This document shows positions 1 through 64,000 of a stretch of DNA of 64,000 nucleotides, one piece after another (the stretch's first letter is position 1; every line of letters begins with the position of its first letter). The notes beneath the pieces are model-generated. The model saw only the letters and a list, made by a program, of their open reading frames with translations, did no database searches and was not told the DNA's origin. The DNA comes from Candidatus Bathyarchaeota archaeon (GTDB lineage: Archaea > Thermoproteota > Bathyarchaeia > Bathyarchaeales > Bathycorpusculaceae). The DNA is taken from NCBI GenBank assembly GCA_963739305.1, contig CAVTZU010000008.1, positions 16,879 through 80,878 on the forward strand. Reading direction: 5' to 3'. The translations under genes and the position numbers were made by a program.

Positions 1-6
1 AGACAA

Positions 7-870
7 TTGACAAGGGCCAAACGAAAACTCCTTGCGACGAGCACTTCTGACCGAGGCTATGAGAAAACCGTCAGAGACTACTATTCAAAGATGGCTCTGA
101 AGGAATGGAGGAGGCTTGCCCGAGACGCTTACCATCAACTGGAATTCAAAACCACAATGCACTACCTGAAAAAGTATCTTCCATCAGACGGTTACGTTCT
201 CGATGCAGGTGGCGGTCCTGGCAGGTACACGATTGCACTGGCGGAAATGGGTTACGACGTCGCTCTGGTCGATTTTACGCCTGAATTATTGACCGCAGCA
301 AGAATTCAAATCAAGAAGGCAGGAGTAAGAGAGCACGTCAAACTCGTCGCCCAAGGCACCATTTGCGATCTTTCACGATTTGACGATGCGACTTTTGAGG
401 CAGTTGTTTGCCTGGGTGGTCCACTTAGTCACGTCTTGGATCGCGCAATAAGAAAGAAGAGCATCAACGAATTGATACGTGTTGCCAAGAAAGGGGCGCC
501 GATATTTGTTTCTGTTATCGGACGACCGGCTCTTCTCGTAACTGAACTCACGCGTTTTCCTCAGGAAATAGAGCTTCCCTATTTCCCGGTCGTAAGAGAC
601 AATGGCGACTATTGCGGTGGATATGGATTTGCTCCCTGCCATTTCTATAGTCCTGATGAGCTTAGACAAGACTTTGAAAAGGCTGGAGCAACGGTGTTAC
701 GGATGGTTGGTCTTGAAGGGCTGGCGAGTGGGCATCAGAAAGAGACAATTCGACTCTTCAAAGAATACCCTGTCGCTTGGAAAATATGGTGGGAAACCCA
801 CTTGAAGACCTGCACTGATCTCGTGAGCGTTGGGATAAGCGAGCACTTCATGATAATCTGCAGAAAGTAG
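7..870 (+). CDS. Class I SAM-dependent methyltransferase
   Basis: VLDAGGGPGRY motif I; DFTPELL; FEAVVCLGGPLSH; start uncertain. Confidence 0.9.
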   Translation: MTRAKRKLLATSTSDRGYEKTVRDYYSKMALKEWRRLARDAYHQLEFKTTMHYLKKYLPSDGYVLDAGGGPGRYTIALAEMGYDVALVDFTPELLTAARIQIKKAGVREHVKLVAQGTICDLSRFDDATFEAVVCLGGPLSHVLDRAIRKKSINELIRVAKKGAPIFVSVIGRPALLVTELTRFPQEIELPYFPVVRDNGDYCGGYGFAPCHFYSPDELRQDFEKAGATVLRMVGLEGLASGHQKETIRLFKEYPVAWKIWWETHLKTCTDLVSVGISEHFMIICRK

Positions 871-962
871 AGACGACGACGCTGTTTTGCGACTGCCAGA
901 TCGTTCTGCTTGAATGGTTTAAGAAAACTTAAAAAACCCTCCTCGATGTCTAAGTCACGACG

Positions 963-2373
963 GTGAAGTGCTTGGGCAATCGATGTCATCCGTACATACC
1001 GAATTCAGTGCCGGAAATCAAAGATGAGATGATGCGCGAAATCGGCATCACACAGATTGACGAGCTTTACCGGGACATCCCCGACAAGTGTCTCCTCAAA
1101 AGCAAGCTGAACCTGCCTGTTCAAGCTCTCTCCGAGTTTGAAGTAAGAAAGCACGTGGAGAAACTTCTGTCAAACACGCAAACCTGCAGTCAGATGCCCA
1201 TGTTCTTGGGTGCCGGCTGTTGGCCGCATTACGTTCCTGCTGTCGTTAAAGAGATAATTGGACGAAGCGAATTCCTTACGGCTTACACTCCTTACCAACC
1301 TGAAATCTCACAAGGCATGCTCCAAGCACTCTTCGAGTATCAAAGCATGATCTGCGAATTGACAAGCATGACGGTTGCCAACTGCTCAATGTATGACTGG
1401 GCCTCGGCTTTGGGTGAAGCCGCAAGAATGGCTGCAAGAGTGAAAGGAAGAAACGAGATTTTAATTCCAGAGATCATCCATCCCGAACGGGCTTCTGCCC
1501 TGAAAGTCTACGCCGATCCAGCCGGGATAGAGGTGAAGAAAATAGGGTACGAAAAGGGCACAGGGCAATTGAGACTTGCAGATCTGAAGGAAAAGAATCA
1601 CGGACAGGACGGCGGCTGTCTACATTGAAAACCCATCTTACATGGGGTTCCTGGAAACTCAACTTGAAGCAATAGGTGAAGCAGCACACGCCAAGAACGC
1701 TCTCTTCATCGTGGGCGTCGATCCAACATCCCTTGGCGTGCTAAGGCCACCAGGCGAATATGGCGCGGACATCGTCATCGGCGAAGCCCAACCACTCGGA
1801 AACGCCATGAACTTCGGCGGACCCCTTCTTGGATTGATGGCCTGCCGCAACGACATGACATTGATAAGACAAATGCCCGGCAGAATAATCGGGCTGACAA
1901 CGACTCAGGACAACAAAAGACAAGGCTTCTGTATGACCATGCAGACACGCGAACAACACATAAGGCGTGAAAGGGCAACGTCGAACATATGCACTAACGA
2001 AGCCCTGTGCGCCGTCGCATCTGCAGTCTACATGGCTCTTCTCGGCCCTGGAGGCTTCCGGGACTTGGGAGAAACGATAGCTTACAAAGCCAACTACGCG
2101 ATACGCCTCATTTCGAGCATACAGAAAATCCGAGCACCCGTCTTCAAGGCTCCTCACTTCAAGGAATTCACGGTGAATTTTGACGATGCCGATTTGACAG
2201 TCAAAGAAGTGAACGAAAGGCTTCTTAAGCGTCAGATTCAAGGTGGCAAGGATCTGTCAAAGGAACACCCAGAACTGGGACAGACTGCTCTGTACTGCGT
2301 GACAGAGATACACTCACAGGAAGAAATTCAGCGCTTGGCCACCGCTCTCCAAGAGATAGTCACAGGAAGGTGA
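963..2373 (+). CDS. gcvPA: Glycine dehydrogenase (decarboxylating) subunit 1, split by an apparent 1-nt insertion near 1596
   Basis: FLTAYTPYQPEISQG and TREQHIRRERATSNICTN; removing one A restores ...KEKITDRTAAVYIENPSYMG and joins ORFs 963-1628 and 1642-2373. Confidence 0.93.
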
Positions 2374-2379
2374 ACTGCA

Positions 2380-3910
2380 ATGTACAAACAGGCAAACTGG
2401 AACGAGCCATTAGTCTTCGACCTTGGGAAGACGGGAAGAAAGGGACATTTGCTGCCGACCGTTGAAAATGAGATTCGCAAAACTATGGGCGATCTGAACT
2501 CGTTCCTCCCGAAAGAAATTCAGAGAGAAGGAAAAATCGAACTTCCAGAACTTTCAGAGGTAGAAGTTGACCGACACTACCTGCGACTGTCAGAGATGAA
2601 TTACGGTGTGGACTCAGGGTTCTACCCCCTTGGAAGCTGCACGATGAAGTACAACCCGAAAATCAACGAGTCACTTGCCAATCACCCTTCGATAGCGCTG
2701 ACCCATCCGTATCAGGACGAAAGCAAAGTTCAGGGTCTGCTCGAGATCCTCTTCAAACTCGAGCGATGGCTTAGCGAAATCACAGGCATGTACGAAGTGT
2801 GTTTGCAGCCTGCTGCCGGCGCACAGGGGGAGCTCTTGGGCACCTTGTTGATGCATGCTTGTCTAAGAGCGAACGGAGAATGCGACGACAAAACGGAGGT
2901 ACTCGTCCCGGACTCTGCTCACGGCACCAACCCTGCGAGCGCCTCGATGGCTGGATTCAACGTGGTCGTTCTCCCCTCTGGAAATGACGGATGCCTGGAC
3001 GTTGAAGCCCTCAAATCAGCTGTGTCCAAGAAGACAGCTGGCCTCATGCTCACTAACCCTAACACGCTCGGTCTGTTCGAGAGAAACATATTGGAAATTG
3101 CGAAAATCGTTCATGAAGCGGGAGGATTACTCTACTATGATGGAGCCAACCTGAACCCACTTTTGGGCAAAGCCAGACCTGGAGACATGGGGTTTGACAT
3201 AGTTCACATCAACATCCACAAGACCTTCAGCACGCCCCACGGAGGCGGCGGACCAGGAGCCGGACCAGTTGGAGTCATCGAGGGCTTGGCTAAGTTCCTT
3301 CCCGTTCCCCGCGTGGTTAACGAAGGAAACAGGTATCGATTAGATTATGAGAGACCGCAAAGCATCGGAAAACTCAGAGGTTTCTACGGGAACACAGCTG
3401 TGCTTCTAAGAGCCTACGCCTACATACTGAGCATGGGGTCGGAGGGGTTGAAAGAGGCAGCAGAAGTATCGGTTTTGAACGCCAACTACTTGATGGAAAA
3501 ACTTCGTCGAATCAAAGGACTGAGTCTGCCGTACGACTCGGAAAAGCCGAGAAAACACGAGTGTGTTATCAGCGCGAAGACCCTGAAAGATGAAACGGGT
3601 GTTTCTGCCCTGAATGTTGCCAAACGACTGCTTGATTACGGCTTTCACGCCCCAACGATCTATTTTCCACTCATTGTCGAAGAAGCATTGATGGTGGAGC
3701 CTACAGAGACTTTTGAAAAAGAGGAGATTGATCGGTTCATCGAGACAGTGCGAAAAATATGTGAGGAAGCGTACTCAAACCCCGAAGAGATAATCGCAGC
3801 GCCACACAACACTGCGGTTTCTCAGGTTGGACGAGGTCAAAGCATCACACCCCAAAACCATGACGCTAAGTTGGCGAATGAAAAAAGCCAGAAGCGAAGA
3901 AAAACCGTAA
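2380..3910 (+). CDS. gcvPB: Glycine dehydrogenase subunit 2; apparent frameshift near 3822, probable true end 3910
   Basis: YPLGSCTMKYNP, HGTNPAS, HINIHKTFSTPHGGGGPG (PLP lysine); the alternative frame gives the conserved RLDEVKA C-terminus. Confidence 0.93.
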
Positions 3911-3986
3911 CCCAGCAAAACACGTATATAGGATGCAATTTCGATTTAGCGTACTAGAAAATTGCAGAAATTGGAAGTGCAATTGA

Positions 3987-4280
3987 TTGACTGAAATGGA
4001 AGATAAGGTCCGCGAAGCTGTTGGTCAAGTGGTGGACCCAGAAACAGGGATGACCTTCGCAGACATGCAGATGATTACAAGCGTAAAAGAACAGGAGCAG
4101 GGTGTCTTCAAAGTTGAGTTTGTCCCGTCGAGTCCCTTCTGTCCTATTGCCTTCAAACTTGCCCTGGACATAAAGAATGCCGCTATGAAAGTTCCAGGCG
4201 TCAAGAAGGCCTTGATTTTCTGTCGCGGTCACATGATGGAACAACAGATAAACGACCAGACCAACAAGGAACAGCAGTAG
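3987..4280 (+). CDS. DUF59/PaaD-like Fe-S assembly protein
   Basis: VVDPETG...PSSPFCP motif. Confidence 0.85.
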   Translation: MTEMEDKVREAVGQVVDPETGMTFADMQMITSVKEQEQGVFKVEFVPSSPFCPIAFKLALDIKNAAMKVPGVKKALIFCRGHMMEQQINDQTNKEQQ

Positions 4281-4421
4281 AAAACCGGGTTTTCACCAGT
4301 TTTGGACGTTCCCACAGCCCAGTTAGCTGTTCTATCTCAAGTATGAGCTTTCTATCTTTTCTCTCACTGCTTAAATACTCAGACGCGTTGACCCCTTATC
4401 CAAAGAATACGAAGTGATTCG

Positions 4422-5315
4422 TTGTCCAAAGAAGTCAACCCGATCTGCGCCAAGCCCTGCGGATCTCACGAGATCTATTGTTGCGGATCACGCGTCAAAA
4501 TCTCTGAAAAAGGCGTCGCCGCCGTGACCCAGCCAGTCGTTCGTAAATGCCCGCTGCATGAATCGCTCTATGGAACAAAGAGAATAGACTCTCGGACCGT
4601 GCAGAATAGCGTTGAAAGAAAGATTAGAGAATTCGGATTTTGTTGCGAGAATCGTGAATTCAGCCTGGATCCAATCGTGGCCTATGGTGCATCTGAAATG
4701 ATGAGCGTATGGCTTGACAGACATCTTATCGATTGTGCAGTTGTTGTCTGCGAAGGTGCAGGAACAGTGATGACAGACAACGCGAAACTTGTTCAAGGAA
4801 TTGGTGCACGGTTGACTGGGATCATCAAGACTTCGCCCATACAACAGGTGATTCAATACGTTGAGAAAAACGGCGGCAAAGTTCTCGACAAGACCGCCAC
4901 ACCAATCGACCAAGTCGAAGGGGTACGACAAGCTTTCCTGGCGGGCTCAAAACGTGTAGCAGTGAGTGTTGCAAGCTTTCAAAGCAAAGCAATAAGCGGG
5001 ATCCGTCAGCTTGAGAAAACCGAACGCAAAGAAGCTGTTGTGTTCTCGGTTTGCAACACGCTTGCAAAGGATGCTGATGTGAAACACATCGTCAAAGCCG
5101 ACATCGCTTGTGCAAGTGCTTCGAAAATACTTCGAGACCAGGTCGGAAGTAAGGCGCTACTGCAAGTTGGGATAACCATTCCAGTATACGCGTTGACGCA
5201 GAAAGGAAAGGAAATGGTGCTCGGATACTTGGAAGCGTTCAAAGACAAACTCGTAATTTTCAGGACCGGCACACTGCCATATGAAGCAAAGAACAAAGGT
5301 CCTGTGCTGACCTAA
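4422..5315 (+). CDS. DUF2099 family (methanogenesis marker protein 8-like)
   Basis: CPL, YGASEMM, DCAVVVCEGAGTV, VQGIGARLTGIIKTSPI, IDQVEGV, ACASK motifs. Confidence 0.8.
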   Translation: MSKEVNPICAKPCGSHEIYCCGSRVKISEKGVAAVTQPVVRKCPLHESLYGTKRIDSRTVQNSVERKIREFGFCCENREFSLDPIVAYGASEMMSVWLDRHLIDCAVVVCEGAGTVMTDNAKLVQGIGARLTGIIKTSPIQQVIQYVEKNGGKVLDKTATPIDQVEGVRQAFLAGSKRVAVSVASFQSKAISGIRQLEKTERKEAVVFSVCNTLAKDADVKHIVKADIACASASKILRDQVGSKALLQVGITIPVYALTQKGKEMVLGYLEAFKDKLVIFRTGTLPYEAKNKGPVLT

Positions 5316-6256
5316 AGTCTCAATTCTCCGCTATTTCTGAAGTATACTTCCAGAGAGACGATCAATAAGTTCTGAGCAACTAGGTTTGCTATCAACGGAG
5401 GCAGAATTGAAGAGCCAAAAACCGCCAGGCCTATGACCAAGCTGAGCCCAGCATTCTTCACGCAAGTGGCGATTCCGACAGTCACAGCTCGTCCGTAACC
5501 AAACCTCCTCCCAAGTAGGTAAGCTACGGCAAACCCGAGGCCCAGAGAAACAAGCATGAAAACGTTCAGAGCACCAAATTGAGCCAAATCAGTTTCAACG
5601 CTTCCAGTTCCAGGAGCCATTGCCCCCCAAACGAGCATGAAAACGATGACAAGCTCTATCCAGTGCGTGTGGTCTGTCAATCGCCTCCAGTCAATTCGGA
5701 CGACTCTCTTGAGAAGAAACACAGCAACCACTGGAATCAGTATGAGCTCTGCGATCAAAGAAACCAAGTAGTAAAGATCCACCCCAGCCATAGTTCCAGT
5801 TGCCAAGAGCATCGTTGCAGGAACAGTCACTATCGCGATAAGACTTGCCGATGCGGTGACGATGAGCGCGAAGGCGATGTCTCCTTTGAAGACTCGGGTC
5901 CAAAATGCGGTTGCGACGGCAGGGGGTGCCGCGAAACCAAGAACTATTCCTGCGAAGATTATCGGCGAGAACAACAGCTTCGCGGGTATAGCAAGAACCG
6001 GCATGAAGACGTAGACCATCAACAACGCGAAGCCAATTGCCTTCGCGTTCCAAAGAGACTGTCTCGCATCTCCTGCGTCGATCCGCAGAAACGAAAAGAA
6101 CATGAGAAGAACGAGTAGCAAGCCAACGTAGTTCCTCCAAAGCAACCCGATGGAGGGAAGCAGGAACCCCATCGCTATGCTTAGGAGTATCGCGATTGAC
6201 GTGGCGTTTCTCTCAAGGAGACTGGTCATTGCATTTTCGCATCCAGACGTAATCAA
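5312..6256 (-). CDS. Bile acid:sodium symporter (BASS) family transporter
   Basis: ~9-10 TM helices; APPAVATAFWT..KGD and KNAGLSL motifs. Confidence 0.8.
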   Translation of the reverse strand: MITSGCENAMTSLLERNATSIAILLSIAMGFLLPSIGLLWRNYVGLLLVLLMFFSFLRIDAGDARQSLWNAKAIGFALLMVYVFMPVLAIPAKLLFSPIIFAGIVLGFAAPPAVATAFWTRVFKGDIAFALIVTASASLIAIVTVPATMLLATGTMAGVDLYYLVSLIAELILIPVVAVFLLKRVVRIDWRRLTDHTHWIELVIVFMLVWGAMAPGTGSVETDLAQFGALNVFMLVSLGLGFAVAYLLGRRFGYGRAVTVGIATCVKNAGLSLVIGLAVFGSSILPPLIANLVAQNLLIVSLEVYFRNSGELRL

Positions 6257-6442
6257 GCGGGTTAGAAGGTATGTTTTGTTACTTGTCTAATATTAAAGCG
6301 AAACGTCATGGCTCCTTAGGGAGAAAGGAACACGGTTTCTCGAAGAACGCAGGATGAACACTGCGGATCTTTTCGCTCAGCGTTCATCAATCCCAACGTA
6401 TTTATCCGAGATTCTAATACGTAGAGAACTAGGGATACATTC

Positions 6443-7819
6443 TTGGGACGACTAAGACTTGCGGTCGTCTTGACGCTCGCATTGCTGGTTCTCTGTGAAA
6501 TAAGCAGCATTAGCTTCTGTTCAAACGCTTCCAACGCTGTTTTGCAGGTGGATCTCATCGGCGAAATCAATTCGGCGACGGCGACTATGATGCAGGACGC
6601 ATTAAGCTTGGCTGCTGCTCAGAACGCTCGTTTAGTGATCGTAACACTGAACACTCCTGGGGGCGAAGTCGGCGCAGTTCAAACCATAATGAACCTATTC
6701 GATAACTCTTCAATCCCCGTTTGCTGCTACGTTTATCCTGTCGGCGCAACAGCTTGGAGCGGAGGAACCTACGTGCTGATGGCGTCCCATGTGGCCGCTA
6801 TGGCGTCGGGCACAACGATAGGGTCCTGTCAACCCGTTGATTCAACGGGAACGCCTATAACTGATACCAAGTACTTGAACGCGCTAACTGCGCTCATGGT
6901 GAACCACGCAGTCCTGCACAGCCGGAACGACACCGCGGCCGGACTGTTTGTTACGCAGAACCTGAACCTCGGAGCAGATAGCGCCTTCCGAAACGATGTT
7001 GTTGAGGTGTTAGCTGACAACGTACACACCCTTCTGGTCAGGTTGGAAGGCTTCGCGCTCGTCCATCTTACAGGCGATTCCGGTCAGCGAACCTGGAAGC
7101 TTGTTCCAATCGTCGACGCTCAGAACTACAGCGAAACTCAACTTTTCGACAACATCAGCAACGCCACCATCATCAGTTACTCGCCTGGAATCCAGATTTT
7201 CCTTCTAGGCCTTCTTTACAACCCTCTCGTGAGTTCGTTGCTGTTAATCGTGGGCATTTTCCTGTTCTTCATCGGTATAAAAACCCCAGGACACGGCGCT
7301 GAAGTTGCAGGAGCGATCTGTATCGTTCTTGCCATCATCGGCTTTCAAGCTGTCGGTGTAGGTTTGGGCGCGATCGTGCTGTTTGCTGTCGGGGCGGTCA
7401 TGATTGTGGCCGAACTGAAGACGCACATCGGAGTTCTAGCAATAGGCGGAGCTTCATGCATGGTCATAGGTAGCCTGATTTTGTTCCCTTCTGCACAGTG
7501 GCTTCTCTACTACCAGGATATTCAACAAATTCAAGAATCGTTGGTCGCGATCACGATTGCTATGGCAGTTCTTTTCTCCGTCATCGTCTACAAGGCAGCT
7601 CAATCGCGGCGCTTCAAGGTCAGAACAGGGAAGGAGCCGCTAATCGGCGCGGAAGGAGTTGTTGTTAAAGATCTCGCGCCTGAAGGTCAAATTCGAGTGC
7701 TAGGAGAGTTTTGGCAGGCCCGAGCACAGGACGGTAGTATAAGCAGAGGCCAGAACATTCGAGTGGTGAGGCTCGAGGGTCTTTTCCTTATCGTCAAACC
7801 TGTCGAGGAAAAAGCTTAA
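6443..7819 (+). CDS. nfeD: NfeD family membrane-bound ClpP-class serine protease
   Basis: LNTPGG, AWSGG, IGSCQPV, TM region, C-terminal OB domain (GEFWQA); upstream of stomatin. Confidence 0.9.
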   Translation: MGRLRLAVVLTLALLVLCEISSISFCSNASNAVLQVDLIGEINSATATMMQDALSLAAAQNARLVIVTLNTPGGEVGAVQTIMNLFDNSSIPVCCYVYPVGATAWSGGTYVLMASHVAAMASGTTIGSCQPVDSTGTPITDTKYLNALTALMVNHAVLHSRNDTAAGLFVTQNLNLGADSAFRNDVVEVLADNVHTLLVRLEGFALVHLTGDSGQRTWKLVPIVDAQNYSETQLFDNISNATIISYSPGIQIFLLGLLYNPLVSSLLLIVGIFLFFIGIKTPGHGAEVAGAICIVLAIIGFQAVGVGLGAIVLFAVGAVMIVAELKTHIGVLAIGGASCMVIGSLILFPSAQWLLYYQDIQQIQESLVAITIAMAVLFSVIVYKAAQSRRFKVRTGKEPLIGAEGVVVKDLAPEGQIRVLGEFWQARAQDGSISRGQNIRVVRLEGLFLIVKPVEEKA

Positions 7820-7844
7820 CCGCTCTAACATATGACTCTATTTC

Positions 7845-8672
7845 TTGGTGCGAAACATGGATGGAGACATAATAGCTGGTGTACTGGCTTTCATCGCGGT
7901 CGTCATTGCAATAATCATAGTAAGCGGTCTCAGGATTCTGAAAGAGTGGGAAAGAATGCCCGTTCTCCGGTTGGGACGCTATTTGGGACTGAAGGGACCC
8001 GGCATCGCATACCTGGTTCCGTTCATTGATAGGGCGCCAATGCGGGTTTCCACTAGGCTCGATACCATCGCGTTCAAGACCGAGCAGACGTTGACTAAAG
8101 ATAACGTTCCGGTGAACGTTGACGCCGTAATGTACATGCGGCCTGTCGACGTGGAGAAGGTGGTCCTTTACGTGGAAGATTATCACAGTGCCACCTCACT
8201 AGCTGCACAGACCACTTTGAGAGAAGTGATCGGGAAGGTTGAATTGAACGAGCTTCTCTCTGAAAGAGACAAAATAGGCACTCACCTTCGAGAAATAATT
8301 GATGAAAAAGTCGAGGCGTGGGGCATAAAAGTCACCTCGGTCGAAGTCAGAGACGTGATAATTCCAACGGTTCTGCAGGACGCAATGTCGAGGCAGGCAC
8401 AAGCAGAAAGGGAAAGGATGGCAAGAGTCACATTGGCCACGGCCGAGTTCGAAGCAGCCAAGAAGATGATACAAGCCGCAAAAATGTATGAAAAAAGCCA
8501 CGAGGGACTAAGGCTCAGGTGGATGAACATCCTCTACGAACTAGGTCAACAGTCAAGCGCGAACACAATTATGCTGATTCCATCAGTCATGCCTGAAGCA
8601 GGATGGCCGCCTGTGGGAATGTACGGGTTTAAGGAATTACCAAAGAAAGAGACTAAACAAGAAAACAAGTAA
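7845..8672 (+). CDS. SPFH/stomatin (slipin) family protein
   Basis: LTKDNVPVNVDAV, AQTTLREVIG, AMSRQAQAERE. Confidence 0.93.
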   Translation: MVRNMDGDIIAGVLAFIAVVIAIIIVSGLRILKEWERMPVLRLGRYLGLKGPGIAYLVPFIDRAPMRVSTRLDTIAFKTEQTLTKDNVPVNVDAVMYMRPVDVEKVVLYVEDYHSATSLAAQTTLREVIGKVELNELLSERDKIGTHLREIIDEKVEAWGIKVTSVEVRDVIIPTVLQDAMSRQAQAERERMARVTLATAEFEAAKKMIQAAKMYEKSHEGLRLRWMNILYELGQQSSANTIMLIPSVMPEAGWPPVGMYGFKELPKKETKQENK

Positions 8673-8719
8673 GAATCGGGACAATACCTACATATCTACT
8701 CACTTGACCGTTAATCAGG

Positions 8720-9379
8720 TCAAGGCCAGTCTGCGTTGTTGTCGTAGCCGTAGCTTTCCCAATATCCTTTGAAGCCGACGTTGTTGGACACTTCGATTTG
8801 GGTCACCCACTTTATCCACTTGTACCCCAGTTTGCCCTCGGCCACCAGTCGGAGAGGGTAACCTTCGCTTGCTGGCAGCGGAAGGCCATTGACTTTGAAG
8901 GCCAACATCAGGTTATTATTCACGATGTAAGACAGCGGCAGGCTCGTGCTGTATCCGTCTTGAGCACGGAATATCACGACTTCAGCGCTCTGGTTGAAAC
9001 CAGCATCCTGCAAGAGGTCTTTGAGCAGGACGCCTTCCCACAAAGCTGTGACTTCCCAGCCCTCCACACAGTGAAGCGTAACTACCTTCAAATAATGCGT
9101 GTGCTTACTAACAACGTCGTCATACGTAAAGACAATTGGGTTTGCCACGAGGCCTGTGACACTGAGTCTATATGTGGCGTTGTCTATTTGCTGCACGCCG
9201 TTTATCGCTTCAATTCTAAAATCATTGATTGAGCTGAGTTTCTGCCCGTTGTATTCGGTGATCTCGCCCGGAGGAGGACTCTTAGTACCAACAAACAAGT
9301 TCGCGTAGAGCCACGGTCCTAGGACGAATCCTACCACCAACAACGTCAGCACGATTGCTAACAGAATGTACCTTCTCAA
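8720..9379 (-). CDS. Molybdopterin-dependent oxidoreductase (sulfite oxidase/MsrP-like), membrane-anchored
   Basis: LHCVEGW, DGYSTSLPL, GYPLRLV, GYKWIKWV, GYWE; N-terminal TM; TTG start inferred. Confidence 0.85.
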   Translation of the reverse strand: MRRYILLAIVLTLLVVGFVLGPWLYANLFVGTKSPPPGEITEYNGQKLSSINDFRIEAINGVQQIDNATYRLSVTGLVANPIVFTYDDVVSKHTHYLKVVTLHCVEGWEVTALWEGVLLKDLLQDAGFNQSAEVVIFRAQDGYSTSLPLSYIVNNNLMLAFKVNGLPLPASEGYPLRLVAEGKLGYKWIKWVTQIEVSNNVGFKGYWESYGYDNNADWP

Positions 9380-9661
9380 AGTAAACAGCTCTCCATTTCC
9401 TAATCCTAGCCGATTTGAAATGAGGCTTATATCGTTTTTTATCCATCCAGCGTGGTAACAGATACTCTGCAAGTTATGAAAAGGCGTACGTTGCGATTTG
9501 TAGAAAAGCTTTCAAAGGAACAAATTCCGTCGAGCCTCTGTTATCTCTGACTTTCCAGCCCAAGGTGAACGAGCAGCCAATCTCGTGGAGCATTATCAGA
9601 TTAGGAACAGAATTGGACATAATTCTGAAAAACACCTTAATAACCCGTCGGCCTTACCGTG

Positions 9662-9733
9662 ATGTCGGAGGCTGAGAACAAATCGGAAAAAACTGCGTCG
9701 AAAATGGTGCTCGCCACGGTTCAGAAGAGTTGA
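9662..9733 (+). CDS. Possible leaderless 23-aa small ORF or small transcript
   Basis: TATA-like TTAATA at 9637-9642, ~25 nt before the ATG; long pyrimidine tract after the stop. Confidence 0.25.
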   Translation: MSEAENKSEKTASKMVLATVQKS

Positions 9734-9906
9734 AACATCATTTTTCATCCCCTTTTCTCCTTTCTCCTTTCAACCGACCTGGACCCTGGCGAGAACTAGG
9801 AGTTTAGGAGCAGTCTGAAGAGAAAGATCAGCTGCAGAAAGAATGGCTGTTGTTTTTGTTACGTACGTTCAGTCGCCGATTATTGCGGGATTTGGTTGAA
9901 ATCAAG

Positions 9907-11358
9907 CTATCGAGATTTTGAAGCTCTGGAGTCTCTTTTTTCGCGTCCTCTCACCATCGATGTTGCGATGCCGAGTGCAGCGATGGCAGCTCCGACGATG
10001 AATGCTTGGCTTTCCCCTCGCAGGAGAACGTTCGCCGGAACCGAGCTTCCGTTTCCGATTCCAGCGAATATGGTTGAAAGAAATTCTGGCGGAATCACAG
10101 TTGCGGCCACTGCGCCCATGATTGCCAAACTCAGCGACTGCCCGACAAACCTCATCGTGGCCAAAGTTGCCGCAGCGACACCCAATCGAGGTCTGTCCAC
10201 TGAGCCCATGACTGAGCTCGTGTTGGGCGCCGAGAATAGGCCCATACCCACTCCGAGTGTCACAAGCGCGGCGGTAACTTCGAGAATGGGCGTTTCCAGA
10301 CTCAGCTGACTCATGAAAGCCAGGCTGGCGAAGATGAGGCCCATTCCAATCGAGGAAAAGAGGCGTGAACCGTAACGATCTGATAGCCATCCGCTGAGTG
10401 GAGAAAGGAAGGCCATGGGCACGGGCATTGAGATCAAGATCAAGCCTGCGCTAATCGGCGAGTAACCTAAGAGTCGTTGGAAATAGAATGAAAGAAAATA
10501 GGGCACCGCAAAGTAGGCGGTATAGTTCAGGAGTGCTGAAAGGTTGGCTGCAGCGAAGAGTCTACTCTCTCGAAATAGACTGAGGTCGAGCAGCGCGTCT
10601 TTTCCACGCATTCGCTCAATGATCAGAAAAACGAGTAGGAGAACTGAGCCACCTGATAAGGCTCCAACGATAAAAGGACTCGTGATAGGAACGCTTCCAA
10701 CTATTGTCAAACCTAAGAGGACTAGTGAAAGCCCCCCGGTGAAAGAAGCTGCGCCCAAGAAATCAAAATGGCCTTCGATATTTCTTCCTTTTGTTAGCTC
10801 TTTCAACTTCGTCGCCGCCACGTAGACGACGATTACGCCTATGGGCACGTTTATATAAAATATGGATCTCCAACCGAGAGACTGAACGATTACTCCTCCC
10901 AACGTTGGACCTGCTGATAATCCCGTGTACACGGCCAGAGTGTTGATTCCTAAGGCTCTGCCCCTCTTCTCAGGAGGAAAAACTTCGGTGACGATCGCCG
11001 CGGACGTTGCACCGAACATGGCGGCACCGACACCTTGAGCACCACGGAAAACTATGAGTTCTACACCATTTTGAGCGGAGCCGCAGAGGGCCGAGGCGAT
11101 CGTGAACAGCAGAAAGCCAAGTGTGAAAAATGATTTGCGTCCCCTGGTATCCGATAGCCTTCCGAATGTCAAGAGTAGCGTTGCGAGACAGAGCAGGTAG
11201 GCGACAGGAATCCAGATAACCTCTGCATAACCCATCTCGAAGGTCGCGGCGATCGATGGCAGAGCGACGCTGACAATACTTGCGTCAAGAGGAGACATGA
11301 AAGCACCCAGCGTCGTGACGAACAACACCCGTCGCCGGTAGGAGCCTGTCATTTCCAT
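9907..11358 (-). CDS. MFS transporter, DHA2 (EmrB/QacA) family
   Basis: LDASIVSVALPSI, GRLSDTRGRK, FRGAQGVG, WRSIFYINVPIG; ~14 TM. Confidence 0.92.
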   Translation of the reverse strand: MEMTGSYRRRVLFVTTLGAFMSPLDASIVSVALPSIAATFEMGYAEVIWIPVAYLLCLATLLLTFGRLSDTRGRKSFFTLGFLLFTIASALCGSAQNGVELIVFRGAQGVGAAMFGATSAAIVTEVFPPEKRGRALGINTLAVYTGLSAGPTLGGVIVQSLGWRSIFYINVPIGVIVVYVAATKLKELTKGRNIEGHFDFLGAASFTGGLSLVLLGLTIVGSVPITSPFIVGALSGGSVLLLVFLIIERMRGKDALLDLSLFRESRLFAAANLSALLNYTAYFAVPYFLSFYFQRLLGYSPISAGLILISMPVPMAFLSPLSGWLSDRYGSRLFSSIGMGLIFASLAFMSQLSLETPILEVTAALVTLGVGMGLFSAPNTSSVMGSVDRPRLGVAAATLATMRFVGQSLSLAIMGAVAATVIPPEFLSTIFAGIGNGSSVPANVLLRGESQAFIVGAAIAALGIATSMVRGREKRDSRASKSR

Positions 11359-11559
11359 AGTCGAAGACCCATCGTTATTTCTTCAATGCGAGTCTCATTC
11401 TCATGCGCTTTTAAGAGCTTTGTAACCCTAATCGCGGATTTTTTATGAGATAGCGCGTAGCAAAGCTGCTCCAGATCGGAACTGGTCGTCTCAGAATTGC
11501 CCCTCGTCAGATTATTAAGTAACGGGAACATAGTAGAGACTGTTTCCGCGGTGAATGCA

Positions 11560-12042
11560 ATGTCGAAGCAAGTGTCTCGCCGATCATTGAGACAAAAGTT
11601 ACCAAAGAAGACGCTTGCTATGATCATTGCTTTAATCGCGCTCGTTGCCGCAATATCCACGGTATCATACGTTTACTTTCTTCCAAAAGATACAAACCCA
11701 AATCCAACCCTAGTTTACCACAAGATCTTCGACACCGGATTCGTAACCGTGCAGCGATACCATCAATATCGATCTGAATACTTTGTCATAAATGAGACTT
11801 TTTGGTACGTAAGATGGAAAGATTGGCAACCGAACGTCCCAACAGGGACGCAGTTGGAGATTCGCGTGTATGAAGCCTACGCGAACCAAAATCAGTGGAA
11901 CATGTGGCTCGATATGAATGGCGTAGAATACCTGAGCTTCAACGGCGTGTTCTATATGAACATATCAATATGGCCATACAGCCGGGCAGTAACAGTTGTT
12001 CCTAGCAGCTTCAACGCCGCGATAGAAGTTTGGGAAGCCTAG
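11560..12042 (+). CDS. Hypothetical membrane-anchored extracellular protein
   Basis: Basic N-terminus, one TM helix, aromatic beta-rich domain. Confidence 0.6.
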   Translation: MSKQVSRRSLRQKLPKKTLAMIIALIALVAAISTVSYVYFLPKDTNPNPTLVYHKIFDTGFVTVQRYHQYRSEYFVINETFWYVRWKDWQPNVPTGTQLEIRVYEAYANQNQWNMWLDMNGVEYLSFNGVFYMNISIWPYSRAVTVVPSSFNAAIEVWEA

Positions 12043-12095
12043 ACATAAAAAAAGGATTCTTTGATACATTGTAAGTTGATGACGAAAAATGGGCC

Positions 12096-13268
12096 CTAAG
12101 ACTTCACGCCCATTGCTTCAGCAACCAAGACGGGCAAATCATAAACAGGAATCTCAATTCGTTCTCTCGATTTCACCCATGCCGCGGCCTTGCTCAGAGT
12201 GGCCACACACCCTGGGCAGCAGGTCACTATGGCCTCTGCGCCCGCGCGTCTGGCTTCATCTATTCTCTCGGCTGATATCTTCCTTGTTAAGTTCGGATTA
12301 ACCGCGTTGACGACGACTCCTTCTCCGCAGCACCAGGCAGCCTTGCGGTTTCTTTCCATCTCGCACAACACAACTCCTGGGATCTTCTTGATCACGTCTC
12401 TTGGTTCTTCGTAGACTTTTTCCTCTCTGCCAAGATGGCACGGATCGTGATATGTCAGCTTCTTCTTCAGTGACTTGAGGAACTGGATTTTTCCTTCTTT
12501 AAGCGAGTCTGCAACAAATTGACTTATGTGAGTGATTTTGAATGGAACCTTGCCAGCTGTTGAGTAATTGGTTTTAATCATGTTATAGCAGACGGCGCAG
12601 CCCAGTATCACTTCTTTCGCTCCGCTGGCTTTTATGACCCTCAGATTGTGAAGCGCAATCTGTTCAAACAGCTTCTTGTTGCCGCTCCAGAAGGCCGGTG
12701 CTCCGCAACACCATTCCTTCTCGCCCAAATAGGCAACTCTTTTGCCAGTCTTCTGTAGAATCTTCACGCAGGCCCGTGCCGTTTGCGGGTACGAGTACGA
12801 ATCGCTGCAGCCTGCAAAAAAGAGTGTTTCTCCTCTCTTTGGAAGGTTTAAGCCTTCTGCCCATTCTGACCTAGGTCCCTCCTCTCCGAAGAGGTTGTGC
12901 ATTTTCTTTAGTTCAGATTGAATTTGACGTATCTTGCCCGGCTGAAGTTTTCGCCTGAATACTTCTAGTCGCAGGTTTCTAGTTATTCCGCAAACATCTA
13001 TCTTTTCGGGGCATATTTCCTTGCAGGCTCCACAACTCAGACACGTGAAAATAACATCAGTCAAGGGTTTCGAGAATCGGATGACGCCTTCGGATAAGCC
13101 TAATGCAACCGTGGTTCGTCCTCGTCCTGAATAGTGCTCCATTCTTAAGTTCTTGTAAACTGGGCACACATGGTAGAAGCCTAGCTCGTCGGAGACGGTA
13201 TCCCTGCAATATCCACACTTGGAGCATCTGTACAATTGCGCTTTGAGTTCTGGCTGTTTTTCGAACAA
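12096..13268 (-). CDS. (Fe-S)-binding HdrD/GlcF-like oxidoreductase (2x[4Fe-4S] + 2 CCG domains)
   Basis: CSKCGYC..CP, CLSCGACKEICP, EWCCG, YHDPCHLGR, WCCG, TCCPGC. Confidence 0.9.
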   Translation of the reverse strand: MFEKQPELKAQLYRCSKCGYCRDTVSDELGFYHVCPVYKNLRMEHYSGRGRTTVALGLSEGVIRFSKPLTDVIFTCLSCGACKEICPEKIDVCGITRNLRLEVFRRKLQPGKIRQIQSELKKMHNLFGEEGPRSEWAEGLNLPKRGETLFFAGCSDSYSYPQTARACVKILQKTGKRVAYLGEKEWCCGAPAFWSGNKKLFEQIALHNLRVIKASGAKEVILGCAVCYNMIKTNYSTAGKVPFKITHISQFVADSLKEGKIQFLKSLKKKLTYHDPCHLGREEKVYEEPRDVIKKIPGVVLCEMERNRKAAWCCGEGVVVNAVNPNLTRKISAERIDEARRAGAEAIVTCCPGCVATLSKAAAWVKSRERIEIPVYDLPVLVAEAMGVKS

Positions 13269-13280
13269 TTTCTTTTTCTC

Positions 13281-14717
13281 CTAGAGCATCAGGCTTCCCG
13301 GGTTCATTATGTGGTTAGGATCGAGAGTTTTCTTGAGAGTTTTCAGAAGAGTGTAAGTTGGTTCTGCGACCGTCCAAATGTAGTTTACCACGGGCAGTCT
13401 TCCCAGGTCGTAAAAAGCTGCTCCGTACTGAACGGCGTTTTTCTGTATCTCTTTGAGAACTTCAAATGCTTGTCTACGAATCTTCGAATCGCTTCTGTCG
13501 GCCGTAAAACCGTAACCGTAGTTACACATCGGATGCTTTACTCCTCCAGAGCCCGTGACTGACCAGAGTTTCTTCCCCGGATCACCCATCATCACTTCCT
13601 CGTTTTCCTTCAAGAACTTCTCCACCTGCAGATGAACCTCAGGAATCCTCAGGACAGGCATTATGACGACTATTCCCCATCCAAGCGATTGACCCGCCGC
13701 CGTCTCAAAACCCGAGTAATCAGACGCGAATTTGTCCGCAAATGAAGGATCCAACTCTTTCGCTTTCCATTTTCCAACCGTGGCTGACCACATCCCAGCG
13801 TGAACCGCGATCGTCTCTTCATCGTAACCCGCTGTGTACAAGGCCAGCACGGAATCGGTCTTGTCCAGAGGTTCAGGATAACTCAGTTCAACCGTGTGTC
13901 TACCGCAGAGCATCCAAAAGTCGTGGTCGTATCCCACCCTGGATATTTCATGCATAGCTCGACACGAGTCGGCAAGCCTTTCAAACCCGAAGGTCGCATG
14001 TGCAGTAAATTGCTCCTTAGGATAAACTCGGATCGCGGCTTCAGTCACTATTCCCAAAGAACCGCTGGCCCCAAGGAAAAGACCGGCCAAATCAGGACCG
14101 TTGCAGTATCTGTGGTAAAACAACGATTTGGGGTTTGTCTGCGACCCAGTTTCGATGACTTCCCCCGTTGGAAGAACAACTTGAAGAGTGAGCAGATCCT
14201 CGGACAATTGGCCGTACTGATGTGAGTCCACGCAACATGAGTCATAAGAAAGTGCTCCTCCTATCGTAGACCCCCAAGTTCCGTGCGGTCCAAGCGGTCC
14301 GGGTCTGAGGCCAAGTTTTCCGAGTTCGTGTCTCAGCTTTCCCCATGTCACACCTGATTGAACTCGAACCGCCATTGAAGGCTCGTCTATTTCGACGATG
14401 CTCTCCATATCAGTCATGTCAATGAGTATTCCTCTTTTTGAGGACAACGTGCCGAGAGACGCTCCGGCACCTCCTCCTTTCACCACGATCGGCACTCTAA
14501 TTTCGTTGGCCAACTTGACGATCTCGACAACCTCTTCGGTTGTCTGGGGTTTCACCACGACTTCTGGCAGTTTGAACATGTCTGAGAAGGGCGACAGAAA
14601 CGATATCCCAATAGCGGTCGATTCAACGCTCACTGCCAAGCGAGCGAAGTCTTGATCTGATACTCGATCGTCTCCAACTATTTTCGCCAATTTCTCGCAG
14701 AGAGAATTTTTGCCCAA
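13281..14717 (-). CDS. FAD-binding oxidoreductase (GlcD/VAO family)
   Basis: VVKPQTTEEV, KGGG, STIGG, GPDLAGLFLGASGSLGIVT, DPNHIMNPG. Confidence 0.9.
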   Translation of the reverse strand: MGKNSLCEKLAKIVGDDRVSDQDFARLAVSVESTAIGISFLSPFSDMFKLPEVVVKPQTTEEVVEIVKLANEIRVPIVVKGGGAGASLGTLSSKRGILIDMTDMESIVEIDEPSMAVRVQSGVTWGKLRHELGKLGLRPGPLGPHGTWGSTIGGALSYDSCCVDSHQYGQLSEDLLTLQVVLPTGEVIETGSQTNPKSLFYHRYCNGPDLAGLFLGASGSLGIVTEAAIRVYPKEQFTAHATFGFERLADSCRAMHEISRVGYDHDFWMLCGRHTVELSYPEPLDKTDSVLALYTAGYDEETIAVHAGMWSATVGKWKAKELDPSFADKFASDYSGFETAAGQSLGWGIVVIMPVLRIPEVHLQVEKFLKENEEVMMGDPGKKLWSVTGSGGVKHPMCNYGYGFTADRSDSKIRRQAFEVLKEIQKNAVQYGAAFYDLGRLPVVNYIWTVAEPTYTLLKTLKKTLDPNHIMNPGSLML

Positions 14718-14937
14718 CTTATCATTTCACCTTTTGGTTTGACTAACCTTCATACAAGAACGAACTCGACGGATGCGTTCATGTGCAATCATTCAAGGAA
14801 GCAGGTTTGCCTCATATACTTTTTTCGAATAATCGTCTAAATTCATGAATCATCATTGATCACGGACTTAGGGCGCAGGAGAAGTGTTGAAAAAACAAGA
14901 AATCAAGTCTGTCCATGTTGTGCTAGTCGATCTGTCG

Positions 14938-16383
14938 CTACTCTTCTATTTTGTATTTCTTTCGTATTTCCGCGATTTTTGCTTCCAATTCCTTCGGCAG
15001 CGGTTCTGGTTTGTGAGTTTTGAGTATCTCCTCTGCTCGCTCATGAGCTCTCTGCAGAAAAGTCTTTGCTCCCAGCTCCATCCATTTTTCTCGACTGTGT
15101 TTTTCGAACACGAAGTCTTTTCGAGGTCTCTGCTCCTTCTCGTACCACGTGAGAGTGTGTCTCTGATCCAAGAAGTGTCCGATGCGTCTTCCCTTCTCAA
15201 TCTTGGAACAAACGTTCCTAATAATTTCTGCAGCCAAGGTTTCAGGAGTGACGTCTATGCCATCCAAGAGTCTGCGAGCGGCGATGACCATGTCATCGAT
15301 GAGGAGCAATAACTCATTGTTGAAGGCGCGGGTGTTGTCCAAACCATGAATCACTATGGTTCTGTTTCCTCCAAGCATCTGAGGGAGCAGGGTGAAACCC
15401 AATTCATACGCTTCCTGCATATCAAGCATGTGTGAATCAGGGGACACGGGGGATATTATCGGGACATCAATGTACCTCTCCAATTGTCCCATGGCGCAAG
15501 CTTGAACGAAGTCGCCGTGAGACGCAAGACTGACCATACCTGTTCTTTGATCGAAAGATTCGTGAACATTGATCCACAAGACAGGCATACCCTTATTTAG
15601 TAATTGCAGGATTACGTCTCCACTCAAGTACTCTGCCATCTTCTGAGCTAAGTCTCCAGCGATGGTAACAGGACCCGTGTCGCCCACGGGTGCCTCGGTT
15701 GCCAGAGCTGGCTGTATGCCCCATCTTGCAACGGCTTTGAGTGCATCACACGCCTGCTGAGTCCAGGCAAGGGGGGATACTGCGCATAGACAAACGGTCA
15801 TGAGAGCTCTTTTTTTGAGCTCCTCTTTTCCTCCTGCTATGGCCATGGCGAGTTCATAAGTCGGTTCGATGGACTGCGGCTCAAGCGTGCTGACGCAGAC
15901 GGGTTTCGTGGTGTTTCGAATTCCCATTTCAAAACCGTGGAACATGTACATTTCCTTGAATTGTGAAAGCATCGTAATGATCCATACGCCGTCAATCGTG
16001 TCAAGGTAGTCGCAGATCTTGACAAAGTCCTCAACGCGCTCTTTCGTTGTAGGCACGTATTTTTCAGTCACAGCATCATAGTAGTTCACGTTTAGCACGT
16101 GCGGAACGATATACGGATACTTCTGTCTTCCAATAGTCATGTCCTTCTTCGGGTCTCTGCCGCATATCGTGACTTCCTTAGGGGTGTGACTCAGACAGTC
16201 TTTTACGAGCCATTCTGGAAAGTGAACGAGGTTGTGTCCTCCGACGTCGCATCCGTTGTTAGCTAGCAGTTTCACAATTCCTTCGTCCTGAACTTGTACG
16301 CCAACATTCTTGAGCAAGTATAGTGCAGTTGTGTAAATCGCATCCAATTCATCCTCATTCAGTATTTTCAGATTCGGTTTCAT
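14938..16383 (-). CDS. Trimethylamine methyltransferase (MttB) superfamily protein, non-pyrrolysine
   Basis: SPL, GPVTIAG, DSHMLDMQEAYE, GIDVTPETLA, GHFL..HT, HKPEPLP; no in-frame TAG. Confidence 0.88.
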   Translation of the reverse strand: MKPNLKILNEDELDAIYTTALYLLKNVGVQVQDEGIVKLLANNGCDVGGHNLVHFPEWLVKDCLSHTPKEVTICGRDPKKDMTIGRQKYPYIVPHVLNVNYYDAVTEKYVPTTKERVEDFVKICDYLDTIDGVWIITMLSQFKEMYMFHGFEMGIRNTTKPVCVSTLEPQSIEPTYELAMAIAGGKEELKKRALMTVCLCAVSPLAWTQQACDALKAVARWGIQPALATEAPVGDTGPVTIAGDLAQKMAEYLSGDVILQLLNKGMPVLWINVHESFDQRTGMVSLASHGDFVQACAMGQLERYIDVPIISPVSPDSHMLDMQEAYELGFTLLPQMLGGNRTIVIHGLDNTRAFNNELLLLIDDMVIAARRLLDGIDVTPETLAAEIIRNVCSKIEKGRRIGHFLDQRHTLTWYEKEQRPRKDFVFEKHSREKWMELGAKTFLQRAHERAEEILKTHKPEPLPKELEAKIAEIRKKYKIEE

Positions 16384-16414
16384 GTTACAACCTAACCTCC
16401 AACATTATGTGAGT

Positions 16415-17068
16415 TCAGTTGCGCTTTTGAAGCGCCTTTTTGATTACTTCCACGCCTTCAACAGCATCTGAGGCGTAGTAGTCGGCTTTAACCTCTCTGG
16501 CCCAGTCTTGGTCAGTTGCCCCTCCTCCGACCATGGTCTTCACTTTTTCACGAATTCCTGCTTCCCTGAGTTTTTCCTCAATTATCTTTTGCTGAGGTCT
16601 CGTCGTCGTCAGGAGCGCCGAGGAAGCGACCAAATCCGCTTTCACTGAAGCTGCCTTCTTCGCGAATTCTTCGGCGGGCACGTCGATTCCGAGGTCGAAG
16701 ACTTCGTATCCAGAAGTTTCAAGCAGCACCTTGAGTATGTCTTTGCCTATGTTGTGCACGTCGCCCCGAACGGTGCCCAAAACGATTCTTCCCTTCGACT
16801 CTCCAGTTCCTCGTTTTTCCTCTAGCAATCGCTGTTTTGCGATCTCTATCCCTGCCATGCATGCGTTTGAGGCAAGCAGGAGTTCTGTTAGGAATATTTC
16901 GCATCTACCGAACTTGTCGCCAATTTCTCTGATGGCGGGAGTCAGCCCTTCATTCAAGATTTTGAGAGGGTCGATGCCTCCATCGATGGCGTCTTTGACG
17001 AGTCTCTTGAGTTGATCTTCATCATAGCTCGCTATGGCTTCTTTCATGGCTTCAAAAGGATGGGTCAT
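16415..17068 (-). CDS. Methyltransferase corrinoid (B12-binding) protein
   Basis: GDVHNIGK, SALLTTT and MVGG B12-binding motifs. Confidence 0.93.
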   Translation of the reverse strand: MTHPFEAMKEAIASYDEDQLKRLVKDAIDGGIDPLKILNEGLTPAIREIGDKFGRCEIFLTELLLASNACMAGIEIAKQRLLEEKRGTGESKGRIVLGTVRGDVHNIGKDILKVLLETSGYEVFDLGIDVPAEEFAKKAASVKADLVASSALLTTTRPQQKIIEEKLREAGIREKVKTMVGGGATDQDWAREVKADYYASDAVEGVEVIKKALQKRN

Positions 17069-17107
17069 TTCTGTTCATTCACCTGACTGTGTTGGATTGA
17101 TTTTAGG

Positions 17108-17467
17108 CTATCGCTTGAAGTATTCTTTCTAGGTCTGCATCTTTCCATTCTTGGTTTCTACTATGCTGACTCCTTGAACCTCATTTTTCTTTCCAGTCAC
17201 AGGGTTCTTAAAGTCGACGAGCCATTCAACGACGACGCTGTCTTTTTTTTCGCAAACAAAGAGTTTCTTGGATTTGTAGCCTTCTATTTTCTTGAATTCA
17301 TCTTGCATGAAGGCCCTCAACGAATGTCTGCCTGAAACAGGCTTGTAAGGCTGTGCGTACACGACGTACGTGGCATCGTCATTGAATAGGTCCATCATCT
17401 TGTCGATGTCCTTTTTCACGATATATTGGGTGAAGGAATCAAACAGTTCGCCTGAATCGGGCGTCAT
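17108..17467 (-). CDS. NTF2/SnoaL-like protein with an in-frame TAG at 17129-17131
   Basis: DIDKMMDLFNDDATY..VSGR..VVEW..GVSIVETKNGK; after the TAG the frame continues KEYFKR, matching the usual terminal (W)xEYF strand. Confidence 0.75.
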
Positions 17468-17915
17468 CTGAAGGTCTCCTTTCAACTTGTGGTCGTAAAT
17501 GCTTTCTCATCGTATTTAGTTTTCTGCTTTTTTCTAAGTCCTTGTCAGGAGCATAAAGAAATCATGCACAGAATTCTTTGAGAATTTTAGCTTCAAGATG
17601 TTACGAACAAAATTCGTTTATTCAGAGTTCCAAACGCGCGCGAAAGAAACAAAAGAGAAGATAAGCAGCAGTTTCGTCGCACCGTGATTCCTTTGCTAGG
17701 ACTCATTAGTTCTTGAATGCAAAATCAAATAATAGTAGGCGGTGCGATGGCTTTCAAACATTGATACACCTACGCTTGAGCAAATTGTTCTCCCAGTATT
17801 GACAATCGTTGCCCTGGTTGCAGCGGTCGCTTTGATTGAGTCACCGAAGACGACAAAGCTCTCGCACGCGTTGGATAGCCGACACATCAAAGTAGACAAA
17901 AAACGGGAAGCCACG

Positions 17916-18089
17916 CTAAAGCATGCGCGTGGGCTTCTTCTTCAGAGTCTTTTTCCATTCTTCGAACAGACTCCAATATATACTGTCGACAGTCTCGTCT
18001 TGCAAGTTCCCCTCAGCAATGAACTTCTCGACGAAGTCATTCAGCTCCAAAGAGTTCCTGCACTTCCTGACATCACTAATATTCAGCAC
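17916..18089 (-). CDS. Small hypothetical protein, 57 aa (not in ORF track)
   Basis: AAGGAG upstream; MLNISDVRKCRNSLELNDFVEKFIAEGNLQDETVDSIYWSLFEEWKKTLKKKPTRML; directly downstream of the wHTH gene. Confidence 0.5.
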   Translation of the reverse strand: MLNISDVRKCRNSLELNDFVEKFIAEGNLQDETVDSIYWSLFEEWKKTLKKKPTRML

Positions 18090-18123
18090 AAGACCGACTC
18101 CTTGATTCTTTCCTCGGTTCTGG

Positions 18124-18423
18124 CTAAACTAGGAAGGGTGAAGAAATTCCAGAATCAAGTAGCAGAGCCATCCTCTTGAATAAGTCTAGAAACTCCTGGC
18201 CAGTTTCTGTTCTCTGATACGTCACTTTTCCTGCACAGGCACCCATCCGAACAAGATTACTTGAAGTCATAAGATTCAGGTACTCCCCTGATTGTGCGGT
18301 GCTCATATTACAGTGGGACATGATGTTGGACTTTCCTACTGGTATTCGCAGCTGCCTCAGAATCTCCGCAATGATCTGTAATCTGCTGCGGTTTCCGTCA
18401 GATACCTTTCTCAGATTTAACAC
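18124..18423 (-). CDS. Archaeal winged-helix transcriptional regulator
   Basis: RSRLQIIAEIL..KSNIMSHCNMS..YLNLM..YQRTETGQEFL pattern. Confidence 0.8.
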   Translation of the reverse strand: MLNLRKVSDGNRSRLQIIAEILRQLRIPVGKSNIMSHCNMSTAQSGEYLNLMTSSNLVRMGACAGKVTYQRTETGQEFLDLFKRMALLLDSGISSPFLV

Positions 18424-19183
18424 GTATAACACGATCCATAAAAAAGCAGGCCAGTTCTTATGCAAATGATGTTGCGATAAGTCGGTAGCACGCCTTTCCT
18501 GCAATATAGATTATCAGCCCGGCTTATAAGGGTGAGAGGCCAAAAGTCGCTTTTTTACGTTTTCTTCTTTTTCTTCGCGCCACTGAGGCACGCGCCATTC
18601 AGTTGCTGGGTCAACTTCATGAAAGGAAGGGCAAAATGGCTATGTTCGCTTATCATTGGGAAGGCTGAGACCGCAAAAGCGGGGATGTCTTGTTCTATGT
18701 AGATATGCGTTAGAAATATCGTGGAAACACGCTGGACTTGGCGTTCAGACGAGCGCGCGCTAAGCGAAGAGAAAGGGACTTGTAGAAAATAAAAATGTTT
18801 TCGTAAGCTACGGACGCCTTCACCTATGGAGACGCACTGGCTAGAAGAGTCCGTGCTTCTTCTAGTCTCCTCACTTTCTCAACGTTACTCTTTCCATGTT
18901 TCCATTTTCCTCGACTTTTCATTCTTTTCAAAAATCGTTCTTTTTTCGCCTGCTTCTTCTTCGATCGTTTCAAACAAATCTTCCTTCCAAGAATCAAATA
19001 GTAACAACAAACAAGGCTTATAACCTTCACCTAATGCGAACTGAATTCTGTGGAGTGCAAGCGTGGTAAAAAGAAAGAGGGATTGGCGGGGGAACTGCGA
19101 AATACAATTGCGTAAATCTCGACTCGAAATCTGGATTCTGACTTCAGAATTGCCTTATCCAAGGAGCGTGAAAAAATATGGAT

Positions 19184-20339
19184 ATGGCAAAAATGGAAGA
19201 CTGGCTTTCGGCTCTTCCAAGCAAATACACGAGAAAGACTTACAAAAGCGGAATCAAGAAGTTTGAGGAGTTTTACGGCAAACCTATCGAGAGTCTTGTT
19301 GATCTCAGTGACGAAGAACTGGGACACAGCATTGACAAATTCTATTCGTGGCTGAAGCAAGAGAAAGGGCATCCTCAAAACACTTGCCGAAACTATGTTA
19401 ACTGTCCGATTCAATGTATGAAATACTTCAGCAAAAATCCGAAATATAAGAAGAGTCTAGGCATTTACCGAAGCACCATAACCACTAGAGACCACCCGGT
19501 AGAAATCTCGGAGATTCAAAAGATGGCGAGTGTTGCCGATTTGAGAGAGCAGATTCTCTCGGAGGCCTATCTTTTGGGTTTGAGGGTTCGTGATGTAGCT
19601 TGCTAGCTAGCAAGCAGCGAACCCCCAATCCCAGTTATGATAAATTGCGTAAAAGAGGAAACCGTGGCCCATGCCTTCATAAACGAAGAATTCAAAGCTC
19701 TCCTAGACAAGTATCTGCCAACGATTGACAAGGAAAACCCGTATCTGTTTCAGAGCAAGAACTGGCAAGGAATCAAGAGAAAAGGCATTCAAAAGCTGAG
19801 TTCAAGGCAAATCTCAAACATCTTGAATGATTTGATTAATAGGGCTGGCATACAGAAGAATGCCGTGTTCGCCTGGCACACGGGAAGAAAGCTCTTTATG
19901 ACAACCGCAACGGAACTAGGCGCTCCCACCTTAGGCTTCAAAACTGATGGTTGGCAAGTCAATTAAAGCCAGCGACGAAACTTACAACATCCGAACAAGG
20001 TTGAAGCCAGACTTCATCAAAATAAGCAACGTATTGAAGTTGTTCCTGAAAGCTACTAAGGACACTGGAAAAGTCAAGAACTTGGAGAACACGATATTTG
20101 AGTTGTAGAGGCATATCACAGTGCTAACGACGACCTTAGAAGTGTTGCAAAAGGGATTCGGGGTGACTGAAGAGGCTGTGAGCGAGTTGCTCAAACCCCT
20201 ACTACAGAAGAAACTTCTGGAGAGAACAGTAAACGCTGGAACGACTGGCCTAGGCTTTCTGCAAGTGGAAAACGTGAACAAAATGTCACCCAAGAAGATA
20301 GTCTCCAGATACCTTGAGATTACAAAAGGCAAACGATGA
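19184..20339 (+). pseudogene. Degenerate tyrosine recombinase/integrase
   Basis: SAM-like N-domain (TRKTYKSGIKKF), LGLRVRD, WHTGRK (HxxR), KLMVGK..DETY; TAG stops at 19604, 19932, 20106 and a frameshift near 19925. Confidence 0.85.
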
Positions 20340-20480
20340 AAAGTTGCCACAACTACGGGAAACGTGACAGCTAATCCCTTTTCTTTCTAGGTCTAAGTCT
20401 TGGCGCGCGCGCTAAATCAAAAAGGTGACAAAACGTCTATATATATTAGGTATCTGAGCTTGAACTAGCGGAGATCGAAT

Positions 20481-20669
20481 ATGAAACCTGAACATTATAA
20501 ACCGATAAGGAAAACAAAGCCCAAACGAAAAGGCAAGATTAGTGCGCGCAAAAGTCGAATGCTTGCAGTGGCTCAAAAATGGAAACCCATTACTTCTCCA
20601 CGATTGCGTGAAGCTTACTCTACTAAAATAGAATGGGTAAGGAAGCTAATTCCCAAATTGAAAAACTAA
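20481..20669 (+). CDS. Small basic hypothetical protein
   Basis: TATATATA upstream, GGAG before the ATG, K/R-rich 62 aa. Confidence 0.45.
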   Translation: MKPEHYKPIRKTKPKRKGKISARKSRMLAVAQKWKPITSPRLREAYSTKIEWVRKLIPKLKN

Positions 20670-20809
20670 GCAGAAGCGCCGGAAGAAAAAGAAGAGCCCA
20701 GATAAGCCGCACGCGCTTTTTACGTTTCGCTTAATTATCCTAATGTTGTTCTTTTCCTGACAACTATCGGAAGTACCAAATCGTGAATTACTATTCTGCT
20801 CATTTGAAA

Positions 20810-21037
20810 TCACTCCATCTTGACTTTAAGAATCCATTTTCCTTTAGGATTGCCGTCTAAATCGACTCCTCTGCCCTTCAACACTTTGAATTCGCCCTGT
20901 TTTAAATCCAAATTTTGCATAGCGAATTCTGTTGCTTGTTTAATCGTACAGAATCCAGCTGGTTTCTTTGCCTCAGTCTCTGTAAATCCCCATTCTGGTG
21001 GAACTAAACTGCCTATTGGCAAGACTTTCAATCTCAT
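20810..21037 (-). CDS. Small hypothetical protein
   Basis: GAGGAGG Shine-Dalgarno upstream; 75-aa protein-like ORF. Confidence 0.55.
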   Translation of the reverse strand: MRLKVLPIGSLVPPEWGFTETEAKKPAGFCTIKQATEFAMQNLDLKQGEFKVLKGRGVDLDGNPKGKWILKVKME

Positions 21038-21294
21038 TCCTCTTTTACCTCCTCAAGGGAAATAGCAGAACAGTCTATGAATTGACAGTCTCGTCACTTC
21101 ATATCTTCGCTCCAGCTAGTATAGAATGGAAATCGCTGTTAAAGCTTGCTTATCCCTCTAAGAAATCTCCTTCAAGCCAATTTTATGTATCAGAGAAAAA
21201 TAGGGAATGTGCGGGAAGCGTCTATACACTGGCAACATAAGAACCCTTATAAAGGGTATTTAAGCATCCGCTACGCTATAAGAAGTGGTTTCTA

Positions 21295-21855
21295 ATGCCG
21301 AAGACTAAAGCCATAGTAAACATTCAAAACGTTGTTGCCACTGCCACCTTAAACCAGAAAGTTGACTTAAACGCCGTCGTGAAGAGTTATCCTGGAGTTG
21401 AATACCACCCAGAGGAATTTCCAGGACTTGTGTTTAGGCTTAAGAGACCGAAGACCGCCACGTTGATTTTCAACTCTGGAAAAATGGTTTGTACAGGCGC
21501 CAAATCAGAGCAGGAAGCGCGCAGGGCTGTTATGACAGTTGTTAAAGAGCTGAAGAAGGGCGGAATAATCATCATCAGTAGGCCGGATTTGAAGGTTGTG
21601 AACATGGTTGCTTCTGCAAGCTTGGGCGGAAGGGTAGACTTGGAACTGGCAGTGAGCGCGCTTGGAAAAAGCATGTATGAGCCGGAGCAGTTTCCAGGAT
21701 TGATCTACAGGATGGACGAGCCTAAGGTGGTTATACTGATATTCGCAAGCGGAAACCTTGTCTGCACCGGAGCGAAGAAAGAACAGGACGTTTATGACTC
21801 AGTGCACAAGCTTCACGCAAGGTTGGAGGAACTAAACCTCATATTCTACGAATAA
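21295..21855 (+). CDS. tbp: TATA-box binding protein
   Basis: Two TBP repeats: NVVAT..YHPEEFPGLVFR..LIFNSGKMVCTGAK and YEPEQFPGLIYR..LIFASGNLVCTGAK. Confidence 0.97.
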   Translation: MPKTKAIVNIQNVVATATLNQKVDLNAVVKSYPGVEYHPEEFPGLVFRLKRPKTATLIFNSGKMVCTGAKSEQEARRAVMTVVKELKKGGIIIISRPDLKVVNMVASASLGGRVDLELAVSALGKSMYEPEQFPGLIYRMDEPKVVILIFASGNLVCTGAKKEQDVYDSVHKLHARLEELNLIFYE

Positions 21856-21961
21856 AAACTTCATAGTTAATCGCCTATCGCCTTCGCGCGTGCGGGGGGC
21901 TTTGACCTAAACTGTTAAATTCTGTTGGTTGTTATCCGAAGAATAAGATCTGGAGGTCGTT

Positions 21962-22288
21962 ATGCCGATTAAGCGCATGCGCTCTGAGTTAGATTGTGTG
22001 GCCGAGGTTTTGAAGAGACATATGGACTGTATTGACCGATCCAAGGATTTTATTGAAGCTGATAAGACTGAAAGGTTACCGGATAAGGTTTGGATACTTG
22101 TTGAATTGCGATATGACGCAGCCAGAGTATTAACAATCGATAGAATATTTGAAAGCAAAGAGACAGAGCCAAATACTATGCCTTCCGGTAATAGATTCAA
22201 GAATATGACAGAGAATTACAGTAATCACTCGTATGTGAAGGGACTGCTGAAGTTGATCAATGAAGATATTCAGAAAACTTGCAAGTAA
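21962..22288 (+). CDS. Hypothetical protein
   Basis: GGAGG RBS; 108-aa ORF without recognised motif. Confidence 0.5.
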   Translation: MPIKRMRSELDCVAEVLKRHMDCIDRSKDFIEADKTERLPDKVWILVELRYDAARVLTIDRIFESKETEPNTMPSGNRFKNMTENYSNHSYVKGLLKLINEDIQKTCK

Positions 22289-22363
22289 TCGCATGTTTTC
22301 GAGCCCTTCTTTTTCTATTATGGGCAAATCGCTGCATGATGCAGCTTGATTTTGTCGAGAGAC

Positions 22364-22567
22364 TCAGAATTCCGTAAGGTCGCCGTTGTCGATGACGATG
22401 AAAACTTGGTCATGCTTCTCAAATTGCTCGTAGCCTAGAATTCTACGCGGAAAATGTTGACCAAAATAGTGAAAGGCAAAGGGTAAACCGCCTTTCGAGA
22501 AGGATAATACGACAAGCTTCGCGTTCAAGGATTCATACAGATTTGTTTGTTTCATCATTTCAACCAT
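22364..22567 (-). CDS. Small hypothetical protein downstream of tfb
   Basis: Co-oriented, 18 nt after the tfb stop; protein-like composition. Confidence 0.45.
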   Translation of the reverse strand: MVEMMKQTNLYESLNAKLVVLSFSKGGLPFAFHYFGQHFPRRILGYEQFEKHDQVFIVIDNGDLTEF

Positions 22568-22585
22568 CCATTTTTGTTAATCCCT

Positions 22586-23590
22586 CTAGGGTTCGCGTAA
22601 TTCTAGCTTCAGCTGCCTTTTCAGGGTCTTGTAGCGGTTTCTCACCGTGACCTCAGTGACGCCTGCAGCTTCAGCGATGTACTTCTGTGTCTTCTTCTCG
22701 TTGTTCTGCAAACAAGCAATGTACAGTGATGCAGCAGCCAATCCCATAGGGTCCTTTCCGGCAGCAGCCCGCTTCTTTCTGGCTTCTCGAAGAATCTGTA
22801 TAGCAATTCCCTGGGTCTTGCCCGAAATGCCTGTTCTTTCAGCGATTTTTGAAACGTACGTAAGGGGGTCAGCGATGGGCATGTGCATATCAAGTTCACG
22901 TAGCAAAAGCCGGTAGCAACGGGCAACGTCCTTTTTATCGACTAGGCTTGCCTCTGCGATTTCATGAAGTGCTCTTGGGGTTCCACTTCCGCGGCAAGCC
23001 GCATAAACCGCAGCAGCCGTTATGGCTGCGATAGACCTTCCGCGGACTAAGCTCTTATCTAAAGCTTTACGGTAAATAACCGCAGCCTTCTCTTTGATTG
23101 GCCGTGGAATGTAGACCCTGTCTGACAAGCGGTCAAGTTCAGCCATTGCCTGGGCTAGGTTTCTGTCAACTGAAGAATGCGCCCTAGAACGGATCTGCCA
23201 TTTTCTCAGGCGCCACATCAGCAGGCGCGTTGATAATGGAAGTTTTCTTCCGAAGGCGTCACGGTCAATCTGGCCTATGGCCGTTGACAAGCCTTTATCA
23301 TGCACAGAATAAGATGTTGGCATCCCAACACGGCTTCTTGACGCTTTCTCTTCTTGGGTAAATGCACGCCATTCGGGTCCTTTATCCATCATTTGCCCGT
23401 ATAAGACGAGCCCACAGTCGCCGCAAACGGTCTCACCCGTATCATAGTCATGGATAAGGTTTACACTACCACATTCCGGACACTTATCCCGCAACGTTTG
23501 CTGAGACCGTGTCACTTTCTTTCTTTTTTCCATCTTTTCGGTCTCTATCATATGGAGTAGGCTCATCACAGGACAACCTTCACAAAACAC
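22586..23590 (-). CDS. tfb: Transcription initiation factor IIB (true start probably later, e.g. 23533)
   Basis: CPECG..CGDCG Zn ribbon, GPEWRAF B-reader, two cyclin repeats, AGVTEVTVRNRYK. Confidence 0.97.
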   Translation of the reverse strand: MFCEGCPVMSLLHMIETEKMEKRKKVTRSQQTLRDKCPECGSVNLIHDYDTGETVCGDCGLVLYGQMMDKGPEWRAFTQEEKASRSRVGMPTSYSVHDKGLSTAIGQIDRDAFGRKLPLSTRLLMWRLRKWQIRSRAHSSVDRNLAQAMAELDRLSDRVYIPRPIKEKAAVIYRKALDKSLVRGRSIAAITAAAVYAACRGSGTPRALHEIAEASLVDKKDVARCYRLLLRELDMHMPIADPLTYVSKIAERTGISGKTQGIAIQILREARKKRAAAGKDPMGLAAASLYIACLQNNEKKTQKYIAEAAGVTEVTVRNRYKTLKRQLKLELREP

Positions 23591-23698
23591 AATTCCTCAT
23601 ATTACGTATCAGAATTTGAGCGATTTGATTGTTAGTCCGCAAAGCGCGCGTTAGAAAGAAGGATACTAAGGGTTGATGCTTTGTTCGGCAGGGTTTTC

Positions 23699-23986
23699 CT
23701 ACTCTTTTGCAAGGGTTATTTCCATTGTTGAAACCATCCGTGCTCTGTTTTCGCCTTCTCTTGCTGGCATCTCCTCTGTTCCTATCGCGACTTTGCTCAC
23801 TTTTAAGTCTTTTAGGAAGCGATTTCTGGTTATTTCAGCTGCGTCAACTGCCGTGGTGATCGCTTGTCCTCGGGCTTTCAAGGTTATTTCTTTAGCATTG
23901 GATGCCGATAGGCTTGTAATAATCGCTAGAACATAGCTCATTACTGGTTTACTTCCAATGAAAACAATTCCCGATTTTTCCGACAT
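23699..23986 (-). CDS. albA: DNA/RNA-binding protein Alba
   Basis: IGSKPVMSYVLA, KARGQAITTAVDAAE, VSTMEITL. Confidence 0.95.
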   Translation of the reverse strand: MSEKSGIVFIGSKPVMSYVLAIITSLSASNAKEITLKARGQAITTAVDAAEITRNRFLKDLKVSKVAIGTEEMPAREGENRARMVSTMEITLAKE

Positions 23987-24421
23987 TTCCATCAATCCTT
24001 TCATCATTAATTGTAACGTACAACGTTGCTGTGTTCTTCTCGTCCTTCAACAACAGAACGCTACTGACCTATACTACACACTTTCTTATAAAGCGATTAA
24101 ACAGCAGAGCAGCCTGAGGATATTTTCACGCGGCTCCCTTATCCTAGATTCCTATCTTAGACACAGCATTCACTTTGCATTTAGGTGATAGGTCATAATT
24201 AGGTGCAGAAAACTCGTATATGCGCGCGCTAACCCCCGCTCCTTTGCCGCCATCCACACATAGCGCGCTAGGGCGTTGCTTAATTCAGATTTTAATAGTT
24301 TTTATTCGGTTTCATGAGTAGTTGGCAGCTTTTGGTTGAACAATCCTCCCATCAGAGGCATCTCAATACGCACCGCGCGCGCTAACTTTACTCCTGCACC
24401 TTTCCCCAAAAGGAAAGAGAA

Positions 24422-24495
24422 GGGTTTCCAACGATTCAACCCTGTAGCAAACTGACAGGCACCAGTTGCATTTGTTGGATTGAACCTGGAAACCC
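24422..24495 (-). ncRNA. Candidate small hairpin RNA
   Basis: TATA-like TTTTATTTA ~22 nt upstream; three stacked stems closed by GGGUUUCCA/UGGAAACCC; pyrimidine tract immediately 3'. Confidence 0.4.
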
Positions 24496-24527
24496 ATCCA
24501 AGACTGAAGGATGCCTAAATAAAAGTG

Positions 24528-24770
24528 TTAGCGCGCTGGCTTGTCCCTAAAATGGTTAAAAATGATATTTATTCCTTTTTTGTGGTTTGGGGGCGGTTTC
24601 GAGGCGCACTTGCTGCTAGCTTTCACGACCACGCCTTGGAGCTCCAAGCGGGCTAGGTGAAGCCTCAACGTGTCATGGGAAACCCCCACTTCCCGCAGGA
24701 TCTGCCATAGCTTCCATGATTTACCATCCCTCAAAATGCCAGGATTTGCCTATCAAACAAGGTCAAATTG
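24528..24770 (-). pseudogene. Winged-helix protein remnant
   Basis: FDRQILA / LRDGK..QILREVGVSHDTLRLHLARLELQGVVVK; frameshifted and truncated. Confidence 0.5.
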
Positions 24771-24815
24771 AACCCAAAAAGGCAAAGAAGAATTAAGACC
24801 AATTTCGGGCGCGCG

Positions 24816-25085
24816 CTAGCCAGGTAGTTCGACTCTTGCCCCTAATGCTTGCCCAGGTATGCCTTTGTGGAATTTGGCTGTGACAACGCCTTTCTTGCCG
24901 TGCAAGCTCATGATTCTGCCGATGAAGCTGTTCTTTCCATACTTCAGAACCACTTTTCGACCAATGAGCTGGCCTGACTTAGAGACAGTATCTTCACCAA
25001 TGATCCGGATGAGGCACCATTTTGGCATCTGTGTTCTGATGCCTATTCGATAGTTCACTATTGTTCCATAAGCAGGTTGATGCAT
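24816..25085 (-). CDS. rpl35ae: 50S ribosomal protein L35ae
   Basis: VNYRIG.RTQ..CLI..LIGRKV..GRIMSLHGKKGVVTAKF..GIPGQALG. Confidence 0.92.
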   Translation of the reverse strand: MHQPAYGTIVNYRIGIRTQMPKWCLIRIIGEDTVSKSGQLIGRKVVLKYGKNSFIGRIMSLHGKKGVVTAKFHKGIPGQALGARVELPG

Positions 25086-25244
25086 AAACATACGCCATTG
25101 CAACACCCTTCTAATGCATACCTCGCTCTTAAACATGCATAATTTGATTTAAGGGTGCTCTGTTTATAAGCCCCGGCGCGAACCTTAATTCAGCGTGTAA
25201 GAAGCGATTTTTGCACAGCAGCATACGAGGAGTTGAAATAGTCA

Positions 25245-25385
25245 TTGTACGAGAAAGAAATGCATAAGGCAGTTTGTGCTGATTGTGGAAAAGACTGTGA
25301 AGTTCCATTCAAGCCTGACCCGAGCAGACCTGTTTACTGTCGAGATTGCTATTCGAAACGTGGACCACCAAGAAGAAGATTCTAA
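25245..25385 (+). CDS. CxxC-x17-CxxC small zinc-binding protein, 46 aa (not in ORF track)
   Basis: MYEKEMHKAVCADCGKDCEVPFKPDPSRPVYCRDCYSKRGPPRRRF; GAGGAG upstream. Confidence 0.9.
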   Translation: MYEKEMHKAVCADCGKDCEVPFKPDPSRPVYCRDCYSKRGPPRRRF

Positions 25386-25463
25386 GTTAAGCCAGCAACG
25401 CTAGCTTGGCATCATTTTTCTTCCATTTTTCACATTTTCTAATTACGCTCAACACGAATAGAG

Positions 25464-25715
25464 GTGATCAATAGATTGCAGAAAAGAATGTTCGAAGTCA
25501 CGTGTACGGACTGTGGCAGCGCCACTACTGTACCTTTCAAGCCCACTGTCGGGAAACCAGTTTACTGCAGAACATGCTTCTCGAAACATATGCTGAAGCG
25601 ATCAGAAAAAGAGGGTATGAACTTCAGTTTTGATCCGAAACAGGCATGGGCACGTCGAGGAGACGACTGGAAAGGAAGAATCGAGCAAGAACCCACCAGC
25701 GTCTTCAACCGATAA
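25464..25715 (+). CDS. CxxC-x17-CxxC zinc-binding protein with C-terminal extension
   Basis: CTDCG..VPFKP..KPVYCRTC. Confidence 0.85.
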   Translation: MINRLQKRMFEVTCTDCGSATTVPFKPTVGKPVYCRTCFSKHMLKRSEKEGMNFSFDPKQAWARRGDDWKGRIEQEPTSVFNR

Positions 25716-25983
25716 TGCAGTGTTCTGAGACAGAAATTGTTCCGAGTGCGCCAAGAACAAAGGCCGAAACACTCGAAACACTCTCTGAACTGAACGCAAG
25801 GCTGTGCCAGATGGTACTTTTACAAATCCATCCGCATAGACCTATATACTTGATGATACATCCTTTAACAGTTAGGATTCTCTAGAGGAAGAGTTCAATC
25901 GCAGAGTATGCTTTTTCTCTGATCGTTCTGACTAGTCACGACTCGTAGGCAACCATGTTCTCATGGTTCTGAAGGTGCGAAAA

Positions 25984-26289
25984 TTGGGTAAAAGAAAAGT
26001 CCTTAATGAAGAAAACTTGGAAAATATGTTGTATCCAAGCAAGAATGATGTGCTAGGAATAGCGGTCAAAATGCTTGGCTTTGACCGAATAATGGTCAAG
26101 TGCCAAGATGGCAAGGAACGATTGTGCCGGGTTCGAGGCAAACTCAAAAGACGCGTGTGGATCCGAGATGGAGACATCGTGTTGGTTTCTCCTTGGGACT
26201 TCCAGTCAGACACGAGAGGCGACATATTCTGGCGGTACAGGAAGAACCAGACTGAGCAATTGAGGCTCAAAGGCTACCTCACGATGTAG
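25984..26289 (+). CDS. eif1a: Translation initiation factor aIF-1A
   Basis: MLGFDRIMVKC.DGKERLCRVRGKLKRRVWIRDGDIVLVSPWDFQ..RGDI.WRY. Confidence 0.95.
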   Translation: MGKRKVLNEENLENMLYPSKNDVLGIAVKMLGFDRIMVKCQDGKERLCRVRGKLKRRVWIRDGDIVLVSPWDFQSDTRGDIFWRYRKNQTEQLRLKGYLTM

Positions 26290-26359
26290 CTGCTGTGAAG
26301 GTTTCGAAATTGACCAGCATTTCCGAAACAGGTGAAGTATCGAAAATGAGTGAGAGATC

Positions 26360-27004
26360 TTGAGAAGGAAAACTTCATCAACTAGCGAGTATCTCGCGTT
26401 TCTTTCAGCAAAATACGAGGTTGACCCAGACAGTCTTTTCTACGCGTTGATTGTGGCAGAAGAAAGCAAAAAGTCCGTTTGCGGAGACCTTTCGATCGAG
26501 TGGCGTGGCGAAACGCGGGATAAGGTTATGTTTCTAATTCTGACGAGTTCCAAAGTTGTTGCACAGCTTTCAGTATTCAAACAATTCCTTTTGGAGAAAG
26601 GCCATCCGATCAGAGATTTCATGGAGACTGAAAAGATACGCAGACTCCTGGCTAAGAGAGATAGGCAATCATCGGTTCTTCCGATCAGAGATCTGCGGAG
26701 TGGGATGACGCAGATTTGTCTGAAGGCCAAGGTTTTGGAGATTCCAAAGCCAACCATGGTCTACACACGCTATGGAAATTACGCGAGCGTAGCGAATGCA
26801 CTGATAGCAGATGAAACTGGAACGATTAGGCTGTGTCTCTGGAACGAGCAGATATATTGCATTTCTGCTGGAGACACTGTTCAGATCCAGAATGCAAGGG
26901 CTTCCACATTCAAAGGCCAAAGGCAATTGAACATTGGAAGAAAGGGCTTGCTCAGCAGTGTTGATGTGTCAAACTGTCAAGCGAAAGTGTTGATCAGCTC
27001 TTAG
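26360..27004 (+). CDS. OB-fold (RPA/SSB-like) protein with uncharacterised N-terminal domain
   Basis: IRDLRSGM..KAKVLE..IADETGTIRLCLWNEQ..GDTVQIQNA..FKG..QLNIGRKG. Confidence 0.8.
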   Translation: MRRKTSSTSEYLAFLSAKYEVDPDSLFYALIVAEESKKSVCGDLSIEWRGETRDKVMFLILTSSKVVAQLSVFKQFLLEKGHPIRDFMETEKIRRLLAKRDRQSSVLPIRDLRSGMTQICLKAKVLEIPKPTMVYTRYGNYASVANALIADETGTIRLCLWNEQIYCISAGDTVQIQNARASTFKGQRQLNIGRKGLLSSVDVSNCQAKVLISS

Positions 27005-27039
27005 GTCCTGCTAGCCAAAGAAAGGCGATTGAGGAATAG

Positions 27040-27324
27040 TTGTTGAAAATCGTAAGAGGCTGGAGAAAAATGGACCGACAGCAAGGATTCATTAATGAGA
27101 CCACGGGACAGAATCTGATCGTCACAAAGAAAGAGTTTGGAAGGCATTACGTGGTGCTGCTGTTTCCCAGGGTAAGAATTGATGATAAAGGAGAGACTAT
27201 TTCACCAGAGTATGCGACTGCATCGAAAGCAGAAGCCTATGCGTTGAAATGGATGGAGAAGCATCCGAGAGGAGCCGAACCAGCCCCTGAGCAAAGTTCA
27301 GGTGGAAGTGACGAAAATGAGTAG
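27040..27324 (+). CDS. Hypothetical protein
   Basis: GAGG RBS; co-oriented in the operon. Confidence 0.6.
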   Translation: MLKIVRGWRKMDRQQGFINETTGQNLIVTKKEFGRHYVVLLFPRVRIDDKGETISPEYATASKAEAYALKWMEKHPRGAEPAPEQSSGGSDENE

Positions 27325-27415
27325 GAAAGATAAGCCTACGGGAAAAGCAATCGATAGGCAGAAGGGGCATCAAACAAGAAGGGCTAGCGGCGGAAAGAAA
27401 CAGAAGAGAAGATAA
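27317..27415 (+). CDS. 32-aa highly basic peptide (not in ORF track)
   Basis: MSRKDKPTGKAIDRQKGHQTRRASGGKKQKRR; start overlaps the upstream gene end; T-run after the stop. Confidence 0.5.
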   Translation: MSRKDKPTGKAIDRQKGHQTRRASGGKKQKRR

Positions 27416-27782
27416 GAAGCAACTTTTTTCGCATTGTCATGGTTATGACTTGCGTTGACCACTTGTTTTGCAGGCAATGCTTGCCGGCAGATCACCTGTA
27501 ACAGAGCGCGTTAAACTCGAAGAAAAAGGGGAAGAGTGGGTATTGAGTGAGGGCCTACTCAACATGGTTTTTGAGTGTTTTCAGCTCTAAAACACCCTAC
27601 CTCCCGGCCTTTTTTTCTTGCGGAGTACTGTCGATGGAGCTTTCGCTGGGGCGCTGGCTGATTCTTGCCGTGGTTTTCTTTTGGATTTGCATGTTTACTT
27701 TGATAGAAAAGGTACTGTTTCGGTGCGCGCTGCGCTAGGTCTGACCCAAAACTCTAAATGGGAAAGGACCAGATGACTTTTC

Positions 27783-28697
27783 ATGAACATTCAACCGGTC
27801 CGTTCCTTAACGATCATTACTCTTGTTGAAAATTCAGCCATGTCATTTCTGCTCGGTCAATGGGGTCTCTCATTTCTCTTGGAGTTTAGTGACGCTCAGA
27901 ATCGCCAAAGAAAAATCATCTTCGACACCGGAAAGGACAAGCGTGCACTGCTCCAGAATATAAAACTCCTGAAAAAAGACCTTAGCGAGGTTGACTGTGT
28001 TGTATTGAGCCACGGTCATCTAGATCACACAGCGGCTACGGTGGAGATCGTCAAAGCCGCTGGAGGAGTAAAGGTCTACGCGCACCCACACACGTTTCTC
28101 CCTCGCTTCCAGAAAACCAAGGACGGAAAGACAAGACGAATAGGAGTTCCTGAAAGAGAAGGCGTAGCAGACATTGAGAAAGCGGGAGGAACCGTCGTTC
28201 ACACGTCAAGACCCACCGAAATATTGCCGGGACTGTGGACTACAGGCCCGATCCCAAGGACATCAGAATTCGAAAATGTTATGGATCTCCCCGAAGGGGA
28301 AAGATTGACGATTTGTCTTGATGGAAAGGAAACTGATGATCACATTCGCGATGACCAGGCTCTTTATGCACAAGTCAAGGACGTGGGGGTTTACGTCATC
28401 ACAGGCTGCGCCCACTCTGGTCTCATAAATACCCTGTCTCATATCCAAAAAGTAGGAGGCTTCAAACAACTTGCTGGAGTGATCGGGGGTACTCACCTCA
28501 TCGGTCGTTCGGATGAATACATTCAGCGAACGATCACAGATCTTAGCCATGTTGGAATGAACTTGATCTCACCTTGTCACTGCACAGGTTTCAAAGCCCA
28601 AACGAGACTCTGGCAAACATTCCCGAATGCTTTTGTCTTGAACTATGCTGGCAGAATTATCGAAGCTGGCAAAGAGCCAAAACCTCGTGTAATTTGA
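27783..28697 (+). CDS. MBL-fold metallo-hydrolase (MJ0448/7,8-dihydropterin-related synthase-like)
   Basis: WGLSF, FDTG, SHGHLDH, DDQAL, TGCAHSG, GGTHL, PCHCTG. Confidence 0.88.
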   Translation: MNIQPVRSLTIITLVENSAMSFLLGQWGLSFLLEFSDAQNRQRKIIFDTGKDKRALLQNIKLLKKDLSEVDCVVLSHGHLDHTAATVEIVKAAGGVKVYAHPHTFLPRFQKTKDGKTRRIGVPEREGVADIEKAGGTVVHTSRPTEILPGLWTTGPIPRTSEFENVMDLPEGERLTICLDGKETDDHIRDDQALYAQVKDVGVYVITGCAHSGLINTLSHIQKVGGFKQLAGVIGGTHLIGRSDEYIQRTITDLSHVGMNLISPCHCTGFKAQTRLWQTFPNAFVLNYAGRIIEAGKEPKPRVI

Positions 28698-28803
28698 GCG
28701 TGCGTAGCCCCCGCGCGCGCGATGTGCGATATACACGAGACTAAAACAGACACTAAAGTAGGAAATACGGGAATGAAGGGAAAGTGATGGTACGATGTTT
28801 TTG

Positions 28804-29276
28804 CTATTCTTTAGTCTTTGCAGAAGGCTTACGCATCGAACCCAAATATAGCCCTATGAAAACAAGCACCAAATCAAAAACAGCGTTCAAAGCTGTGTTG
28901 ACATACAGGTACATTGTCTCGAAAGTGAACCAATCCATGTTTGTCCATGAACCAGTGGAGAACATTTTCTGAAGAGCTTCATCAGCCACAGCATTGTAAT
29001 GTCCAACGCCACTGTAAAGCATCAGACTAATGAAATAGTTACAAAAGTGAACAATACAACTATTTTACCAATTGACCTCATCCTAGACTCCTCTTGTATC
29101 TTCTCAGCGAAGACGTAACCAGCAACCAAACTACCAACAAAAAGAGACACACTTCCAGTAGCCAATAGTCCTGGATAAGAACCCGCTGGAACCAACACCA
29201 ATCCTAGAACAGCAAATAGCAAAACGAAAATCACAGACGCAGATGCCGTAGCCATAATGACATCCCCAAACTTCAA
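28804..29276 (-). CDS. Hypothetical 4-TM membrane protein, frameshifted near 29022
   Basis: Two abutting hydrophobic ORFs (29022-29276, 28804-29022) read as one protein; GAGGAGGTGA RBS. Confidence 0.6.
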
Positions 29277-29356
29277 CCTATCACCTCCTCTGAAGCCAAA
29301 AACACATATGTGCTCTCTATTCAGCTATAACTTTTCCCTAAAACCAAAAGTTGGGT

Positions 29357-29378
29357 TTGGGGGTAAAGTTTTATCCCA
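29357..29378. repeat. 22-bp quasi-palindromic site, left copy of an inverted pair
   Basis: TTGGGGGTAAAGTTTTATCCCA; exact reverse complement of 30020-30041. Confidence 0.85.
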
Positions 29379-29387
29379 AACACACAG

Positions 29388-29954
29388 CTAGCTACGATAT
29401 CTCATTAGCTCCGCAGCGTTATCAGGCAAGTGGTCTATTCCACCAAACTCTTTGACAACAATCGACTCTATCTTGGACTTCAGTTCTTCCCTAATGCCAG
29501 GGTAAGTCATTTCTTCTTCTCCGCCAATGCTCTCACAGTCATCCTCGACTATAATATCTGGCAGGACTTTCTCCGCCACGTCTTTGTAATCCTCACCTTC
29601 TTTTCTGGAAAGTAGTTGTCCTTGAGGGAATTTGAATTTCTTGAGAATTTTTCGTATGATGTCGATTTCCTCTGATTTCGTTCTGGATGTAAGATACACA
29701 ATAGTTGCACCTTGTTTCTTCCAGGCTCCGATTTTTCTTACGCTGTTCCCTATTGGAACTGAAGCTGCGAAATATTCAGGAGAAGGTGCGTCACCAGATT
29801 TCCGCAGTTTTTCAAGCTCTTCTTTCGAGAGGTTTGACCATTTCTTGACTTGCTTGACTATCTCTTCTCTTGGAATACCAATCCATTTCTTGTTTGTTAG
29901 AATAGTTCCCTCGGTGAAAACCAGAATCTTGACAGACAGGTCTACGCCCTCCAA
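29388..29954 (-). CDS. Hypothetical HAD-like fold protein
   Basis: ILVFTEGTI (degenerate DxDGT), YLTSR, IIVEDD. Confidence 0.7.
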   Translation of the reverse strand: MEGVDLSVKILVFTEGTILTNKKWIGIPREEIVKQVKKWSNLSKEELEKLRKSGDAPSPEYFAASVPIGNSVRKIGAWKKQGATIVYLTSRTKSEEIDIIRKILKKFKFPQGQLLSRKEGEDYKDVAEKVLPDIIVEDDCESIGGEEEMTYPGIREELKSKIESIVVKEFGGIDHLPDNAAELMRYRS

Positions 29955-30019
29955 GCTGGACCTTACAATTTCCTAAGCAGTCGGAGCGTATCTTATGGCT
30001 TGTGGTAGGATTTGGTTGG

Positions 30020-30041
30020 TGGGATAAAACTTTACCCCCAA
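30020..30041. repeat. 22-bp quasi-palindromic site, right copy of an inverted pair
   Basis: TGGGATAAAACTTTACCCCCAA. Confidence 0.85.
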
Positions 30042-30101
30042 CCCACCCCTTTTGAAAATGCTAATTAACTGTTGACCCAATAGTTGTTTTGCAGTGGAAA
30101 A

Positions 30102-30437
30102 ATGAATGGACCAATTGCTAAAAGGAATTTCTTAATGAAAGCAGGGTTGATATTCCTAATTTTCGGAATACTAGATTTCTTGATGCTTCTTCTGGCGATT
30201 CTTTTTAGTTTTGGGGGGCAGCCCTACCCGTACAGACCTATGCCAGAATGGGCTGCGGTATTAGAAACAGCTCTCCTCGGGATTCTATTTTTTTGGTGGG
30301 TATTCTTGTTTGTAGGTGGAGTTCTGATTGTTGTAGGAACAGTAGTGCGCGATAGAGCGCGGTCGCGCGCGCTAAGTCATTTGTTACAAACAACATTCTT
30401 CTCAACACAAAAAAAGGCTTTTGAAACACTCTTGTGA
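30102..30437 (+). CDS. Small 2-TM hypothetical membrane protein
   Basis: Two hydrophobic helices; 3' end runs through a (GC)n motif. Confidence 0.5.
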   Translation: MNGPIAKRNFLMKAGLIFLIFGILDFLMLLLAILFSFGGQPYPYRPMPEWAAVLETALLGILFFWWVFLFVGGVLIVVGTVVRDRARSRALSHLLQTTFFSTQKKAFETLL

Positions 30438-30679
30438 CAGTTGCGCGTCGTCAAAAAAAGAAATTAATGTGATCCTCTTGGAAGCCTGAGTTTCATCTCA
30501 ATCAAATCTGATTTTTCTCTTTTTCAAATTCTCCTTCTGTCCACCAGTGTGCAAAAATAAGTAGCGCTCGTTCATAAATGATTTATCTATAATCCCTTTA
30601 GGTTGACCCTGTGAATTGGACTTATCCTCGATTACGACTTGCGAAAAACACGCGAATCCCGTAAACAGTAGGCGAGACA

Positions 30680-32503
30680 ATGGAAATGCGGAAGAGAACA
30701 TTGACCATAATTGGCATTCTAGCTATCACCATGATGGTAACAGTATATTTCGCTTCTAATTCCTTATTGTTGAATAGCTTCAAAGAACTGGAAGAAACCA
30801 ATGTATATCAAAACCTTGGCAGATTTCAAAGCGCTCTGTCCAGTGATATCTCTGATTTGTACAGCAAGTCAGGCGATTGGGCAGTATGGGACGACACCTA
30901 CGCATTCATTGTTGCCCCAAACGACAATTACATTAACTCAAATGTTGTGGATTCAGCTTTCACCACTTTGAAGATCAACATTCTGTTGTTCGTAAACCTC
31001 TCGGGTCAGATTGTGTGCGGCAAAGCCTACGACTTGCATAACCTGACGGAAGTCCCAGTTCCAGAGAGTCTGGAAAGAGAACTCGCTTCTCATGATGTTC
31101 TTTGGCGCTTTTCCACAACTGACAGAAGGATTGACGGGATCATTCTTCTGCCAGAAAATCCCTTGTTGATTTGCTCAAGGCCCATTTTGACAAGCCAAGG
31201 TAACGGACCTGTTCATGGAGCACTGATCATGGCACGCTACTTGGACTCTGATGAAATCGAACAACTAGCCCGAACGACGGATTTGTCTCTCACATTACAG
31301 CGTTATAATGATTCGCCAGTGCTTCCAGATTTCCAAAACGCACTCTCAGCATTTGCGAATAACGAAACAGGCTTCTGCCAACCCTTGAACGCAGATTATG
31401 TTGCCGGATATTCTTTAATAAAAGATGTTTATGGAAATCCCATTCTCACTTCAAGGATTGACATGCCTAGAGACATTTACAAACAAGGACTAAGTACGAT
31501 CAACTACTTCCTCCTGTCGCTCATTGGTTTGACCGTTGTTTTCGTAGCAGCCATTATGTTACTCATGGAAAGAACAGTTTTGTCTCGGGTTGTCAGACTT
31601 ACCAAGGCTGTGCGGAACATAGGAAGAAATAGAGATCTCAAAACTCGTGTGCCAACCGATGGAAATGACGAGTTGGCAGGTCTGGCAAAGTCGATAAACA
31701 GAATGTTGACCGACATCGAAGACAAGTCTTCTAGATTGCGAAAAGCAGAGCATCTTGCAGCCATCGGCCAGGTGGCAGCGATGGTTGGACACGACTTGCG
31801 AAATCCCCTGACAGGAATCAGTGGGGCCACGTACTATTTGAAGACAAAGTTGGAAGCAAAAATGGATCCCAAATCAAAGGAAATGGTTGAAACCATTCAG
31901 AGGGCAATCGCTCACTCGGATAGAATCATAACTGACCTCTTGAAGTGCGCAGAGGAGATGAAGCTTGACATATCCGAAACCGAACCAAGACATATCCTGA
32001 GCGAAGTCCTTTCCCGTGTGAAGGTTCCAAGCAATGTTAGAGTACTGGACAAGACACAAGAAACACTAAGAATCAAATGTGATCAAGAAAAAATGAAAAC
32101 CGCTTTCGCCAAAGTAGTAGAAAACGCGTTTGACGCGATGCCGAACGGCGGAACGTTGACGGTGGAGAGCGCAAGAGCGAAGGAAGGTGTTACAGTCAGT
32201 TTCTCTGACACGGGCGTCGGCATATCAAGTGAGGTCATGACAAAACTCTGGTCACCTTTTTTCACAACCAAAGCTAGTGGAATGGGCCTCGGACTGGCAA
32301 TTTGCAAACGCATGGTAGACGCACACGGAGGCACAATCTTCGCGGAAAGCTCCGCAGGAAAAGGCTCCACGTTCACCATTACACTTCCGACAGATCCAAG
32401 AATCAAGCAAGAAGATTCCGAAAACTTCATAGCTATTCCAGAACATCCACTATCAACGCTAGAAAAACAGCAAAACAATGAGAAAGCCGCAAAAGAATCA
32501 TAA
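30680..32503 (+). CDS. CHASE4-HAMP sensor histidine kinase
   Basis: DWAVWDDTYAF (CHASE4), DELAGLAKSINRM (HAMP), HDLRNPL, NAFDAM, DTGVGI, GMGLGL. Confidence 0.92.
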   Translation: MEMRKRTLTIIGILAITMMVTVYFASNSLLLNSFKELEETNVYQNLGRFQSALSSDISDLYSKSGDWAVWDDTYAFIVAPNDNYINSNVVDSAFTTLKINILLFVNLSGQIVCGKAYDLHNLTEVPVPESLERELASHDVLWRFSTTDRRIDGIILLPENPLLICSRPILTSQGNGPVHGALIMARYLDSDEIEQLARTTDLSLTLQRYNDSPVLPDFQNALSAFANNETGFCQPLNADYVAGYSLIKDVYGNPILTSRIDMPRDIYKQGLSTINYFLLSLIGLTVVFVAAIMLLMERTVLSRVVRLTKAVRNIGRNRDLKTRVPTDGNDELAGLAKSINRMLTDIEDKSSRLRKAEHLAAIGQVAAMVGHDLRNPLTGISGATYYLKTKLEAKMDPKSKEMVETIQRAIAHSDRIITDLLKCAEEMKLDISETEPRHILSEVLSRVKVPSNVRVLDKTQETLRIKCDQEKMKTAFAKVVENAFDAMPNGGTLTVESARAKEGVTVSFSDTGVGISSEVMTKLWSPFFTTKASGMGLGLAICKRMVDAHGGTIFAESSAGKGSTFTITLPTDPRIKQEDSENFIAIPEHPLSTLEKQQNNEKAAKES

Positions 32504-32862
32504 CGCGATGATGAGCGCGCATGTTCCTAAACTAGTTGCGAAGCATCGTATGCTTCTCGTTTTGCTTGGTTTGGGTCGTTGACTGCAGCTTGATCAGTGC
32601 GTGCGCGAAAACCGCCTCAGAACAACGACCGACAGCATCGAAGTTCTATTGCAGGGAACTTGAATCTTGCAGTTGAATCTCACTCATGCTTTGAACGGCT
32701 CGTATGTTGTCTAGGACTCACAAATGCACGCAATGATCGAGGTCATTGTGCATGACAAATCGGAAACGATTCTGGAAGACTAATCGTTGAGACAGAAACA
32801 GCGCGCGCGATAGATAGAAGAATGCTCTACTGGGGTTCTTCATTGTTCGATGTGTTTGGTCT

Positions 32863-33066
32863 TCATTGACTTGTGCTTTTGCTCTTTCTCGTGGAGGCTA
32901 AGGCGAAGCCGAAAACTAATCCAAATGATGCTCCAAGTGCAATGCCTAAGGCAAGATTGTCCATTAATATTCCAAATACGACATCTAGTCCGACTCCCAT
33001 TGCAAGTCCAATTCCGGTGCCATAGGTCACATCTTTCTTGGATTCTGACCGATTATCTGTAGTCAA
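32863..33066 (-). CDS. Small glycine-zipper membrane protein
   Basis: GTGIGLAMGVG..NLALGIALGASFG. Confidence 0.55.
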   Translation of the reverse strand: MTTDNRSESKKDVTYGTGIGLAMGVGLDVVFGILMDNLALGIALGASFGLVFGFALASTRKSKSTSQ

Positions 33067-33414
33067 GTTTGTTCCTCAATTTGCTAATGAATCAAAGAGG
33101 ATAGAAAAAGAAGAATAGATTTATGCCTGAAAGTCTAATGCACAAACTGTGCCTGATGCGAGAAATGGTTTCATCACCGCCACAGTAGGAGTGCTTAATG
33201 GTATCATACTATATCGCGCGGCAGATGTCTCCCGACATGAGAACTTGATCGATCTGTGCCATATGTCATGGGATATTAGTTTCGACTCTGAATTACAAAG
33301 CTTATAAATCTACACAATCAATTCGTAAGCATTTAATCTTTCAAACGCAAACTAAGAAGCTAGTATTAGATAGTCAGTGTATGTTTGAGGTTGCGTAAGG
33401 AGTAGATGATCTGA

Positions 33415-36400
33415 ATGGCAGAATCTATCGTTGAGTCTTCTGCAGAAACAGTTTTGAATGTAGCCATGGCAGGAACGATCAAAGTCTTACACGTTGATGA
33501 TGACCAGGTATGCCTGAAGGTTGCGAAACAATGCTTGGAAATGCAGGGTGAAATTTACGTAGACACCGTGTCTTCAGTCAATGAAGCCTCTGAAAAACTG
33601 AAGAAGACGGATTATGATGCTGTTGTTTGTGATTACCAGATGCCTGGTAAAGATGGGCTTGAATTTCTAAAAGAACTGCGAGCAAATGGAAACAATATTC
33701 CATTCATTGTTTTTACTGGAAAAGGCAGAGAGGAAATAGCCGTAAAAGCACTGAACTTGGGTGCTTCGGGATACTTCGACAAACATGGTGAACCAGAAAC
33801 AGTCTATGGCGAATTGGCACATGGCATAAGAACTACCGTGGAACAGAAGAAAGCCGAGGAGAACCTGTTTGCTGAAAGAGATAAGCTTGAAACAGTTACA
33901 AGAAGCATTGGTGCTGGGCTTATCATGATTTCGAAAGATTACCGTACTCTTTGGGCGAATGACGTTCTCAAACGAATATTCGGCGATCTAGAGGGCAAAA
34001 CCTGCTACTCAACCTACAATCATAGAAAGAACATTTGTCCAAAATGTGGAGTTCAAGAGATTTTTGAAACTGGAAAATCCAAAGTTGTTCACGAACAAGT
34101 GAGAAAGGATGCTGACGGAAAAATTATCTGGTCAGAGGTCACGGCTACTCCGATTAAGGACACAGATGGAAATGTCACAGCGGTGCTGGAACTGGTCATA
34201 CCCATCACTCAACGTAAAAGGGCAGAGGAGGAGCTTCACGATTCTGAGGAAAAATATAGAAGTCTGGTTGAGCTGGCTCCCGACGGCATAGTAGCTGTGA
34301 ATACAGAAGGCATAATCACATCGGCCAACCGTAGTTTCCTGACTTTAGTAGGCTATGACTCTGAAGAAATCGTTGGCAAACCATTCACGGAGTTGAAATC
34401 CAGTCGAGTGGAAGACATTCCAAAATTCCAGAGCATGTTCAAGTCTCTGATGAAGGGAGAATCACCTTCACCAGTTGAATTTCTTTATGTTCGGAGAGAT
34501 GGAACGAGTCGATGGGCAGAAGTGCATCCTAGTTTATTGACTAAAGATGGCAATCCTGTGGGAGCTCAAGTAATCATGAGAGATGTCACTGAACGAAAGA
34601 ACGCAGAGGAAAAACTGAGGTCTTTGAATGAATTCAATGAAAATGTAATTGATTCAATCGCTGACTCTCTTCTGGTAATCGATCCTAACGACTATAGAAT
34701 TACAGGCTTCAATGAAGCAGCATTGAAACGATTAATGTTAAGAAAAGAAGACCTAATGGGGAAGACTTGCTATGAAACAACTCATCATCGCTCCACACCT
34801 TGTGAACCTCCTCTTCATATTTGTCCAATTCAGGAAGTGTTAAAGACTGGCAAAACCGTTACAGTTGAACACACGCATTTCGATAAAGGCAACAACGAAA
34901 TATTCGTGGAAGTTTCTGCCCATCCTGTAAGAAACCAAGAAGGAAACACAGTCCAACTGGTTTACATCTCCAGGGACATAACAGAACGCAGTGAGTCTGA
35001 GGAGAAATTTAGGGTTCTTGCAGAACAGTCGCCAAATATGATTTTTATGAACAAGATGGGAAAGGTATTTTATGCAAATAAAAAATGCGAAGAAATTGTT
35101 GGATACCGAACGGAAGAGCTCTGCTCTCCTGATTTTAAGTTCCTCACCTTGATTGCCCCAGAATCTATAGATCAAGTAAAGTCAACTTTCAGAAGACATA
35201 TGGAAGGCGAATACGTCACTCCATACGAATGTACGCTTCTCACAAAAGAAGGAAAGAGAATAACCGCAATAATTGCGACAAATTTGATAACCTACAAGGG
35301 AGAAAAAACTATTCTTGGAATGATAACTGACATCACAGGACGCAAAAAAGCGGAGGAAGAAAAAAGCAGGCTTCTTCATAACCTTCATGAGCGTGTAAAG
35401 GAGCTCAACTGTTTTTATGGTATGTCAAGGCTTTTTGAGAAATCTGACATTTCGTTAGATGATGCATTGCAAAAAACGGCTGACCTGCTTCCCCCTGCTG
35501 TGCAATATCCAGACATTACATGTGCAAGAATAGTTGTTGAGAATCGAGAGTTTTCGACGAAAAACTTCAAGGAGACCAGATGGAAGCTGCAGGCTGACAT
35601 TGAAGTATTTGGAAAAAAGGTTGGCTCTGTGGAAGTCGGTTACCTTGAAGAACGGCCTACAATTGCTGAAGGTCCCTTTCCGAAAGAAGAAAGATTCCTA
35701 ATAGATGCCGTTGCAGAGAGATTGGGAAGAATCACTGAACGCAAGAAAACAGAAAAGATGCTGCAGGAGAGCGAAGAAAGATTTAGAGCAATCTTTGAGG
35801 GAGCAAACGATGGCATTCTTGCTGCCGATGCTAAAACAAGAAGATTCTCTTTTGCTAATCCCGAATTTGTGAAATGACAGGCTATTCATTAGAAGAATTG
35901 CTCAAATTAGGTGTAGGTGACATTAATCCTAAGAAAGATTTGCCTTATGTAATTGACAGTTTTGAAAAGCAAAGGCATGGGAAAGTGGCTCTTTCGAAGG
36001 ACATTCCTGTTCTGAGAAAAGATGGAAGAGTGGTTTATTGCGATGTTAGTTCTAAATCCCTGAAAATTGGAAGCCAAGAATACTTGGTAGGCATATTCAG
36101 AGACGTCACTGAAAGCAAAAAAGCGGAGGAGAAGTTAAGACAAAATAGCGATAGAATTGAAATGATGAATGAAAAGTTACGTGTGGTTGGAGGCTTGTCT
36201 AGGCATGATGTTAATAACAAGCTTTCAGCGGTGACTGGATATGCGTATTTGCTGAAGAAGAAGCATGCTGATCAGGCAGACATCGTAGAGGGATTGGGCA
36301 TGATGGAGCAGGCTGTTAAAGAGGTTAGAAAGATTTTTGATTTCGCCAAAATATACGAGAAGTTGGGCGTTGAAGAGTTAACCTATGTTGATGTGGAGAA

Positions 36401-36830
36401 GACCTTAGATGAGACTGTGGCTCTTTTTTCTGGCTTAACCATTAAGGTGGTTAATGGATGTCATGGATTAACCGTGCTGGCGGATTCGTTTCTTAGGCAA
36501 CTATTCTACAATTTCATTGACAACACTAGAAAATACGGCGGGAAAGCCACAGCGGTAAGGGTGTATTATGAAAAAGCAGAGTCGGGTGAGTTGCGTCTGG
36601 TCTATGAGGATGACGGCGTAGGCATCTCCGCAGAGAACAAATTGAAACTCTTCACTGAGGGCTTTAGCACTGGGGGTAGCACAGGCTTTGGCTTGTTCTT
36701 GATCAGGAAGATGATGGAGGTTTACGGCTGGCAAATCCAAGAAACAGGTGAACCGGGTAAAGGAGCCAAATTCATCATAACGATACCCAAAGCAAACCTA
36801 AATGGAAAAGAAAACTATCAACTCTCTTGA
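33415..36830 (+). CDS. Hybrid REC-multi-PAS sensor histidine kinase, frameshift near 35862
   Basis: VLHVDDD, DYQMPGKDG, FTGKGREE; several PAS/PAC repeats; RHDVNNKL, DDGVGI, GFGLFL; adding one base gives ANPxICEMTGYS. Confidence 0.9.
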
Positions 36831-37159
36831 TCGATCGATCAGTCAGGTTTCTGTAGTGCGGCTGGCTTCGGCGAAAAGATTCTTAACAAAGGGACCCATA
36901 CCTTTTCCATGTTGCGGCTGGCTGTAGTCTTTTCATGCATTGTCCTGTGATTTCTTCTCCATAGTATTCTGTCATTTCTTTGCCATTCTTCTCTATACTA
37001 GTACAGGCACCATCTACTAATACTCCTTGTGCCGAGAATCGAAGATACGGTCGGCTTGTCGTGTTTGTTCTACGGCGCGCGCGGTAACCTCAAAGTAAAC
37101 GAAAGATTCTTCTAGGAGTACATCGGTTCTTCTCAGTAGAGGGTTATTCAGGAGGAGTC

Positions 37160-38253
37160 GTGCATATGAAGCATATTAGCAGAAAGGTTGTGGCTGCTGC
37201 TCTTGTGATGCTTGCGGGACTGTTGATCCTGTTAGGTCTCCCAATATCTAAAGTTCAATCGCAATTACCTGTAGATGTAGCAATAACCAGCATTACGAAT
37301 GTTGATGGCATGGTTGTATACTTCTCTGGAATGAATAAGACAAGTAACACAAACATTACAATTGACGTAAGAGTCGAAAGACTAGACAGCCAACCCATTC
37401 CATTAGTATTGGTCAACCTGACTTTGACAAGGACAGACAGCGTTACCTCTGAAAACACGACGCTGTACAACACAACTATCCTTGTTCCCCCACTTGGAAC
37501 AGTGAAACTGCCTTTGTATTGGAATGAGACGCTAGGCAAACTCTCACCCGGCACTTACGACGTGCACAGTTTTGCCGACGTGATTTCTGACGGCACCATC
37601 TACGATTCGAACATGACGAACAACTTCATAAACGCAGGCAGAGTCAGAGTCTTTGTGGTTAAGGAAGACCTGGACGGAGACGGAATCTTGGAGTGAAAGA
37701 TTCGATGTTGATGGCGAGTGCATTTGGATGGCACGGACCGCCCGGTTCGATTCCACAAGATCTGATGCCCGACGGAGTGGTTGACTCGTTTGACGTACAA
37801 ATGCTGTTGAGGATGTTTGGTTGGACGATTCAGAATCCTATACCACCAAAACCCGTCACGTGGACACTGACCATTACAACGTACCGGGGAAACTACACTG
37901 TCGAAGTCTTCAGTGACTACATTGTGTATTCACAGTATAGTTTCAACAAGACCCTGAAGCAGCTGAGTTTCAACATAACGTCCAGCATCGACGGATTCTG
38001 CAACGTTTCAATCCCGAAAACCTTGATGTCCGGGGCTTTCACTGTGTACTTGGACGATGCGCCCACACCGTCCGTCATAACGTGGAATGCAACACATTAT
38101 TTTGTATATTTCAATATAACAGGGCTTTCTCAAAAGGTCAGAATAGTGTCCGAGTACGCTGAGGAAATATTGGGCGACATAAACCACGATGGAGTCGTCG
38201 ACATTTACGACGCCATCATCTTAGCGGACCACTTTGGTTGGACAGATCCCTGA
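37160..38253 (+). CDS. Secreted protein with Ig/CARDB-like domain and dockerin-like EF-hand repeats, frameshift near 37690
   Basis: Signal peptide; DVAITSI..NN CARDB-like; DLDGDG, DLMPDGVVDSFD, GDINHDGVVDIYDAIILA..FG. Confidence 0.75.
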
Positions 38254-38344
38254 CAAGCCTCGGCAAACCATCAATCTCCCCCTCTTTTTCTGAGCTTCAG
38301 GCCAACAACGTTCTTTATTTTCTAGTCGACACAAGAAACAAGTG

Positions 38345-38366
38345 TGGGGGTAAACTTCACCCCAAA
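38345..38366. repeat. Degenerate copy of the 22-bp site
   Basis: TGGGGGTAAACTTCACCCCAAA; 17/22 to 30020-30041. Confidence 0.6.
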
Positions 38367-38421
38367 CCAACCAACTTATTTCAGAGATAGAGATATCAGA
38401 TAACTGAAGGAGGCAGGATGG

Positions 38422-38865
38422 TTGAGCCAAACGGAAGACGACAAACTTCTAGCACCTTGTGGTCTCTACTGTGGGGCTTGCATAGATTATCTGGTATACA
38501 AGAGCTGTCATGGTTGTGGCTGTGATTGCGGGGAATGTGCTGCTTCGGCGCACCATGGAACCTGTGATATCTACAAATGTTGGGCCGAGCAGAAGGGTCA
38601 TGAAACCTGCAGCGATTGCGATGAATTTCCTTGCTCAAAACTCATCCAGTTCTGCCATAATCCCGTTTGGCTGCACCATTTGCCAGTCATAGAAAATCTC
38701 CGAAGACAGAAAGCCAGAGGAGCCAAGAAATGGTTGGAAGAACAGAAACAAGCTTGGAGTAATGAATGGTATCTTCAACGTTGGCTTTGGCTGCAAAAAG
38801 AATGCGAGAACAGACGAAAACAATCTCTGGAAGAATCGAAAAATATGCTCTCCAGAAAAAAGTAG
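38422..38865 (+). CDS. DUF3795-family cysteine-rich protein
   Basis: APCGLYCGAC..CHGC..CDIYKC..TCSDCDEFPC..IENL. Confidence 0.8.
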   Translation: MSQTEDDKLLAPCGLYCGACIDYLVYKSCHGCGCDCGECAASAHHGTCDIYKCWAEQKGHETCSDCDEFPCSKLIQFCHNPVWLHHLPVIENLRRQKARGAKKWLEEQKQAWSNEWYLQRWLWLQKECENRRKQSLEESKNMLSRKK

Positions 38866-38887
38866 CAGGCGCTAATCTTGTTGTTGT

Positions 38888-38909
38888 TGGAATAAGACTT
38901 TACCCCAAC
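38888..38909. repeat. Degenerate copy of the 22-bp site
   Basis: TGGAATAAGACTTTACCCCAAC; 18/22 to 30020-30041. Confidence 0.7.
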
Positions 38910-38918
38910 AATAAAACT

Positions 38919-39237
38919 CTACTTGGTGGCTAATACCTTCCAGTAGTTTGGCTTGTCTTTCATTCTGGTGACCTTCTTGTTGAGGAAGTTATGCAGCAAT
39001 CTGAAAAGCTCAGATTTTGTAAAGAAATGATGTAATTCTCCGAAGCACTTCTCTTCGAAAGCCTCCGTAATCCAAGAGGTATTGTCTTCCAACATTTTAC
39101 CAGTACCGAATCTTGGGTCTGTCACCGAGGCTAGATTTGCGAGAAACCAACCGTTCTTACTGAGGATTCTGAAAATCTCGTTCACAGTTGCAACAATTTC
39201 CTTCTTGAATGCATGATGTATGACGCTGACGAATATG
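38919..39237 (-). pseudogene. 5'-truncated class I SAM methyltransferase remnant
   Basis: VIHHA..EIFRILSKNG..DPRFGTG..HHFFTKSEL; motif I half is absent. Confidence 0.65.
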
Positions 39238-39463
39238 TGCGCTGCGTGTTGCTGCTTTTTCCTTCAATGAAGAGTCTCGAGGCTTCAAGCAGGCTCATGT
39301 TAGGTCTCCGCGTGCACTAAAAGATGACAATGATTCCTCTTCAAGGAAAAAGAAAAAGGATGGGATTGTTGCGGGAGACTTCGCCACTCTTTCATACCAA
39401 AAGCCTTAAGTGCGGTCTGTTTGTTAAAGTTGAATCGTCGAAAAAATAGGATGTTGAAAAAGC

Positions 39464-39967
39464 TTGGCAGTTGAAGGATTTACCGGAGCTAAACAACCCG
39501 TAGACGTCAAAATCGGCGAACTCAACCCATCTTCCCGAGCCGTGAACGTGCTGGCCAAGGTCTTGTCCAAGAGCGAAGTCAGGAACGTTGCCGCAGGAAG
39601 AGATGGAGAACCGCACAAAGTCAGCGATGCCATGGTCGGAGACGAGACAGGATGCATCTACCTAACACTTTGGGACGACAACATTGAAAAAGTCAACGAC
39701 GGAGACACTGTGAACATCAAAAACGGTTACATAAACCTGTTCAGAGGCAACATGCGACTGAACGTAGGGAGATACGGAACGCTCGAGATAGCGGAAACAC
39801 CACTCGCAGGCGAAGTGAACACGGAGAACAACATGTCAACCAAAGTGTACGAGCAAGAGAGAAGACCATTCAGAGGCGGCGGAAGAGGAGACTTCGGCGG
39901 CGGCAGACGCGATTTCGGCGGAAGAGACAGAGACAGAAGAGGCGGCTTCCGACCGAGACGTTACTAA
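39464..39967 (+). CDS. ssb: Single-stranded DNA-binding protein (single OB fold, G/R-rich tail)
   Basis: VGDETGCIYLTLWDD..GDTVNIKNGY..LNVGRYG; RGG-rich C-terminal tail. Confidence 0.88.
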   Translation: MAVEGFTGAKQPVDVKIGELNPSSRAVNVLAKVLSKSEVRNVAAGRDGEPHKVSDAMVGDETGCIYLTLWDDNIEKVNDGDTVNIKNGYINLFRGNMRLNVGRYGTLEIAETPLAGEVNTENNMSTKVYEQERRPFRGGGRGDFGGGRRDFGGRDRDRRGGFRPRRY

Positions 39968-39981
39968 ACGCAACGTAGCGT

Positions 39982-40279
39982 TTAGAGCAACTTCCACCAT
40001 TTTCTTTCATTCAACTCGACGAGTGAGAACCCTGTCAGTTTGAGACAAGCTCTGCGAAGAAGTGCTTCTTGAAAAAAGACGTGGAACATAACCTCACTTG
40101 ACAGAAGAAACGAGCAGGAGTTCCCGCAAGCACGCGCTTGCACCTGAAGCCTGCTCCTTGGGTTGCAAATGACAACATCCCTGCGAGACGAGTCCACGAG
40201 AAGATCGGGTTCAGAAGGACTGCAAACAGTCTTCTCGGGTTTCATCGGAAGAAACACTAATTTCCTGCGTAACTTCCAT
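39982..40279 (-). CDS. Possible hypothetical protein (frameshift near 40220)
   Basis: TATA-like TTTAAG upstream of ATG 40279; protein-like downstream frame ending ERKWWKLL. Confidence 0.35.
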
Positions 40280-40347
40280 GAGTCGACACCGCAACCCTTA
40301 AACGTTTTTGGCAACTCAAAAACACTTCACCAATAGGAGAACCAGGA

Positions 40348-41733
40348 ATGTCCAAACCTAAAGCCAAAGAAGTCAAGCCAACCGTCGAGGAGTTATTGGC
40401 AAAAGCTAAGAAACCCTCATTACTAGCTCCACCGCTCCACAGATTCTACGAAGGAAAAGTCCAAGTGATGCCCAAATGCGCGGTCACAAGCCCGGCTGAC
40501 TTCGCAATATGGTACACGCCTGGAGTAGCAGCTGCCTGCAAGGAAATTCAAGCCGACAAGGACAAGTCTTTCGAGCTCACAAACCGATGGAACTACGTCG
40601 CCGTCGTATCGGACGGAACTCGAGTGCTGGGACTCGGCGACATCGGACCCGAGGCCGCCTTGCCCGTTATGGAAGGAAAAGGGTTACTCTTCAAGTACCT
40701 GGGCGCCGTGGACGCGTTCCCAATCTGTATTAGAACCAAAGATCCAGATGAAATAGTGAGAACGTGCGAACTGATAGAACCCACATTCGGCGGCATAAAT
40801 CTAGAAGACATCGAGAAACCAAAATGCTTCTATGTCCTAGAAAAAGCCAGAGAGAAACTGCAAATCCCAGTCTGGCATGATGACCAGCAAGGAACAGCAA
40901 CAGTCATACTCGCGGGCCTGATGAACGCATTCAAGATCGTAGGCAAAGACCCCAAGAAAGCCCTGATAACACTCGTGGGCGCCGGCTCCGCAAACCTCCG
41001 CACAGCATACGTCCTAATAAAATGGGGAATAAAACCAGGCAACATAATGCTAGTTGACACCAAAGGCCTGATTTACCCAGGAAGAAAAGACATAACCAAA
41101 GACGAAGACCCATGGAAATACGAGCTGACACAGAAGACAAACGCGGAACACAGAACAGGAGACATCGCTGCAGCCTTCAAGAACGTTGACGCAGTCGTGG
41201 CCGCATCGAAACCAGGACCAGGCACGATAAAGAAAGAATGGATAAAAACAATGTCCGACAAATCGATAATCTTTGCATGCGCAAACCCGATACCGGAAAT
41301 ATGGCCCTGGGAAGCAGAAGAAGCAGGAGCCCGCATCATCGCAACAGGTCGGAGTGACTTCCCCAATCAAGTCAACAACAGCCTGGGCTTTCCAGGAATA
41401 TTCAGAGGAGTTCTAGACGTGCGGGCGAAAACCATCACGGATGACATGTGCGTCGCCGCAGCACAGGAACTAGCAAAGTTCGCGGAAGAACGTGGAATGC
41501 ATGAAAAAGACATCTTGCCCCGCATGGAAGAATGGGAGGTCTTCCCGCGCGAAGCAGTAGCCTGTGCACTCAAGTCGATCGAACAAGGAGTTGCAAGGAT
41601 AAAACCAAGCAAGAAGGAACTCTACGACAGAGCTGTGGCATTGATCCAGAACTCTCGCGAATCAGTCAAAGCTCTCATGAAGCAAGGCTTGATTAAGCCG
41701 ATGCCTCCTGAAGACAAACTGCTTGGCAAATAG
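40348..41733 (+). CDS. NAD(P)-dependent malic enzyme
   Basis: YTPGVA, DGTRVLGLGDIG, PVMEGK, INLEDI, HDDQQGTA, ATGRSDFPNQVNN. Confidence 0.95.
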   Translation: MSKPKAKEVKPTVEELLAKAKKPSLLAPPLHRFYEGKVQVMPKCAVTSPADFAIWYTPGVAAACKEIQADKDKSFELTNRWNYVAVVSDGTRVLGLGDIGPEAALPVMEGKGLLFKYLGAVDAFPICIRTKDPDEIVRTCELIEPTFGGINLEDIEKPKCFYVLEKAREKLQIPVWHDDQQGTATVILAGLMNAFKIVGKDPKKALITLVGAGSANLRTAYVLIKWGIKPGNIMLVDTKGLIYPGRKDITKDEDPWKYELTQKTNAEHRTGDIAAAFKNVDAVVAASKPGPGTIKKEWIKTMSDKSIIFACANPIPEIWPWEAEEAGARIIATGRSDFPNQVNNSLGFPGIFRGVLDVRAKTITDDMCVAAAQELAKFAEERGMHEKDILPRMEEWEVFPREAVACALKSIEQGVARIKPSKKELYDRAVALIQNSRESVKALMKQGLIKPMPPEDKLLGK

Positions 41734-41844
41734 GCAGAAAGAGAAGGCATAGCCACAAACAAGCCTAAATCTCCTTTTTTTACTTAACAAATTCAGAAAA
41801 TTATTTAAACACTTCCATAGAGAATAGAGGGCGGGAGAAACAAC

Positions 41845-42342
41845 ATGCGCTCAGACTACGTGTTGTACGCAGTGGCAATAATATGTTTCATCATTACCGG
41901 TACAGTAGCCGCCTATGCAGCCACCGAGCAAACACTATGGATCGTCATACCCGCCGTCGTCGGACTCGCCTTCATCGGAGTAGGATACACACAGAGACCA
42001 AGAGAACAAGCTGGAACCACACAGATGGCAGTCTCTCCGCCCCCTCCGCCGCCAACAGTGACAATGCCAAAAGTCGATGATGTCATACCGGAAACGAAGG
42101 TCGACGAAAAGATCGAACCTCAACCAGCACCGATCGTCGAAGTCAAAACGGTCATGCATGACCTGCTCGAAGTCAAAGGCATCAAAGACAAACGTGCACT
42201 ACAACTAAAGGCAGTCGGAATAAACACCGTAGAAGACCTAGCAAAAGCCTCACCAGAAGAGTTGGCCTCAAAGCTAAAGATAGCGCCTTACTTCACCGGT
42301 AAATGGATCGAAAACGCCAAAGCAATCGTTGAAAAGACCTGA
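41845..42342 (+). CDS. Membrane protein with C-terminal HhH (DUF4332-like) domain
   Basis: 2 TM, Pro-rich linker, VKGIKDKRALQLKAVGINTVEDLA. Confidence 0.7.
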   Translation: MRSDYVLYAVAIICFIITGTVAAYAATEQTLWIVIPAVVGLAFIGVGYTQRPREQAGTTQMAVSPPPPPPTVTMPKVDDVIPETKVDEKIEPQPAPIVEVKTVMHDLLEVKGIKDKRALQLKAVGINTVEDLAKASPEELASKLKIAPYFTGKWIENAKAIVEKT

Positions 42343-42653
42343 CAAGGGTTCAGACAAGCCTCTCGATAACTAGATTATCGAGATTCCTACTGTGCAGCAT
42401 CTCGACGGAAAAATGCCGGCACGTTTGGGACAGCTCAGAAAAAACTCAATCTTTTTTCTATTGAATTCACTCAACGCACTGACGCACCTGACGCTTCCCA
42501 GATGGAACCCAGGCGCCCAATATTTGTTTTCTAATCACAGTGTTTTCCGAAAAAAGCCACAGGGAATAAATCGTTTTATGCTTGCTAATTTTCTTCAGTT
42601 GATGACCACGTTGCATGGTCTACTTCCAAAGAGAAGCTTCCTCAAAGGCGCCA

Positions 42654-42938
42654 CTACATCATCGCGATCTTGACTATATTCCGCCTTTCCAACCTCTTCA
42701 AAGCGTCCAGAAACTCGTTCTTTTTCTTGCCCGTCAGCTTGAAGCTTTGAATCATATCTTTGATCGGCATGCCAGGCTTCCCAAAACCAGCGTTCCGTCT
42801 GCAGAGATTCTTCACTATCGATCTCTCCAGCTTTCCACACCGCCAAGTCGTGTTTCGAATAAGAATCACAATTGCCTTGACGAGCCTCTGAGTTTCCTTC
42901 TCTTCCCCTGCGACCAAAGCCCTCTCACTGTTCATCAT
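42654..42938 (-). CDS. Hypothetical protein (possible HTH)
   Basis: 94-aa ORF ending LDALKRLERRNIVKI. Confidence 0.5.
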   Translation of the reverse strand: MMNSERALVAGEEKETQRLVKAIVILIRNTTWRCGKLERSIVKNLCRRNAGFGKPGMPIKDMIQSFKLTGKKKNEFLDALKRLERRNIVKIAMM

Positions 42939-43014
42939 GATATATGAACAAAAGGCTTTTAGAGTTTGCGTTCACAAAGAAACCCTTAGATAACCATCAT
43001 GGAGAATCAATACG

Positions 43015-43440
43015 ATGTTAAAGGGATCCGTAGGCAGAATATGCTTCGCCCGCTTCCGCGAAGACGATGACATCGCCGAATCCATAAAGAAAACAGCCCA
43101 ACAAAACGACGTAAAAGCCGGAGCCATAATCCTCATCGGTGCTCTAAAACAAGCCGTGCTAGGCTGCTACAAGAACGGAGAGTACATCAACACCGAACTG
43201 AAAGGCCACTTCGAAATAGCATCATGCACCGGCAACCTAGCTATCGACGAGAAAGGCGAAACTGCAGTACACGCTCACATCGTCGTCTCAAACGAAAAAG
43301 GCCAAGCCTTTGGAGGACACTTGCAAAAAGGCTGCCTCGTAGGACCCACAGCTGAACTCATAATAATAGAAGCAACAGGAATCGACCTCCAAAGAGCATT
43401 TGACGAAAAGACCAAGCTGAGGCTCCTGAAACTAAGCTAA
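43015..43440 (+). CDS. PPC/DUF296 domain protein
   Basis: IGAL, EIASCTGN, HAHIVVS, GGHL, TAELII. Confidence 0.9.
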   Translation: MLKGSVGRICFARFREDDDIAESIKKTAQQNDVKAGAIILIGALKQAVLGCYKNGEYINTELKGHFEIASCTGNLAIDEKGETAVHAHIVVSNEKGQAFGGHLQKGCLVGPTAELIIIEATGIDLQRAFDEKTKLRLLKLS

Positions 43441-43884
43441 TCTCTTCCTCAGATACACGCCGTGAGCATTGCGATAGTAGTTCTTCAGCTTCCCAACTGT
43501 ATCGTAACCCAATTTCCTGTACAACCCAATGGCTGCCGCATTATCTTCTCTGACCTCAAGACTGGAAGCTTCAACATCTTTCTGTCGAAAGACACTCTCG
43601 ATCTCCAGTAGCAGTTTTTCGCCGATACCACGCCGACGATAAGCGGGCAACACCTCTATCGTATAGATGTGTCCGTGCAATGCCTTTCTATCCGCATAGA
43701 TAACTCCGATCACGAAGCCCGCGATTTGTCCTTCAACCCGCGCAACCAAACTTATCGAGTTGTAGTCTCCGAGCAACCGGGCAATCTGACTCTTCGTGAA
43801 TGCCTCTTCCTTGAAACACTCGGACTCGATCTCGTAAAGTCTGTCGAGGTCTCCGAAAGATGCATCTTCGATCGTTATGGACAT
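43432..43884 (-). CDS. rimI: RimI-like GNAT N-acetyltransferase
   Basis: YRRRGIG, LEVREDN.AAIGLY, NYY. Confidence 0.85.
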   Translation of the reverse strand: MSITIEDASFGDLDRLYEIESECFKEEAFTKSQIARLLGDYNSISLVARVEGQIAGFVIGVIYADRKALHGHIYTIEVLPAYRRRGIGEKLLLEIESVFRQKDVEASSLEVREDNAAAIGLYRKLGYDTVGKLKNYYRNAHGVYLRKRLA

Positions 43885-43934
43885 TGTTCAGGACTAGTGA
43901 ACGATACTCCACGGTAGAATTTAGGCTTTCATAG

Positions 43935-45017
43935 TCATTTGAGATTGGCTTCTCCGTTAGTATTGGACATTATTGCTTTGATGCCCAGCCACTGCTGTGC
44001 TCCGAAACCTATGAAGAACCTCAGCCACAGCGTCAATAGACGCGTCAAGATCGTAGCCGTCGCCCCTATCAACCCGGGAACTCCGAAACCCTGGAAAAGC
44101 GCCGTTAAAGTGATTTCAGGAAGACCGACCTCGAAGGGAACGCCTATCGGTATTGACTTGACCGCGACAAAAATCGCCACGATGACGAGGATTGCACCCC
44201 ACGGTACTTGAGGGTATCCGATCGCTTGAAAAGTGAAATAGAAGACAAGGAGATTAAGAATCCAAGAGATTACAGAAAAGGAAGAAGCAAGGAACAGCGT
44301 TTTCGGAGCATGAAGGTACTCCTTGACGGCTAAGTGGAAATCCCGATGGGCTTGAAGAAATTCCTCCCTCACTGCGGTCAGTTTCCACCGGCCCCTGCTT
44401 ATCCATTCGGCGAATCTAATCAGCCCGTCCAACAATCGGTGCGTCCATTTTTCCCTGAAGGAAAAGAAGACCACTATCAAGAAGAACATGCAGACCATTG
44501 CGATCAGAAAAAGTATCAGCGTCAGCATTATTCCGTGTAGAAGACTCTCAACGAGAAGAAAAGCTGCACCTGCCAACAATGATGCAATGGTGATTCCCAT
44601 TCCGATTAGCCTCTGGGCCACGATTGAAGCTGTGGCTTTTCCTGAAGTTCCATACTGCTCCTTGTTGACGAGGTAAATCCTCGCAAGTTCTCCACTGATG
44701 GACTCTGCGGGGATGATCGTATCAACGTATATGCCAATCCACACAAAGGCCAAAGACTTCAAAAAGGAAAACCTCACTGATAGAAACCGCAGCAACAACT
44801 GCCAAGCACCCGTGAAAAAGAGCACATCGAGCAAGGACGCCGCGACAGCCAGAACGTAGTAATAGAAATTGACCTTCCAGACTTCTGCGATGATGGCTTG
44901 TACGTCTACGTTGAAAACATAAATGTAGATAATGAACGCCGCTATCCCTATCAACGGAAGAGCCAAAGTCTTCCAAGTGAAATTATACTTCGGCGGCGAG
45001 GACAAATCTTCTGACAC
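43935..45017 (-). CDS. UPF0104/lysylphosphatidylglycerol synthase TM (flippase-like) protein
   Basis: PAESISGELAR, GLPE, RLLTLW; multi-TM; start inferred. Confidence 0.8.
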   Translation of the reverse strand: MSEDLSSPPKYNFTWKTLALPLIGIAAFIIYIYVFNVDVQAIIAEVWKVNFYYYVLAVAASLLDVLFFTGAWQLLLRFLSVRFSFLKSLAFVWIGIYVDTIIPAESISGELARIYLVNKEQYGTSGKATASIVAQRLIGMGITIASLLAGAAFLLVESLLHGIMLTLILFLIAMVCMFFLIVVFFSFREKWTHRLLDGLIRFAEWISRGRWKLTAVREEFLQAHRDFHLAVKEYLHAPKTLFLASSFSVISWILNLLVFYFTFQAIGYPQVPWGAILVIVAIFVAVKSIPIGVPFEVGLPEITLTALFQGFGVPGLIGATATILTRLLTLWLRFFIGFGAQQWLGIKAIMSNTNGEANLK

Positions 45018-45317
45018 CTGTTTACCTAGGGCATGGAAGCATTGAGCAACATTATATATTTTGCCAAACTCCAAGCCCCTATCATAGGGGTTTTTGCAGA
45101 AGTTACAGCCTCTCTATACAAACATTCAGTTCTCTTCGTCCAGTTCGGAATTCAGGGTCAAACCGACGTTTACGCGTGTGCATACCTGAGGTCCGGCTGA
45201 GACCCAATATCCCCAAGAATAGACATTATCTCTAAGGTCTCTGAAACCCACGTTCGCGACGTGCTTTTAAATACTTAAACCCAGTGGTGTAAACAAGAAA
45301 ATGCGAAGTGACCTCAA

Positions 45318-46328
45318 ATGGCGCTACCAACAATTGTCAGAGAGATTGAAATCAAAAAGATCCACCCATCCAAACTCAACCCAAGAACGGAAGTGAACAT
45401 AGAACGTTTAAACGAGTTAGCAGTCAGCATAAGAGAAGTCGGCCTATTGCAACCCATAATCGTTAGACCAATGGACGATGAGTACGAAGTCGTGTTGGGA
45501 GAAAGGCGATATCGAGCTTCACAACAAGCGGGAATCGAAAGAATGCCAGTGATAGTTAGAGACTACACGGACGATGAGGTTGTCCAATTGAACCTTATCG
45601 AGAACATACAGAGGCAAGAGTTAAGCGCGATTGAAAAAGGAAAAGTCTGCAAGTACCTTCTCGAGAACTGCAGTGAGAAATATCCTTCGCAAACTTCGAT
45701 AGCGAGAAAAATTGGAGTCAGCAGCGACTCCGTCTCACTATGGCTTAGAACCGTCGAGGTCGTTCCGAAAGAAGCCCAAGAATACATCGCTCCTTCAACG
45801 GTCTCTGGACAAGTACCTGAAGGCAAAATCGATTACCTAACAGCCGTAAAAGTGGGACGATCCGTGGAACAACCCGAAAAAAGAGTTGAATTAATCAAGA
45901 AGCTTGCGGAGAAAAAACGCCCATCAAAAGACAAGGCCCAGATCATCGAGAAACTGATACGGCAACCCGAAAAACCAGTTGAACAGGCAATAAAAGAAGT
46001 CGAAGACGCCCCCTACGAAATGAAGTTCGAATCAATTGACAAGGACCCGCTGCTTAAAGGCGTCAAAACGCAGACCTCAAGACCGAACCTGCCAGACATC
46101 AAGGTGAAGACAGGCGCGGCAGTCCGCGTAGCCATATGGGAACCCCACGTCGCAGACATCCGAATCACCTCGATCGAAAGAAAGCGGCTGAAATACTTCA
46201 ACGAAGAAGATGCAAAGAGAGAAGGGGGATACACCCTAGAGCAATTCAAAAAACAGTGGAAGAGAAACCATGGAGAATGGGACGAGAACCAGCTCGTCTA
46301 CGTAATTCACTTCGAAAGAATAAAATAG
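45318..46328 (+). CDS. ParB/Spo0J-like protein fused to a C-terminal ASCH domain
   Basis: NPR, GLLQPIIVR, GERRYRA, LIENIQR, HTH; GVKTQTSR..EEDAKREG..YVIHF. Confidence 0.85.
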   Translation: MALPTIVREIEIKKIHPSKLNPRTEVNIERLNELAVSIREVGLLQPIIVRPMDDEYEVVLGERRYRASQQAGIERMPVIVRDYTDDEVVQLNLIENIQRQELSAIEKGKVCKYLLENCSEKYPSQTSIARKIGVSSDSVSLWLRTVEVVPKEAQEYIAPSTVSGQVPEGKIDYLTAVKVGRSVEQPEKRVELIKKLAEKKRPSKDKAQIIEKLIRQPEKPVEQAIKEVEDAPYEMKFESIDKDPLLKGVKTQTSRPNLPDIKVKTGAAVRVAIWEPHVADIRITSIERKRLKYFNEEDAKREGGYTLEQFKKQWKRNHGEWDENQLVYVIHFERIK

Positions 46329-46338
46329 CGGTCTTTCC

Positions 46339-47214
46339 TCATCCAAGCAGGACGTTGTATTCCTGCTCGCTTCTAACTCCGAGACCCAGCTCAACCGCAT
46401 GACGAATCTGCGTCATACCCCACGGATTCCCCGAAAGGTTGGCACCCTCAAAACCTTCTATGACCTTAATGCTTTCAACGTCCATCGCAATCCTGTCTCC
46501 CGAAGCCATTATCAGATTCGGCTCTCTTACCTCGCCATGAAATGGCCCGCCCGTAATGAAACATTTCCTGCCATCCATGAGTATCAGGCTTGGATTGACG
46601 ACCAAGTTAAGGTCAACAAGCTTCTCCTTCAAGTGCCGCAAGTGAAAACCCATTCGTTCACTGCCCTTCGTAAAACCAAAAGCCAGCTTCATGCTGAGAG
46701 AAAAGTCTGCTCGAAAATGAGTTTTCATGCAGCAACTATACACGAGCTTATCAACGCTAAGAGCTCGCATTGCCAGGCTGACGTCCGCAAGGAACTTGCC
46801 GCCAACTTTGGTCTTCATCCACTTTTCTTCATCGAAGAAGACGACTTCCGCGCCCGTGTCCTTCAATTCGTTTAGTGCTCCGGCTTTTTCCATAATCCTT
46901 CGCGTGGAAGTACCCTGCATTGAAGACTCGCCTACGACAACTTCTCTCGCCCCGTGCTCAAACAACAACTCGACCAAGGCACGCAGAAAATCGGGGCTAC
47001 TAGAGGCAGGCGGCGGGTCCGCGCTGTTGAAATTCGGTTTTAATAGCACGCTATCGCCCTTTTCGATGGTCTTTCCGAACCCACCTATCAAGTCAACAGC
47101 CTTCAGAATGTTGCCTTTCAGGTCGCCAGTACTTGTTATTTTGCTTACAAGGATTTTTCCTTCACTTTGATACGGGTTAGCGTGTGGTTTCCCTATGACT
47201 CGACTTGAATCCAT
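46339..47214 (-). CDS. DUF362 domain protein
   Basis: VLLKPNF, VGES, MKTH, SLSMK, DG..GGP, DRIAMD. Confidence 0.85.
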   Translation of the reverse strand: MDSSRVIGKPHANPYQSEGKILVSKITSTGDLKGNILKAVDLIGGFGKTIEKGDSVLLKPNFNSADPPPASSSPDFLRALVELLFEHGAREVVVGESSMQGTSTRRIMEKAGALNELKDTGAEVVFFDEEKWMKTKVGGKFLADVSLAMRALSVDKLVYSCCMKTHFRADFSLSMKLAFGFTKGSERMGFHLRHLKEKLVDLNLVVNPSLILMDGRKCFITGGPFHGEVREPNLIMASGDRIAMDVESIKVIEGFEGANLSGNPWGMTQIRHAVELGLGVRSEQEYNVLLG

Positions 47215-47304
47215 TACGAATCGCCCCTAAATGCAGACGAACATCTGGGATTTTAGCTTTTGGCGCTGCAATGGAAGGTACAAAAAAGTTCTCAAAGAGA
47301 CAAC

Positions 47305-47817
47305 TTAGACGATGTACTTGTCAGATTTTTCAAAGTTCTTGACGATCTCCATCACGCGCTTGGGAACGTTGACGCCGTCTAAGGGTATGCCTTTCAATAG
47401 TGTCCAGGGACTTTTGATGGCAAGCTGCGTCGCAAGGTGATCTTCCCCAAAACTCTTCTTACACACCTCAACAACCAAACTTCTCACTTTTACCTCGGAG
47501 AGTTCACCCAAAGCGTGCAGGTACTCGTGCACCAGGAGGTTATACACCAACGCGTTCACCATCCTCTTGTTCTCCACCGCGGCTTCGACAATCTGAACGA
47601 GCACACGATTCAGGACGATGTTGTTGGTCCCAACCGAATGATACGCGCCCAACTGAATAGGCAAATCGTCAAGAAAAAGCATCATGCTGCTCCTCCGCTT
47701 GTGAAAAACATACTCAACAGTATCCTTAACGAGCTCCCAGACTTCCGCGTAGCTCCCAGCATCGTCCAGCCTCCTGCGATGCTCCTCAACTGTTGCCGCG
47801 TCACCCCTCTCTGCCAA
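47305..47817 (-). CDS. Conserved hypothetical protein with HExxH (zincin-like) motif
   Basis: LLVHEYLHALG..E. Confidence 0.7.
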   Translation of the reverse strand: MAERGDAATVEEHRRRLDDAGSYAEVWELVKDTVEYVFHKRRSSMMLFLDDLPIQLGAYHSVGTNNIVLNRVLVQIVEAAVENKRMVNALVYNLLVHEYLHALGELSEVKVRSLVVEVCKKSFGEDHLATQLAIKSPWTLLKGIPLDGVNVPKRVMEIVKNFEKSDKYIV

Positions 47818-48049
47818 AGCGTCACCTATCGAAAAATCACAACAACCTCTCCCTTATATCGGGTGCGGAGCCAGAATCCGCGATCAAACCTTCCCTTCAC
47901 AGATAGAACGACCAGAATGTATCGGTCCTGAAGAGCCCACAAACATGAAAGCAAAGAAATTGATCCTCTTCAATAATGATCTATCCCCTGCGGAAAAACT
48001 AAATGCTTCGATCATAATAGAGAACATCAAAACCTGGCTTTCACGAAGG

Positions 48050-48494
48050 ATGAAAATCTTGAGCCGAGACCAAATAAAAGAAATATTGACTAAATACAAA
48101 ACCATCGCCATCGTGGGATTGAGTCGCGACCCCACAAAAGACAGTCATGGAGTGGCCGCCTACCTACAGAGTCAAGGATACAAGATAATCCCCATCAACC
48201 CAACGACGAATGAGGTGCTGGGAGAAAAGAGCTACAAAAGTCTGCTCGACATACCAACTGAAATCCAAAAAACGATCGAAGTCGTAGATATATTTAGACC
48301 CGCATCCGACGTGCCGTCCATAGTTGAGCAAGCCGTTAGAACTGAAAGAGCTTCACGATAAACCATACGTAATCTGGATGCAACTCGGAATAATCAATGA
48401 ACAAGCAGCCGGAACCGCAAGAGCAGCCGGATTAGAAGTCGTCATGAACAGGTGTATGAGACAAGAACACAAAAAACTTTCCCAAAGCCAATAG
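48050..48494 (+). CDS. CoA-binding protein (YccU-like), frameshift near 48340
   Basis: IAIVGLS, IPINP, VDIFRP, then IWMQLGI..VVMNRCM in the next frame. Confidence 0.85.
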
Positions 48495-48512
48495 AAGGAA
48501 TATTTTCCCTGT

Positions 48513-50142
48513 TTACCTGAACTCAGGCTTCTTCTTTCCAAGCTTCCTGTCCAAAGACGCCTTGATAAACCCATAATACTCAGGGTCCGGCTTCAACGGC
48601 CGACTCTTAAACTCTCCGTGGAACTGCGAAGCAAAAAAGAAGAACCGATCAGGCAACTCCAACATCTCCATCCTACGCCCATCGGTGCTCTTGGCAGAAA
48701 ACACTAAACCGTTCTTCCTCAGCGCATCAGCATAATCAAGGTTGACTTCGAACCTGTGCCGGTGACGCTCATAAATCTCCCCACATCCGTAAAGCGCGTA
48801 ACCAAGCGTGTTGGGCTCAACCACGATCTTGTGTGCACCAAGGCGCATCGTCGCGCCCTTGATCTCGATTCCCCGTTGCTCAGGCATCAAATCGATAACA
48901 GGATGAGGCCGAACTCGGATCTATCTCAGTGCTATTTGCACCTTTCAAGCCGCAAACGTTCCTCGAAAACTCGACAACCGCCAACTGAAGCCCATAACAT
49001 ATACCGAGAAATGGAACATCGTTCTCCCGGGCAAACTTGATAGCCGAAATTTTCCCTTCAGTCCCCCTTGGACCAAACCCATACGGCACGAATACGCCGT
49101 CAAAGCCTTTCAGGACCTCCAAGCTATCAGGGTTCTGCTCAAGCTTCTCGGCCTCAAGGTACTCGATACAAACCCTGGCCCTGCAAGCCGCACCGCCATG
49201 CCTCAGAGCCTCACTCATGCTAACGTACGCATCAGCGAGCCTAGCATACTTTCCCACCAGAGCCACTTTCACCTCATGCTCCGGCTTCAAAACCGCGTCC
49301 ACAAACCCTCTCCAATCCTTGAAATCTTTCTTGCAATCCGAGAAACCAAAACGCTTACAGACAAAATCGCTCATTCCCTGCTCATCCAGAATCAGCGGAA
49401 CCTGGTAGATTGACCCAACGTTGTACGAGCAGAAAACCGCGTCCTCAGGTATCGTCCCGAACAAGGCGATCTTCCTCCTCGCCTCAGCATCAATCATTTC
49501 AGGGCTTCTGGCAACAATCGTGTCAGGCTGAATGCCGATGCGCCGCAGCTCATTCACGCTGTGCTGTAGAGGCTTAGTCTTCATTTCCTGCGTCACATCG
49601 AGCACCGGAACCAACGCTACGTGCACATAAAGCGTGTTCTCATAGCCTTCTTCCAAACGCATTTGTCTGATAGCCTCAAGAAACGGCAAGCCTTCGATGT
49701 CTCCCACCGTGCCTCCAACCTCAGTCAAAACGACATCCGCAGCGGAATCCTTCGCAACATTGCGTATCCGATGCTTGATCTCGTTCGTAATATGTGGGAC
49801 GATCTGAACACACCTTCCTAGAAAATCACCGCGCCTCTCCTTCTCAATTACCGCTCGGTAAACCAGTCCAGTCGTGACATTGTTGTCTTTCCTCAGATTC
49901 AAATCAAGAAATCGTTCATACCACCCCAGGTCCAGATCGGTTTCGCCGCCGTCATCGGTCACGTAGACCTCGCCGTGCATGTAGGGATTCATAGTTCCAG
50001 CATCCACATTGACGTAAGGGTCAATCTTTATCACGCTGACTTTGATTCCTCTCGCCTGGAGCATCTTGCCAATAGAAGAAGTCAATATTCCCTTACCGAC
50101 CGAGCTCAAAACACCGCCCGTGACAAAAACGTACTTTGTCAT
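48513..50142 (-). CDS. pyrG: CTP synthase, frameshift near 48905
   Basis: GGVLSSVGKG, KIDPY, KTKPLQHSV, GICYG, ERHRHRFE, QFHGEF. Confidence 0.96.
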
Positions 50143-50269
50143 AATCTCCCCTTCAGCAATGACAGAACCTTAAAGCGCCCATCGACATTTAAGTTCTTTC
50201 GTCATCAACGTGACTGAAAAAAGAATATCGCGTTGAAAGAATTTGATCTGTCAGAGGGCAATAAGCTTG

Positions 50270-50590
50270 TTAGCGTCTTCGTCTTGGGCCATACATCGCG
50301 CCGACGACGATCAGAATTCCGAAGATAATCAGGGCAATCGGCCACACTGTGATGTTTGTGGGAATTATCGGCGGGTTGGTTGACTGCAATATCGTTATCA
50401 GTCCCCAAAGCACGATTATAGTGCCTATGGCGATACCAACGATAGCGCCGCCCCGCGGCAAACCGAAGCATTCTCCCTCCATGCGTCTGTAAGTATCACT
50501 TTCACCCACTGCGTACAATGAAGCTCCACACTGCACGCAAACCCTTGCATCGTCAGCATTTCTTGTGCCACACTTGGTGCAATAGACCAT
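50270..50590 (-). CDS. Zinc-ribbon membrane protein
   Basis: YCTKCG..CVQCG plus 2 TM. Confidence 0.75.
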   Translation of the reverse strand: MVYCTKCGTRNADDARVCVQCGASLYAVGESDTYRRMEGECFGLPRGGAIVGIAIGTIIVLWGLITILQSTNPPIIPTNITVWPIALIIFGILIVVGAMYGPRRRR

Positions 50591-50612
50591 CTCAATTCGC
50601 CACGCTATTCAT

Positions 50613-51050
50613 TCATCGCCGATTTGTTTTAAGACTTTTGGTGAACTTCCAAACGTCACTCTGCTGCAATATCTCTTCCACTTGCTGTTCACTTAATCTG
50701 AGGCCGTGAAAGTACCGTCCTCGCAACTTTGAGGCCCTAAAGAAAGTGTCTTTGATCAATAGTGGTCTGGCGAATCTCCTGACGTATCTGAACTCAATTG
50801 CTCTTTTCCACCCACCCCGAAAACACTCAGCCCGCTCTTCTTCAGACAAGGCATCTTTCTCCGATACGCGCTCGATTGAACCATACCCAACGAAGGCATC
50901 ACCAAGTTCCGTCTTGTGAACGAACACGATCATGTGACCCGAACTCCATTTACGGTTCATGTTAGTGTAGTAGATTGCCATGTCGAATACGAGGTCAACT
51001 AGCTCCTTGCGTTGCGATTCTCAGGATTGAACCAGACTGTCGACCCACAT
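50613..51050 (-). CDS. Hypothetical protein (possible EVE/PUA-like), N-terminal frameshifts
   Basis: IVF.HK..GDAFVGYG.I; an upstream alternative frame gives ILRIAT. Confidence 0.55.
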
Positions 51051-51285
51051 GGTTGTCTACCCTGGGATCAATCACGATCTCCGAACCCAATTCACTATGA
51101 GTTCATCGTCTTATAGGATCTGCGGAACTACGTCTATCTAAGAAGCTGTGAAACTAGAATCACGCATGCGCGCGCTGACCACAGTTGAGTTTTGACTTTC
51201 TGCAGCTTGCGGTTTTCGGGTTTTTCACCAATCGCCCGCTATATTCCGTGAAGACAATCTTGCCGAAGCTCTAGGCCAGTGCTAG

Positions 51286-52050
51286 CTATTCGATTATTCG
51301 TCTGAAACTGACTGATGCAAGAATAAACAATATCACGTCGAAGATGGCTATTGCTGCCAAATCGATTGGAAGGTTTGTTAAGTCTCCAGTTATCAACAAT
51401 CCTCTCACGGCGTCAACTACGTAGCTTAAGGGATTGAAAGCTGAAAAATCCTTCAGGATCTGCGGCATGATTTGAACTGGATAGAGTGCGTTGCTTGCGA
51501 AGAAGAGGGGCATTATTATGGCTTGGCCTATTCCCATGAACCTTTCTCTAGTTTTCATGAAGGAGGCTGCGAGGATGGATATGGCTGCGAAACCTCCTGA
51601 AGCGAGGAAAATGATCACGAAGGCAAAGATGAAGTATGCTGGGTTAGGAATGAATTTGACGCTCATGATTAACGCGACTGGAATGACTATTAGGCCTTGG
51701 AATATTGCCCTCATGCCTGAGGCCATCGAGCGACCGATGACAGTCGCGTATCTGGAGGCCGGCGTGACGAGGAGTTTCTTGAGGATTCCTGAGTCTCTTT
51801 CCCAGACCATCATTAGCCCGTAGAATATGCAAAGGAAGGTTGTGGACTGAATAAGCACGCCGGGAGTGATGAAGTCTGTATAGGGTATGTTTCCAGTGGG
51901 TATTGCCCTTATGGAACCCATTACTGGTCCAAATATGACGATCCACAGGATGGGTTGAACGGCTCTGAAATAGAGTTCCGTTCTGTCATGTCTAAGTCGC
52001 CTCAACTCAAGCTCGATCATGACGAAAAAGGTTCGCACAGAGTCTCTCAA
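51286..52050 (-). CDS. ABC-2 type transporter permease
   Basis: FITPG, ERDSG.LKKLLVTP, FASNALYP, NPLSYVVDAVR. Confidence 0.92.
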   Translation of the reverse strand: MRDSVRTFFVMIELELRRLRHDRTELYFRAVQPILWIVIFGPVMGSIRAIPTGNIPYTDFITPGVLIQSTTFLCIFYGLMMVWERDSGILKKLLVTPASRYATVIGRSMASGMRAIFQGLIVIPVALIMSVKFIPNPAYFIFAFVIIFLASGGFAAISILAASFMKTRERFMGIGQAIIMPLFFASNALYPVQIMPQILKDFSAFNPLSYVVDAVRGLLITGDLTNLPIDLAAIAIFDVILFILASVSFRRIIE

Positions 52051-52052
52051 TA

Positions 52053-53051
52053 CTATCCTCTCCTGATCATGTCTCTGGTGTGCGTGACTTCGCTTATTCT
52101 ACCAGTAGTTTCAAGTCGGCTTCCAGCGTATTTCAGGAAGACATCGTCCAATGTTGGTTTCATTATGGAAATTTTCTCCAGAGGGATCTTCTCGTTCCTC
52201 AAAATTTCCATGGCCTCCACAAGAGTGGTTTCTGCATCTTCAGAGAGGATATTCAACTCGGTGCTGTTGACTATGACGTCTCTGACAGAGGTTAAAGTTC
52301 TTATTTTTTGCAGGGTCGTTTCTTTGACGTTGTTTCCAGCAAGGCTGAATGAGATGGTTTCTCCTCCGAGAGACCGTTTAAGTTCGTCTGCCGAGCCTAA
52401 CTTGACTATCTTTCCCTTGTCGATTATCGCGATCCTATCTGAGTAAAGGTCGGCTTCGTCCATGTAGTGCGTGTTGAAGAACACCGTCACCCCATACTCT
52501 TTCTTGAATGACGTGAGTGTCTCCCACACAACTTTCTTTGCTGAAGGATCCAACCCTATCGTCGGCTCGTCCAAGAACATGATCTTAGGCTTGATCAGCA
52601 TGGCACATGCAATTTCCAGTCTTCTGACCATTCCTCCGGAGTAAGCTTTCACGAGACTGTGAGCAACTTGACTTAGTCCCATTTTCTTCAATGAGTCGTC
52701 AATGATTTGTTTTCTTTCGTGAGAAGGAAGGCCGAAGATCTTGGCATAAATTAGAAGGTTTTCATACCCACTTATGTCTGTCCAGACACTCATTTCCTGT
52801 GGCACGTAGCTGATGAGTCTCCGTACTTTACCACCTTCGCGATCGACGTTTAACCCGAAAACATACGCTTCGCCGGCTGTAGGTCTTAGCTGCGTGGTCA
52901 GAATTCTCATCAGCGTAGTCTTGCCGGCGCCGTTTGGACCTAGCAGAGCGAAGGCTATGCCTGATTCCAAACGTAAGTCGATTCCATCCAATGCTCTGGT
53001 CGTGTGGTTGTAAATCTTGACGAGGTTTTTGACATCGACCGCGATTTCCAT
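52053..53051 (-). CDS. ABC transporter ATP-binding protein (DrrA-like)
   Basis: GPNGAGKT, YSGGM, LDEPTIGLDP, THYMDEA, PTLDDVFL. Confidence 0.94.
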   Translation of the reverse strand: MEIAVDVKNLVKIYNHTTRALDGIDLRLESGIAFALLGPNGAGKTTLMRILTTQLRPTAGEAYVFGLNVDREGGKVRRLISYVPQEMSVWTDISGYENLLIYAKIFGLPSHERKQIIDDSLKKMGLSQVAHSLVKAYSGGMVRRLEIACAMLIKPKIMFLDEPTIGLDPSAKKVVWETLTSFKKEYGVTVFFNTHYMDEADLYSDRIAIIDKGKIVKLGSADELKRSLGGETISFSLAGNNVKETTLQKIRTLTSVRDVIVNSTELNILSEDAETTLVEAMEILRNEKIPLEKISIMKPTLDDVFLKYAGSRLETTGRISEVTHTRDMIRRG

Positions 53052-53285
53052 CAGGTCTTCTCCAAGCTGGACGTTCGCTTCTGAATTCGATTACTTGGGA
53101 GATAATTGCGAAATAAATGTATCTATTCCGTCGGTTCTGCAATCTGCTATTTAGAAATCATTTGGACAAACCTTTCTGGGTCAGATTCTTGAGGTCTTTC
53201 GTAAGTCTATGCGCGCGTGAATACGTGCTGACCAAGGATGGCTTAACGTTCTTCAGGAAAAGAAAGTAGGGTAAAATTGCCAGGA

Positions 53286-54326
53286 TTAAGGTGTAATTGC
53301 GATTTTTATCTCGGTCTTCGAAGTGGACAATATCTCAAACGCGTCTTTGAGGTTTTCAAGCTTCATCGTTCGAGTTACGAGCGGTCGAACATCGATCGTT
53401 CTCGACGATATCAAACGGAGAGCCTTTCTGAAATGCAACGGAGTCGCGTGGAAAGTGCCGAGAACCTTTGTTTCGCCATAATGAAGCTGTTCCGCGTTGA
53501 CCTTCACCTCAGTGCCTGGAGGGCACCCGCCAAACTCGAGGACCGTTCCGCCTTTTCGCGCCAGTTTCAGAGCTTTTTCCCAGGTCGCTTGCAACCCTAT
53601 TGCCTCTATGACTACGTCGGCTCCGTATCCTCGGGTGAATTGTTTAACTTTTTCAATTTCATCCTCTTTCTTGCCGTTTATCGTTTCGTCAGCACCGATT
53701 TCCTTTGCAAAGTTGAGTCTTTCATCGACCAGATCAATCATCGCGACCTTTTCGGCACCCATCCTCTTGACCGTCAGTAGATGAAGCAACCCTATTGGTC
53801 CAGCGCCTATTATGGCGACGGAATCGCCCAACTTCACTCCTGCTTCTTCAACACCGTGAAGAACACAGGCCAACGGTTCGGCCAACGCAGCTTCTTCATA
53901 CGACACGTGCGGCGCAATCTCCTGCATATTGACCAGAACCATCCGTGCTGGAACCTTGATGTACTCAGCGTATGCGCCCCACAACCAGATCATGTTTTCA
54001 CAAAGGTTGTAGTTCCCTCTTTGGCACATGGTGCAATGTAGACAAGGGGCACTATTCCCTGCACGAATCCTCTGGCCTTTCACAGGCCATTCCAAACCTT
54101 GACCGACTTCAGAAACCTCGCCGGCCCACTCGTGCCCGAAAATTGACGGAAGCTTGATCACCTTTTCAACGTACCCTCGCTGATATATCTTCAGGTCGGT
54201 TCCACAAGTTGTGGCAGCCTTCACCTTCACGAGAACCTCGCCCATTCCAACGCGGGGAACGTCCACTTCCTCAATTCTGAGATCTCTGATGCCGTATAGC
54301 ATCGCCGCTTTCATTTTACTGTTCAT
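53286..54326 (-). CDS. Zn-dependent alcohol/polyol dehydrogenase
   Basis: CGTD, GHE, CxxCxxCx7C, EPLAC, GAGPIG. Confidence 0.9.
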   Translation of the reverse strand: MNSKMKAAMLYGIRDLRIEEVDVPRVGMGEVLVKVKAATTCGTDLKIYQRGYVEKVIKLPSIFGHEWAGEVSEVGQGLEWPVKGQRIRAGNSAPCLHCTMCQRGNYNLCENMIWLWGAYAEYIKVPARMVLVNMQEIAPHVSYEEAALAEPLACVLHGVEEAGVKLGDSVAIIGAGPIGLLHLLTVKRMGAEKVAMIDLVDERLNFAKEIGADETINGKKEDEIEKVKQFTRGYGADVVIEAIGLQATWEKALKLARKGGTVLEFGGCPPGTEVKVNAEQLHYGETKVLGTFHATPLHFRKALRLISSRTIDVRPLVTRTMKLENLKDAFEILSTSKTEIKIAITP

Positions 54327-54384
54327 TTCATTGCACTTCCACTTCAACCATGAAAATTAAGCTTATTCAGATTCTTCGTTTCGG

Positions 54385-55411
54385 TCATTTGTTCAGCACC
54401 ATTACCTTCAGGCTTCTCTCACCCGCTAGGGCAGTTTGGAAGGCCTCAGCGGTCTCTTGAAGCCTGAATCTGTGAGTTATCAAATCTCCAAGCCTAATTC
54501 TGCCTGACCGCATAAGTTCCAGTGCTGCTCTTGTCTCAAGGTGAGAGGTTGAGTAGGAGGGTATGATTTGCAGCTCTGAAAAGAACAGTTCTTTCGGGTG
54601 CACCTGAAGATACTCTTCCGGGTTCGTGGGCGCGAAGACGCAGAGTTTGCCACCCTTCCTGCATGCAGCAATACCCGCCTTGTAAGCCGCCAGGTTCGGA
54701 GCAGTCACAATCGCTATATCAACGCCTCTTCCCTCGGTTTCCGTCTTGACTACGTCGAGCATGTTCTCTTTTTTAGGGTTCACGACGACATCTGCTCCAA
54801 GTTTCCTGGCTAAACTCAATCGAAAATCGATCAGGTCACTCACTATTATCGGTGATGCTCCGTAGATTCTTGCAAGAGACGCAAGGATCAGGCCTGTTGG
54901 GCCGGAACCAATGATTGCTATTGAATCGCCTATATTTGTCCCGCACTTCTCATGGGCGCGGACGCAGCAGCCCACTGGCTCGATCAGTGTTGCCTGTTCA
55001 AAGGACATTTTTCTCGGGATTTTCAACGTGTCCAACCTGAGATTAGGCGCGGGGACTTTGAAATATTCAGCGAAGCCACCCGGCGTGATGTTTGTTTCGT
55101 GAAACTGCTTGACAAAGGGTATAGTCACCGTTGAGACAATAGTGACAAGTCATGCAGGCAACGTGATGGTGCACGAAGACCCGGTCGCCGACATCGAACT
55201 GACTTACGTTCTTACCTTTCTTTGCGACCACGCCGGCTGGTTCGTGTCCCAGAACGAGTGGTACGCGTTTTTCCAGATACCAGTCCATGAGGTCTGAACC
55301 ACAAACGCCGCATGCTTTCATGTGGACGAGAATTTCATCTTGCCCTATTCTTGGCTGAGGAATCTCCTCTATCCGTATGTCCTTCTGGCTGTAGTAGACG
55401 GCAGCTTTCAT
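54385..55411 (-). CDS. Zn-dependent alcohol/polyol dehydrogenase, frameshift near 55112
   Basis: CGSD, GHE, CMTCHYC, then PGGFAEY, EPVGC, GSGPTG. Confidence 0.88.
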
Positions 55412-55481
55412 TGGGGTTCATTGTCCTTTTGTTTAAGGAACTCGCAACTTTTTCCAAACCCAGATTGTACCAAGTCGGTTC

Positions 55482-56576
55482 CTACATTTTCTCGATTTTT
55501 TCTTTTACACTCCGCAGAAACTGAGCGGCGGGGGCTCCGTCAACGATCCTGTGATCGTATGCTAAGCTTATCATCATCGTCGGTCTGATCTCAACGCGTC
55601 CCTCGATTGCTGCTGGCTTTTCAGATATTTTGCCCACTGCAAGTATCGCGGCTTCGGAGAGGTTGATTATGGGGATGAAGAAATCAACTCCGTACATGCC
55701 CAGGTTGGTCACTGTGAAGGTTCCTCCGGTTACTTCTTCTTTCGACAGCTTTGCCTGTTTTGCCTTTTCCGTCAAGCCAACGACTTCGGTGTCGATGTCC
55801 TTCAGAGTTTTCTGATCCACGTTCCTTATCACTGGAACGACGAGTCCATTCTCGGTGGCGACGGCAACACCAACGTTCACGTCTTGGAAGATCTTGATCT
55901 TGTCACCTTCAAGACTGGAGTTTATTATCGGTACATCTCTCAAGGCTTCTGCAACGGCTTTGACGATGATCGAGGTGTATGAGACTTTGAGTCTATCATG
56001 GAGTTCTGCGGCGTTGGAAACGTCGACTTCCATAACAACCGTGCTGTGAGGAGCAGTCCTAAAGCTGGTCGCAAGTCGCTCGGCTGAGGTTTTCCTGAAA
56101 CCGCTGAGAACGATGACCTCTTTGATCTTGGGCTGCACTCCCGTTCTTGTTTCTAGGAATTTCTTTACGTCGTCTTCGTCTATTCGTCCTTCTGGCCCGC
56201 TTCCTGTTATCGTTGCCAAATCGATGCCTTGATCTTTTGCGAGACGCTTCGCTGCCGGAGACGCTAGGACTCGTTCTTGGCCTCCGGTCGTCATACTGGG
56301 CGAGGCTGGTCGGGTTTCAATTTGTGGTAGGGGCTCGTCTGGAGCAGTTATCACGGCCAGAACGGCGTTGACTGGGGCGTCGACTCCTGCTTCCACGAGA
56401 ATCTTCCTCAGCACGCCTGTTGCTGGTGATTCCAGGTCATAGGTGGCTTTTTCTGACACGACTTCGGCTATGGGTTCACCCTTCTCAACCGTTTCGCCTT
56501 GGTTCTTGTACCATTTCCCGACTGTTCCTTCCTTCATCGTTACGCTGAGTCTTGGCATGACCACGTCAGTTGCCAT
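55482..56576 (-). CDS. 2-oxoacid/acetoin dehydrogenase E2 (dihydrolipoamide acyltransferase)
   Basis: Lipoyl domain (SEKA), ASPAAKRLA..GSGPEGRI, DHRIVDG. Confidence 0.93.
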   Translation of the reverse strand: MATDVVMPRLSVTMKEGTVGKWYKNQGETVEKGEPIAEVVSEKATYDLESPATGVLRKILVEAGVDAPVNAVLAVITAPDEPLPQIETRPASPSMTTGGQERVLASPAAKRLAKDQGIDLATITGSGPEGRIDEDDVKKFLETRTGVQPKIKEVIVLSGFRKTSAERLATSFRTAPHSTVVMEVDVSNAAELHDRLKVSYTSIIVKAVAEALRDVPIINSSLEGDKIKIFQDVNVGVAVATENGLVVPVIRNVDQKTLKDIDTEVVGLTEKAKQAKLSKEEVTGGTFTVTNLGMYGVDFFIPIINLSEAAILAVGKISEKPAAIEGRVEIRPTMMISLAYDHRIVDGAPAAQFLRSVKEKIEKM

Positions 56577-56577
56577 T

Positions 56578-57559
56578 TCACACGATCTCCTTGATGGCTC
56601 GAATTATTGATTGCTCGTTGGGAATTATAAATTGTTCCAACGGAGGACTAAACGGAATAGGTGTGTCAGAAGCGGTCACGCGCTTTATGGGAGCGTCAAG
56701 ATAGTCTATTGCTTCCTCGGCCACCCTAGCGGCGATTTCTGCGCTTACTCCTGCGGTTTTGCAGTCTTCGCTCACTACAACAATTCTTCCGGTTTTCTTG
56801 ACGGATTTGATTATCGTCTTGGTGTCCAGGGGTGTGAGCGTTCTCGGGTCAATGACTTCAACGCTGATTCCGTCTTTCTCTAGAATTTGAGCGGCGTCGA
56901 GCGCCTTGTGAACCATGTAGAGGGTGGCGACGACTGTTACGTCGGATCCTTCCTTTTTCACAGCGGCTGCTCCGAAGGGAACCAGATATTCATCTTCAGG
57001 AACTTCGCCTTCAACCGGATAGAGAAGCTTGTGTTCGCAGAAGAAAACGGGGTTTTCACCGCGAATTGCAGTCTTAAGCAGTCCTTTTGCTTCGTACGGT
57101 GAGGAGGGCACCGCAACGTTGAGTCCTGGAACGTGCATGTACCATGCCTCCAGGCTCTGTGAATGATGAGACGCGAGATTAACGCCAGCGCCGAAAGGCG
57201 TTCTTACCACGAGTGGGCACGTGGCTTGTCCTCCGAACATGTACCGTATCTTTGCGGCTTGGTTTGCGATTTGATCCATGGCCAACGCCGTTAGGTCTCC
57301 GAACATGATTTCAGACGACTGGACGCATTCCTGTTATTGCGGCGCCGACGGCCGTACCGACTATTGCCGATTCTGATATCGGGGTGTCCCTTACTCTTTC
57401 GTCACCGAATTCCTGAGCCAATCCATCGGTCACTTTGAAGGCGCCTCCCCAGTATCGTCCGATGTCTTCGCCAAGCAGAAAGACCGATGGATCTCTCTTC
57501 ATTTCTTCCCTCAGCGCTTCTCGAAGCGCGTCTCGGTAAGTGATTTTTCGCACGGGCAT
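56578..57559 (-). CDS. 2-oxoacid/acetoin dehydrogenase E1 beta, frameshift near 57313
   Basis: GEDIG, DTPISE, HHSQSLE, EHKLLY, DAPIKRV. Confidence 0.92.
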
Positions 57560-57567
57560 CTCGCCTC

Positions 57568-58535
57568 TTAACCATAGACGTCTTCCAATGCCTCGTCCGG
57601 CTTTGGGTACGGACTGGCCAAGGCAAACTTTGCTGCGTCTTCCACCATCGCTTCGGCTTCCTTCTGGATTTTTGCTATTTCGTCTTCTTGAAGAACGTGA
57701 TCCTTCAATGCCTTGTCTTTTAGTCTTCGAATTGGATCTTTGGCCAACCACTCATCGACCTCTTCTTTTGCTCTGTACTTGCCGGGATCAGCGCGCGAAT
57801 GACCGCGACGCCTGTACGTCTTGCACTCCATGAGCGTTGGACCTTGACCTTTCCTCGCGTTATCGACGGCGCATACGTGCTGCCTCGTACACGGCTAGGA
57901 CATCATTTCCATCGACGCATACGCCTGGGATCCCATAGCCTGATGCACGGTCCGAGACGTTTTCGAATCCTCATCACTCTTGACTGTCGCGTTCCCATCG
58001 CGTAGAGGTTGTTCTCGCAAACGAAAATGACTGGCAAATTCCATATGGACGCGAGGTTCAGGCTTTCATGAAAGGTTCCTTGGTTTGAGGCGCCTTCACC
58101 GAAGAAGCATGCAGTGACCTGATCGGTATGTCTGAGCTTTGCTGAGAGACCAGCACCGACGGCTATCGGAAGCCCAGCGCCCACGACGGCCGTGGCGCCT
58201 AGCATGCCGACGTTGAAGTCGGCGATGTGCATTGAGCCGCCTTTTCCTTTGCAGTAGCCCGTTTCTTTTCCCAGGATTTCGGCCATGACTCGCTTCATAT
58301 CGGCTCCTTTTGCTATGCAGTGTCCGTGACCTCGATGGGTGCTCGTGATGTAATCATCATTTCGCAGATTACTGCACACGCCAACGGCGACTGCCTCTTC
58401 GCCGGCGTACAGGTGAATCGTGCCGGGAACGAGGTTTTGACCGTAAAGGTCGAAGACTTTTTCTTCGAAGAAGCGAATCTCAAACATCTTTTGAAGCATA
58501 TGAACGAGTAATTCCTTGTTCAGACTTGTTGCCAT
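57568..58535 (-). CDS. 2-oxoacid/acetoin dehydrogenase E1 alpha, several frameshifts at 57860-57965
   Basis: [29 protein letters not shown] (TPP motif), TYR..GHS..D. Confidence 0.9.
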
Positions 58536-58738
58536 TCGAGTGTTCTCCGTCTTTTAGCATGTTGATTCATTTGCTATAGACCCTTTCCACTAATATTATA
58601 CCGTTTCGCTCAGAGCAGGACGCGCCTACGTTGACGGTTAAGTTCAGGTGGATTCTGAATACTCATTTGTGCTCAGAATTTCCGTTTCTGAATTCTTATT
58701 AGGATTCAACATGAAATACGGGCGATCGGCGAAAAAAA

Positions 58739-59194
58739 TTGGCGAAGAAAAACGTAATCATATATGTAGCGGTTTTAGCATTAGCTGCCATAGTGATTGT
58801 CAGGGGTTTTCGCAGTTGTCACGTCAATCGAAAACTATCCCGAGCAACGGAACCATTGTAGGAGTAAACTTGGGCGTTTACCTAGACGCACCATGCACTA
58901 ATCAAGTGTACTCTATAAATTGGAGTGATGTGAGCCCTGGAAGTTATGTGACACAACGAGTCTACATCGTGAACAAAGGAACAACTGACATGACGGTGAA
59001 CTTGAGTAATGGCACTTGGAGTCCTGTTGAAGCGAACGAATACTTGACGTTAACATGGAACAAAGTCGGAGCGACTGTGCAACCAGGCGTGGGTAATGCC
59101 ACCTTAGCAACCCTGACTCTAACGGCCTCAGCGTCCTACCAAAATGGGACAGACCTTCACCGGTGACGTTATCATAACCGGAACGCATAACTAA
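58739..59194 (+). CDS. Exported beta-rich hypothetical protein, several frameshifts
   Basis: Hydrophobic signal across frames, then KTIPSNGTI..VNLGVY..INWSDVSPG..FTGDVIITG. Confidence 0.55.
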
Positions 59195-59395
59195 AACGCG
59201 AGTCCCCCAGCACCCATTTTCTTTTTGAACCGACACGAGTTTCCTAGCCATATTAGTTTGCCATGGTTCATTGCTCAGGAGAAAATGTGTTGAGAAGAAG
59301 TGTACCGAGCTGTTTCTCGAATTAGTCCGCGCATTTTATTCGATGTTTTTTCAGTGATTGTGGGCCCTCCCCTCCTAGGTTTCAATGTACCATGA

Positions 59396-59413
59396 ATATT
59401 TGGATCCAAATAT
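59396..59413. promoter_or_regulatory. Perfect 18-bp palindrome upstream of ychF
   Basis: ATATTTGGATCCAAATAT. Confidence 0.4.
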
Positions 59414-59542
59414 GCCCGACTCGAGAGTCTTTTTCTTTTGATTTGTTCTAGTTGGTTTTGCCAGCACAAACCATATAGAGTCTCGTACCAAGGTATTTAC
59501 CAATTGTAACAGCAGACTTGACCTAAGTATTGACAGCAGGGA

Positions 59543-60775
59543 GTGAGGGAGGTGCAGAGGTCCTATTCGAAATTGTTGGGAATCGTCGGAAAACCGAACA
59601 CTGGTAAATCGACTTTCTTCTGTGCAGCGACGCTGGCTCCCGCGGAGATCGCCAACTACCCGTTCACGACGATTAAACCCAACAGGGGAATAGGCTACGT
59701 TCGAACGCCTTGCGTCCACGAAGAATTCGACGTCACCGACAATCCTGCTAACTCCATATGCATGAACGGTGTGAGACTGATTCCTATTGATTTTATCGAT
59801 TGCGCAGGCTTGGTTCCAGGTGCGTGGGAAGGGAAAGGTTTAGGAAACCAGTTTTTGGATGAGATTCGCAAAGCCGACGCGCTGATACACATTGTTGACG
59901 CCTCGGGTGGAACGGACTGTGAAGGAAGACTGTGCAAGCTCGGTGAGAACGATCCTCTTGATGACGTGAAATTTCTGGAACACGAGATCACGATGTGGAT
60001 GAGCAGCATATTGAAGAAGGATTGGCCAAAGATTGCGCGGACAGCCGAGACAGAGTCCAAGGACCTTGCAGAAATGCTTGAAGAGCGGTTGAGCGGGTTG
60101 GGAATAAAGAGAAATCATATTCTTGAAGCCTTGAGAAAGTCAGGTCTCAGTGGGGAGAAGCCAACGTTCTGGAGTGATGAGGACTATCTTAGGTTTGTGG
60201 ACACGCTGAGACAAGTTTCGAAGCCCATATTGATCGTCGCTAACAAGATGGATCTGCCGACATCTGAGGCGAACCTTGCTCGATTGAAGGAGTCGAATCG
60301 CCTCGTTATCCCAGCCTGCGCGGAAGCCGAACTTGCGCTCCGACGAGCGGCAGAGAAGAAACTGATCGACTACAGGCCGGGAGACTGCAACTTCAACATC
60401 AGCGTTCCTGAAAAGCTCAACGAAAGCCAGATCAAGGCATTGGAAACTATAAAGCAGAAAATTCTGATTGAGATGGGTTCAACGGGAGTTCAGGAAGCCA
60501 TAAACACGGCCTATTTCAAGCTGCTCAGCATGATAACGGTGTACCCAGTCGAGGATTTGGAGCACTTGAGTGATCACATGGGAAGGGTTTTGCCTGATGC
60601 TTATCTGGTGCCGTACGGTACGACGGCGAGACAGCTTGCTTACATTATCCATACAGATCTGGGTCAGGGCTTCTTGTATGCCGTTGAGGCGAGGGAGAAA
60701 AAAAGGGTTGGAGAAGATTACGTGCTTAAAGATAGAGACGTTGTTTCTATAGCGAGTTCGCGCAGGAGAGCGTAG
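59543..60775 (+). CDS. ychF: Archaeal Obg-family ATPase/GTPase YchF with TGS domain
   Basis: GKPNTGKST, YPFTT, DCAGL, NKMD, IHTDLG. Confidence 0.93.
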   Translation: MREVQRSYSKLLGIVGKPNTGKSTFFCAATLAPAEIANYPFTTIKPNRGIGYVRTPCVHEEFDVTDNPANSICMNGVRLIPIDFIDCAGLVPGAWEGKGLGNQFLDEIRKADALIHIVDASGGTDCEGRLCKLGENDPLDDVKFLEHEITMWMSSILKKDWPKIARTAETESKDLAEMLEERLSGLGIKRNHILEALRKSGLSGEKPTFWSDEDYLRFVDTLRQVSKPILIVANKMDLPTSEANLARLKESNRLVIPACAEAELALRRAAEKKLIDYRPGDCNFNISVPEKLNESQIKALETIKQKILIEMGSTGVQEAINTAYFKLLSMITVYPVEDLEHLSDHMGRVLPDAYLVPYGTTARQLAYIIHTDLGQGFLYAVEAREKKRVGEDYVLKDRDVVSIASSRRRA

Positions 60776-60781
60776 GCAGGT

Positions 60782-61565
60782 CTACTCACCGAATCTTCTT
60801 TTGCGCCTTTGAAAGGTTCTCACGGCTCTCAAAAGATCGATCAAACGGAAATCTGGCCAATAAACGTCCAGGAAGAAGAGTTCGCTGTAGGCGGACTGCC
60901 ACAAAAGAAAGCCACTGAGTCTTTCCTCTCCTGACGTTCTTATGATCAGATCTGGGTCTTGCTGTGGCATGTGTGAAGTGTACAAGTACTGTTCGAATGT
61001 TTTCTCATCGACTTTTTCAGGGTCCAATTTGCCGTCGTGCACTTCTCGTGCTATTTTTCGAGCGGCGTCAACGATTTCCGCTCTTCCTCCATAAGCAAAA
61101 GCGAAATTCAAGAAGTGTTTGCTGTAGTTTTCAGTTGTCTTTTCCACTTCCCCTATCAGCTGTTGCAGCTCCTCAGGCAGCAAGCCGGTTCTGCCGATAA
61201 TTTTGACACGGACCTTGTCATTGTGAATCCTTGCGTCAGTCAGAAGCTTGCGGAACCATTCCTGTGCAATTCGCATGATTTCCTGAATTTCTGCGGAGGT
61301 CCGCCGGAAGTTTTCGGTAGAGAAAACGTAAAGTGTGACGGATTCAACGTCGAGTTTTAGGCACCAATCGAGAAGTTCTTCCACCTTCTCTGCGCCTCTT
61401 TGCGTGTCCAAGCCATGGATCAACGGTCTTCCCTGAAGCCCATCTCCTGTTTCCGTCCAGAATTATTGCTATGTGCTGAGGTTTGACGCCGTTGCTGACC
61501 TGTCGCCACAACCATTCTTCATAGAACTTGTAGGCGCCAATCGTTGAAAGCAAGGTTTTGAACAC
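60782..61565 (-). CDS. uppS: cis-prenyltransferase (polyprenyl diphosphate synthase), frameshift near 61410
   Basis: [45 protein letters not shown]. Confidence 0.95.
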
Positions 61566-61720
61566 TATTCGAACCTCATCATCATACAGACAAGGGCAAG
61601 GTCGTCTTGTGGATCATCGGTAAAAGTCGCGTGCTTTCAATTAAGAGTTTCTCCGAGTCTGGGGCAATTCATTTGATGCGGTCGCAAACTTCGGCAGCAG
61701 CAGAATGCTCGTTCTTTGGG

Positions 61721-62899
61721 CTATTCTTGTCCAAGCTCTTCAACTTGCCCTTCCGTCTCTCGGAAGAATGCTTTCGTCCGACGGTGCACCAGGAAGGTTA
61801 TCAGGACCGAGGCTACTCCTATCAATACGCCCACAACTACTGCAAGAACGAGCCGTTCAGAACCCGTGTTCCCGATCAGAAGTTCCGAGGCCGAATCGAA
61901 GATTTGTCGTGACCAAGCAATTGTCACTATCAGGGCGCAATTTCGAAGCAGTCTCGAATCCCGTTCGAGATACCAACGGATGGCTCTGCCTGAAAGAGTC
62001 ACGCAGATGCCTATCACAATGAGGGTGATCGCGTCTCCGATGAAGAAGCCAGTCAGCCGGGGCAAGATGGTGAGGTACCCAGCAATGTCTTGCTGAGGTG
62101 TAACCTCGATTGCCGTACGGGCTGCCCCGAGGTATATTCCTAAGACAATGCACAGCGCTCCTGCAAGCATTGAGAAACTCGAGATCTGCACTCGTAGCGG
62201 AGGCGGAGAGTACTCTCTGATCCACTTGTAGAAGCCTTTTGCCATTCTGTCTACTCCGAAACCTTTGATCAGCAGGAAAACGCTGAGGACAAAAACGAAG
62301 GCTATGATGTAGTACTGTACCAAACCGATAACTGCAAACACTACAAGAATCAGTATCAACAAACCCGGCAAACCCAAAACAATCCGAGAGTAGCGCGGGT
62401 TATCCACAAGGATTCTTAGGTACCTAGAGAATAGTGCGGCAGTCTCTTCTATCGATTCGCTGTGCTTGACGATTATCCGTCTGACAGAGGTCACGGGAAC
62501 TCTGGACTGAACAACCGGCAAAACAGCTTCGTCAGAGTAACCGTCCGTAACGAGAATAACTTCAGTTGCAGAAAACGATGCAAGCAAGTCGTTAAGTTCA
62601 GCAACCAGCTTTCTGTCCGCGCTGATTCCACCAAGCTCGGAACCAGAGAGCGTCGCAATCTCAAAAACCTCTTCTGGCTTGCCTTCGACCTTCAGACGAT
62701 CATAGATACGTACAGCCTCGAACATGGCGTTAGCATCAGGCTCTTCAGGGTCCTTCAAAGCCAACGAAACAGCGGCGTTAAGGTTCTCTTCCCTGCCCAG
62801 GACAGGTGTTTTGACTCCAGCCTTTGCTCCCAAATCACCGTCCCTATCGACACATAAAACGAGAATGCGTTTTTGTTCGCTTGCGCTGGGATCGCTCAT
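61721..62899 (-). CDS. DUF373 family membrane protein
   Basis: LVLCVDRDGDLG.K, DPEE.DAN, VTDG.SDE. Confidence 0.88.
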   Translation of the reverse strand: MSDPSASEQKRILVLCVDRDGDLGAKAGVKTPVLGREENLNAAVSLALKDPEEPDANAMFEAVRIYDRLKVEGKPEEVFEIATLSGSELGGISADRKLVAELNDLLASFSATEVILVTDGYSDEAVLPVVQSRVPVTSVRRIIVKHSESIEETAALFSRYLRILVDNPRYSRIVLGLPGLLILILVVFAVIGLVQYYIIAFVFVLSVFLLIKGFGVDRMAKGFYKWIREYSPPPLRVQISSFSMLAGALCIVLGIYLGAARTAIEVTPQQDIAGYLTILPRLTGFFIGDAITLIVIGICVTLSGRAIRWYLERDSRLLRNCALIVTIAWSRQIFDSASELLIGNTGSERLVLAVVVGVLIGVASVLITFLVHRRTKAFFRETEGQVEELGQE

Positions 62900-62938
62900 G
62901 TGAATCTCAATGGCTGAGTGTATATGTGAATGTTCACT

Positions 62939-63814
62939 TTAACCTTGCGTTGTAATGCCTTTTTCAGACAGAAGCTGAAATTCTTGCCAACTCAGTTTTT
63001 CGCCTCGTTTCAGCTTTTCTCTGGCCTTTTCTTCAAGCGTCTGTCGAAGCTCGTTTTCGTTTTGTTTCTTTTCTTGCTCCTCTTCGTCATGAATCTCGCC
63101 TTTGAGCTGGCGGATTTCTCTTGTGATGCTCACTATCTGATCTTCTATTGGCTTCGCTTTCTCTTTGGCGTCAAGAAACTGCTTATGAAAAGCGTCAGCT
63201 TCCGTTTTGGCGTTCTTCGCTTCCTGAACTTTTGCCAACATCTTCGCATGTGTTTCCTGACTTTTCTTGGCTTGAGCGATCAGTGCCTGATGGCAACGTT
63301 GACTCTCCGCCCTCAGTTCCGCAATTTCGGTCCTGAGCCCATTGACGGTTTTGCGGAGACGCTCAAATTTTCTGTGAACACTGAGCTCGTCCTCGAGCTC
63401 CTTCACTTTCCCAACAAGTTCTTTGTCTTCCTCAAGGGTATGTGAAGTCGTTTGAATCTGCCAATCTATTGACTCAACCTCTTCCTTTAGATCCTCGTGG
63501 CTTCTACGAGGCCTTTTCTTCGCTACCGATCGGCTTTTCTCATTGAGCTCACTGATTTGCAGGATTTTTTCCTTGACCCCTGCCGCGATATCGTTCCGTC
63601 GTTCCTTAAGCTCACGAACCTTGTCGTTTATCTGGTCGCGTTCGCTCTTGAGTTGTTGGATTTCATCCCGTAGACCCCTAAATTTCTCGTTTAACTTGTT
63701 CCTCTTCTCTGCTGACTCGCTTGCTGAATTGTGTAAAGAATCATACTCGTCTCTCAATGACGCGAGTTTCAGGTCAATTTCTTTTATCATACGAGCTTTC
63801 TGCTGCGCCGACAA
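62939..63814 (-). CDS. Archaeal coiled-coil protein (COG1340-like)
   Basis: Long heptads, IDWQIQT, KLKRGEKLS; adjacent to DUF373. Confidence 0.8.
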   Translation of the reverse strand: MSAQQKARMIKEIDLKLASLRDEYDSLHNSASESAEKRNKLNEKFRGLRDEIQQLKSERDQINDKVRELKERRNDIAAGVKEKILQISELNEKSRSVAKKRPRRSHEDLKEEVESIDWQIQTTSHTLEEDKELVGKVKELEDELSVHRKFERLRKTVNGLRTEIAELRAESQRCHQALIAQAKKSQETHAKMLAKVQEAKNAKTEADAFHKQFLDAKEKAKPIEDQIVSITREIRQLKGEIHDEEEQEKKQNENELRQTLEEKAREKLKRGEKLSWQEFQLLSEKGITTQG

Positions 63815-64000
63815 GGTTTCCTTCCTTCTTTTCCTCCATCTACTATCGGCCTAATTACTATTGCTTTCCTTAGAAAGCCAAGTCAAACCCAATCGAAATA
63901 CTTGAAGCTTCCGAAAAGTGAGCGGGAATTTGGAAACACTGCCCTTATTCCAAGATTATCCGTGCGTCAACAATTTTTGCGCCTTTTTCGTAAACTATTA

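Follow-up and report, generated by a model that had tools for sequence, protein, structure and literature searches.

The palindrome GCGCGCGC, a core of constant 8-bp length flanked symmetrically by TA (full form TAGCGCGCGCTA), is a lineage-specific, genus-wide interspersed repeat in a genus of Bathyarchaeia, and it is most concentrated where synteny is lost. We consider the chances about even that this genus-specific palindrome is a joint for the loss, gain and exchange of modules. Its frequent presence at sites of gene gain, loss and swapping hints at an undescribed route of gene shuffling.

The window is a 64-kb stretch of G000, a Bathyarchaeia MAG from peat (2.317 Mb, contamination 7.8%). 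A tract is defined here as a maximal alternating-GC run of at least 8 nt; genes are our own crude ORF predictions combined with Pfam, and the intergenic/coding split used throughout rests on them. A first-pass annotation had listed 11 tracts in the window, and we recover all 11 starts exactly, together with the 3′ tails quoted for them: 10 lie at 17.6-37.1 kb and one at 51168, where fewer than one is expected (Table 1). With overlaps counted, the core GCGCGCGC matches 11 times in the window (expected, 0.74) and CGCGCGCG 8 times (expected, 0.66); neither count was attained in any of 100 shuffles. Runs of 7 nt occur at 23644, 53211 and 57791, the first of which has 2-nt length variants among peat contigs. 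All 10 island tracts are intergenic by our ORF calls and Pfam, which bears out the reading of a non-random motif at the boundaries of unrelated genes, and the copy at 24809 overlaps a stop codon, while that at 28712 begins 15 nt past one.

Table 1. Tracts, modules and variable segments in the window (window coordinates)
Feature	Position	Strand	Context
34-kb variable region	5316..39395	+	
CGCGCGCG tract	17635..17642		no TA flank; between SnoaL-like gene (17129-17485, -) and weak ORF
GCGCGCGC plus TA	18753..18760		in place of ~21 nt conserved in three congeners
5.7-kb segment	19089..24807	+	missing from G001 and G002
GCGCGCGCGC plus TA	20403..20412		left end of 240-815 nt module repeated in congeners
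GCGCGCG (7 nt) plus TTAG	23644..23650		immediately upstream of TFB paralogue start (23590, -)
GCGCGCGC plus TA	24222..24229		upstream of Alba paralogue (23699-24007, -)
164-nt foldback module	24374..24537		ends CGCGCGCGC-TAAC and GTTA-GCGCGC
GCGCGCGC plus TA	24809..24816		overlaps L35Ae stop codon (gene 24816-25136, -); right junction of 5.7-kb insert
CGCGCGCGCG	28712..28721		15 nt beyond stop of MBL-fold gene (27783-28697, +)
CGCGCGCGC plus TA	30364..30372		between 29388-29954 (-) and CHASE4 histidine kinase gene (30680-32503, +)
GCGCGCGCG	32801..32809		~300 nt beyond histidine kinase gene's stop
GCGCGCGCG	37075..37083		between kinase gene 35874-36830 and ORF 37160-37696
GCGCGCGC, solitary	51168..51175		outside cluster

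The statement that only one more tract lies elsewhere holds within the window but not for the genome, where 351 tracts form 52 clusters plus singletons and GCGCGCGC is the most frequent 8-mer (359 copies). Alternating-GC runs in G000 drop ~4.5-fold per step down to 398 at 6 nt and then number 150, 202, 96 and 48 at 7-10 nt, with 5 at 11 nt or more; each of the other five dinucleotide alternations has at most 65 runs of 8 nt. The same histogram bump (86, 34, 20) is seen in 800 kb of G001, a one-contig congener of 2.35 Mb. The flanks mirror each other (n = 347), with T at +1 in 202 and A at +2 in 152 on the right and A at -1 in 196 and T at -2 in 145 on the left. Past ~2-3 nt on either side these counts show no conservation, and they do not support the likeness to the XerC arm of dif that had been proposed.

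Our comparison set comprised 10 congeners, 8 genomes from the family's other genera and 12 from the order's other families. All 10 congeners have an excess of the motif (29-464 copies each), and near-complete genomes of the genus (~2.3 Mb) carry ~130-460 copies, ~80% of them intergenic. Copy numbers are 0-14 in the family's other genera and 0-6 in the order's other families, except for G024 with 53; 19 of the 20 genomes outside the genus lack an excess. The idea of a feature particular to the island fails on these numbers, and the window island is one among at least 52 motif clusters rather than a special platform.

The motif keeps to spacers: 276 of 351 tracts in G000 (79%) are intergenic, compared with 18% of the DNA, and 113 of 140 are so in G001. 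Density is highest in convergent spacers (0.93 per kb), with 0.61 in tandem and 0.53 in divergent ones. Within the G001 sample, spacers syntenic with G000 have 0.35 motifs per kb (5 of 202 spacers, and none of the 39 that measure 100-300 nt), broken-synteny core spacers 0.66, core-accessory spacers 0.89 and accessory-accessory spacers 0.94. Conserved and non-conserved spacers differ just ~2.5-fold in density, and the lower value for core spacers may stem from constraint, not from their history. The motif position is common to G000 and G001 in one of six motif-bearing syntenic spacers. Of 1112 merged repeat-HSP ends, 4.3% have a tract no more than 10 nt away (0.9% in shifted controls); for the 464 intergenic ends the share is 8.4% (2.8% in controls). 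Of 72 contig ends, 7 fall within 100 nt of a tract, where 1.0 is expected. Because only ~4-8% of repeat ends and ~12-17% of non-syntenic spacers bear the motif, it is not an obligatory joint. Gaps of 50-300 nt between motifs number 49 against 11.7 expected. Among 232 inter-motif segments of up to 5 kb, 165 leave every predicted gene uncut, and 57 of those contain a single complete gene each. Elsewhere (G000:C13:75292-76002), short non-coding modules, each matching another locus, are joined into a chain by the motif.

In the window, the 5.7-kb segment contains decayed integrase pieces (19178-20339) together with TBP, TFB and Alba paralogues. At the empty site of G001 and G002, the counterpart of 18591-19088 lies ~115 nt from that of 24808-27419, and in each of two runs one peat contig connects 19085 with 24812. 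On its right side the insert joins at the motif at 24809; the joint on the left has no motif. The foldback module at 24374 has copies 91-96% identical in G000:C13, G001, G005 and G008. At the 34-kb region, G002 has the counterpart of 949-5302 ~160 nt away from 39396 onward, ~0.5-0.7 kb intervene in G008 and G005 (only 949-4276 aligned) and 2.6-4 kb in G004 and G009, and G001 carries a different 16-kb segment with 6 motifs and 3 integrase genes. No motif is present at the outer boundaries of this region or at the empty sites of G002 and G008. Homology among distant congeners often stops at gene ends, the motif's usual place. Because the motif sits at gene ends anyway, ends of homology are partly trivial as evidence for joints in the window.

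Strains within G000, which we infer from near-identical contigs, supply two clean events at the motif and some one-sided ones. A 4.2-kb segment, C2:5783-9981, made of two cassettes divided by a third motif, is missing from C3; TAGCGCGCGC stands at both ends of the segment in C2 and as a single copy in C3, and the flanks are 98.5% and 96.5% identical (control pairs, 25%). In the second event, two NosD-like genes (C13:153197-155183, 2 kb) are swapped for one STAND-ATPase gene (C17:2971-5851, 2.9 kb), with the left joint on the motif and homology restarting ~25 nt past the right motif. Microhomology-driven differential deletion from longer arrays accounts for both the indel and the replacement without insertion. 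One cassette recurs between species: the C2 cohesin/dockerin gene is found in G004:C14 at 87% identity (77% for the adjoining core gene), with TTAGCGCGCGC on both sides of that copy, and the rest of the 5-kb query has no match in G004:C14. The same contig pairs contain several other breakpoints without the motif, and an unrelated second palindromic repeat likewise bounds strain variants, a sign that breakpoints may be drawn to any palindrome that is abundant. Overall, the motif is enriched at accessory and non-syntenic junctions and strain variants break there, but several breakpoints lack it.

Segments bounded by two copies are seen present, absent, replaced or in another context, and they include single genes, gene pairs and one 164-nt non-coding module. 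In the mechanism that we propose, two copies of the palindrome would be points of DNA breakage and rejoining. Because the site reads the same on both strands, a joint could form between any pair of copies in either orientation, and it would regenerate the site. The DNA between two copies would then act as a deletable cassette, which might integrate anew at a different copy or be traded among species of the genus. We lean toward a sequence-specific protein that recognizes the 12-bp palindrome as a dimer, a candidate favored by the fixed core length, the symmetric flanks and the lineage-specific excess, while plain short-homology joining between copies could give the same products. The earlier interpretation of the motif as a recombination core finds partial support.

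The palindrome may also be a passive repeat, present for some other reason, with breakpoints falling on the commonest strong intergenic microhomology; it could be bound by a chromatin or regulatory protein specific to the genus, be an element prone to form Z-DNA, or be a neutral selfish insertion that relaxed spacers tolerate. We regard this account as rather unlikely, though with an appreciable chance of being right. A palindrome of 12 bp is what dimeric DNA-binding proteins typically recognize, but the scarcity of positions common to two species speaks against a conserved regulatory site, and the presence of the motif in convergent spacers against a promoter element. The distribution, densest in convergent spacers with tandem close to divergent, resembles that of tolerated insertions, and the small density difference between conserved and non-conserved spacers points the same way; an excess in the youngest, accessory DNA would, however, require fast production of perfect 8-mers. 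No integrase, transposase or methylase family linked to the motif was found. A passive repeat gains from the finding that no recombination enzyme tracks the motif, from the second palindrome that bounds variants and from the sufficiency of deletion for the two clean variants. It fits less well with the copy at 18753, which arose by an indel replacing 21 nt kept in G001, G002 and G003, or with the cassette that keeps its flanking motifs in two species and two contexts.

Copies of the motif could instead be transposon ends, target-site duplications or excision footprints of a TA-inserting cut-and-paste element, an improbable origin despite the TA on both sides of the core, the one motif copy that arose with a small deletion and the foldback at 24374-24537, whose terminal inverted repeat consists of the motif plus TAAC. 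Across 59 short modules, inverted-repeat matching of the 10 nt inside the motifs is 2.6/10, against 2.8/10 for shuffled partners, and TA at motif pairs is found 34 times on the inner side versus 33 on the outer. Profile searches of G000 gave no hit for Y1 transposase, serine recombinase, TnpB, DDE_3 or rve and two for DDE_Tnp_1, which is weak evidence, as MAGs can lose IS copies.

There is a similarly small chance that methyltransferase or repair bias maintains the motif as a HIP1-like palindrome, or that it is a restriction-modification site whose cutting and re-ligation shuffles DNA. The core is an 8-bp palindrome and the commonest 8-mer, its top interior single-base variants are C-to-T products (GTGCGCGC, 71; GCGTGCGC, 66), and self-complementary sticky ends would rejoin any two sites. 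However, PF00145 (m5C methylase) has one hit each in G002 and G008 and none in G000, G001 or 6 other congeners. Strong PF01555 hits occur in genera poor in the motif, whereas G002, G005 and G009, all rich in it, have none; N4/N6 methylases are not confined to the genus. The intergenic bias is also unlike HIP1. A genus DNA-uptake signal riding on exchanged DNA, like the DUS of Neisseria or the USS of Pasteurellaceae, is very unlikely. The motif is genus-specific, intergenic, orientation-free and present in hundreds of copies, and several segments are 87-97% alike between species, where core genes have a median protein identity of 71%; yet it is denser in accessory DNA, the reverse of known signals, and breakpoints at the motif would not be accounted for.

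The first-pass annotation saw an oriented recombination core private to the island, on which an integrase would act in the manner of integrons or dif modules. This reading is already largely refuted, and we now give it hardly any credence. The asymmetric tail it described is real in the window, where GCGCGCG[CT]TA[AG] occurs 7 times on the + strand and never on the - strand, and the decayed integrase pieces and the three integrase genes of the G001 island at the same locus agree with it. Genome-wide, however, the motif is a symmetric palindrome whose tail lies on the + strand 60 times and on the - strand 62 times, and neighboring sites do not share an orientation (29 same versus 24, p = 0.29). 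The window's run of six same-side TA flanks is the longest in the genome, for which about two runs of six are expected by chance on a rough estimate. The 351 copies in 52 clusters also argue against this reading, as does the distance from tyrosine recombinase genes, which are no closer to the motif than random points are (median 3.3 versus 4.1 kb, P = 0.34). Their number does not track motif abundance among 31 genomes, and motif-poor relatives have as many integrases as motif-rich ones. Of the integron- or dif-like array, the single-gene cassette bracketed in two species stands; attC, dif arms and terminal repeats were not found at the motif, which has no arms beyond 12 bp. An assembly or base-calling artefact is a negligible prospect, for although contig ends are over-represented near the motif, 11 assemblies of the genus (one-contig G001 and short-read assemblies included) agree in excess, flanks and intergenic bias, the variant junctions are inside contigs, and the tracts should be far below assembly k-mer length.

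Several known systems resemble a palindromic joint for modules. Integron cassettes have attC sites of 55-140 bp with paired cores. They share with our arrays promoter-poor single-gene units of unrelated function, a short recombination element just past the stop codon, and cassettes that are present or absent between strains and recur in different contexts, whereas here there is only a 12-bp palindrome without attC, no integrase or attI platform beside the arrays, and cassettes lie in both orientations in 52 clusters and many single sites. The pdif sites of Acinetobacter plasmids (XerC/D-dif) are 28 bp long, with two 11-bp arms and a 6-bp spacer; they likewise bound discrete modules found in different contexts with no recombinase inside, but nothing is conserved here beyond ~12 bp. 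Neisseria intergenic mosaic elements, whose repeat units are flanked by 20-bp dRS3 inverted repeats, likewise string short non-coding modules together through a single short palindromic repeat; they too are lineage-specific, occur in hundreds of copies and are linked to rearrangement and insertion. Our motif differs in sequence, length (8-12 versus 20 bp) and archaeal host, shows no link to a filamentous-phage integrase and brackets whole genes too. REP/BIME sequences, 20-40-nt imperfect hairpins associated with RAYT transposases, are similarly intergenic, clustered, densest in convergent spacers and present in hundreds of copies, but our core is unable to fold on itself and a search of G000 gave no Y1 transposase. 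HIP1 (GCGATCGC) of cyanobacteria is another lineage-specific, GC-rich 8-bp palindrome and the most abundant octamer of its genome; it is spread across coding and non-coding DNA and tied to methyltransferases, whereas 79% of our copies are intergenic and the methylase searches turned up no cognate enzyme. DUS and USS are, like the motif, short, genus-specific over-represented words found mostly between genes. Known uptake signals reach their highest density in core genes and are sparse in islands, whereas the palindrome described here is enriched in accessory rather than core DNA and marks structural breakpoints.

The alternating-GC tracts that the first-pass annotation had listed in the window match exactly the maximal runs of at least 8 nt that we recomputed (table below), and two octamers occur there 11 and 8 times versus 0.74 and 0.66 expected from dinucleotide-preserving shuffles. 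The assembly of the source MAG, G000 (2.317 Mb, 36 contigs, 97% complete, contamination 7.8%), contains 351 such tracts; their core palindrome, GCGCGCGC, is its top-ranking 8-mer with 359 copies, a count slightly inflated, like all copy counts in G000, by mixed close strains. The run-length histogram of alternating GC drops ∼4.5-fold per step, reaching 398 runs at 6 nt, and then shows a bump of 150, 202, 96, and 48 runs at 7, 8, 9, and 10 nt, with only 5 runs of at least 11 nt. None of the other five dinucleotide alternations exceeds 65 runs of 8 nt. This pattern marks a discrete 8-bp core lengthened by chance and not a microsatellite. The motif is in excess in all 10 congeners searched (29-464 copies each), with 0-14 copies in eight same-family genomes of other genera and 0-6 in 12 genomes of other families of the order, except one (G024) with 53. 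The one-contig congener G001, for which our statements cover 800 kb plus a few other regions, shows over those 800 kb the same histogram bump, flanks, and intergenic bias as G000. At one contig end (C28:114547-125117), G+C is ∼70% over at least 500 nt versus 47% for the genome, and several tracts follow from composition alone; this stretch may be foreign or mis-binned DNA. A viral scan with TTAGCGCGCGCTAA returned 35 loci with no clear relation, where abundant tracts track high G+C.

The 3′ tail that had been taken to orient the motif did not keep that role genome-wide. The tailed pattern occurs 60 times on the plus strand and 62 times on the minus strand (mirror control, 15), with 102 of the 122 copies intergenic. 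Since neighbouring sites do not share orientation in G000 (29 same, 24 different, p = 0.29), the one-sided run of tails in the window is compatible with chance. Among 347 tracts of G000, the right flank has T at +1 in 202 and A at +2 in 152, the left flank has A at -1 in 196 and T at -2 in 145, and no signal extends past ∼3 nt on either side; the flanks are symmetric, and the conserved part is a 12-bp palindrome. The full form is TAGCGCGCGCTA, and most copies have TA on one side or none (71 right, 57 left, 30 both, and 192 neither among 350 tracts). That the TA flank is a TAG stop was rejected, as only 30 of 189 sides with a TA flank close an open frame of at least 50 codons versus 11% of control TAGs, and only 10 of 579 confident TAG-ending genes finish in TAGCGCGC. 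Motif 18753 stands in place of 21 nt conserved in three congeners (G001, G002, and G003), which indicates that a copy can arise by indel; in pairwise alignments of orthologous spacers between G000 and G001, divergence was too high to reveal motif origin.

By our home-made gene calls, on which the intergenic counts rest, 276 of the 351 tracts are fully intergenic, though 82% of G000 is coding. Density is 0.93 per kb in convergent spacers, 0.61 in tandem spacers, and 0.53 in divergent ones; within tandem spacers, 18 of 134 tracts lie at most 10 nt from the upstream stop and 2 at most 10 nt from the next start. The tracts are clustered, with 262 of 351 in 52 clusters that together make up 13% of G000, among which the window's cluster of 10 ranks fourth, and gaps of 50-300 nt number 49, four times the 11.7 expected. 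Segments of up to 5 kb between motifs cut no predicted gene in 165 of 232 cases, 57 of which hold exactly one whole gene and 43 none. A Pfam scan of 107 proteins (ORFs of at least 70 aa within 1.5 kb of a tract at nine loci outside the window) gave diverse cargo and no dominant mobility family. At C13:75292-76002, four abutting units of 140-210 nt match four other loci, and two of their joints fall on motifs.

The genes between tracts in the window are mutually unrelated by Pfam and ORF calls, and the locus is a hot spot. Where G000 holds 34 kb, the congener G002 has 949-5302 only ∼160 nt from 39396 onward; ∼0.5-0.7 kb intervenes in G008 and G005 (only 949-4276 aligned) and 2.6-4 kb in G004 and G009, and the 16 kb that G001 carries there is different DNA, containing six motifs and three integrase genes. 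No motif is present at the empty sites or outer borders of this locus. In G001 and G002, 18591-19088 sits ∼115 nt from 24808-27419, so that G000 carries a 5.7-kb insert, the right joint of which is on motif 24809. We also used Logan contigs from one peat study, possibly including the source sample, placed at 90% likeness and limited to two joints with long sides (uncovered parts and small joints set aside); one contig in each of two runs joins 19085 to 24812. A metagenome scan for close strains of this accessory region returned one locus at 78% identity, useless for strain-level joints. Searches of the window gave no tRNA and no Rfam match at gathering scores, nor any at E up to 1 in 24300-27800.

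The source is a Bathyarchaeia MAG: related loci matched by the window's TBP are labelled Bathyarchaeia, and the window has TBP, TFB, MttB, and corrinoid proteins. The TBP, TFB, and Alba paralogues travel jointly in a repeat a few kb long, in the window beside the decayed integrase pieces, with copies on C11, C13, C14, C17, and C25 of G000 and in three places in G001 at 77-96% identity within and between species; the segment may be an integrated element that brings basal transcription factors of its own. The 34-kb variable region includes the MttB-family methyltransferase and corrinoid-protein block; in G005 that block is elsewhere on the contig that bears the flanking core genes.

Features of the window (nt positions)
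Feature	Position	Strand
Maximal alternating-GC runs of at least 8 nt (starts)	17635, 18753, 20403, 24222, 24374, 24809, 28712, 30364, 32801, 37075, 51168	
MttB-family methyltransferase and corrinoid-protein block	12096-17068	
Decayed integrase pieces	19178-20339, between tracts	
TBP/TFB/Alba segment	21295-24007	
TBP, TFB, Alba paralogues	between tracts	
SnoaL-like protein; wHTH protein	between tracts	
L35Ae, aIF-1A, RPA-like OB protein	between tracts	
MBL-fold hydrolase	between tracts	
CHASE4 histidine kinase; PAS response regulator and its kinase	between tracts	
Foldback element, 164 nt	24374-24537	
∼75-nt repeat	27547-27625	
GGGGTAAAGTTTTATCCC	29360-29377	+
188-aa gene	29388-29954	
GGGGTAAAGTTTTATCCC	30021-30038	-
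GGGGTAAAGTTTTATCCC	38889-38906	-

Reciprocal best hits between the 800 kb of G001 and G000 comprise 478 of 818 ORFs at a median protein identity of 71%. In G001, spacers between orthologues adjacent in G000 too contain a motif in 5 of 202 cases (0.35 motifs per kb), those between core genes not adjacent any more in G000 in 16 of 129 (0.66 per kb), core-accessory spacers in 47 of 293 (0.89 per kb), and accessory-accessory spacers in 32 of 193 (0.94 per kb). None of the 39 conserved-synteny spacers of 100-300 nt in G001 has a motif, and of the six conserved spacers in which G000 or G001 has a motif, a single one has it in both. The motif is an interspersed 8-bp palindrome that is specific to the lineage and concentrates in plastic DNA.

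Contigs of the source MAG allow joints to be compared at short range. Many of the pairs in the groups C2/C3/C6, C7/C31, C13/C17, C16/C22, C23/C29/C35, and C12/C21/C1 share 95-99% identity along 2-10 kb. The MAG is therefore a mixture of close strains, and we take such near-identical pairs as strain variants in an assembly with 7.8% contamination. C2 and C3 differ by a 4.2-kb indel with flanks 98.5% and 96.5% identical versus 25% in unrelated controls; TAGCGCGCGC stands at both ends of the insert in C2 and as a single copy in C3. Two cassettes with a third motif between them make up the insert, one encoding a cohesin/dockerin protein and the other a solute-binding protein with a dockerin. The cohesin/dockerin cassette is also present in G004, at 87% identity against 77% for the neighbouring core gene, on a contig with no match to the rest of the 5-kb query; there, copies of TTAGCGCGCGC enclose it, 30 nt past the stop and 62 nt before the start. 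Where C13 has two NosD-like genes on a 2.0-kb segment, C17 has instead a 2.9-kb segment with one STAND ATPase; a motif stands at the left joint of this replacement, and homology restarts ∼25 nt beyond the right motif. Across G000, 4.3% of 1112 merged repeat-HSP ends lie at most 10 nt from a tract versus 0.9% in shifted controls (intergenic ends, 8.4% versus 2.8%). At least some motif copies lie exactly at the joints where segments are present, absent, or replaced. The expectation that breakpoints fall on the motif is borne out by the 4.2-kb indel, the left joint of the replacement, and motif 24809, but not by several other breakpoints in the same contig pairs or by the outer borders of the window locus.

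Other repeats occur in the same DNA. GGGGTAAAGTTTTATCCC, which has 52 matches in G000 on both strands at up to 3 mismatches, also bounds strain variants; GGTTT-like and AAACC-like repeats on either side extend it to a longer palindrome. The 188-aa gene lies between two inverted copies and is absent in peat contigs joining 29337 to ∼30015, and copies lie at the bounds of the 2.7 kb (C8:6357-9051) missing from C30. At C18:4171, C28:97084, and C17:15243, GGGGTAAAGTTTTATCCC abuts or is fused with GCGCGCGC. The ∼75-nt repeat, with core ...CTCAACATGG..TTTTGA...TCTAAAACACCCTACCCCCCGGCCTTTTTTTC, occurs 24-25 times in G000 (72-97% identity), without an Rfam match or a convincing consensus fold; two GCGCGCGC copies enclose it at C18:31163-31396. 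The foldback element ends in GCGCGCGC-TAAC and is an exception among the short modules. Each of its strands folds much better than shuffled sequence (z = -5.3 and -6.2). Its identity across species is 91-96% versus ∼71% for orthologous proteins, and G000 has two or more copies. A MITE-like element and a structured RNA gene are both possible identities for it. C32:5866-8457 is a 1.3-kb tandem duplication (97.8% identity), and C13:1456-3157 and C15:3424-5126 are copies of a 1.7-kb repeat (95.5% identity) that encodes a tyrosine recombinase and has ends without GCGCGCGC.

The first-pass annotation had envisaged an integron- or dif-module-like system, and a link of the motif to integrases was not upheld: the 12 tyrosine recombinases of G000 over the curated cut-off (PF00589) lie at a median of 3.3 kb from a motif versus 4.1 kb for random points (P = 0.34), and across 31 genomes recombinase counts do not track motif abundance, motif-poor relatives having as many. 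G000 has no match to Y1 transposase (PF01797), serine recombinase, TnpB, DDE_3, or rve, and two to DDE_Tnp_1.

We infer that motif copies recombine with one another, in which case the DNA between two copies would act as a cassette. We favour this over a purely passive repeat because the youngest DNA is enriched in the motif, because one copy was born by indel, and because a cassette keeps both of its motifs in another species and context. The rival reading, which we favour less and against which these same three observations count, is a purely passive repeat at which breakpoints form by microhomology deletion. Differential deletion from longer arrays would yield both the indel and the replacement; clean strain-level events are few, the same contig pairs have motif-free breakpoints, GGGGTAAAGTTTTATCCC bounds variants too, no enzyme family searched tracks the motif, and between distant congeners homology tends to stop at gene ends, where the motif sits regardless. 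For recombination between copies, the constant core length, the symmetry of the flanks, and the genus limits of the motif point to a putative dedicated joining protein, although none was found. It is rather unlikely, in our estimate, that all this amounts to an integrase-independent archaeal cassette system, in which a putative sequence-specific enzyme would cut and rejoin DNA at GCGCGCGC, inter-copy DNA would be excised, inverted, re-inserted, and passed between species, and accessory genes would form a shared, site-tagged pool.

If the copies are truly recombination joints, they would constitute a minimal cassette system with neither attC nor a linked integrase, and a handle on how accessory genomes are built in uncultured Bathyarchaeia, which are abundant in peat and sediments. 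Even if passive, the motif can serve as a practical marker for plastic regions and likely causes contig breaks in assemblies of the genus; 7 of 72 contig ends of G000 are within 100 nt of a tract versus 1.0 expected. A search of titles and abstract openings outside subscription journals gave no archaeal account of such a motif, nor any of an intergenic 8-bp palindrome that ranks first among the octamers of an archaeal genus and coincides with joints of gene gain, loss, and replacement.

Short interspersed palindromes are known in bacteria as REP, HIP1, dRS3, and uptake signals. A DNA uptake sequence is preferred by the uptake machinery and enriched in core DNA, whereas the bias of our motif is reversed (0.35 per kb in conserved-synteny versus 0.9 in accessory spacers). 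HIP1-like motifs are 8-bp palindromes far over expectation genome-wide, as ours is in G000, and have a cognate DNA methyltransferase wherever they are abundant; neither m5C methylases (PF00145, in 2 of 10 congeners, none in G000 or G001) nor N4/N6 methylases (PF01555, in motif-rich and motif-poor genomes alike) show a pattern fitting motif abundance. MITEs and cut-and-paste transposons have terminal inverted repeats and a target-site duplication outside; the 59 short modules have no inverted-repeat match inward of the motifs and no inner/outer TA bias, and the foldback family, with its GCGCGCGC-TAAC ends, is the one exception. An integron combines an IntI-type tyrosine recombinase and attI beside the array with attC sites, imperfect inverted repeats of ∼55-140 bp that carry a conserved core site at each end, and its cassettes are mostly co-oriented behind one promoter. 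By comparison, we found no attC-like repeat at the motif (347 flanks, 59 short modules) and no tyrosine recombinase near it beyond chance, and inter-motif genes lie on both strands (window, C2, C13, and C26). A Xer/dif site is 28 bp, two 11-bp recombinase arms and a 6-bp spacer; the motif conserves only its 12-bp palindrome. REP/BIME units are hairpin-forming, 20-40 nt long, and accompanied by a RAYT (Y1) transposase in the genome; the motif resembles them in being intergenic and clustered but has a core of 8-10 nt, in a 97% complete genome that gave no PF01797 hit. Neisseria NIME/dRS3 arrays consist of short repeat units with one short inverted-repeat element as separator, and the unit chain on C13 and the excess of 50-300-nt gaps are alike in architecture, by analogy and not homology. 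The motif fails the defining features of integron, dif-module, dRS3, and REP/BIME each in turn. By analogy, its outcome would be most like that of integron or dif-module cassettes, and its architecture like that of Neisseria dRS3 mosaics and REP/BIME.

Follow-up and report, generated by a model that had tools for sequence, protein, structure and literature searches.

Archaea elsewhere carry two aIF1A paralogues, one of them within an aIF1A-RIO1-KH cluster, and integrons, which have been reported in Archaea too, combine a tyrosine recombinase with an adjacent array of short units that share a recurring end sequence. Lineage-specific expansions of both TBP and TFB are described, in the available sections of the reports, for haloarchaea (Halobacterium NRC-1; PMC2121645, PMC3261711), and Methanosarcina mazei encodes small CxxC-x17-CxxC zinc-binding proteins, zinc binding having been demonstrated for two (PMC12704099, available sections). 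The top-ranked results of a literature search contained no paper on TBP or TFB paralogues in Bathyarchaeia. We analysed a 64,000-nucleotide stretch of DNA from a Candidatus Bathyarchaeota archaeon (the window), in which a block at 21295-27415 encodes TBP, TFB, Alba, L35Ae, two CxxC-x17-CxxC proteins, aIF1A, an OB-fold protein and a basic peptide. Searches with Pfam and NCBIfam models recovered every gene that a sequence-only reading had listed, where it had placed them, intact and under purifying selection (median dN/dS: TBP 0.11, TFB 0.04, Alba 0.29, aIF1A 0.05, OB 0.14, zf1 0.14, zf2 0.12). The block is probably a composite of two adjoining parts with different histories, an inherited right cluster and a variable left stretch, and not one module. 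The patchiness across relatives that the reading had proposed to survey was observed for the left part, which is absent or different in sisters, but not for the right half, which is vertically conserved.

The right part (24816-27415) was kept throughout the genus and, in part, within the family. It opens with L35Ae (24816-25136, minus strand), which scored 48.7 bits with Pfam (cut-off 27) and 75 bits with the NCBIfam equivalog, under its cut-off of 85; a single match in the genome makes this the sole copy. At 20 L35Ae loci of relatives the neighbours included a zinc-finger gene (9), aIF1A (7) and an OB gene (10, one weak); at the same loci TBP was a neighbour once, TFB never and Alba twice. 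Two CxxC-x17-CxxC proteins follow on the plus strand, zf1 (25245-25385) and zf2 (25464-25715), both assigned to PF23477/TIGR04272 with 69.7 and 62.9 bits against the TIGR04272 cut-off of 36, and with four cysteines at the family spacing. The same family occurs at seven places in the genome, two of which are one locus assembled twice.

Next on the plus strand lies an aIF1A of a second type (25963-26289; PF01176, 76 bits against 30.2; TIGR00523, 110.7 bits, cut-off 102.9), 66% identical to the RIO1-linked copy, the two being the only real aIF1A loci in the genome. Conservation of the window type extends through the genus and to seven other genera of the family. In two sister genomes, G001 (one contig, 97% complete) and G002 (98%), it was the sole aIF1A recovered, and RIO1-KH stands there without an adjacent aIF1A. 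This type can apparently stand alone, as judged from the gene content of those two sisters. Since rpl35ae is a sole copy and this aIF1A is the sole type in two sisters, neither gene is a spare.

The aIF1A gene is followed by an SSB-like OB-fold protein (26360-27004, plus strand; PF21473, 42.8 bits, cut-off 24), and this gene order recurs in other genera as well as in one further family. Its C-terminal domain gave Foldseek matches to 1o7i and 5d8f (E 1e-8) and superposed on Sulfolobus SSB and human SSB1 with an rmsd of 1.7 A over 95-100 residues at 30% identity, while a structural search with the N-terminal alpha/beta domain of about 100 aa returned no match. The OB domain thus stands C-terminally behind an extra 100-aa domain, not N-terminally with a flexible tail as in an SSB of the crenarchaeal/hSSB1 type, and the best NCBIfam SSB model scored 78 bits, under its cut-off of 176. 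The canonical SSB is probably a separate gene at 39464-39967 of the window. Five OB paralogues were found in the genome, the block copy linked to aIF1A and another to TBP. The cluster ends on the plus strand with u94 (27040-27324; no Pfam family, dN/dS 0.34) and an overlapping basic peptide ORF of 32-37 aa (27302/27317-27415) that ends in KGHQTRRxxGGKKQKRR and is conserved in five sister loci. We suggest that the small genes of the right part, for translation and nucleic-acid binding, were inherited vertically as a cluster and would be ordinary working genes of the lineage.

The left part (19089-24807) is a variable stretch reaching from a conserved element, X, to rpl35ae; in this genome it contains a broken integrase, a TBP-bearing unit and a unit of Alba then TFB. 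At the same place G001 has 113 bp and G002 has OB'-TBP-glycosyltransferase-Alba. TBP (21295-21855, plus strand, 186 aa) contains two TBP repeats (PF00352, E 6e-60); NCBIfam TBP models match it, yet below their equivalog cut-offs. Five TBP copies were found in the genome, the window copy being 83-88% identical to three others and 58% to the fifth. In the TBP tree it fell within a 13-row expansion clade confined to the genus (SH-aLRT 92), nearest to a G002 copy (96%), and the single-copy TBPs of other genera clustered with the genome's own C17 copy. By its sequence, the window TBP is a genus-specific extra paralogue. It belongs to a conserved unit (20396-21886) with (GC)n runs at both ends, which also holds u62 (20481-20669, plus strand; a doubtful gene with dN/dS about 1) and u75 (20810-21037, minus strand; dN/dS 0.12) and is also found in one piece on another Bathyarchaeia chromosome (L074). 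Between this unit and TFB lie two orphan ORFs without a Pfam family, u108 (21962-22288, plus strand) and u67 (22364-22567, minus strand), for which no paralogue was found in the genome and no match among the fetched loci of relatives.

TFB (22586-23590, minus strand; likely true start 23566, from alignment with orthologues) scored 411 bits with NF001658 (cut-off 384). Its Zn ribbon (PF08271), B-reader, two TFIIB/cyclin repeats (PF00382) and BRE-reading helix are intact, with CPEC...CGDC and VTEVTVRNRYK conserved. Among the three TFB copies in the genome, the window copy is 89% identical to the C25 type, which is widespread in Bathyarchaeia, and 48% identical to the canonical copy beside gar1 on C35. 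Of the 81 inner branches in the TFB tree, 47 were left open, too little resolution to date the duplication. Alba (23699-24007, minus strand; PF01918, 62.5 bits, cut-off 25; TIGR00285, 102 bits, cut-off 88) has four copies, three of the window type (83-85% identical) and one divergent (52%). The gene sits immediately upstream of TFB, both on the minus strand, an arrangement shared by 6 of 12 related loci that carry the window type, and a convergent TBP was present at 3 of the 12; both features were also seen at G002 C33. Near the right border is a 68-aa ORF, u68 (24528-24734, minus strand), with no family and, by eye only, a small helix-turn-helix look. Paralogous loci in the genome matched over stretches of only 585-896 nt, the size of gene duplications. 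The extra TBP, TFB and Alba would have been duplicated inside this genus or family; they remain under purifying selection, and their triad recurs in sister species with varying order and place.

Repeated elements punctuate this stretch. The X element (18833-19052) has a core of about 190 nt that is 90-100% conserved between paralogous copies and species; elsewhere it is the divergent upstream neighbour of the window-type Alba gene, and it could represent a small basic ORF or a non-coding element. The Y element (24375-24536) contains, by eye, a long hairpin; a (GC)n run bounds it on each side, and a 95.7% identical copy adjoins an Alba gene on contig C13. The (GC)n motifs noted earlier were confirmed as seven TA-flanked runs between 18753 and 24816, and runs of TA(GC)nTA type were recorded at 20403-20412, 21885-21890, 23644-23650, 24222-24229, 24263-24268, 24374-24382, 24531-24536 and 24809-24816; the rpl35ae stop codon belongs to a run of this kind (24809-24818). 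The genome contains 29 exact copies of the palindrome TAGCGCGCGCTA, where our own arithmetic predicts about 0.3, and no copy of its reversed control. Blocks frequently terminate at a genus-specific palindrome. Clusters of homology ends in 17000-29000 lay within 25 nt of a TA(GC)nTA-type run in 8 of 27 cases. We propose that units may have been relocated via recombination between dispersed repeats, namely X, Alba upstream regions and GC palindromes.

A stronger form of this proposal is that TBP, Alba-TFB, OB'-TBP, X and Y are short self-contained units cut and rejoined at TA(GC)nTA, a cassette-shuffling of transcription-factor paralogues in which SSB-like OB paralogues serve as dedicated partners of TBP and aIF1A. 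We regard this stronger form as unlikely. If true, it would re-assort transcription-factor paralogues between loci in this Bathyarchaeia genus.

The 5.7-kb variable stretch could instead be the decayed remnant of one mobile element, whose integrase inserted it immediately 3' of rpl35ae and which carried TBP, TFB and Alba along. At one end is a tyrosine-recombinase (integrase) pseudogene (19178-20108, plus strand); with an in-frame TAG (19604-19606), a frameshift near 19950 and no PylS found in the genome, it is broken, as had been claimed. Its N-domain gave weak matches only, and the HxxR and Tyr motifs were recognized by eye only. The integrase is unique in the genome and patchy in the order: of 150 other genomes only 21 gave a match, the best at 43% identity. 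The presence of this remnant inside the variable stretch means that part of the stretch may be element-borne. Insertion would also fit the absence of the stretch at the same site in G001, a right border that coincides exactly with the rpl35ae stop, and rpl35ae 3' fragments beside OB'-TBP-Alba-X copies at other places in G001 (two) and G008 (one), which could be the traces of an att-like duplication. These fragments are accounted for equally well if an arrangement like that of G002 underwent segmental duplication. No direct repeats were found flanking the stretch, there is no sharp GC-content break, and the segment with the integrase and u72 (19089-20395) has no counterpart in any relative compared, unlike the adjoining units. 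The window integrase was found at 0 of 80 related loci and 0 of 13 in a further locus set. Because the Alba-TFB-TBP triad occurs in sister species without it, the data point to genus-level inheritance with local shuffling and not to carriage by the integrase. We consider an integrated element an improbable source of the three genes; under the composite reading, the dead integrase would be an unrelated mobile-element relic.

The sequence-only reading had proposed for the entire block a single co-regulated module of spare paralogues, serving stress, cold shock or dormancy and possibly acquired horizontally, that reprograms transcription, nucleoid and ribosome together. Most members do have further genomic copies (TBP, TFB, Alba, aIF1A, the OB protein and the zinc proteins), but rpl35ae is single-copy, and aIF1A, although present twice here, is represented by the window type alone in the two nearly complete sisters. 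The canonical contexts lie outside the block, as had been stated, with the aIF1A-RIO1-KH cluster at C8:3699-5387 and the gar1-tfb pair at C35:32217-33438. Linkage of Alba with TBP or aIF1A is present in other families too, so that an account by history alone may overlook a functional cause of the clustering. However, the genes are divided between the strands and make up at least five transcription units, at odds with a single co-regulated module, and the right half is inherited vertically. Horizontal import likewise found no support: the closest relatives of every block member are within the same genus, and each of the four sister genomes checked has the window-type TFB among its three TFBs (a genome of another genus has two). 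RNA contigs from two libraries were 90-99% alike and so come mostly from relatives. We regard a single imported stress module as very unlikely.

Least credible is that the arrangement is an assembly artefact, a chimeric join at repeated units (X, Alba, TBP) in a MAG mixing close strains: the MAG has 7.8% contamination and many near-identical contig ends, overlapping other contigs at 95-99% identity, and its units are repeated at 76-96% identity, but the stretch is interior to an 81-kb contig, the paralogous copies are 11-24% apart in DNA and normally kept separate by assemblers, and similar mosaics occur in a single-contig sister genome.

Considered as a composite, the block can be set beside the described systems part by part. 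Its tyrosine recombinase adjoins short gene units that end in a recurring sequence, as in an integron; the recurring sequence here is a 10-14 nt palindrome, unlike that of integrons, and no attC-like repeat family was present in the block, only short chance pairs. Identity as an integron was rejected on the grounds that the units point both ways with their own upstream regions and that the recombinase is dead and absent from related arrays. Whereas other archaea have two aIF1As, two sister genomes yielded the second type alone. The C-terminal domain of the OB protein resembles crenarchaeal SSB (Sulfolobus, PDB 1o7i) and human SSB1/SOSS-B1 (5d8f, 4oww), from which the protein differs in carrying an additional alpha/beta domain, about 100 residues long, at its N-terminus. 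The putative zinc proteins share with those of M. mazei, as far as the available sections of that report describe them, the domain TIGR04272/PF23477, small size and membership of a multi-copy family, and differ in that two copies, known here from sequence, lie between rpl35ae and aIF1A.

The closest parallel for the transcription factors is with haloarchaea, to the extent covered by the available sections of those studies. As there, several TBP and TFB genes that arose by lineage-specific duplication and are under selection were found in one genome, one of the features of alternative factors of the haloarchaeal type. Here, however, the lineage is Bathyarchaeia, with five TBPs and three TFBs, and the BRE-reading helix is identical in all three TFBs. 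By analogy with the use presumed in haloarchaea, the extra TBP and TFB may form alternative pre-initiation complexes. A further difference from the haloarchaeal case is the physical linkage of the extra TBP and TFB to an Alba paralogue in a recurrent triad.

The block falls into two parts with different histories, and its interpretation as a single imported module was wrong, since the TBP-TFB-Alba triad occurs in relatives at loci that lack the integrase. The genes themselves, as listed by the sequence-only reading, are present, every one confirmed by Pfam and NCBIfam: TBP (21295-21855, plus strand), TFB (22586-23590, minus strand; likely true start 23566 from orthologue alignment), Alba (23699-24007, minus strand), L35Ae (24816-25136, minus strand), two CxxC-x17-CxxC proteins, zf1 and zf2 (25245-25385 and 25464-25715, plus strand), aIF1A (25963-26289, plus strand) and an SSB-like OB-fold protein, OB (26360-27004, plus strand). 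Interspersed are ORFs without a family (u108, u67, u68, u94), and the genes lie on both strands in at least five units: TBP with u108; Alba-TFB-u67; u68; L35Ae; and zf1-zf2-aIF1A-OB-u94. Median dN/dS against relatives was 0.11 for TBP, 0.04 for TFB, 0.29 for Alba, 0.05 for aIF1A, 0.14 for OB, 0.14 for zf1, 0.12 for zf2, 0.34 for u94 and 0.44 for L35Ae; for the further ORF u62 it was about 1, making this a doubtful gene. The basic peptide (27302/27317-27415) is an ORF of 32-37 aa kept in five sister loci, with a paralogue on contig C13. Its conserved 32 aa (27317-27415) end in KGHQTRRxRGGKKQKRR and match no Pfam family; copies lie at G000:C13:72565-72675, L178 8299-8370 and L176 9611-9697, and G013 and G018, from two other genera, have a relative no more than about 700 nt away from an aIF1A of the window's type.

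Copies were counted in the window's own genome (G000), a 2.3-Mb MAG of 36 contigs that is 97% complete with 7.8% contamination; the window itself spans C8:16879-80878. Many of its contig ends repeat other contigs at 95-99% identity, a strain-level redundancy (C8:1-5442 matches C31:5451-1 at 99.2%, C29 the start of C35 at 99.4% and C7 C31 at 98.4%). This redundancy swells copy counts, adding a third aIF1A hit on C31 (the start of C8 assembled twice, 99%) and doubling one zinc-finger locus, and probably also inflates the contamination figure. There are five TBP genes (identity to the window copy: C14 88%, C11 85%, C17 83%, C15 58%), three TFB genes (C25 89%, C35 48%), four Alba genes (C13 85%, C6 84%, C35 52%), five genes for SSB-like OB proteins, zinc-finger genes in seven places (two of them the doubled locus) and two real aIF1A loci (66% identity); L35Ae is single-copy, as upheld by relaxed tblastn. 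DNA shared between paralogous copies is gene-sized only (585-896 nt, 76-89% identity) with unrelated flanks, and the copies are dispersed duplicates, not strain variants. A decayed TBP copy, a fragment of 27 codons with one TAA, adjoins a CxxC-x17-CxxC gene at G000:C27:3136-3542. The claim that the window's tfb and aIF1A sit outside their canonical contexts, and that the paralogues are unusually placed, was borne out: the other aIF1A (C8:5082-5387) adjoins RIO1 and a KH protein, and the C35 TFB adjoins Gar1.

The right part (24816-27415) is a conserved neighbourhood. In a survey anchored on L35Ae across 20 loci of relatives, its neighbours included a zinc-finger gene in nine, aIF1A in seven, the OB gene in ten (one weak) and u94 in six; TBP was a neighbour in 1/20, Alba in 2/20 and TFB in 0/20. 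The full order, L35Ae then zf1-zf2-aIF1A-OB-u94, is kept in four genomes of the genus (G001, G002, G003, G008), a looser version is found in two other genera (G012, G020), and the pair aIF1A then OB recurs in G016, G019 and G029, the last from another family. A complex prediction for aIF1A with the OB protein scored zero, which weighs neither way. Window-type aIF1A is present in the genus and in seven other genera of the family, and no other aIF1A was found in G001 (a single contig, 97% complete) or G002 (98%), where RIO1 and KH (G001:C1:306493-307272, L186; G002:C9:54846-55616, L187) lack the aIF1A that normally precedes them. Being the sole aIF1A found in these two genomes, it would be a working initiation factor and not a reserve. 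The description of the block as spare paralogues therefore stands in part: it suits TBP, TFB, Alba, aIF1A, OB and the zinc-finger proteins in the own-genome census, but not L35Ae with its single copy, nor aIF1A as the sole type in G001 and G002. Alba adjoins aIF1A at G040:C1:1759619-1760301 and TBP at G038:C15:14520-15564; as both genomes belong to other families, linkage of these small genes is wider than the genus.

The left part (19089-24807) is variable. In G001 a short conserved element, X (window 18833-19052, continuing to 19088), is followed by 113 bp and then L35Ae, with no counterpart of 19089-24807; the same interval in G002 holds OB'-TBP-glycosyltransferase-Alba, OB' being an OB paralogue beside TBP, and in G003 and G008 different genes abut L35Ae. 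The window's own stretch is divisible into units: 19089-20395 (u72 and what remains of the integrase), unmatched in any relatives' locus compared; 20396-21886 (u62, u75 and TBP), contiguous in L074; 21887-22596 (u108 and u67), peculiar to the window among these loci; 22597-24223 (TFB with Alba), likewise unbroken in L068, L072 and L073; and 24375-24536, a second short element, Y. Window-type TFB occurs in 12 of 80 TFB loci of relatives, with Alba directly upstream in six of the 12 and TBP convergent in three, and contig C33 of G002 carries Alba, TFB and TBP together. A second recurrent unit, X-Alba-TBP-OB', is present in two copies in G001 and in single copies in G008, G005 and G002, and a 3' fragment of L35Ae is carried with it in both G001 copies and in G008. 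These fragments suggest that the unit lay next to L35Ae in an arrangement like that of G002 and was copied from there by segmental duplication. Were that arrangement ancestral, TBP and Alba paralogues beside L35Ae would be old in the genus, and only the particular set would change. The fragments (G001:C1:1417954-1418073, G001:C1:873614-873727 and G008:C4:125579-125644) are 21-40 codons long; about 250 nt separate each from an OB'-TBP-Alba-X unit, and the real rpl35ae is far away.

A different origin, in which part of the variable stretch was brought by a mobile element, is suggested by the integrase (19178-20108) but seems to us improbable. The window integrase is absent from all 80 TFB loci of relatives; among 150 other genomes of the order, 21 have a relative of it, all distant (best identity 43%). 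The gene is broken, as had been noticed from the sequence, by one in-frame TAG and one frameshift. No PylS scored above the cut-off in the own genome, so a pyrrolysine reading of the TAG was rejected, and the frameshift would stay regardless; we take the integrase to be dead and read it as an unrelated mobile-element relic. No tRNA or known RNA that could have served as an integration target lies in 15000-30000, and direct repeats flanking the variable stretch were short chance pairs only. Since X and Alba are divergent neighbours in other loci, we considered whether an inversion had taken place between X and the region upstream of Alba. This was discarded: the window's X continues up to 19088 just as it does in G001, and in three other genomes the Alba-TFB unit stops at 24223 with no full X.

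X has a core of some 190 nt with 90-100% identity across paralogous copies and species, more than neighbouring protein genes show, and in seven loci X is the divergent upstream neighbour of a window-type Alba gene. Its variable sites are distributed 14/14/22 over codon positions, and it could be a small basic peptide gene or non-coding. Copies were seen at G000:C13:75292-75502 and in L035, L037, L038, L055, L056, L059, L066 and L076. The Y element (141 nt, 95.7% identical to a copy at G000:C13:75675-75814) is bounded by two (GC)n runs, forms a long hairpin by eye, has no Rfam match and also occurs in G001 (L076) and L073.

A quick IQ-TREE analysis of 43 TBPs gave three groups: an old divergent clade containing the C15 copy; a clade uniting the C17 copy with the single-copy TBPs of other genera, on which basis we take C17 as canonical; and a genus-only clade of 13 sequences (SH-aLRT 92) containing the window TBP, C14 and C11, in which the nearest relative of the window TBP is a G002 copy (96%). 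Larger genomes of the genus have 3-5 TBP genes, counted as half of the repeat matches, versus 1-2 in most of the family's other genera. All four sister genomes checked carry three TFBs, of window type (92-95%), C25 type (87-89%) and canonical type (47%), and a genome of another genus (98% complete) has two. A poorly resolved tree of 84 TFB relatives placed 68 in the C25-type group and 16 with the window type. The BRE-reading helix is identical across the three own TFBs, which differ mainly in the B-reader region. Window-type Alba forms a family-level clade with 1-4 copies per genome.

AlphaFold2, run with 18 relatives, modelled OB as a two-domain protein (pLDDT 87). Its OB domain, at the C-terminus, is a match for Sulfolobus SSB (1o7i) and human SSB1 (5d8f) with 30% identity, and no structural match was found for the alpha/beta domain at the N-terminus, which is about 100 residues long. 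The genome's canonical SSB is probably the 167-aa protein encoded at 39464-39967, which has an SSB-like OB match over its full length (68.6 bits). An OB paralogue lies directly upstream of TBP on C11, as it does at five loci spread over four sister genomes, and another lies beside a zinc-finger gene on C35; around canonical TBPs of other genera, an OB neighbour was found within 2.5 kb in 0/20 loci. In the OB-TBP pairs (G000:C11:77950-79198, L055, L056, L059, L066, L037) both genes share a strand and are about 13-40 nt apart.

The (GC)n motifs noticed in the block proved far more frequent than composition predicts, with 351 alternating GC runs of at least 8 nt in the genome against about 46 expected by our own arithmetic. 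Of these, 262 (75%) are intergenic, intergenic DNA being about 15% of the genome by a crude ORF call. The consensus around the runs is TAGCGCGCGCTA, and this palindrome is genus-specific: the exact 12-mer occurs 29 times in the own genome, 19, 17, 13, 9, 8 and 7 times in six sister genomes and 0-1 times in the genus's four smaller or less complete genomes; it is absent from 27 of 30 genomes of other genera, the remaining three having 1-3, and a reversed control gave none in every genome. Sites in the window include 20403-20412, 24222-24229, 24374-24382 and 24809-24816. Eight of 27 clusters of homology ends in 17000-29000 fall within 25 nt of a run, and homology ends exactly at 21886 in five relatives and at 24223 in three. 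Across the whole genome, 282 ends of intragenomic repeats are intergenic, and 17 of these come within 10 nt of a run; random intergenic positions gave 4.3 on average and never more than 10 in 300 draws. Only some junctions in relatives bear a run. The association of the palindrome with borders is real, and does not establish a mechanism.

In two sediment metatranscriptomes (5-7% of sampled words present), aligned RNA contigs were mostly 90-99% alike to the window, indicating that they come mostly from relatives and cannot show regulation; the lack of RNA contigs for the integrase, u108/u67 and OB/u94 has no bearing on expression. Some contigs join the TBP 3' end (21856-21866) to 23692, 24421 or 25191, which fits other arrangements of the units in related organisms.

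Expansion of TBP and TFB is the main known route to alternative transcription programmes in archaea and has, to our knowledge, been studied almost only in haloarchaea; a literature search found nothing on TBP or TFB paralogues in Bathyarchaeia among its top-ranked results. The present data document such an expansion in these uncultured and abundant archaea. The physical linkage of TBP, TFB and Alba paralogues, the operon of an SSB-like gene then TBP, and the aIF1A-OB pair stand out, and are concrete candidates for the tuning of transcription, chromatin and translation in Bathyarchaeia. A striking gene cluster can stem from a conserved core adjoining a rearrangement hot spot, and the palindrome at unit borders, being specific to the genus, offers a testable way into genome plasticity. 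Palindrome-bounded units, the OB-TBP pair and the aIF1A-OB pair are the leads worth pursuing. Among described systems, the window's CxxC-x17-CxxC proteins match zinc-binding small proteins of Methanosarcina mazei (PMC12704099). For the TBP/TFB set, the nearest described counterpart is in haloarchaea, where general transcription factors have undergone lineage-specific expansion (PMC2121645, PMC3261711).
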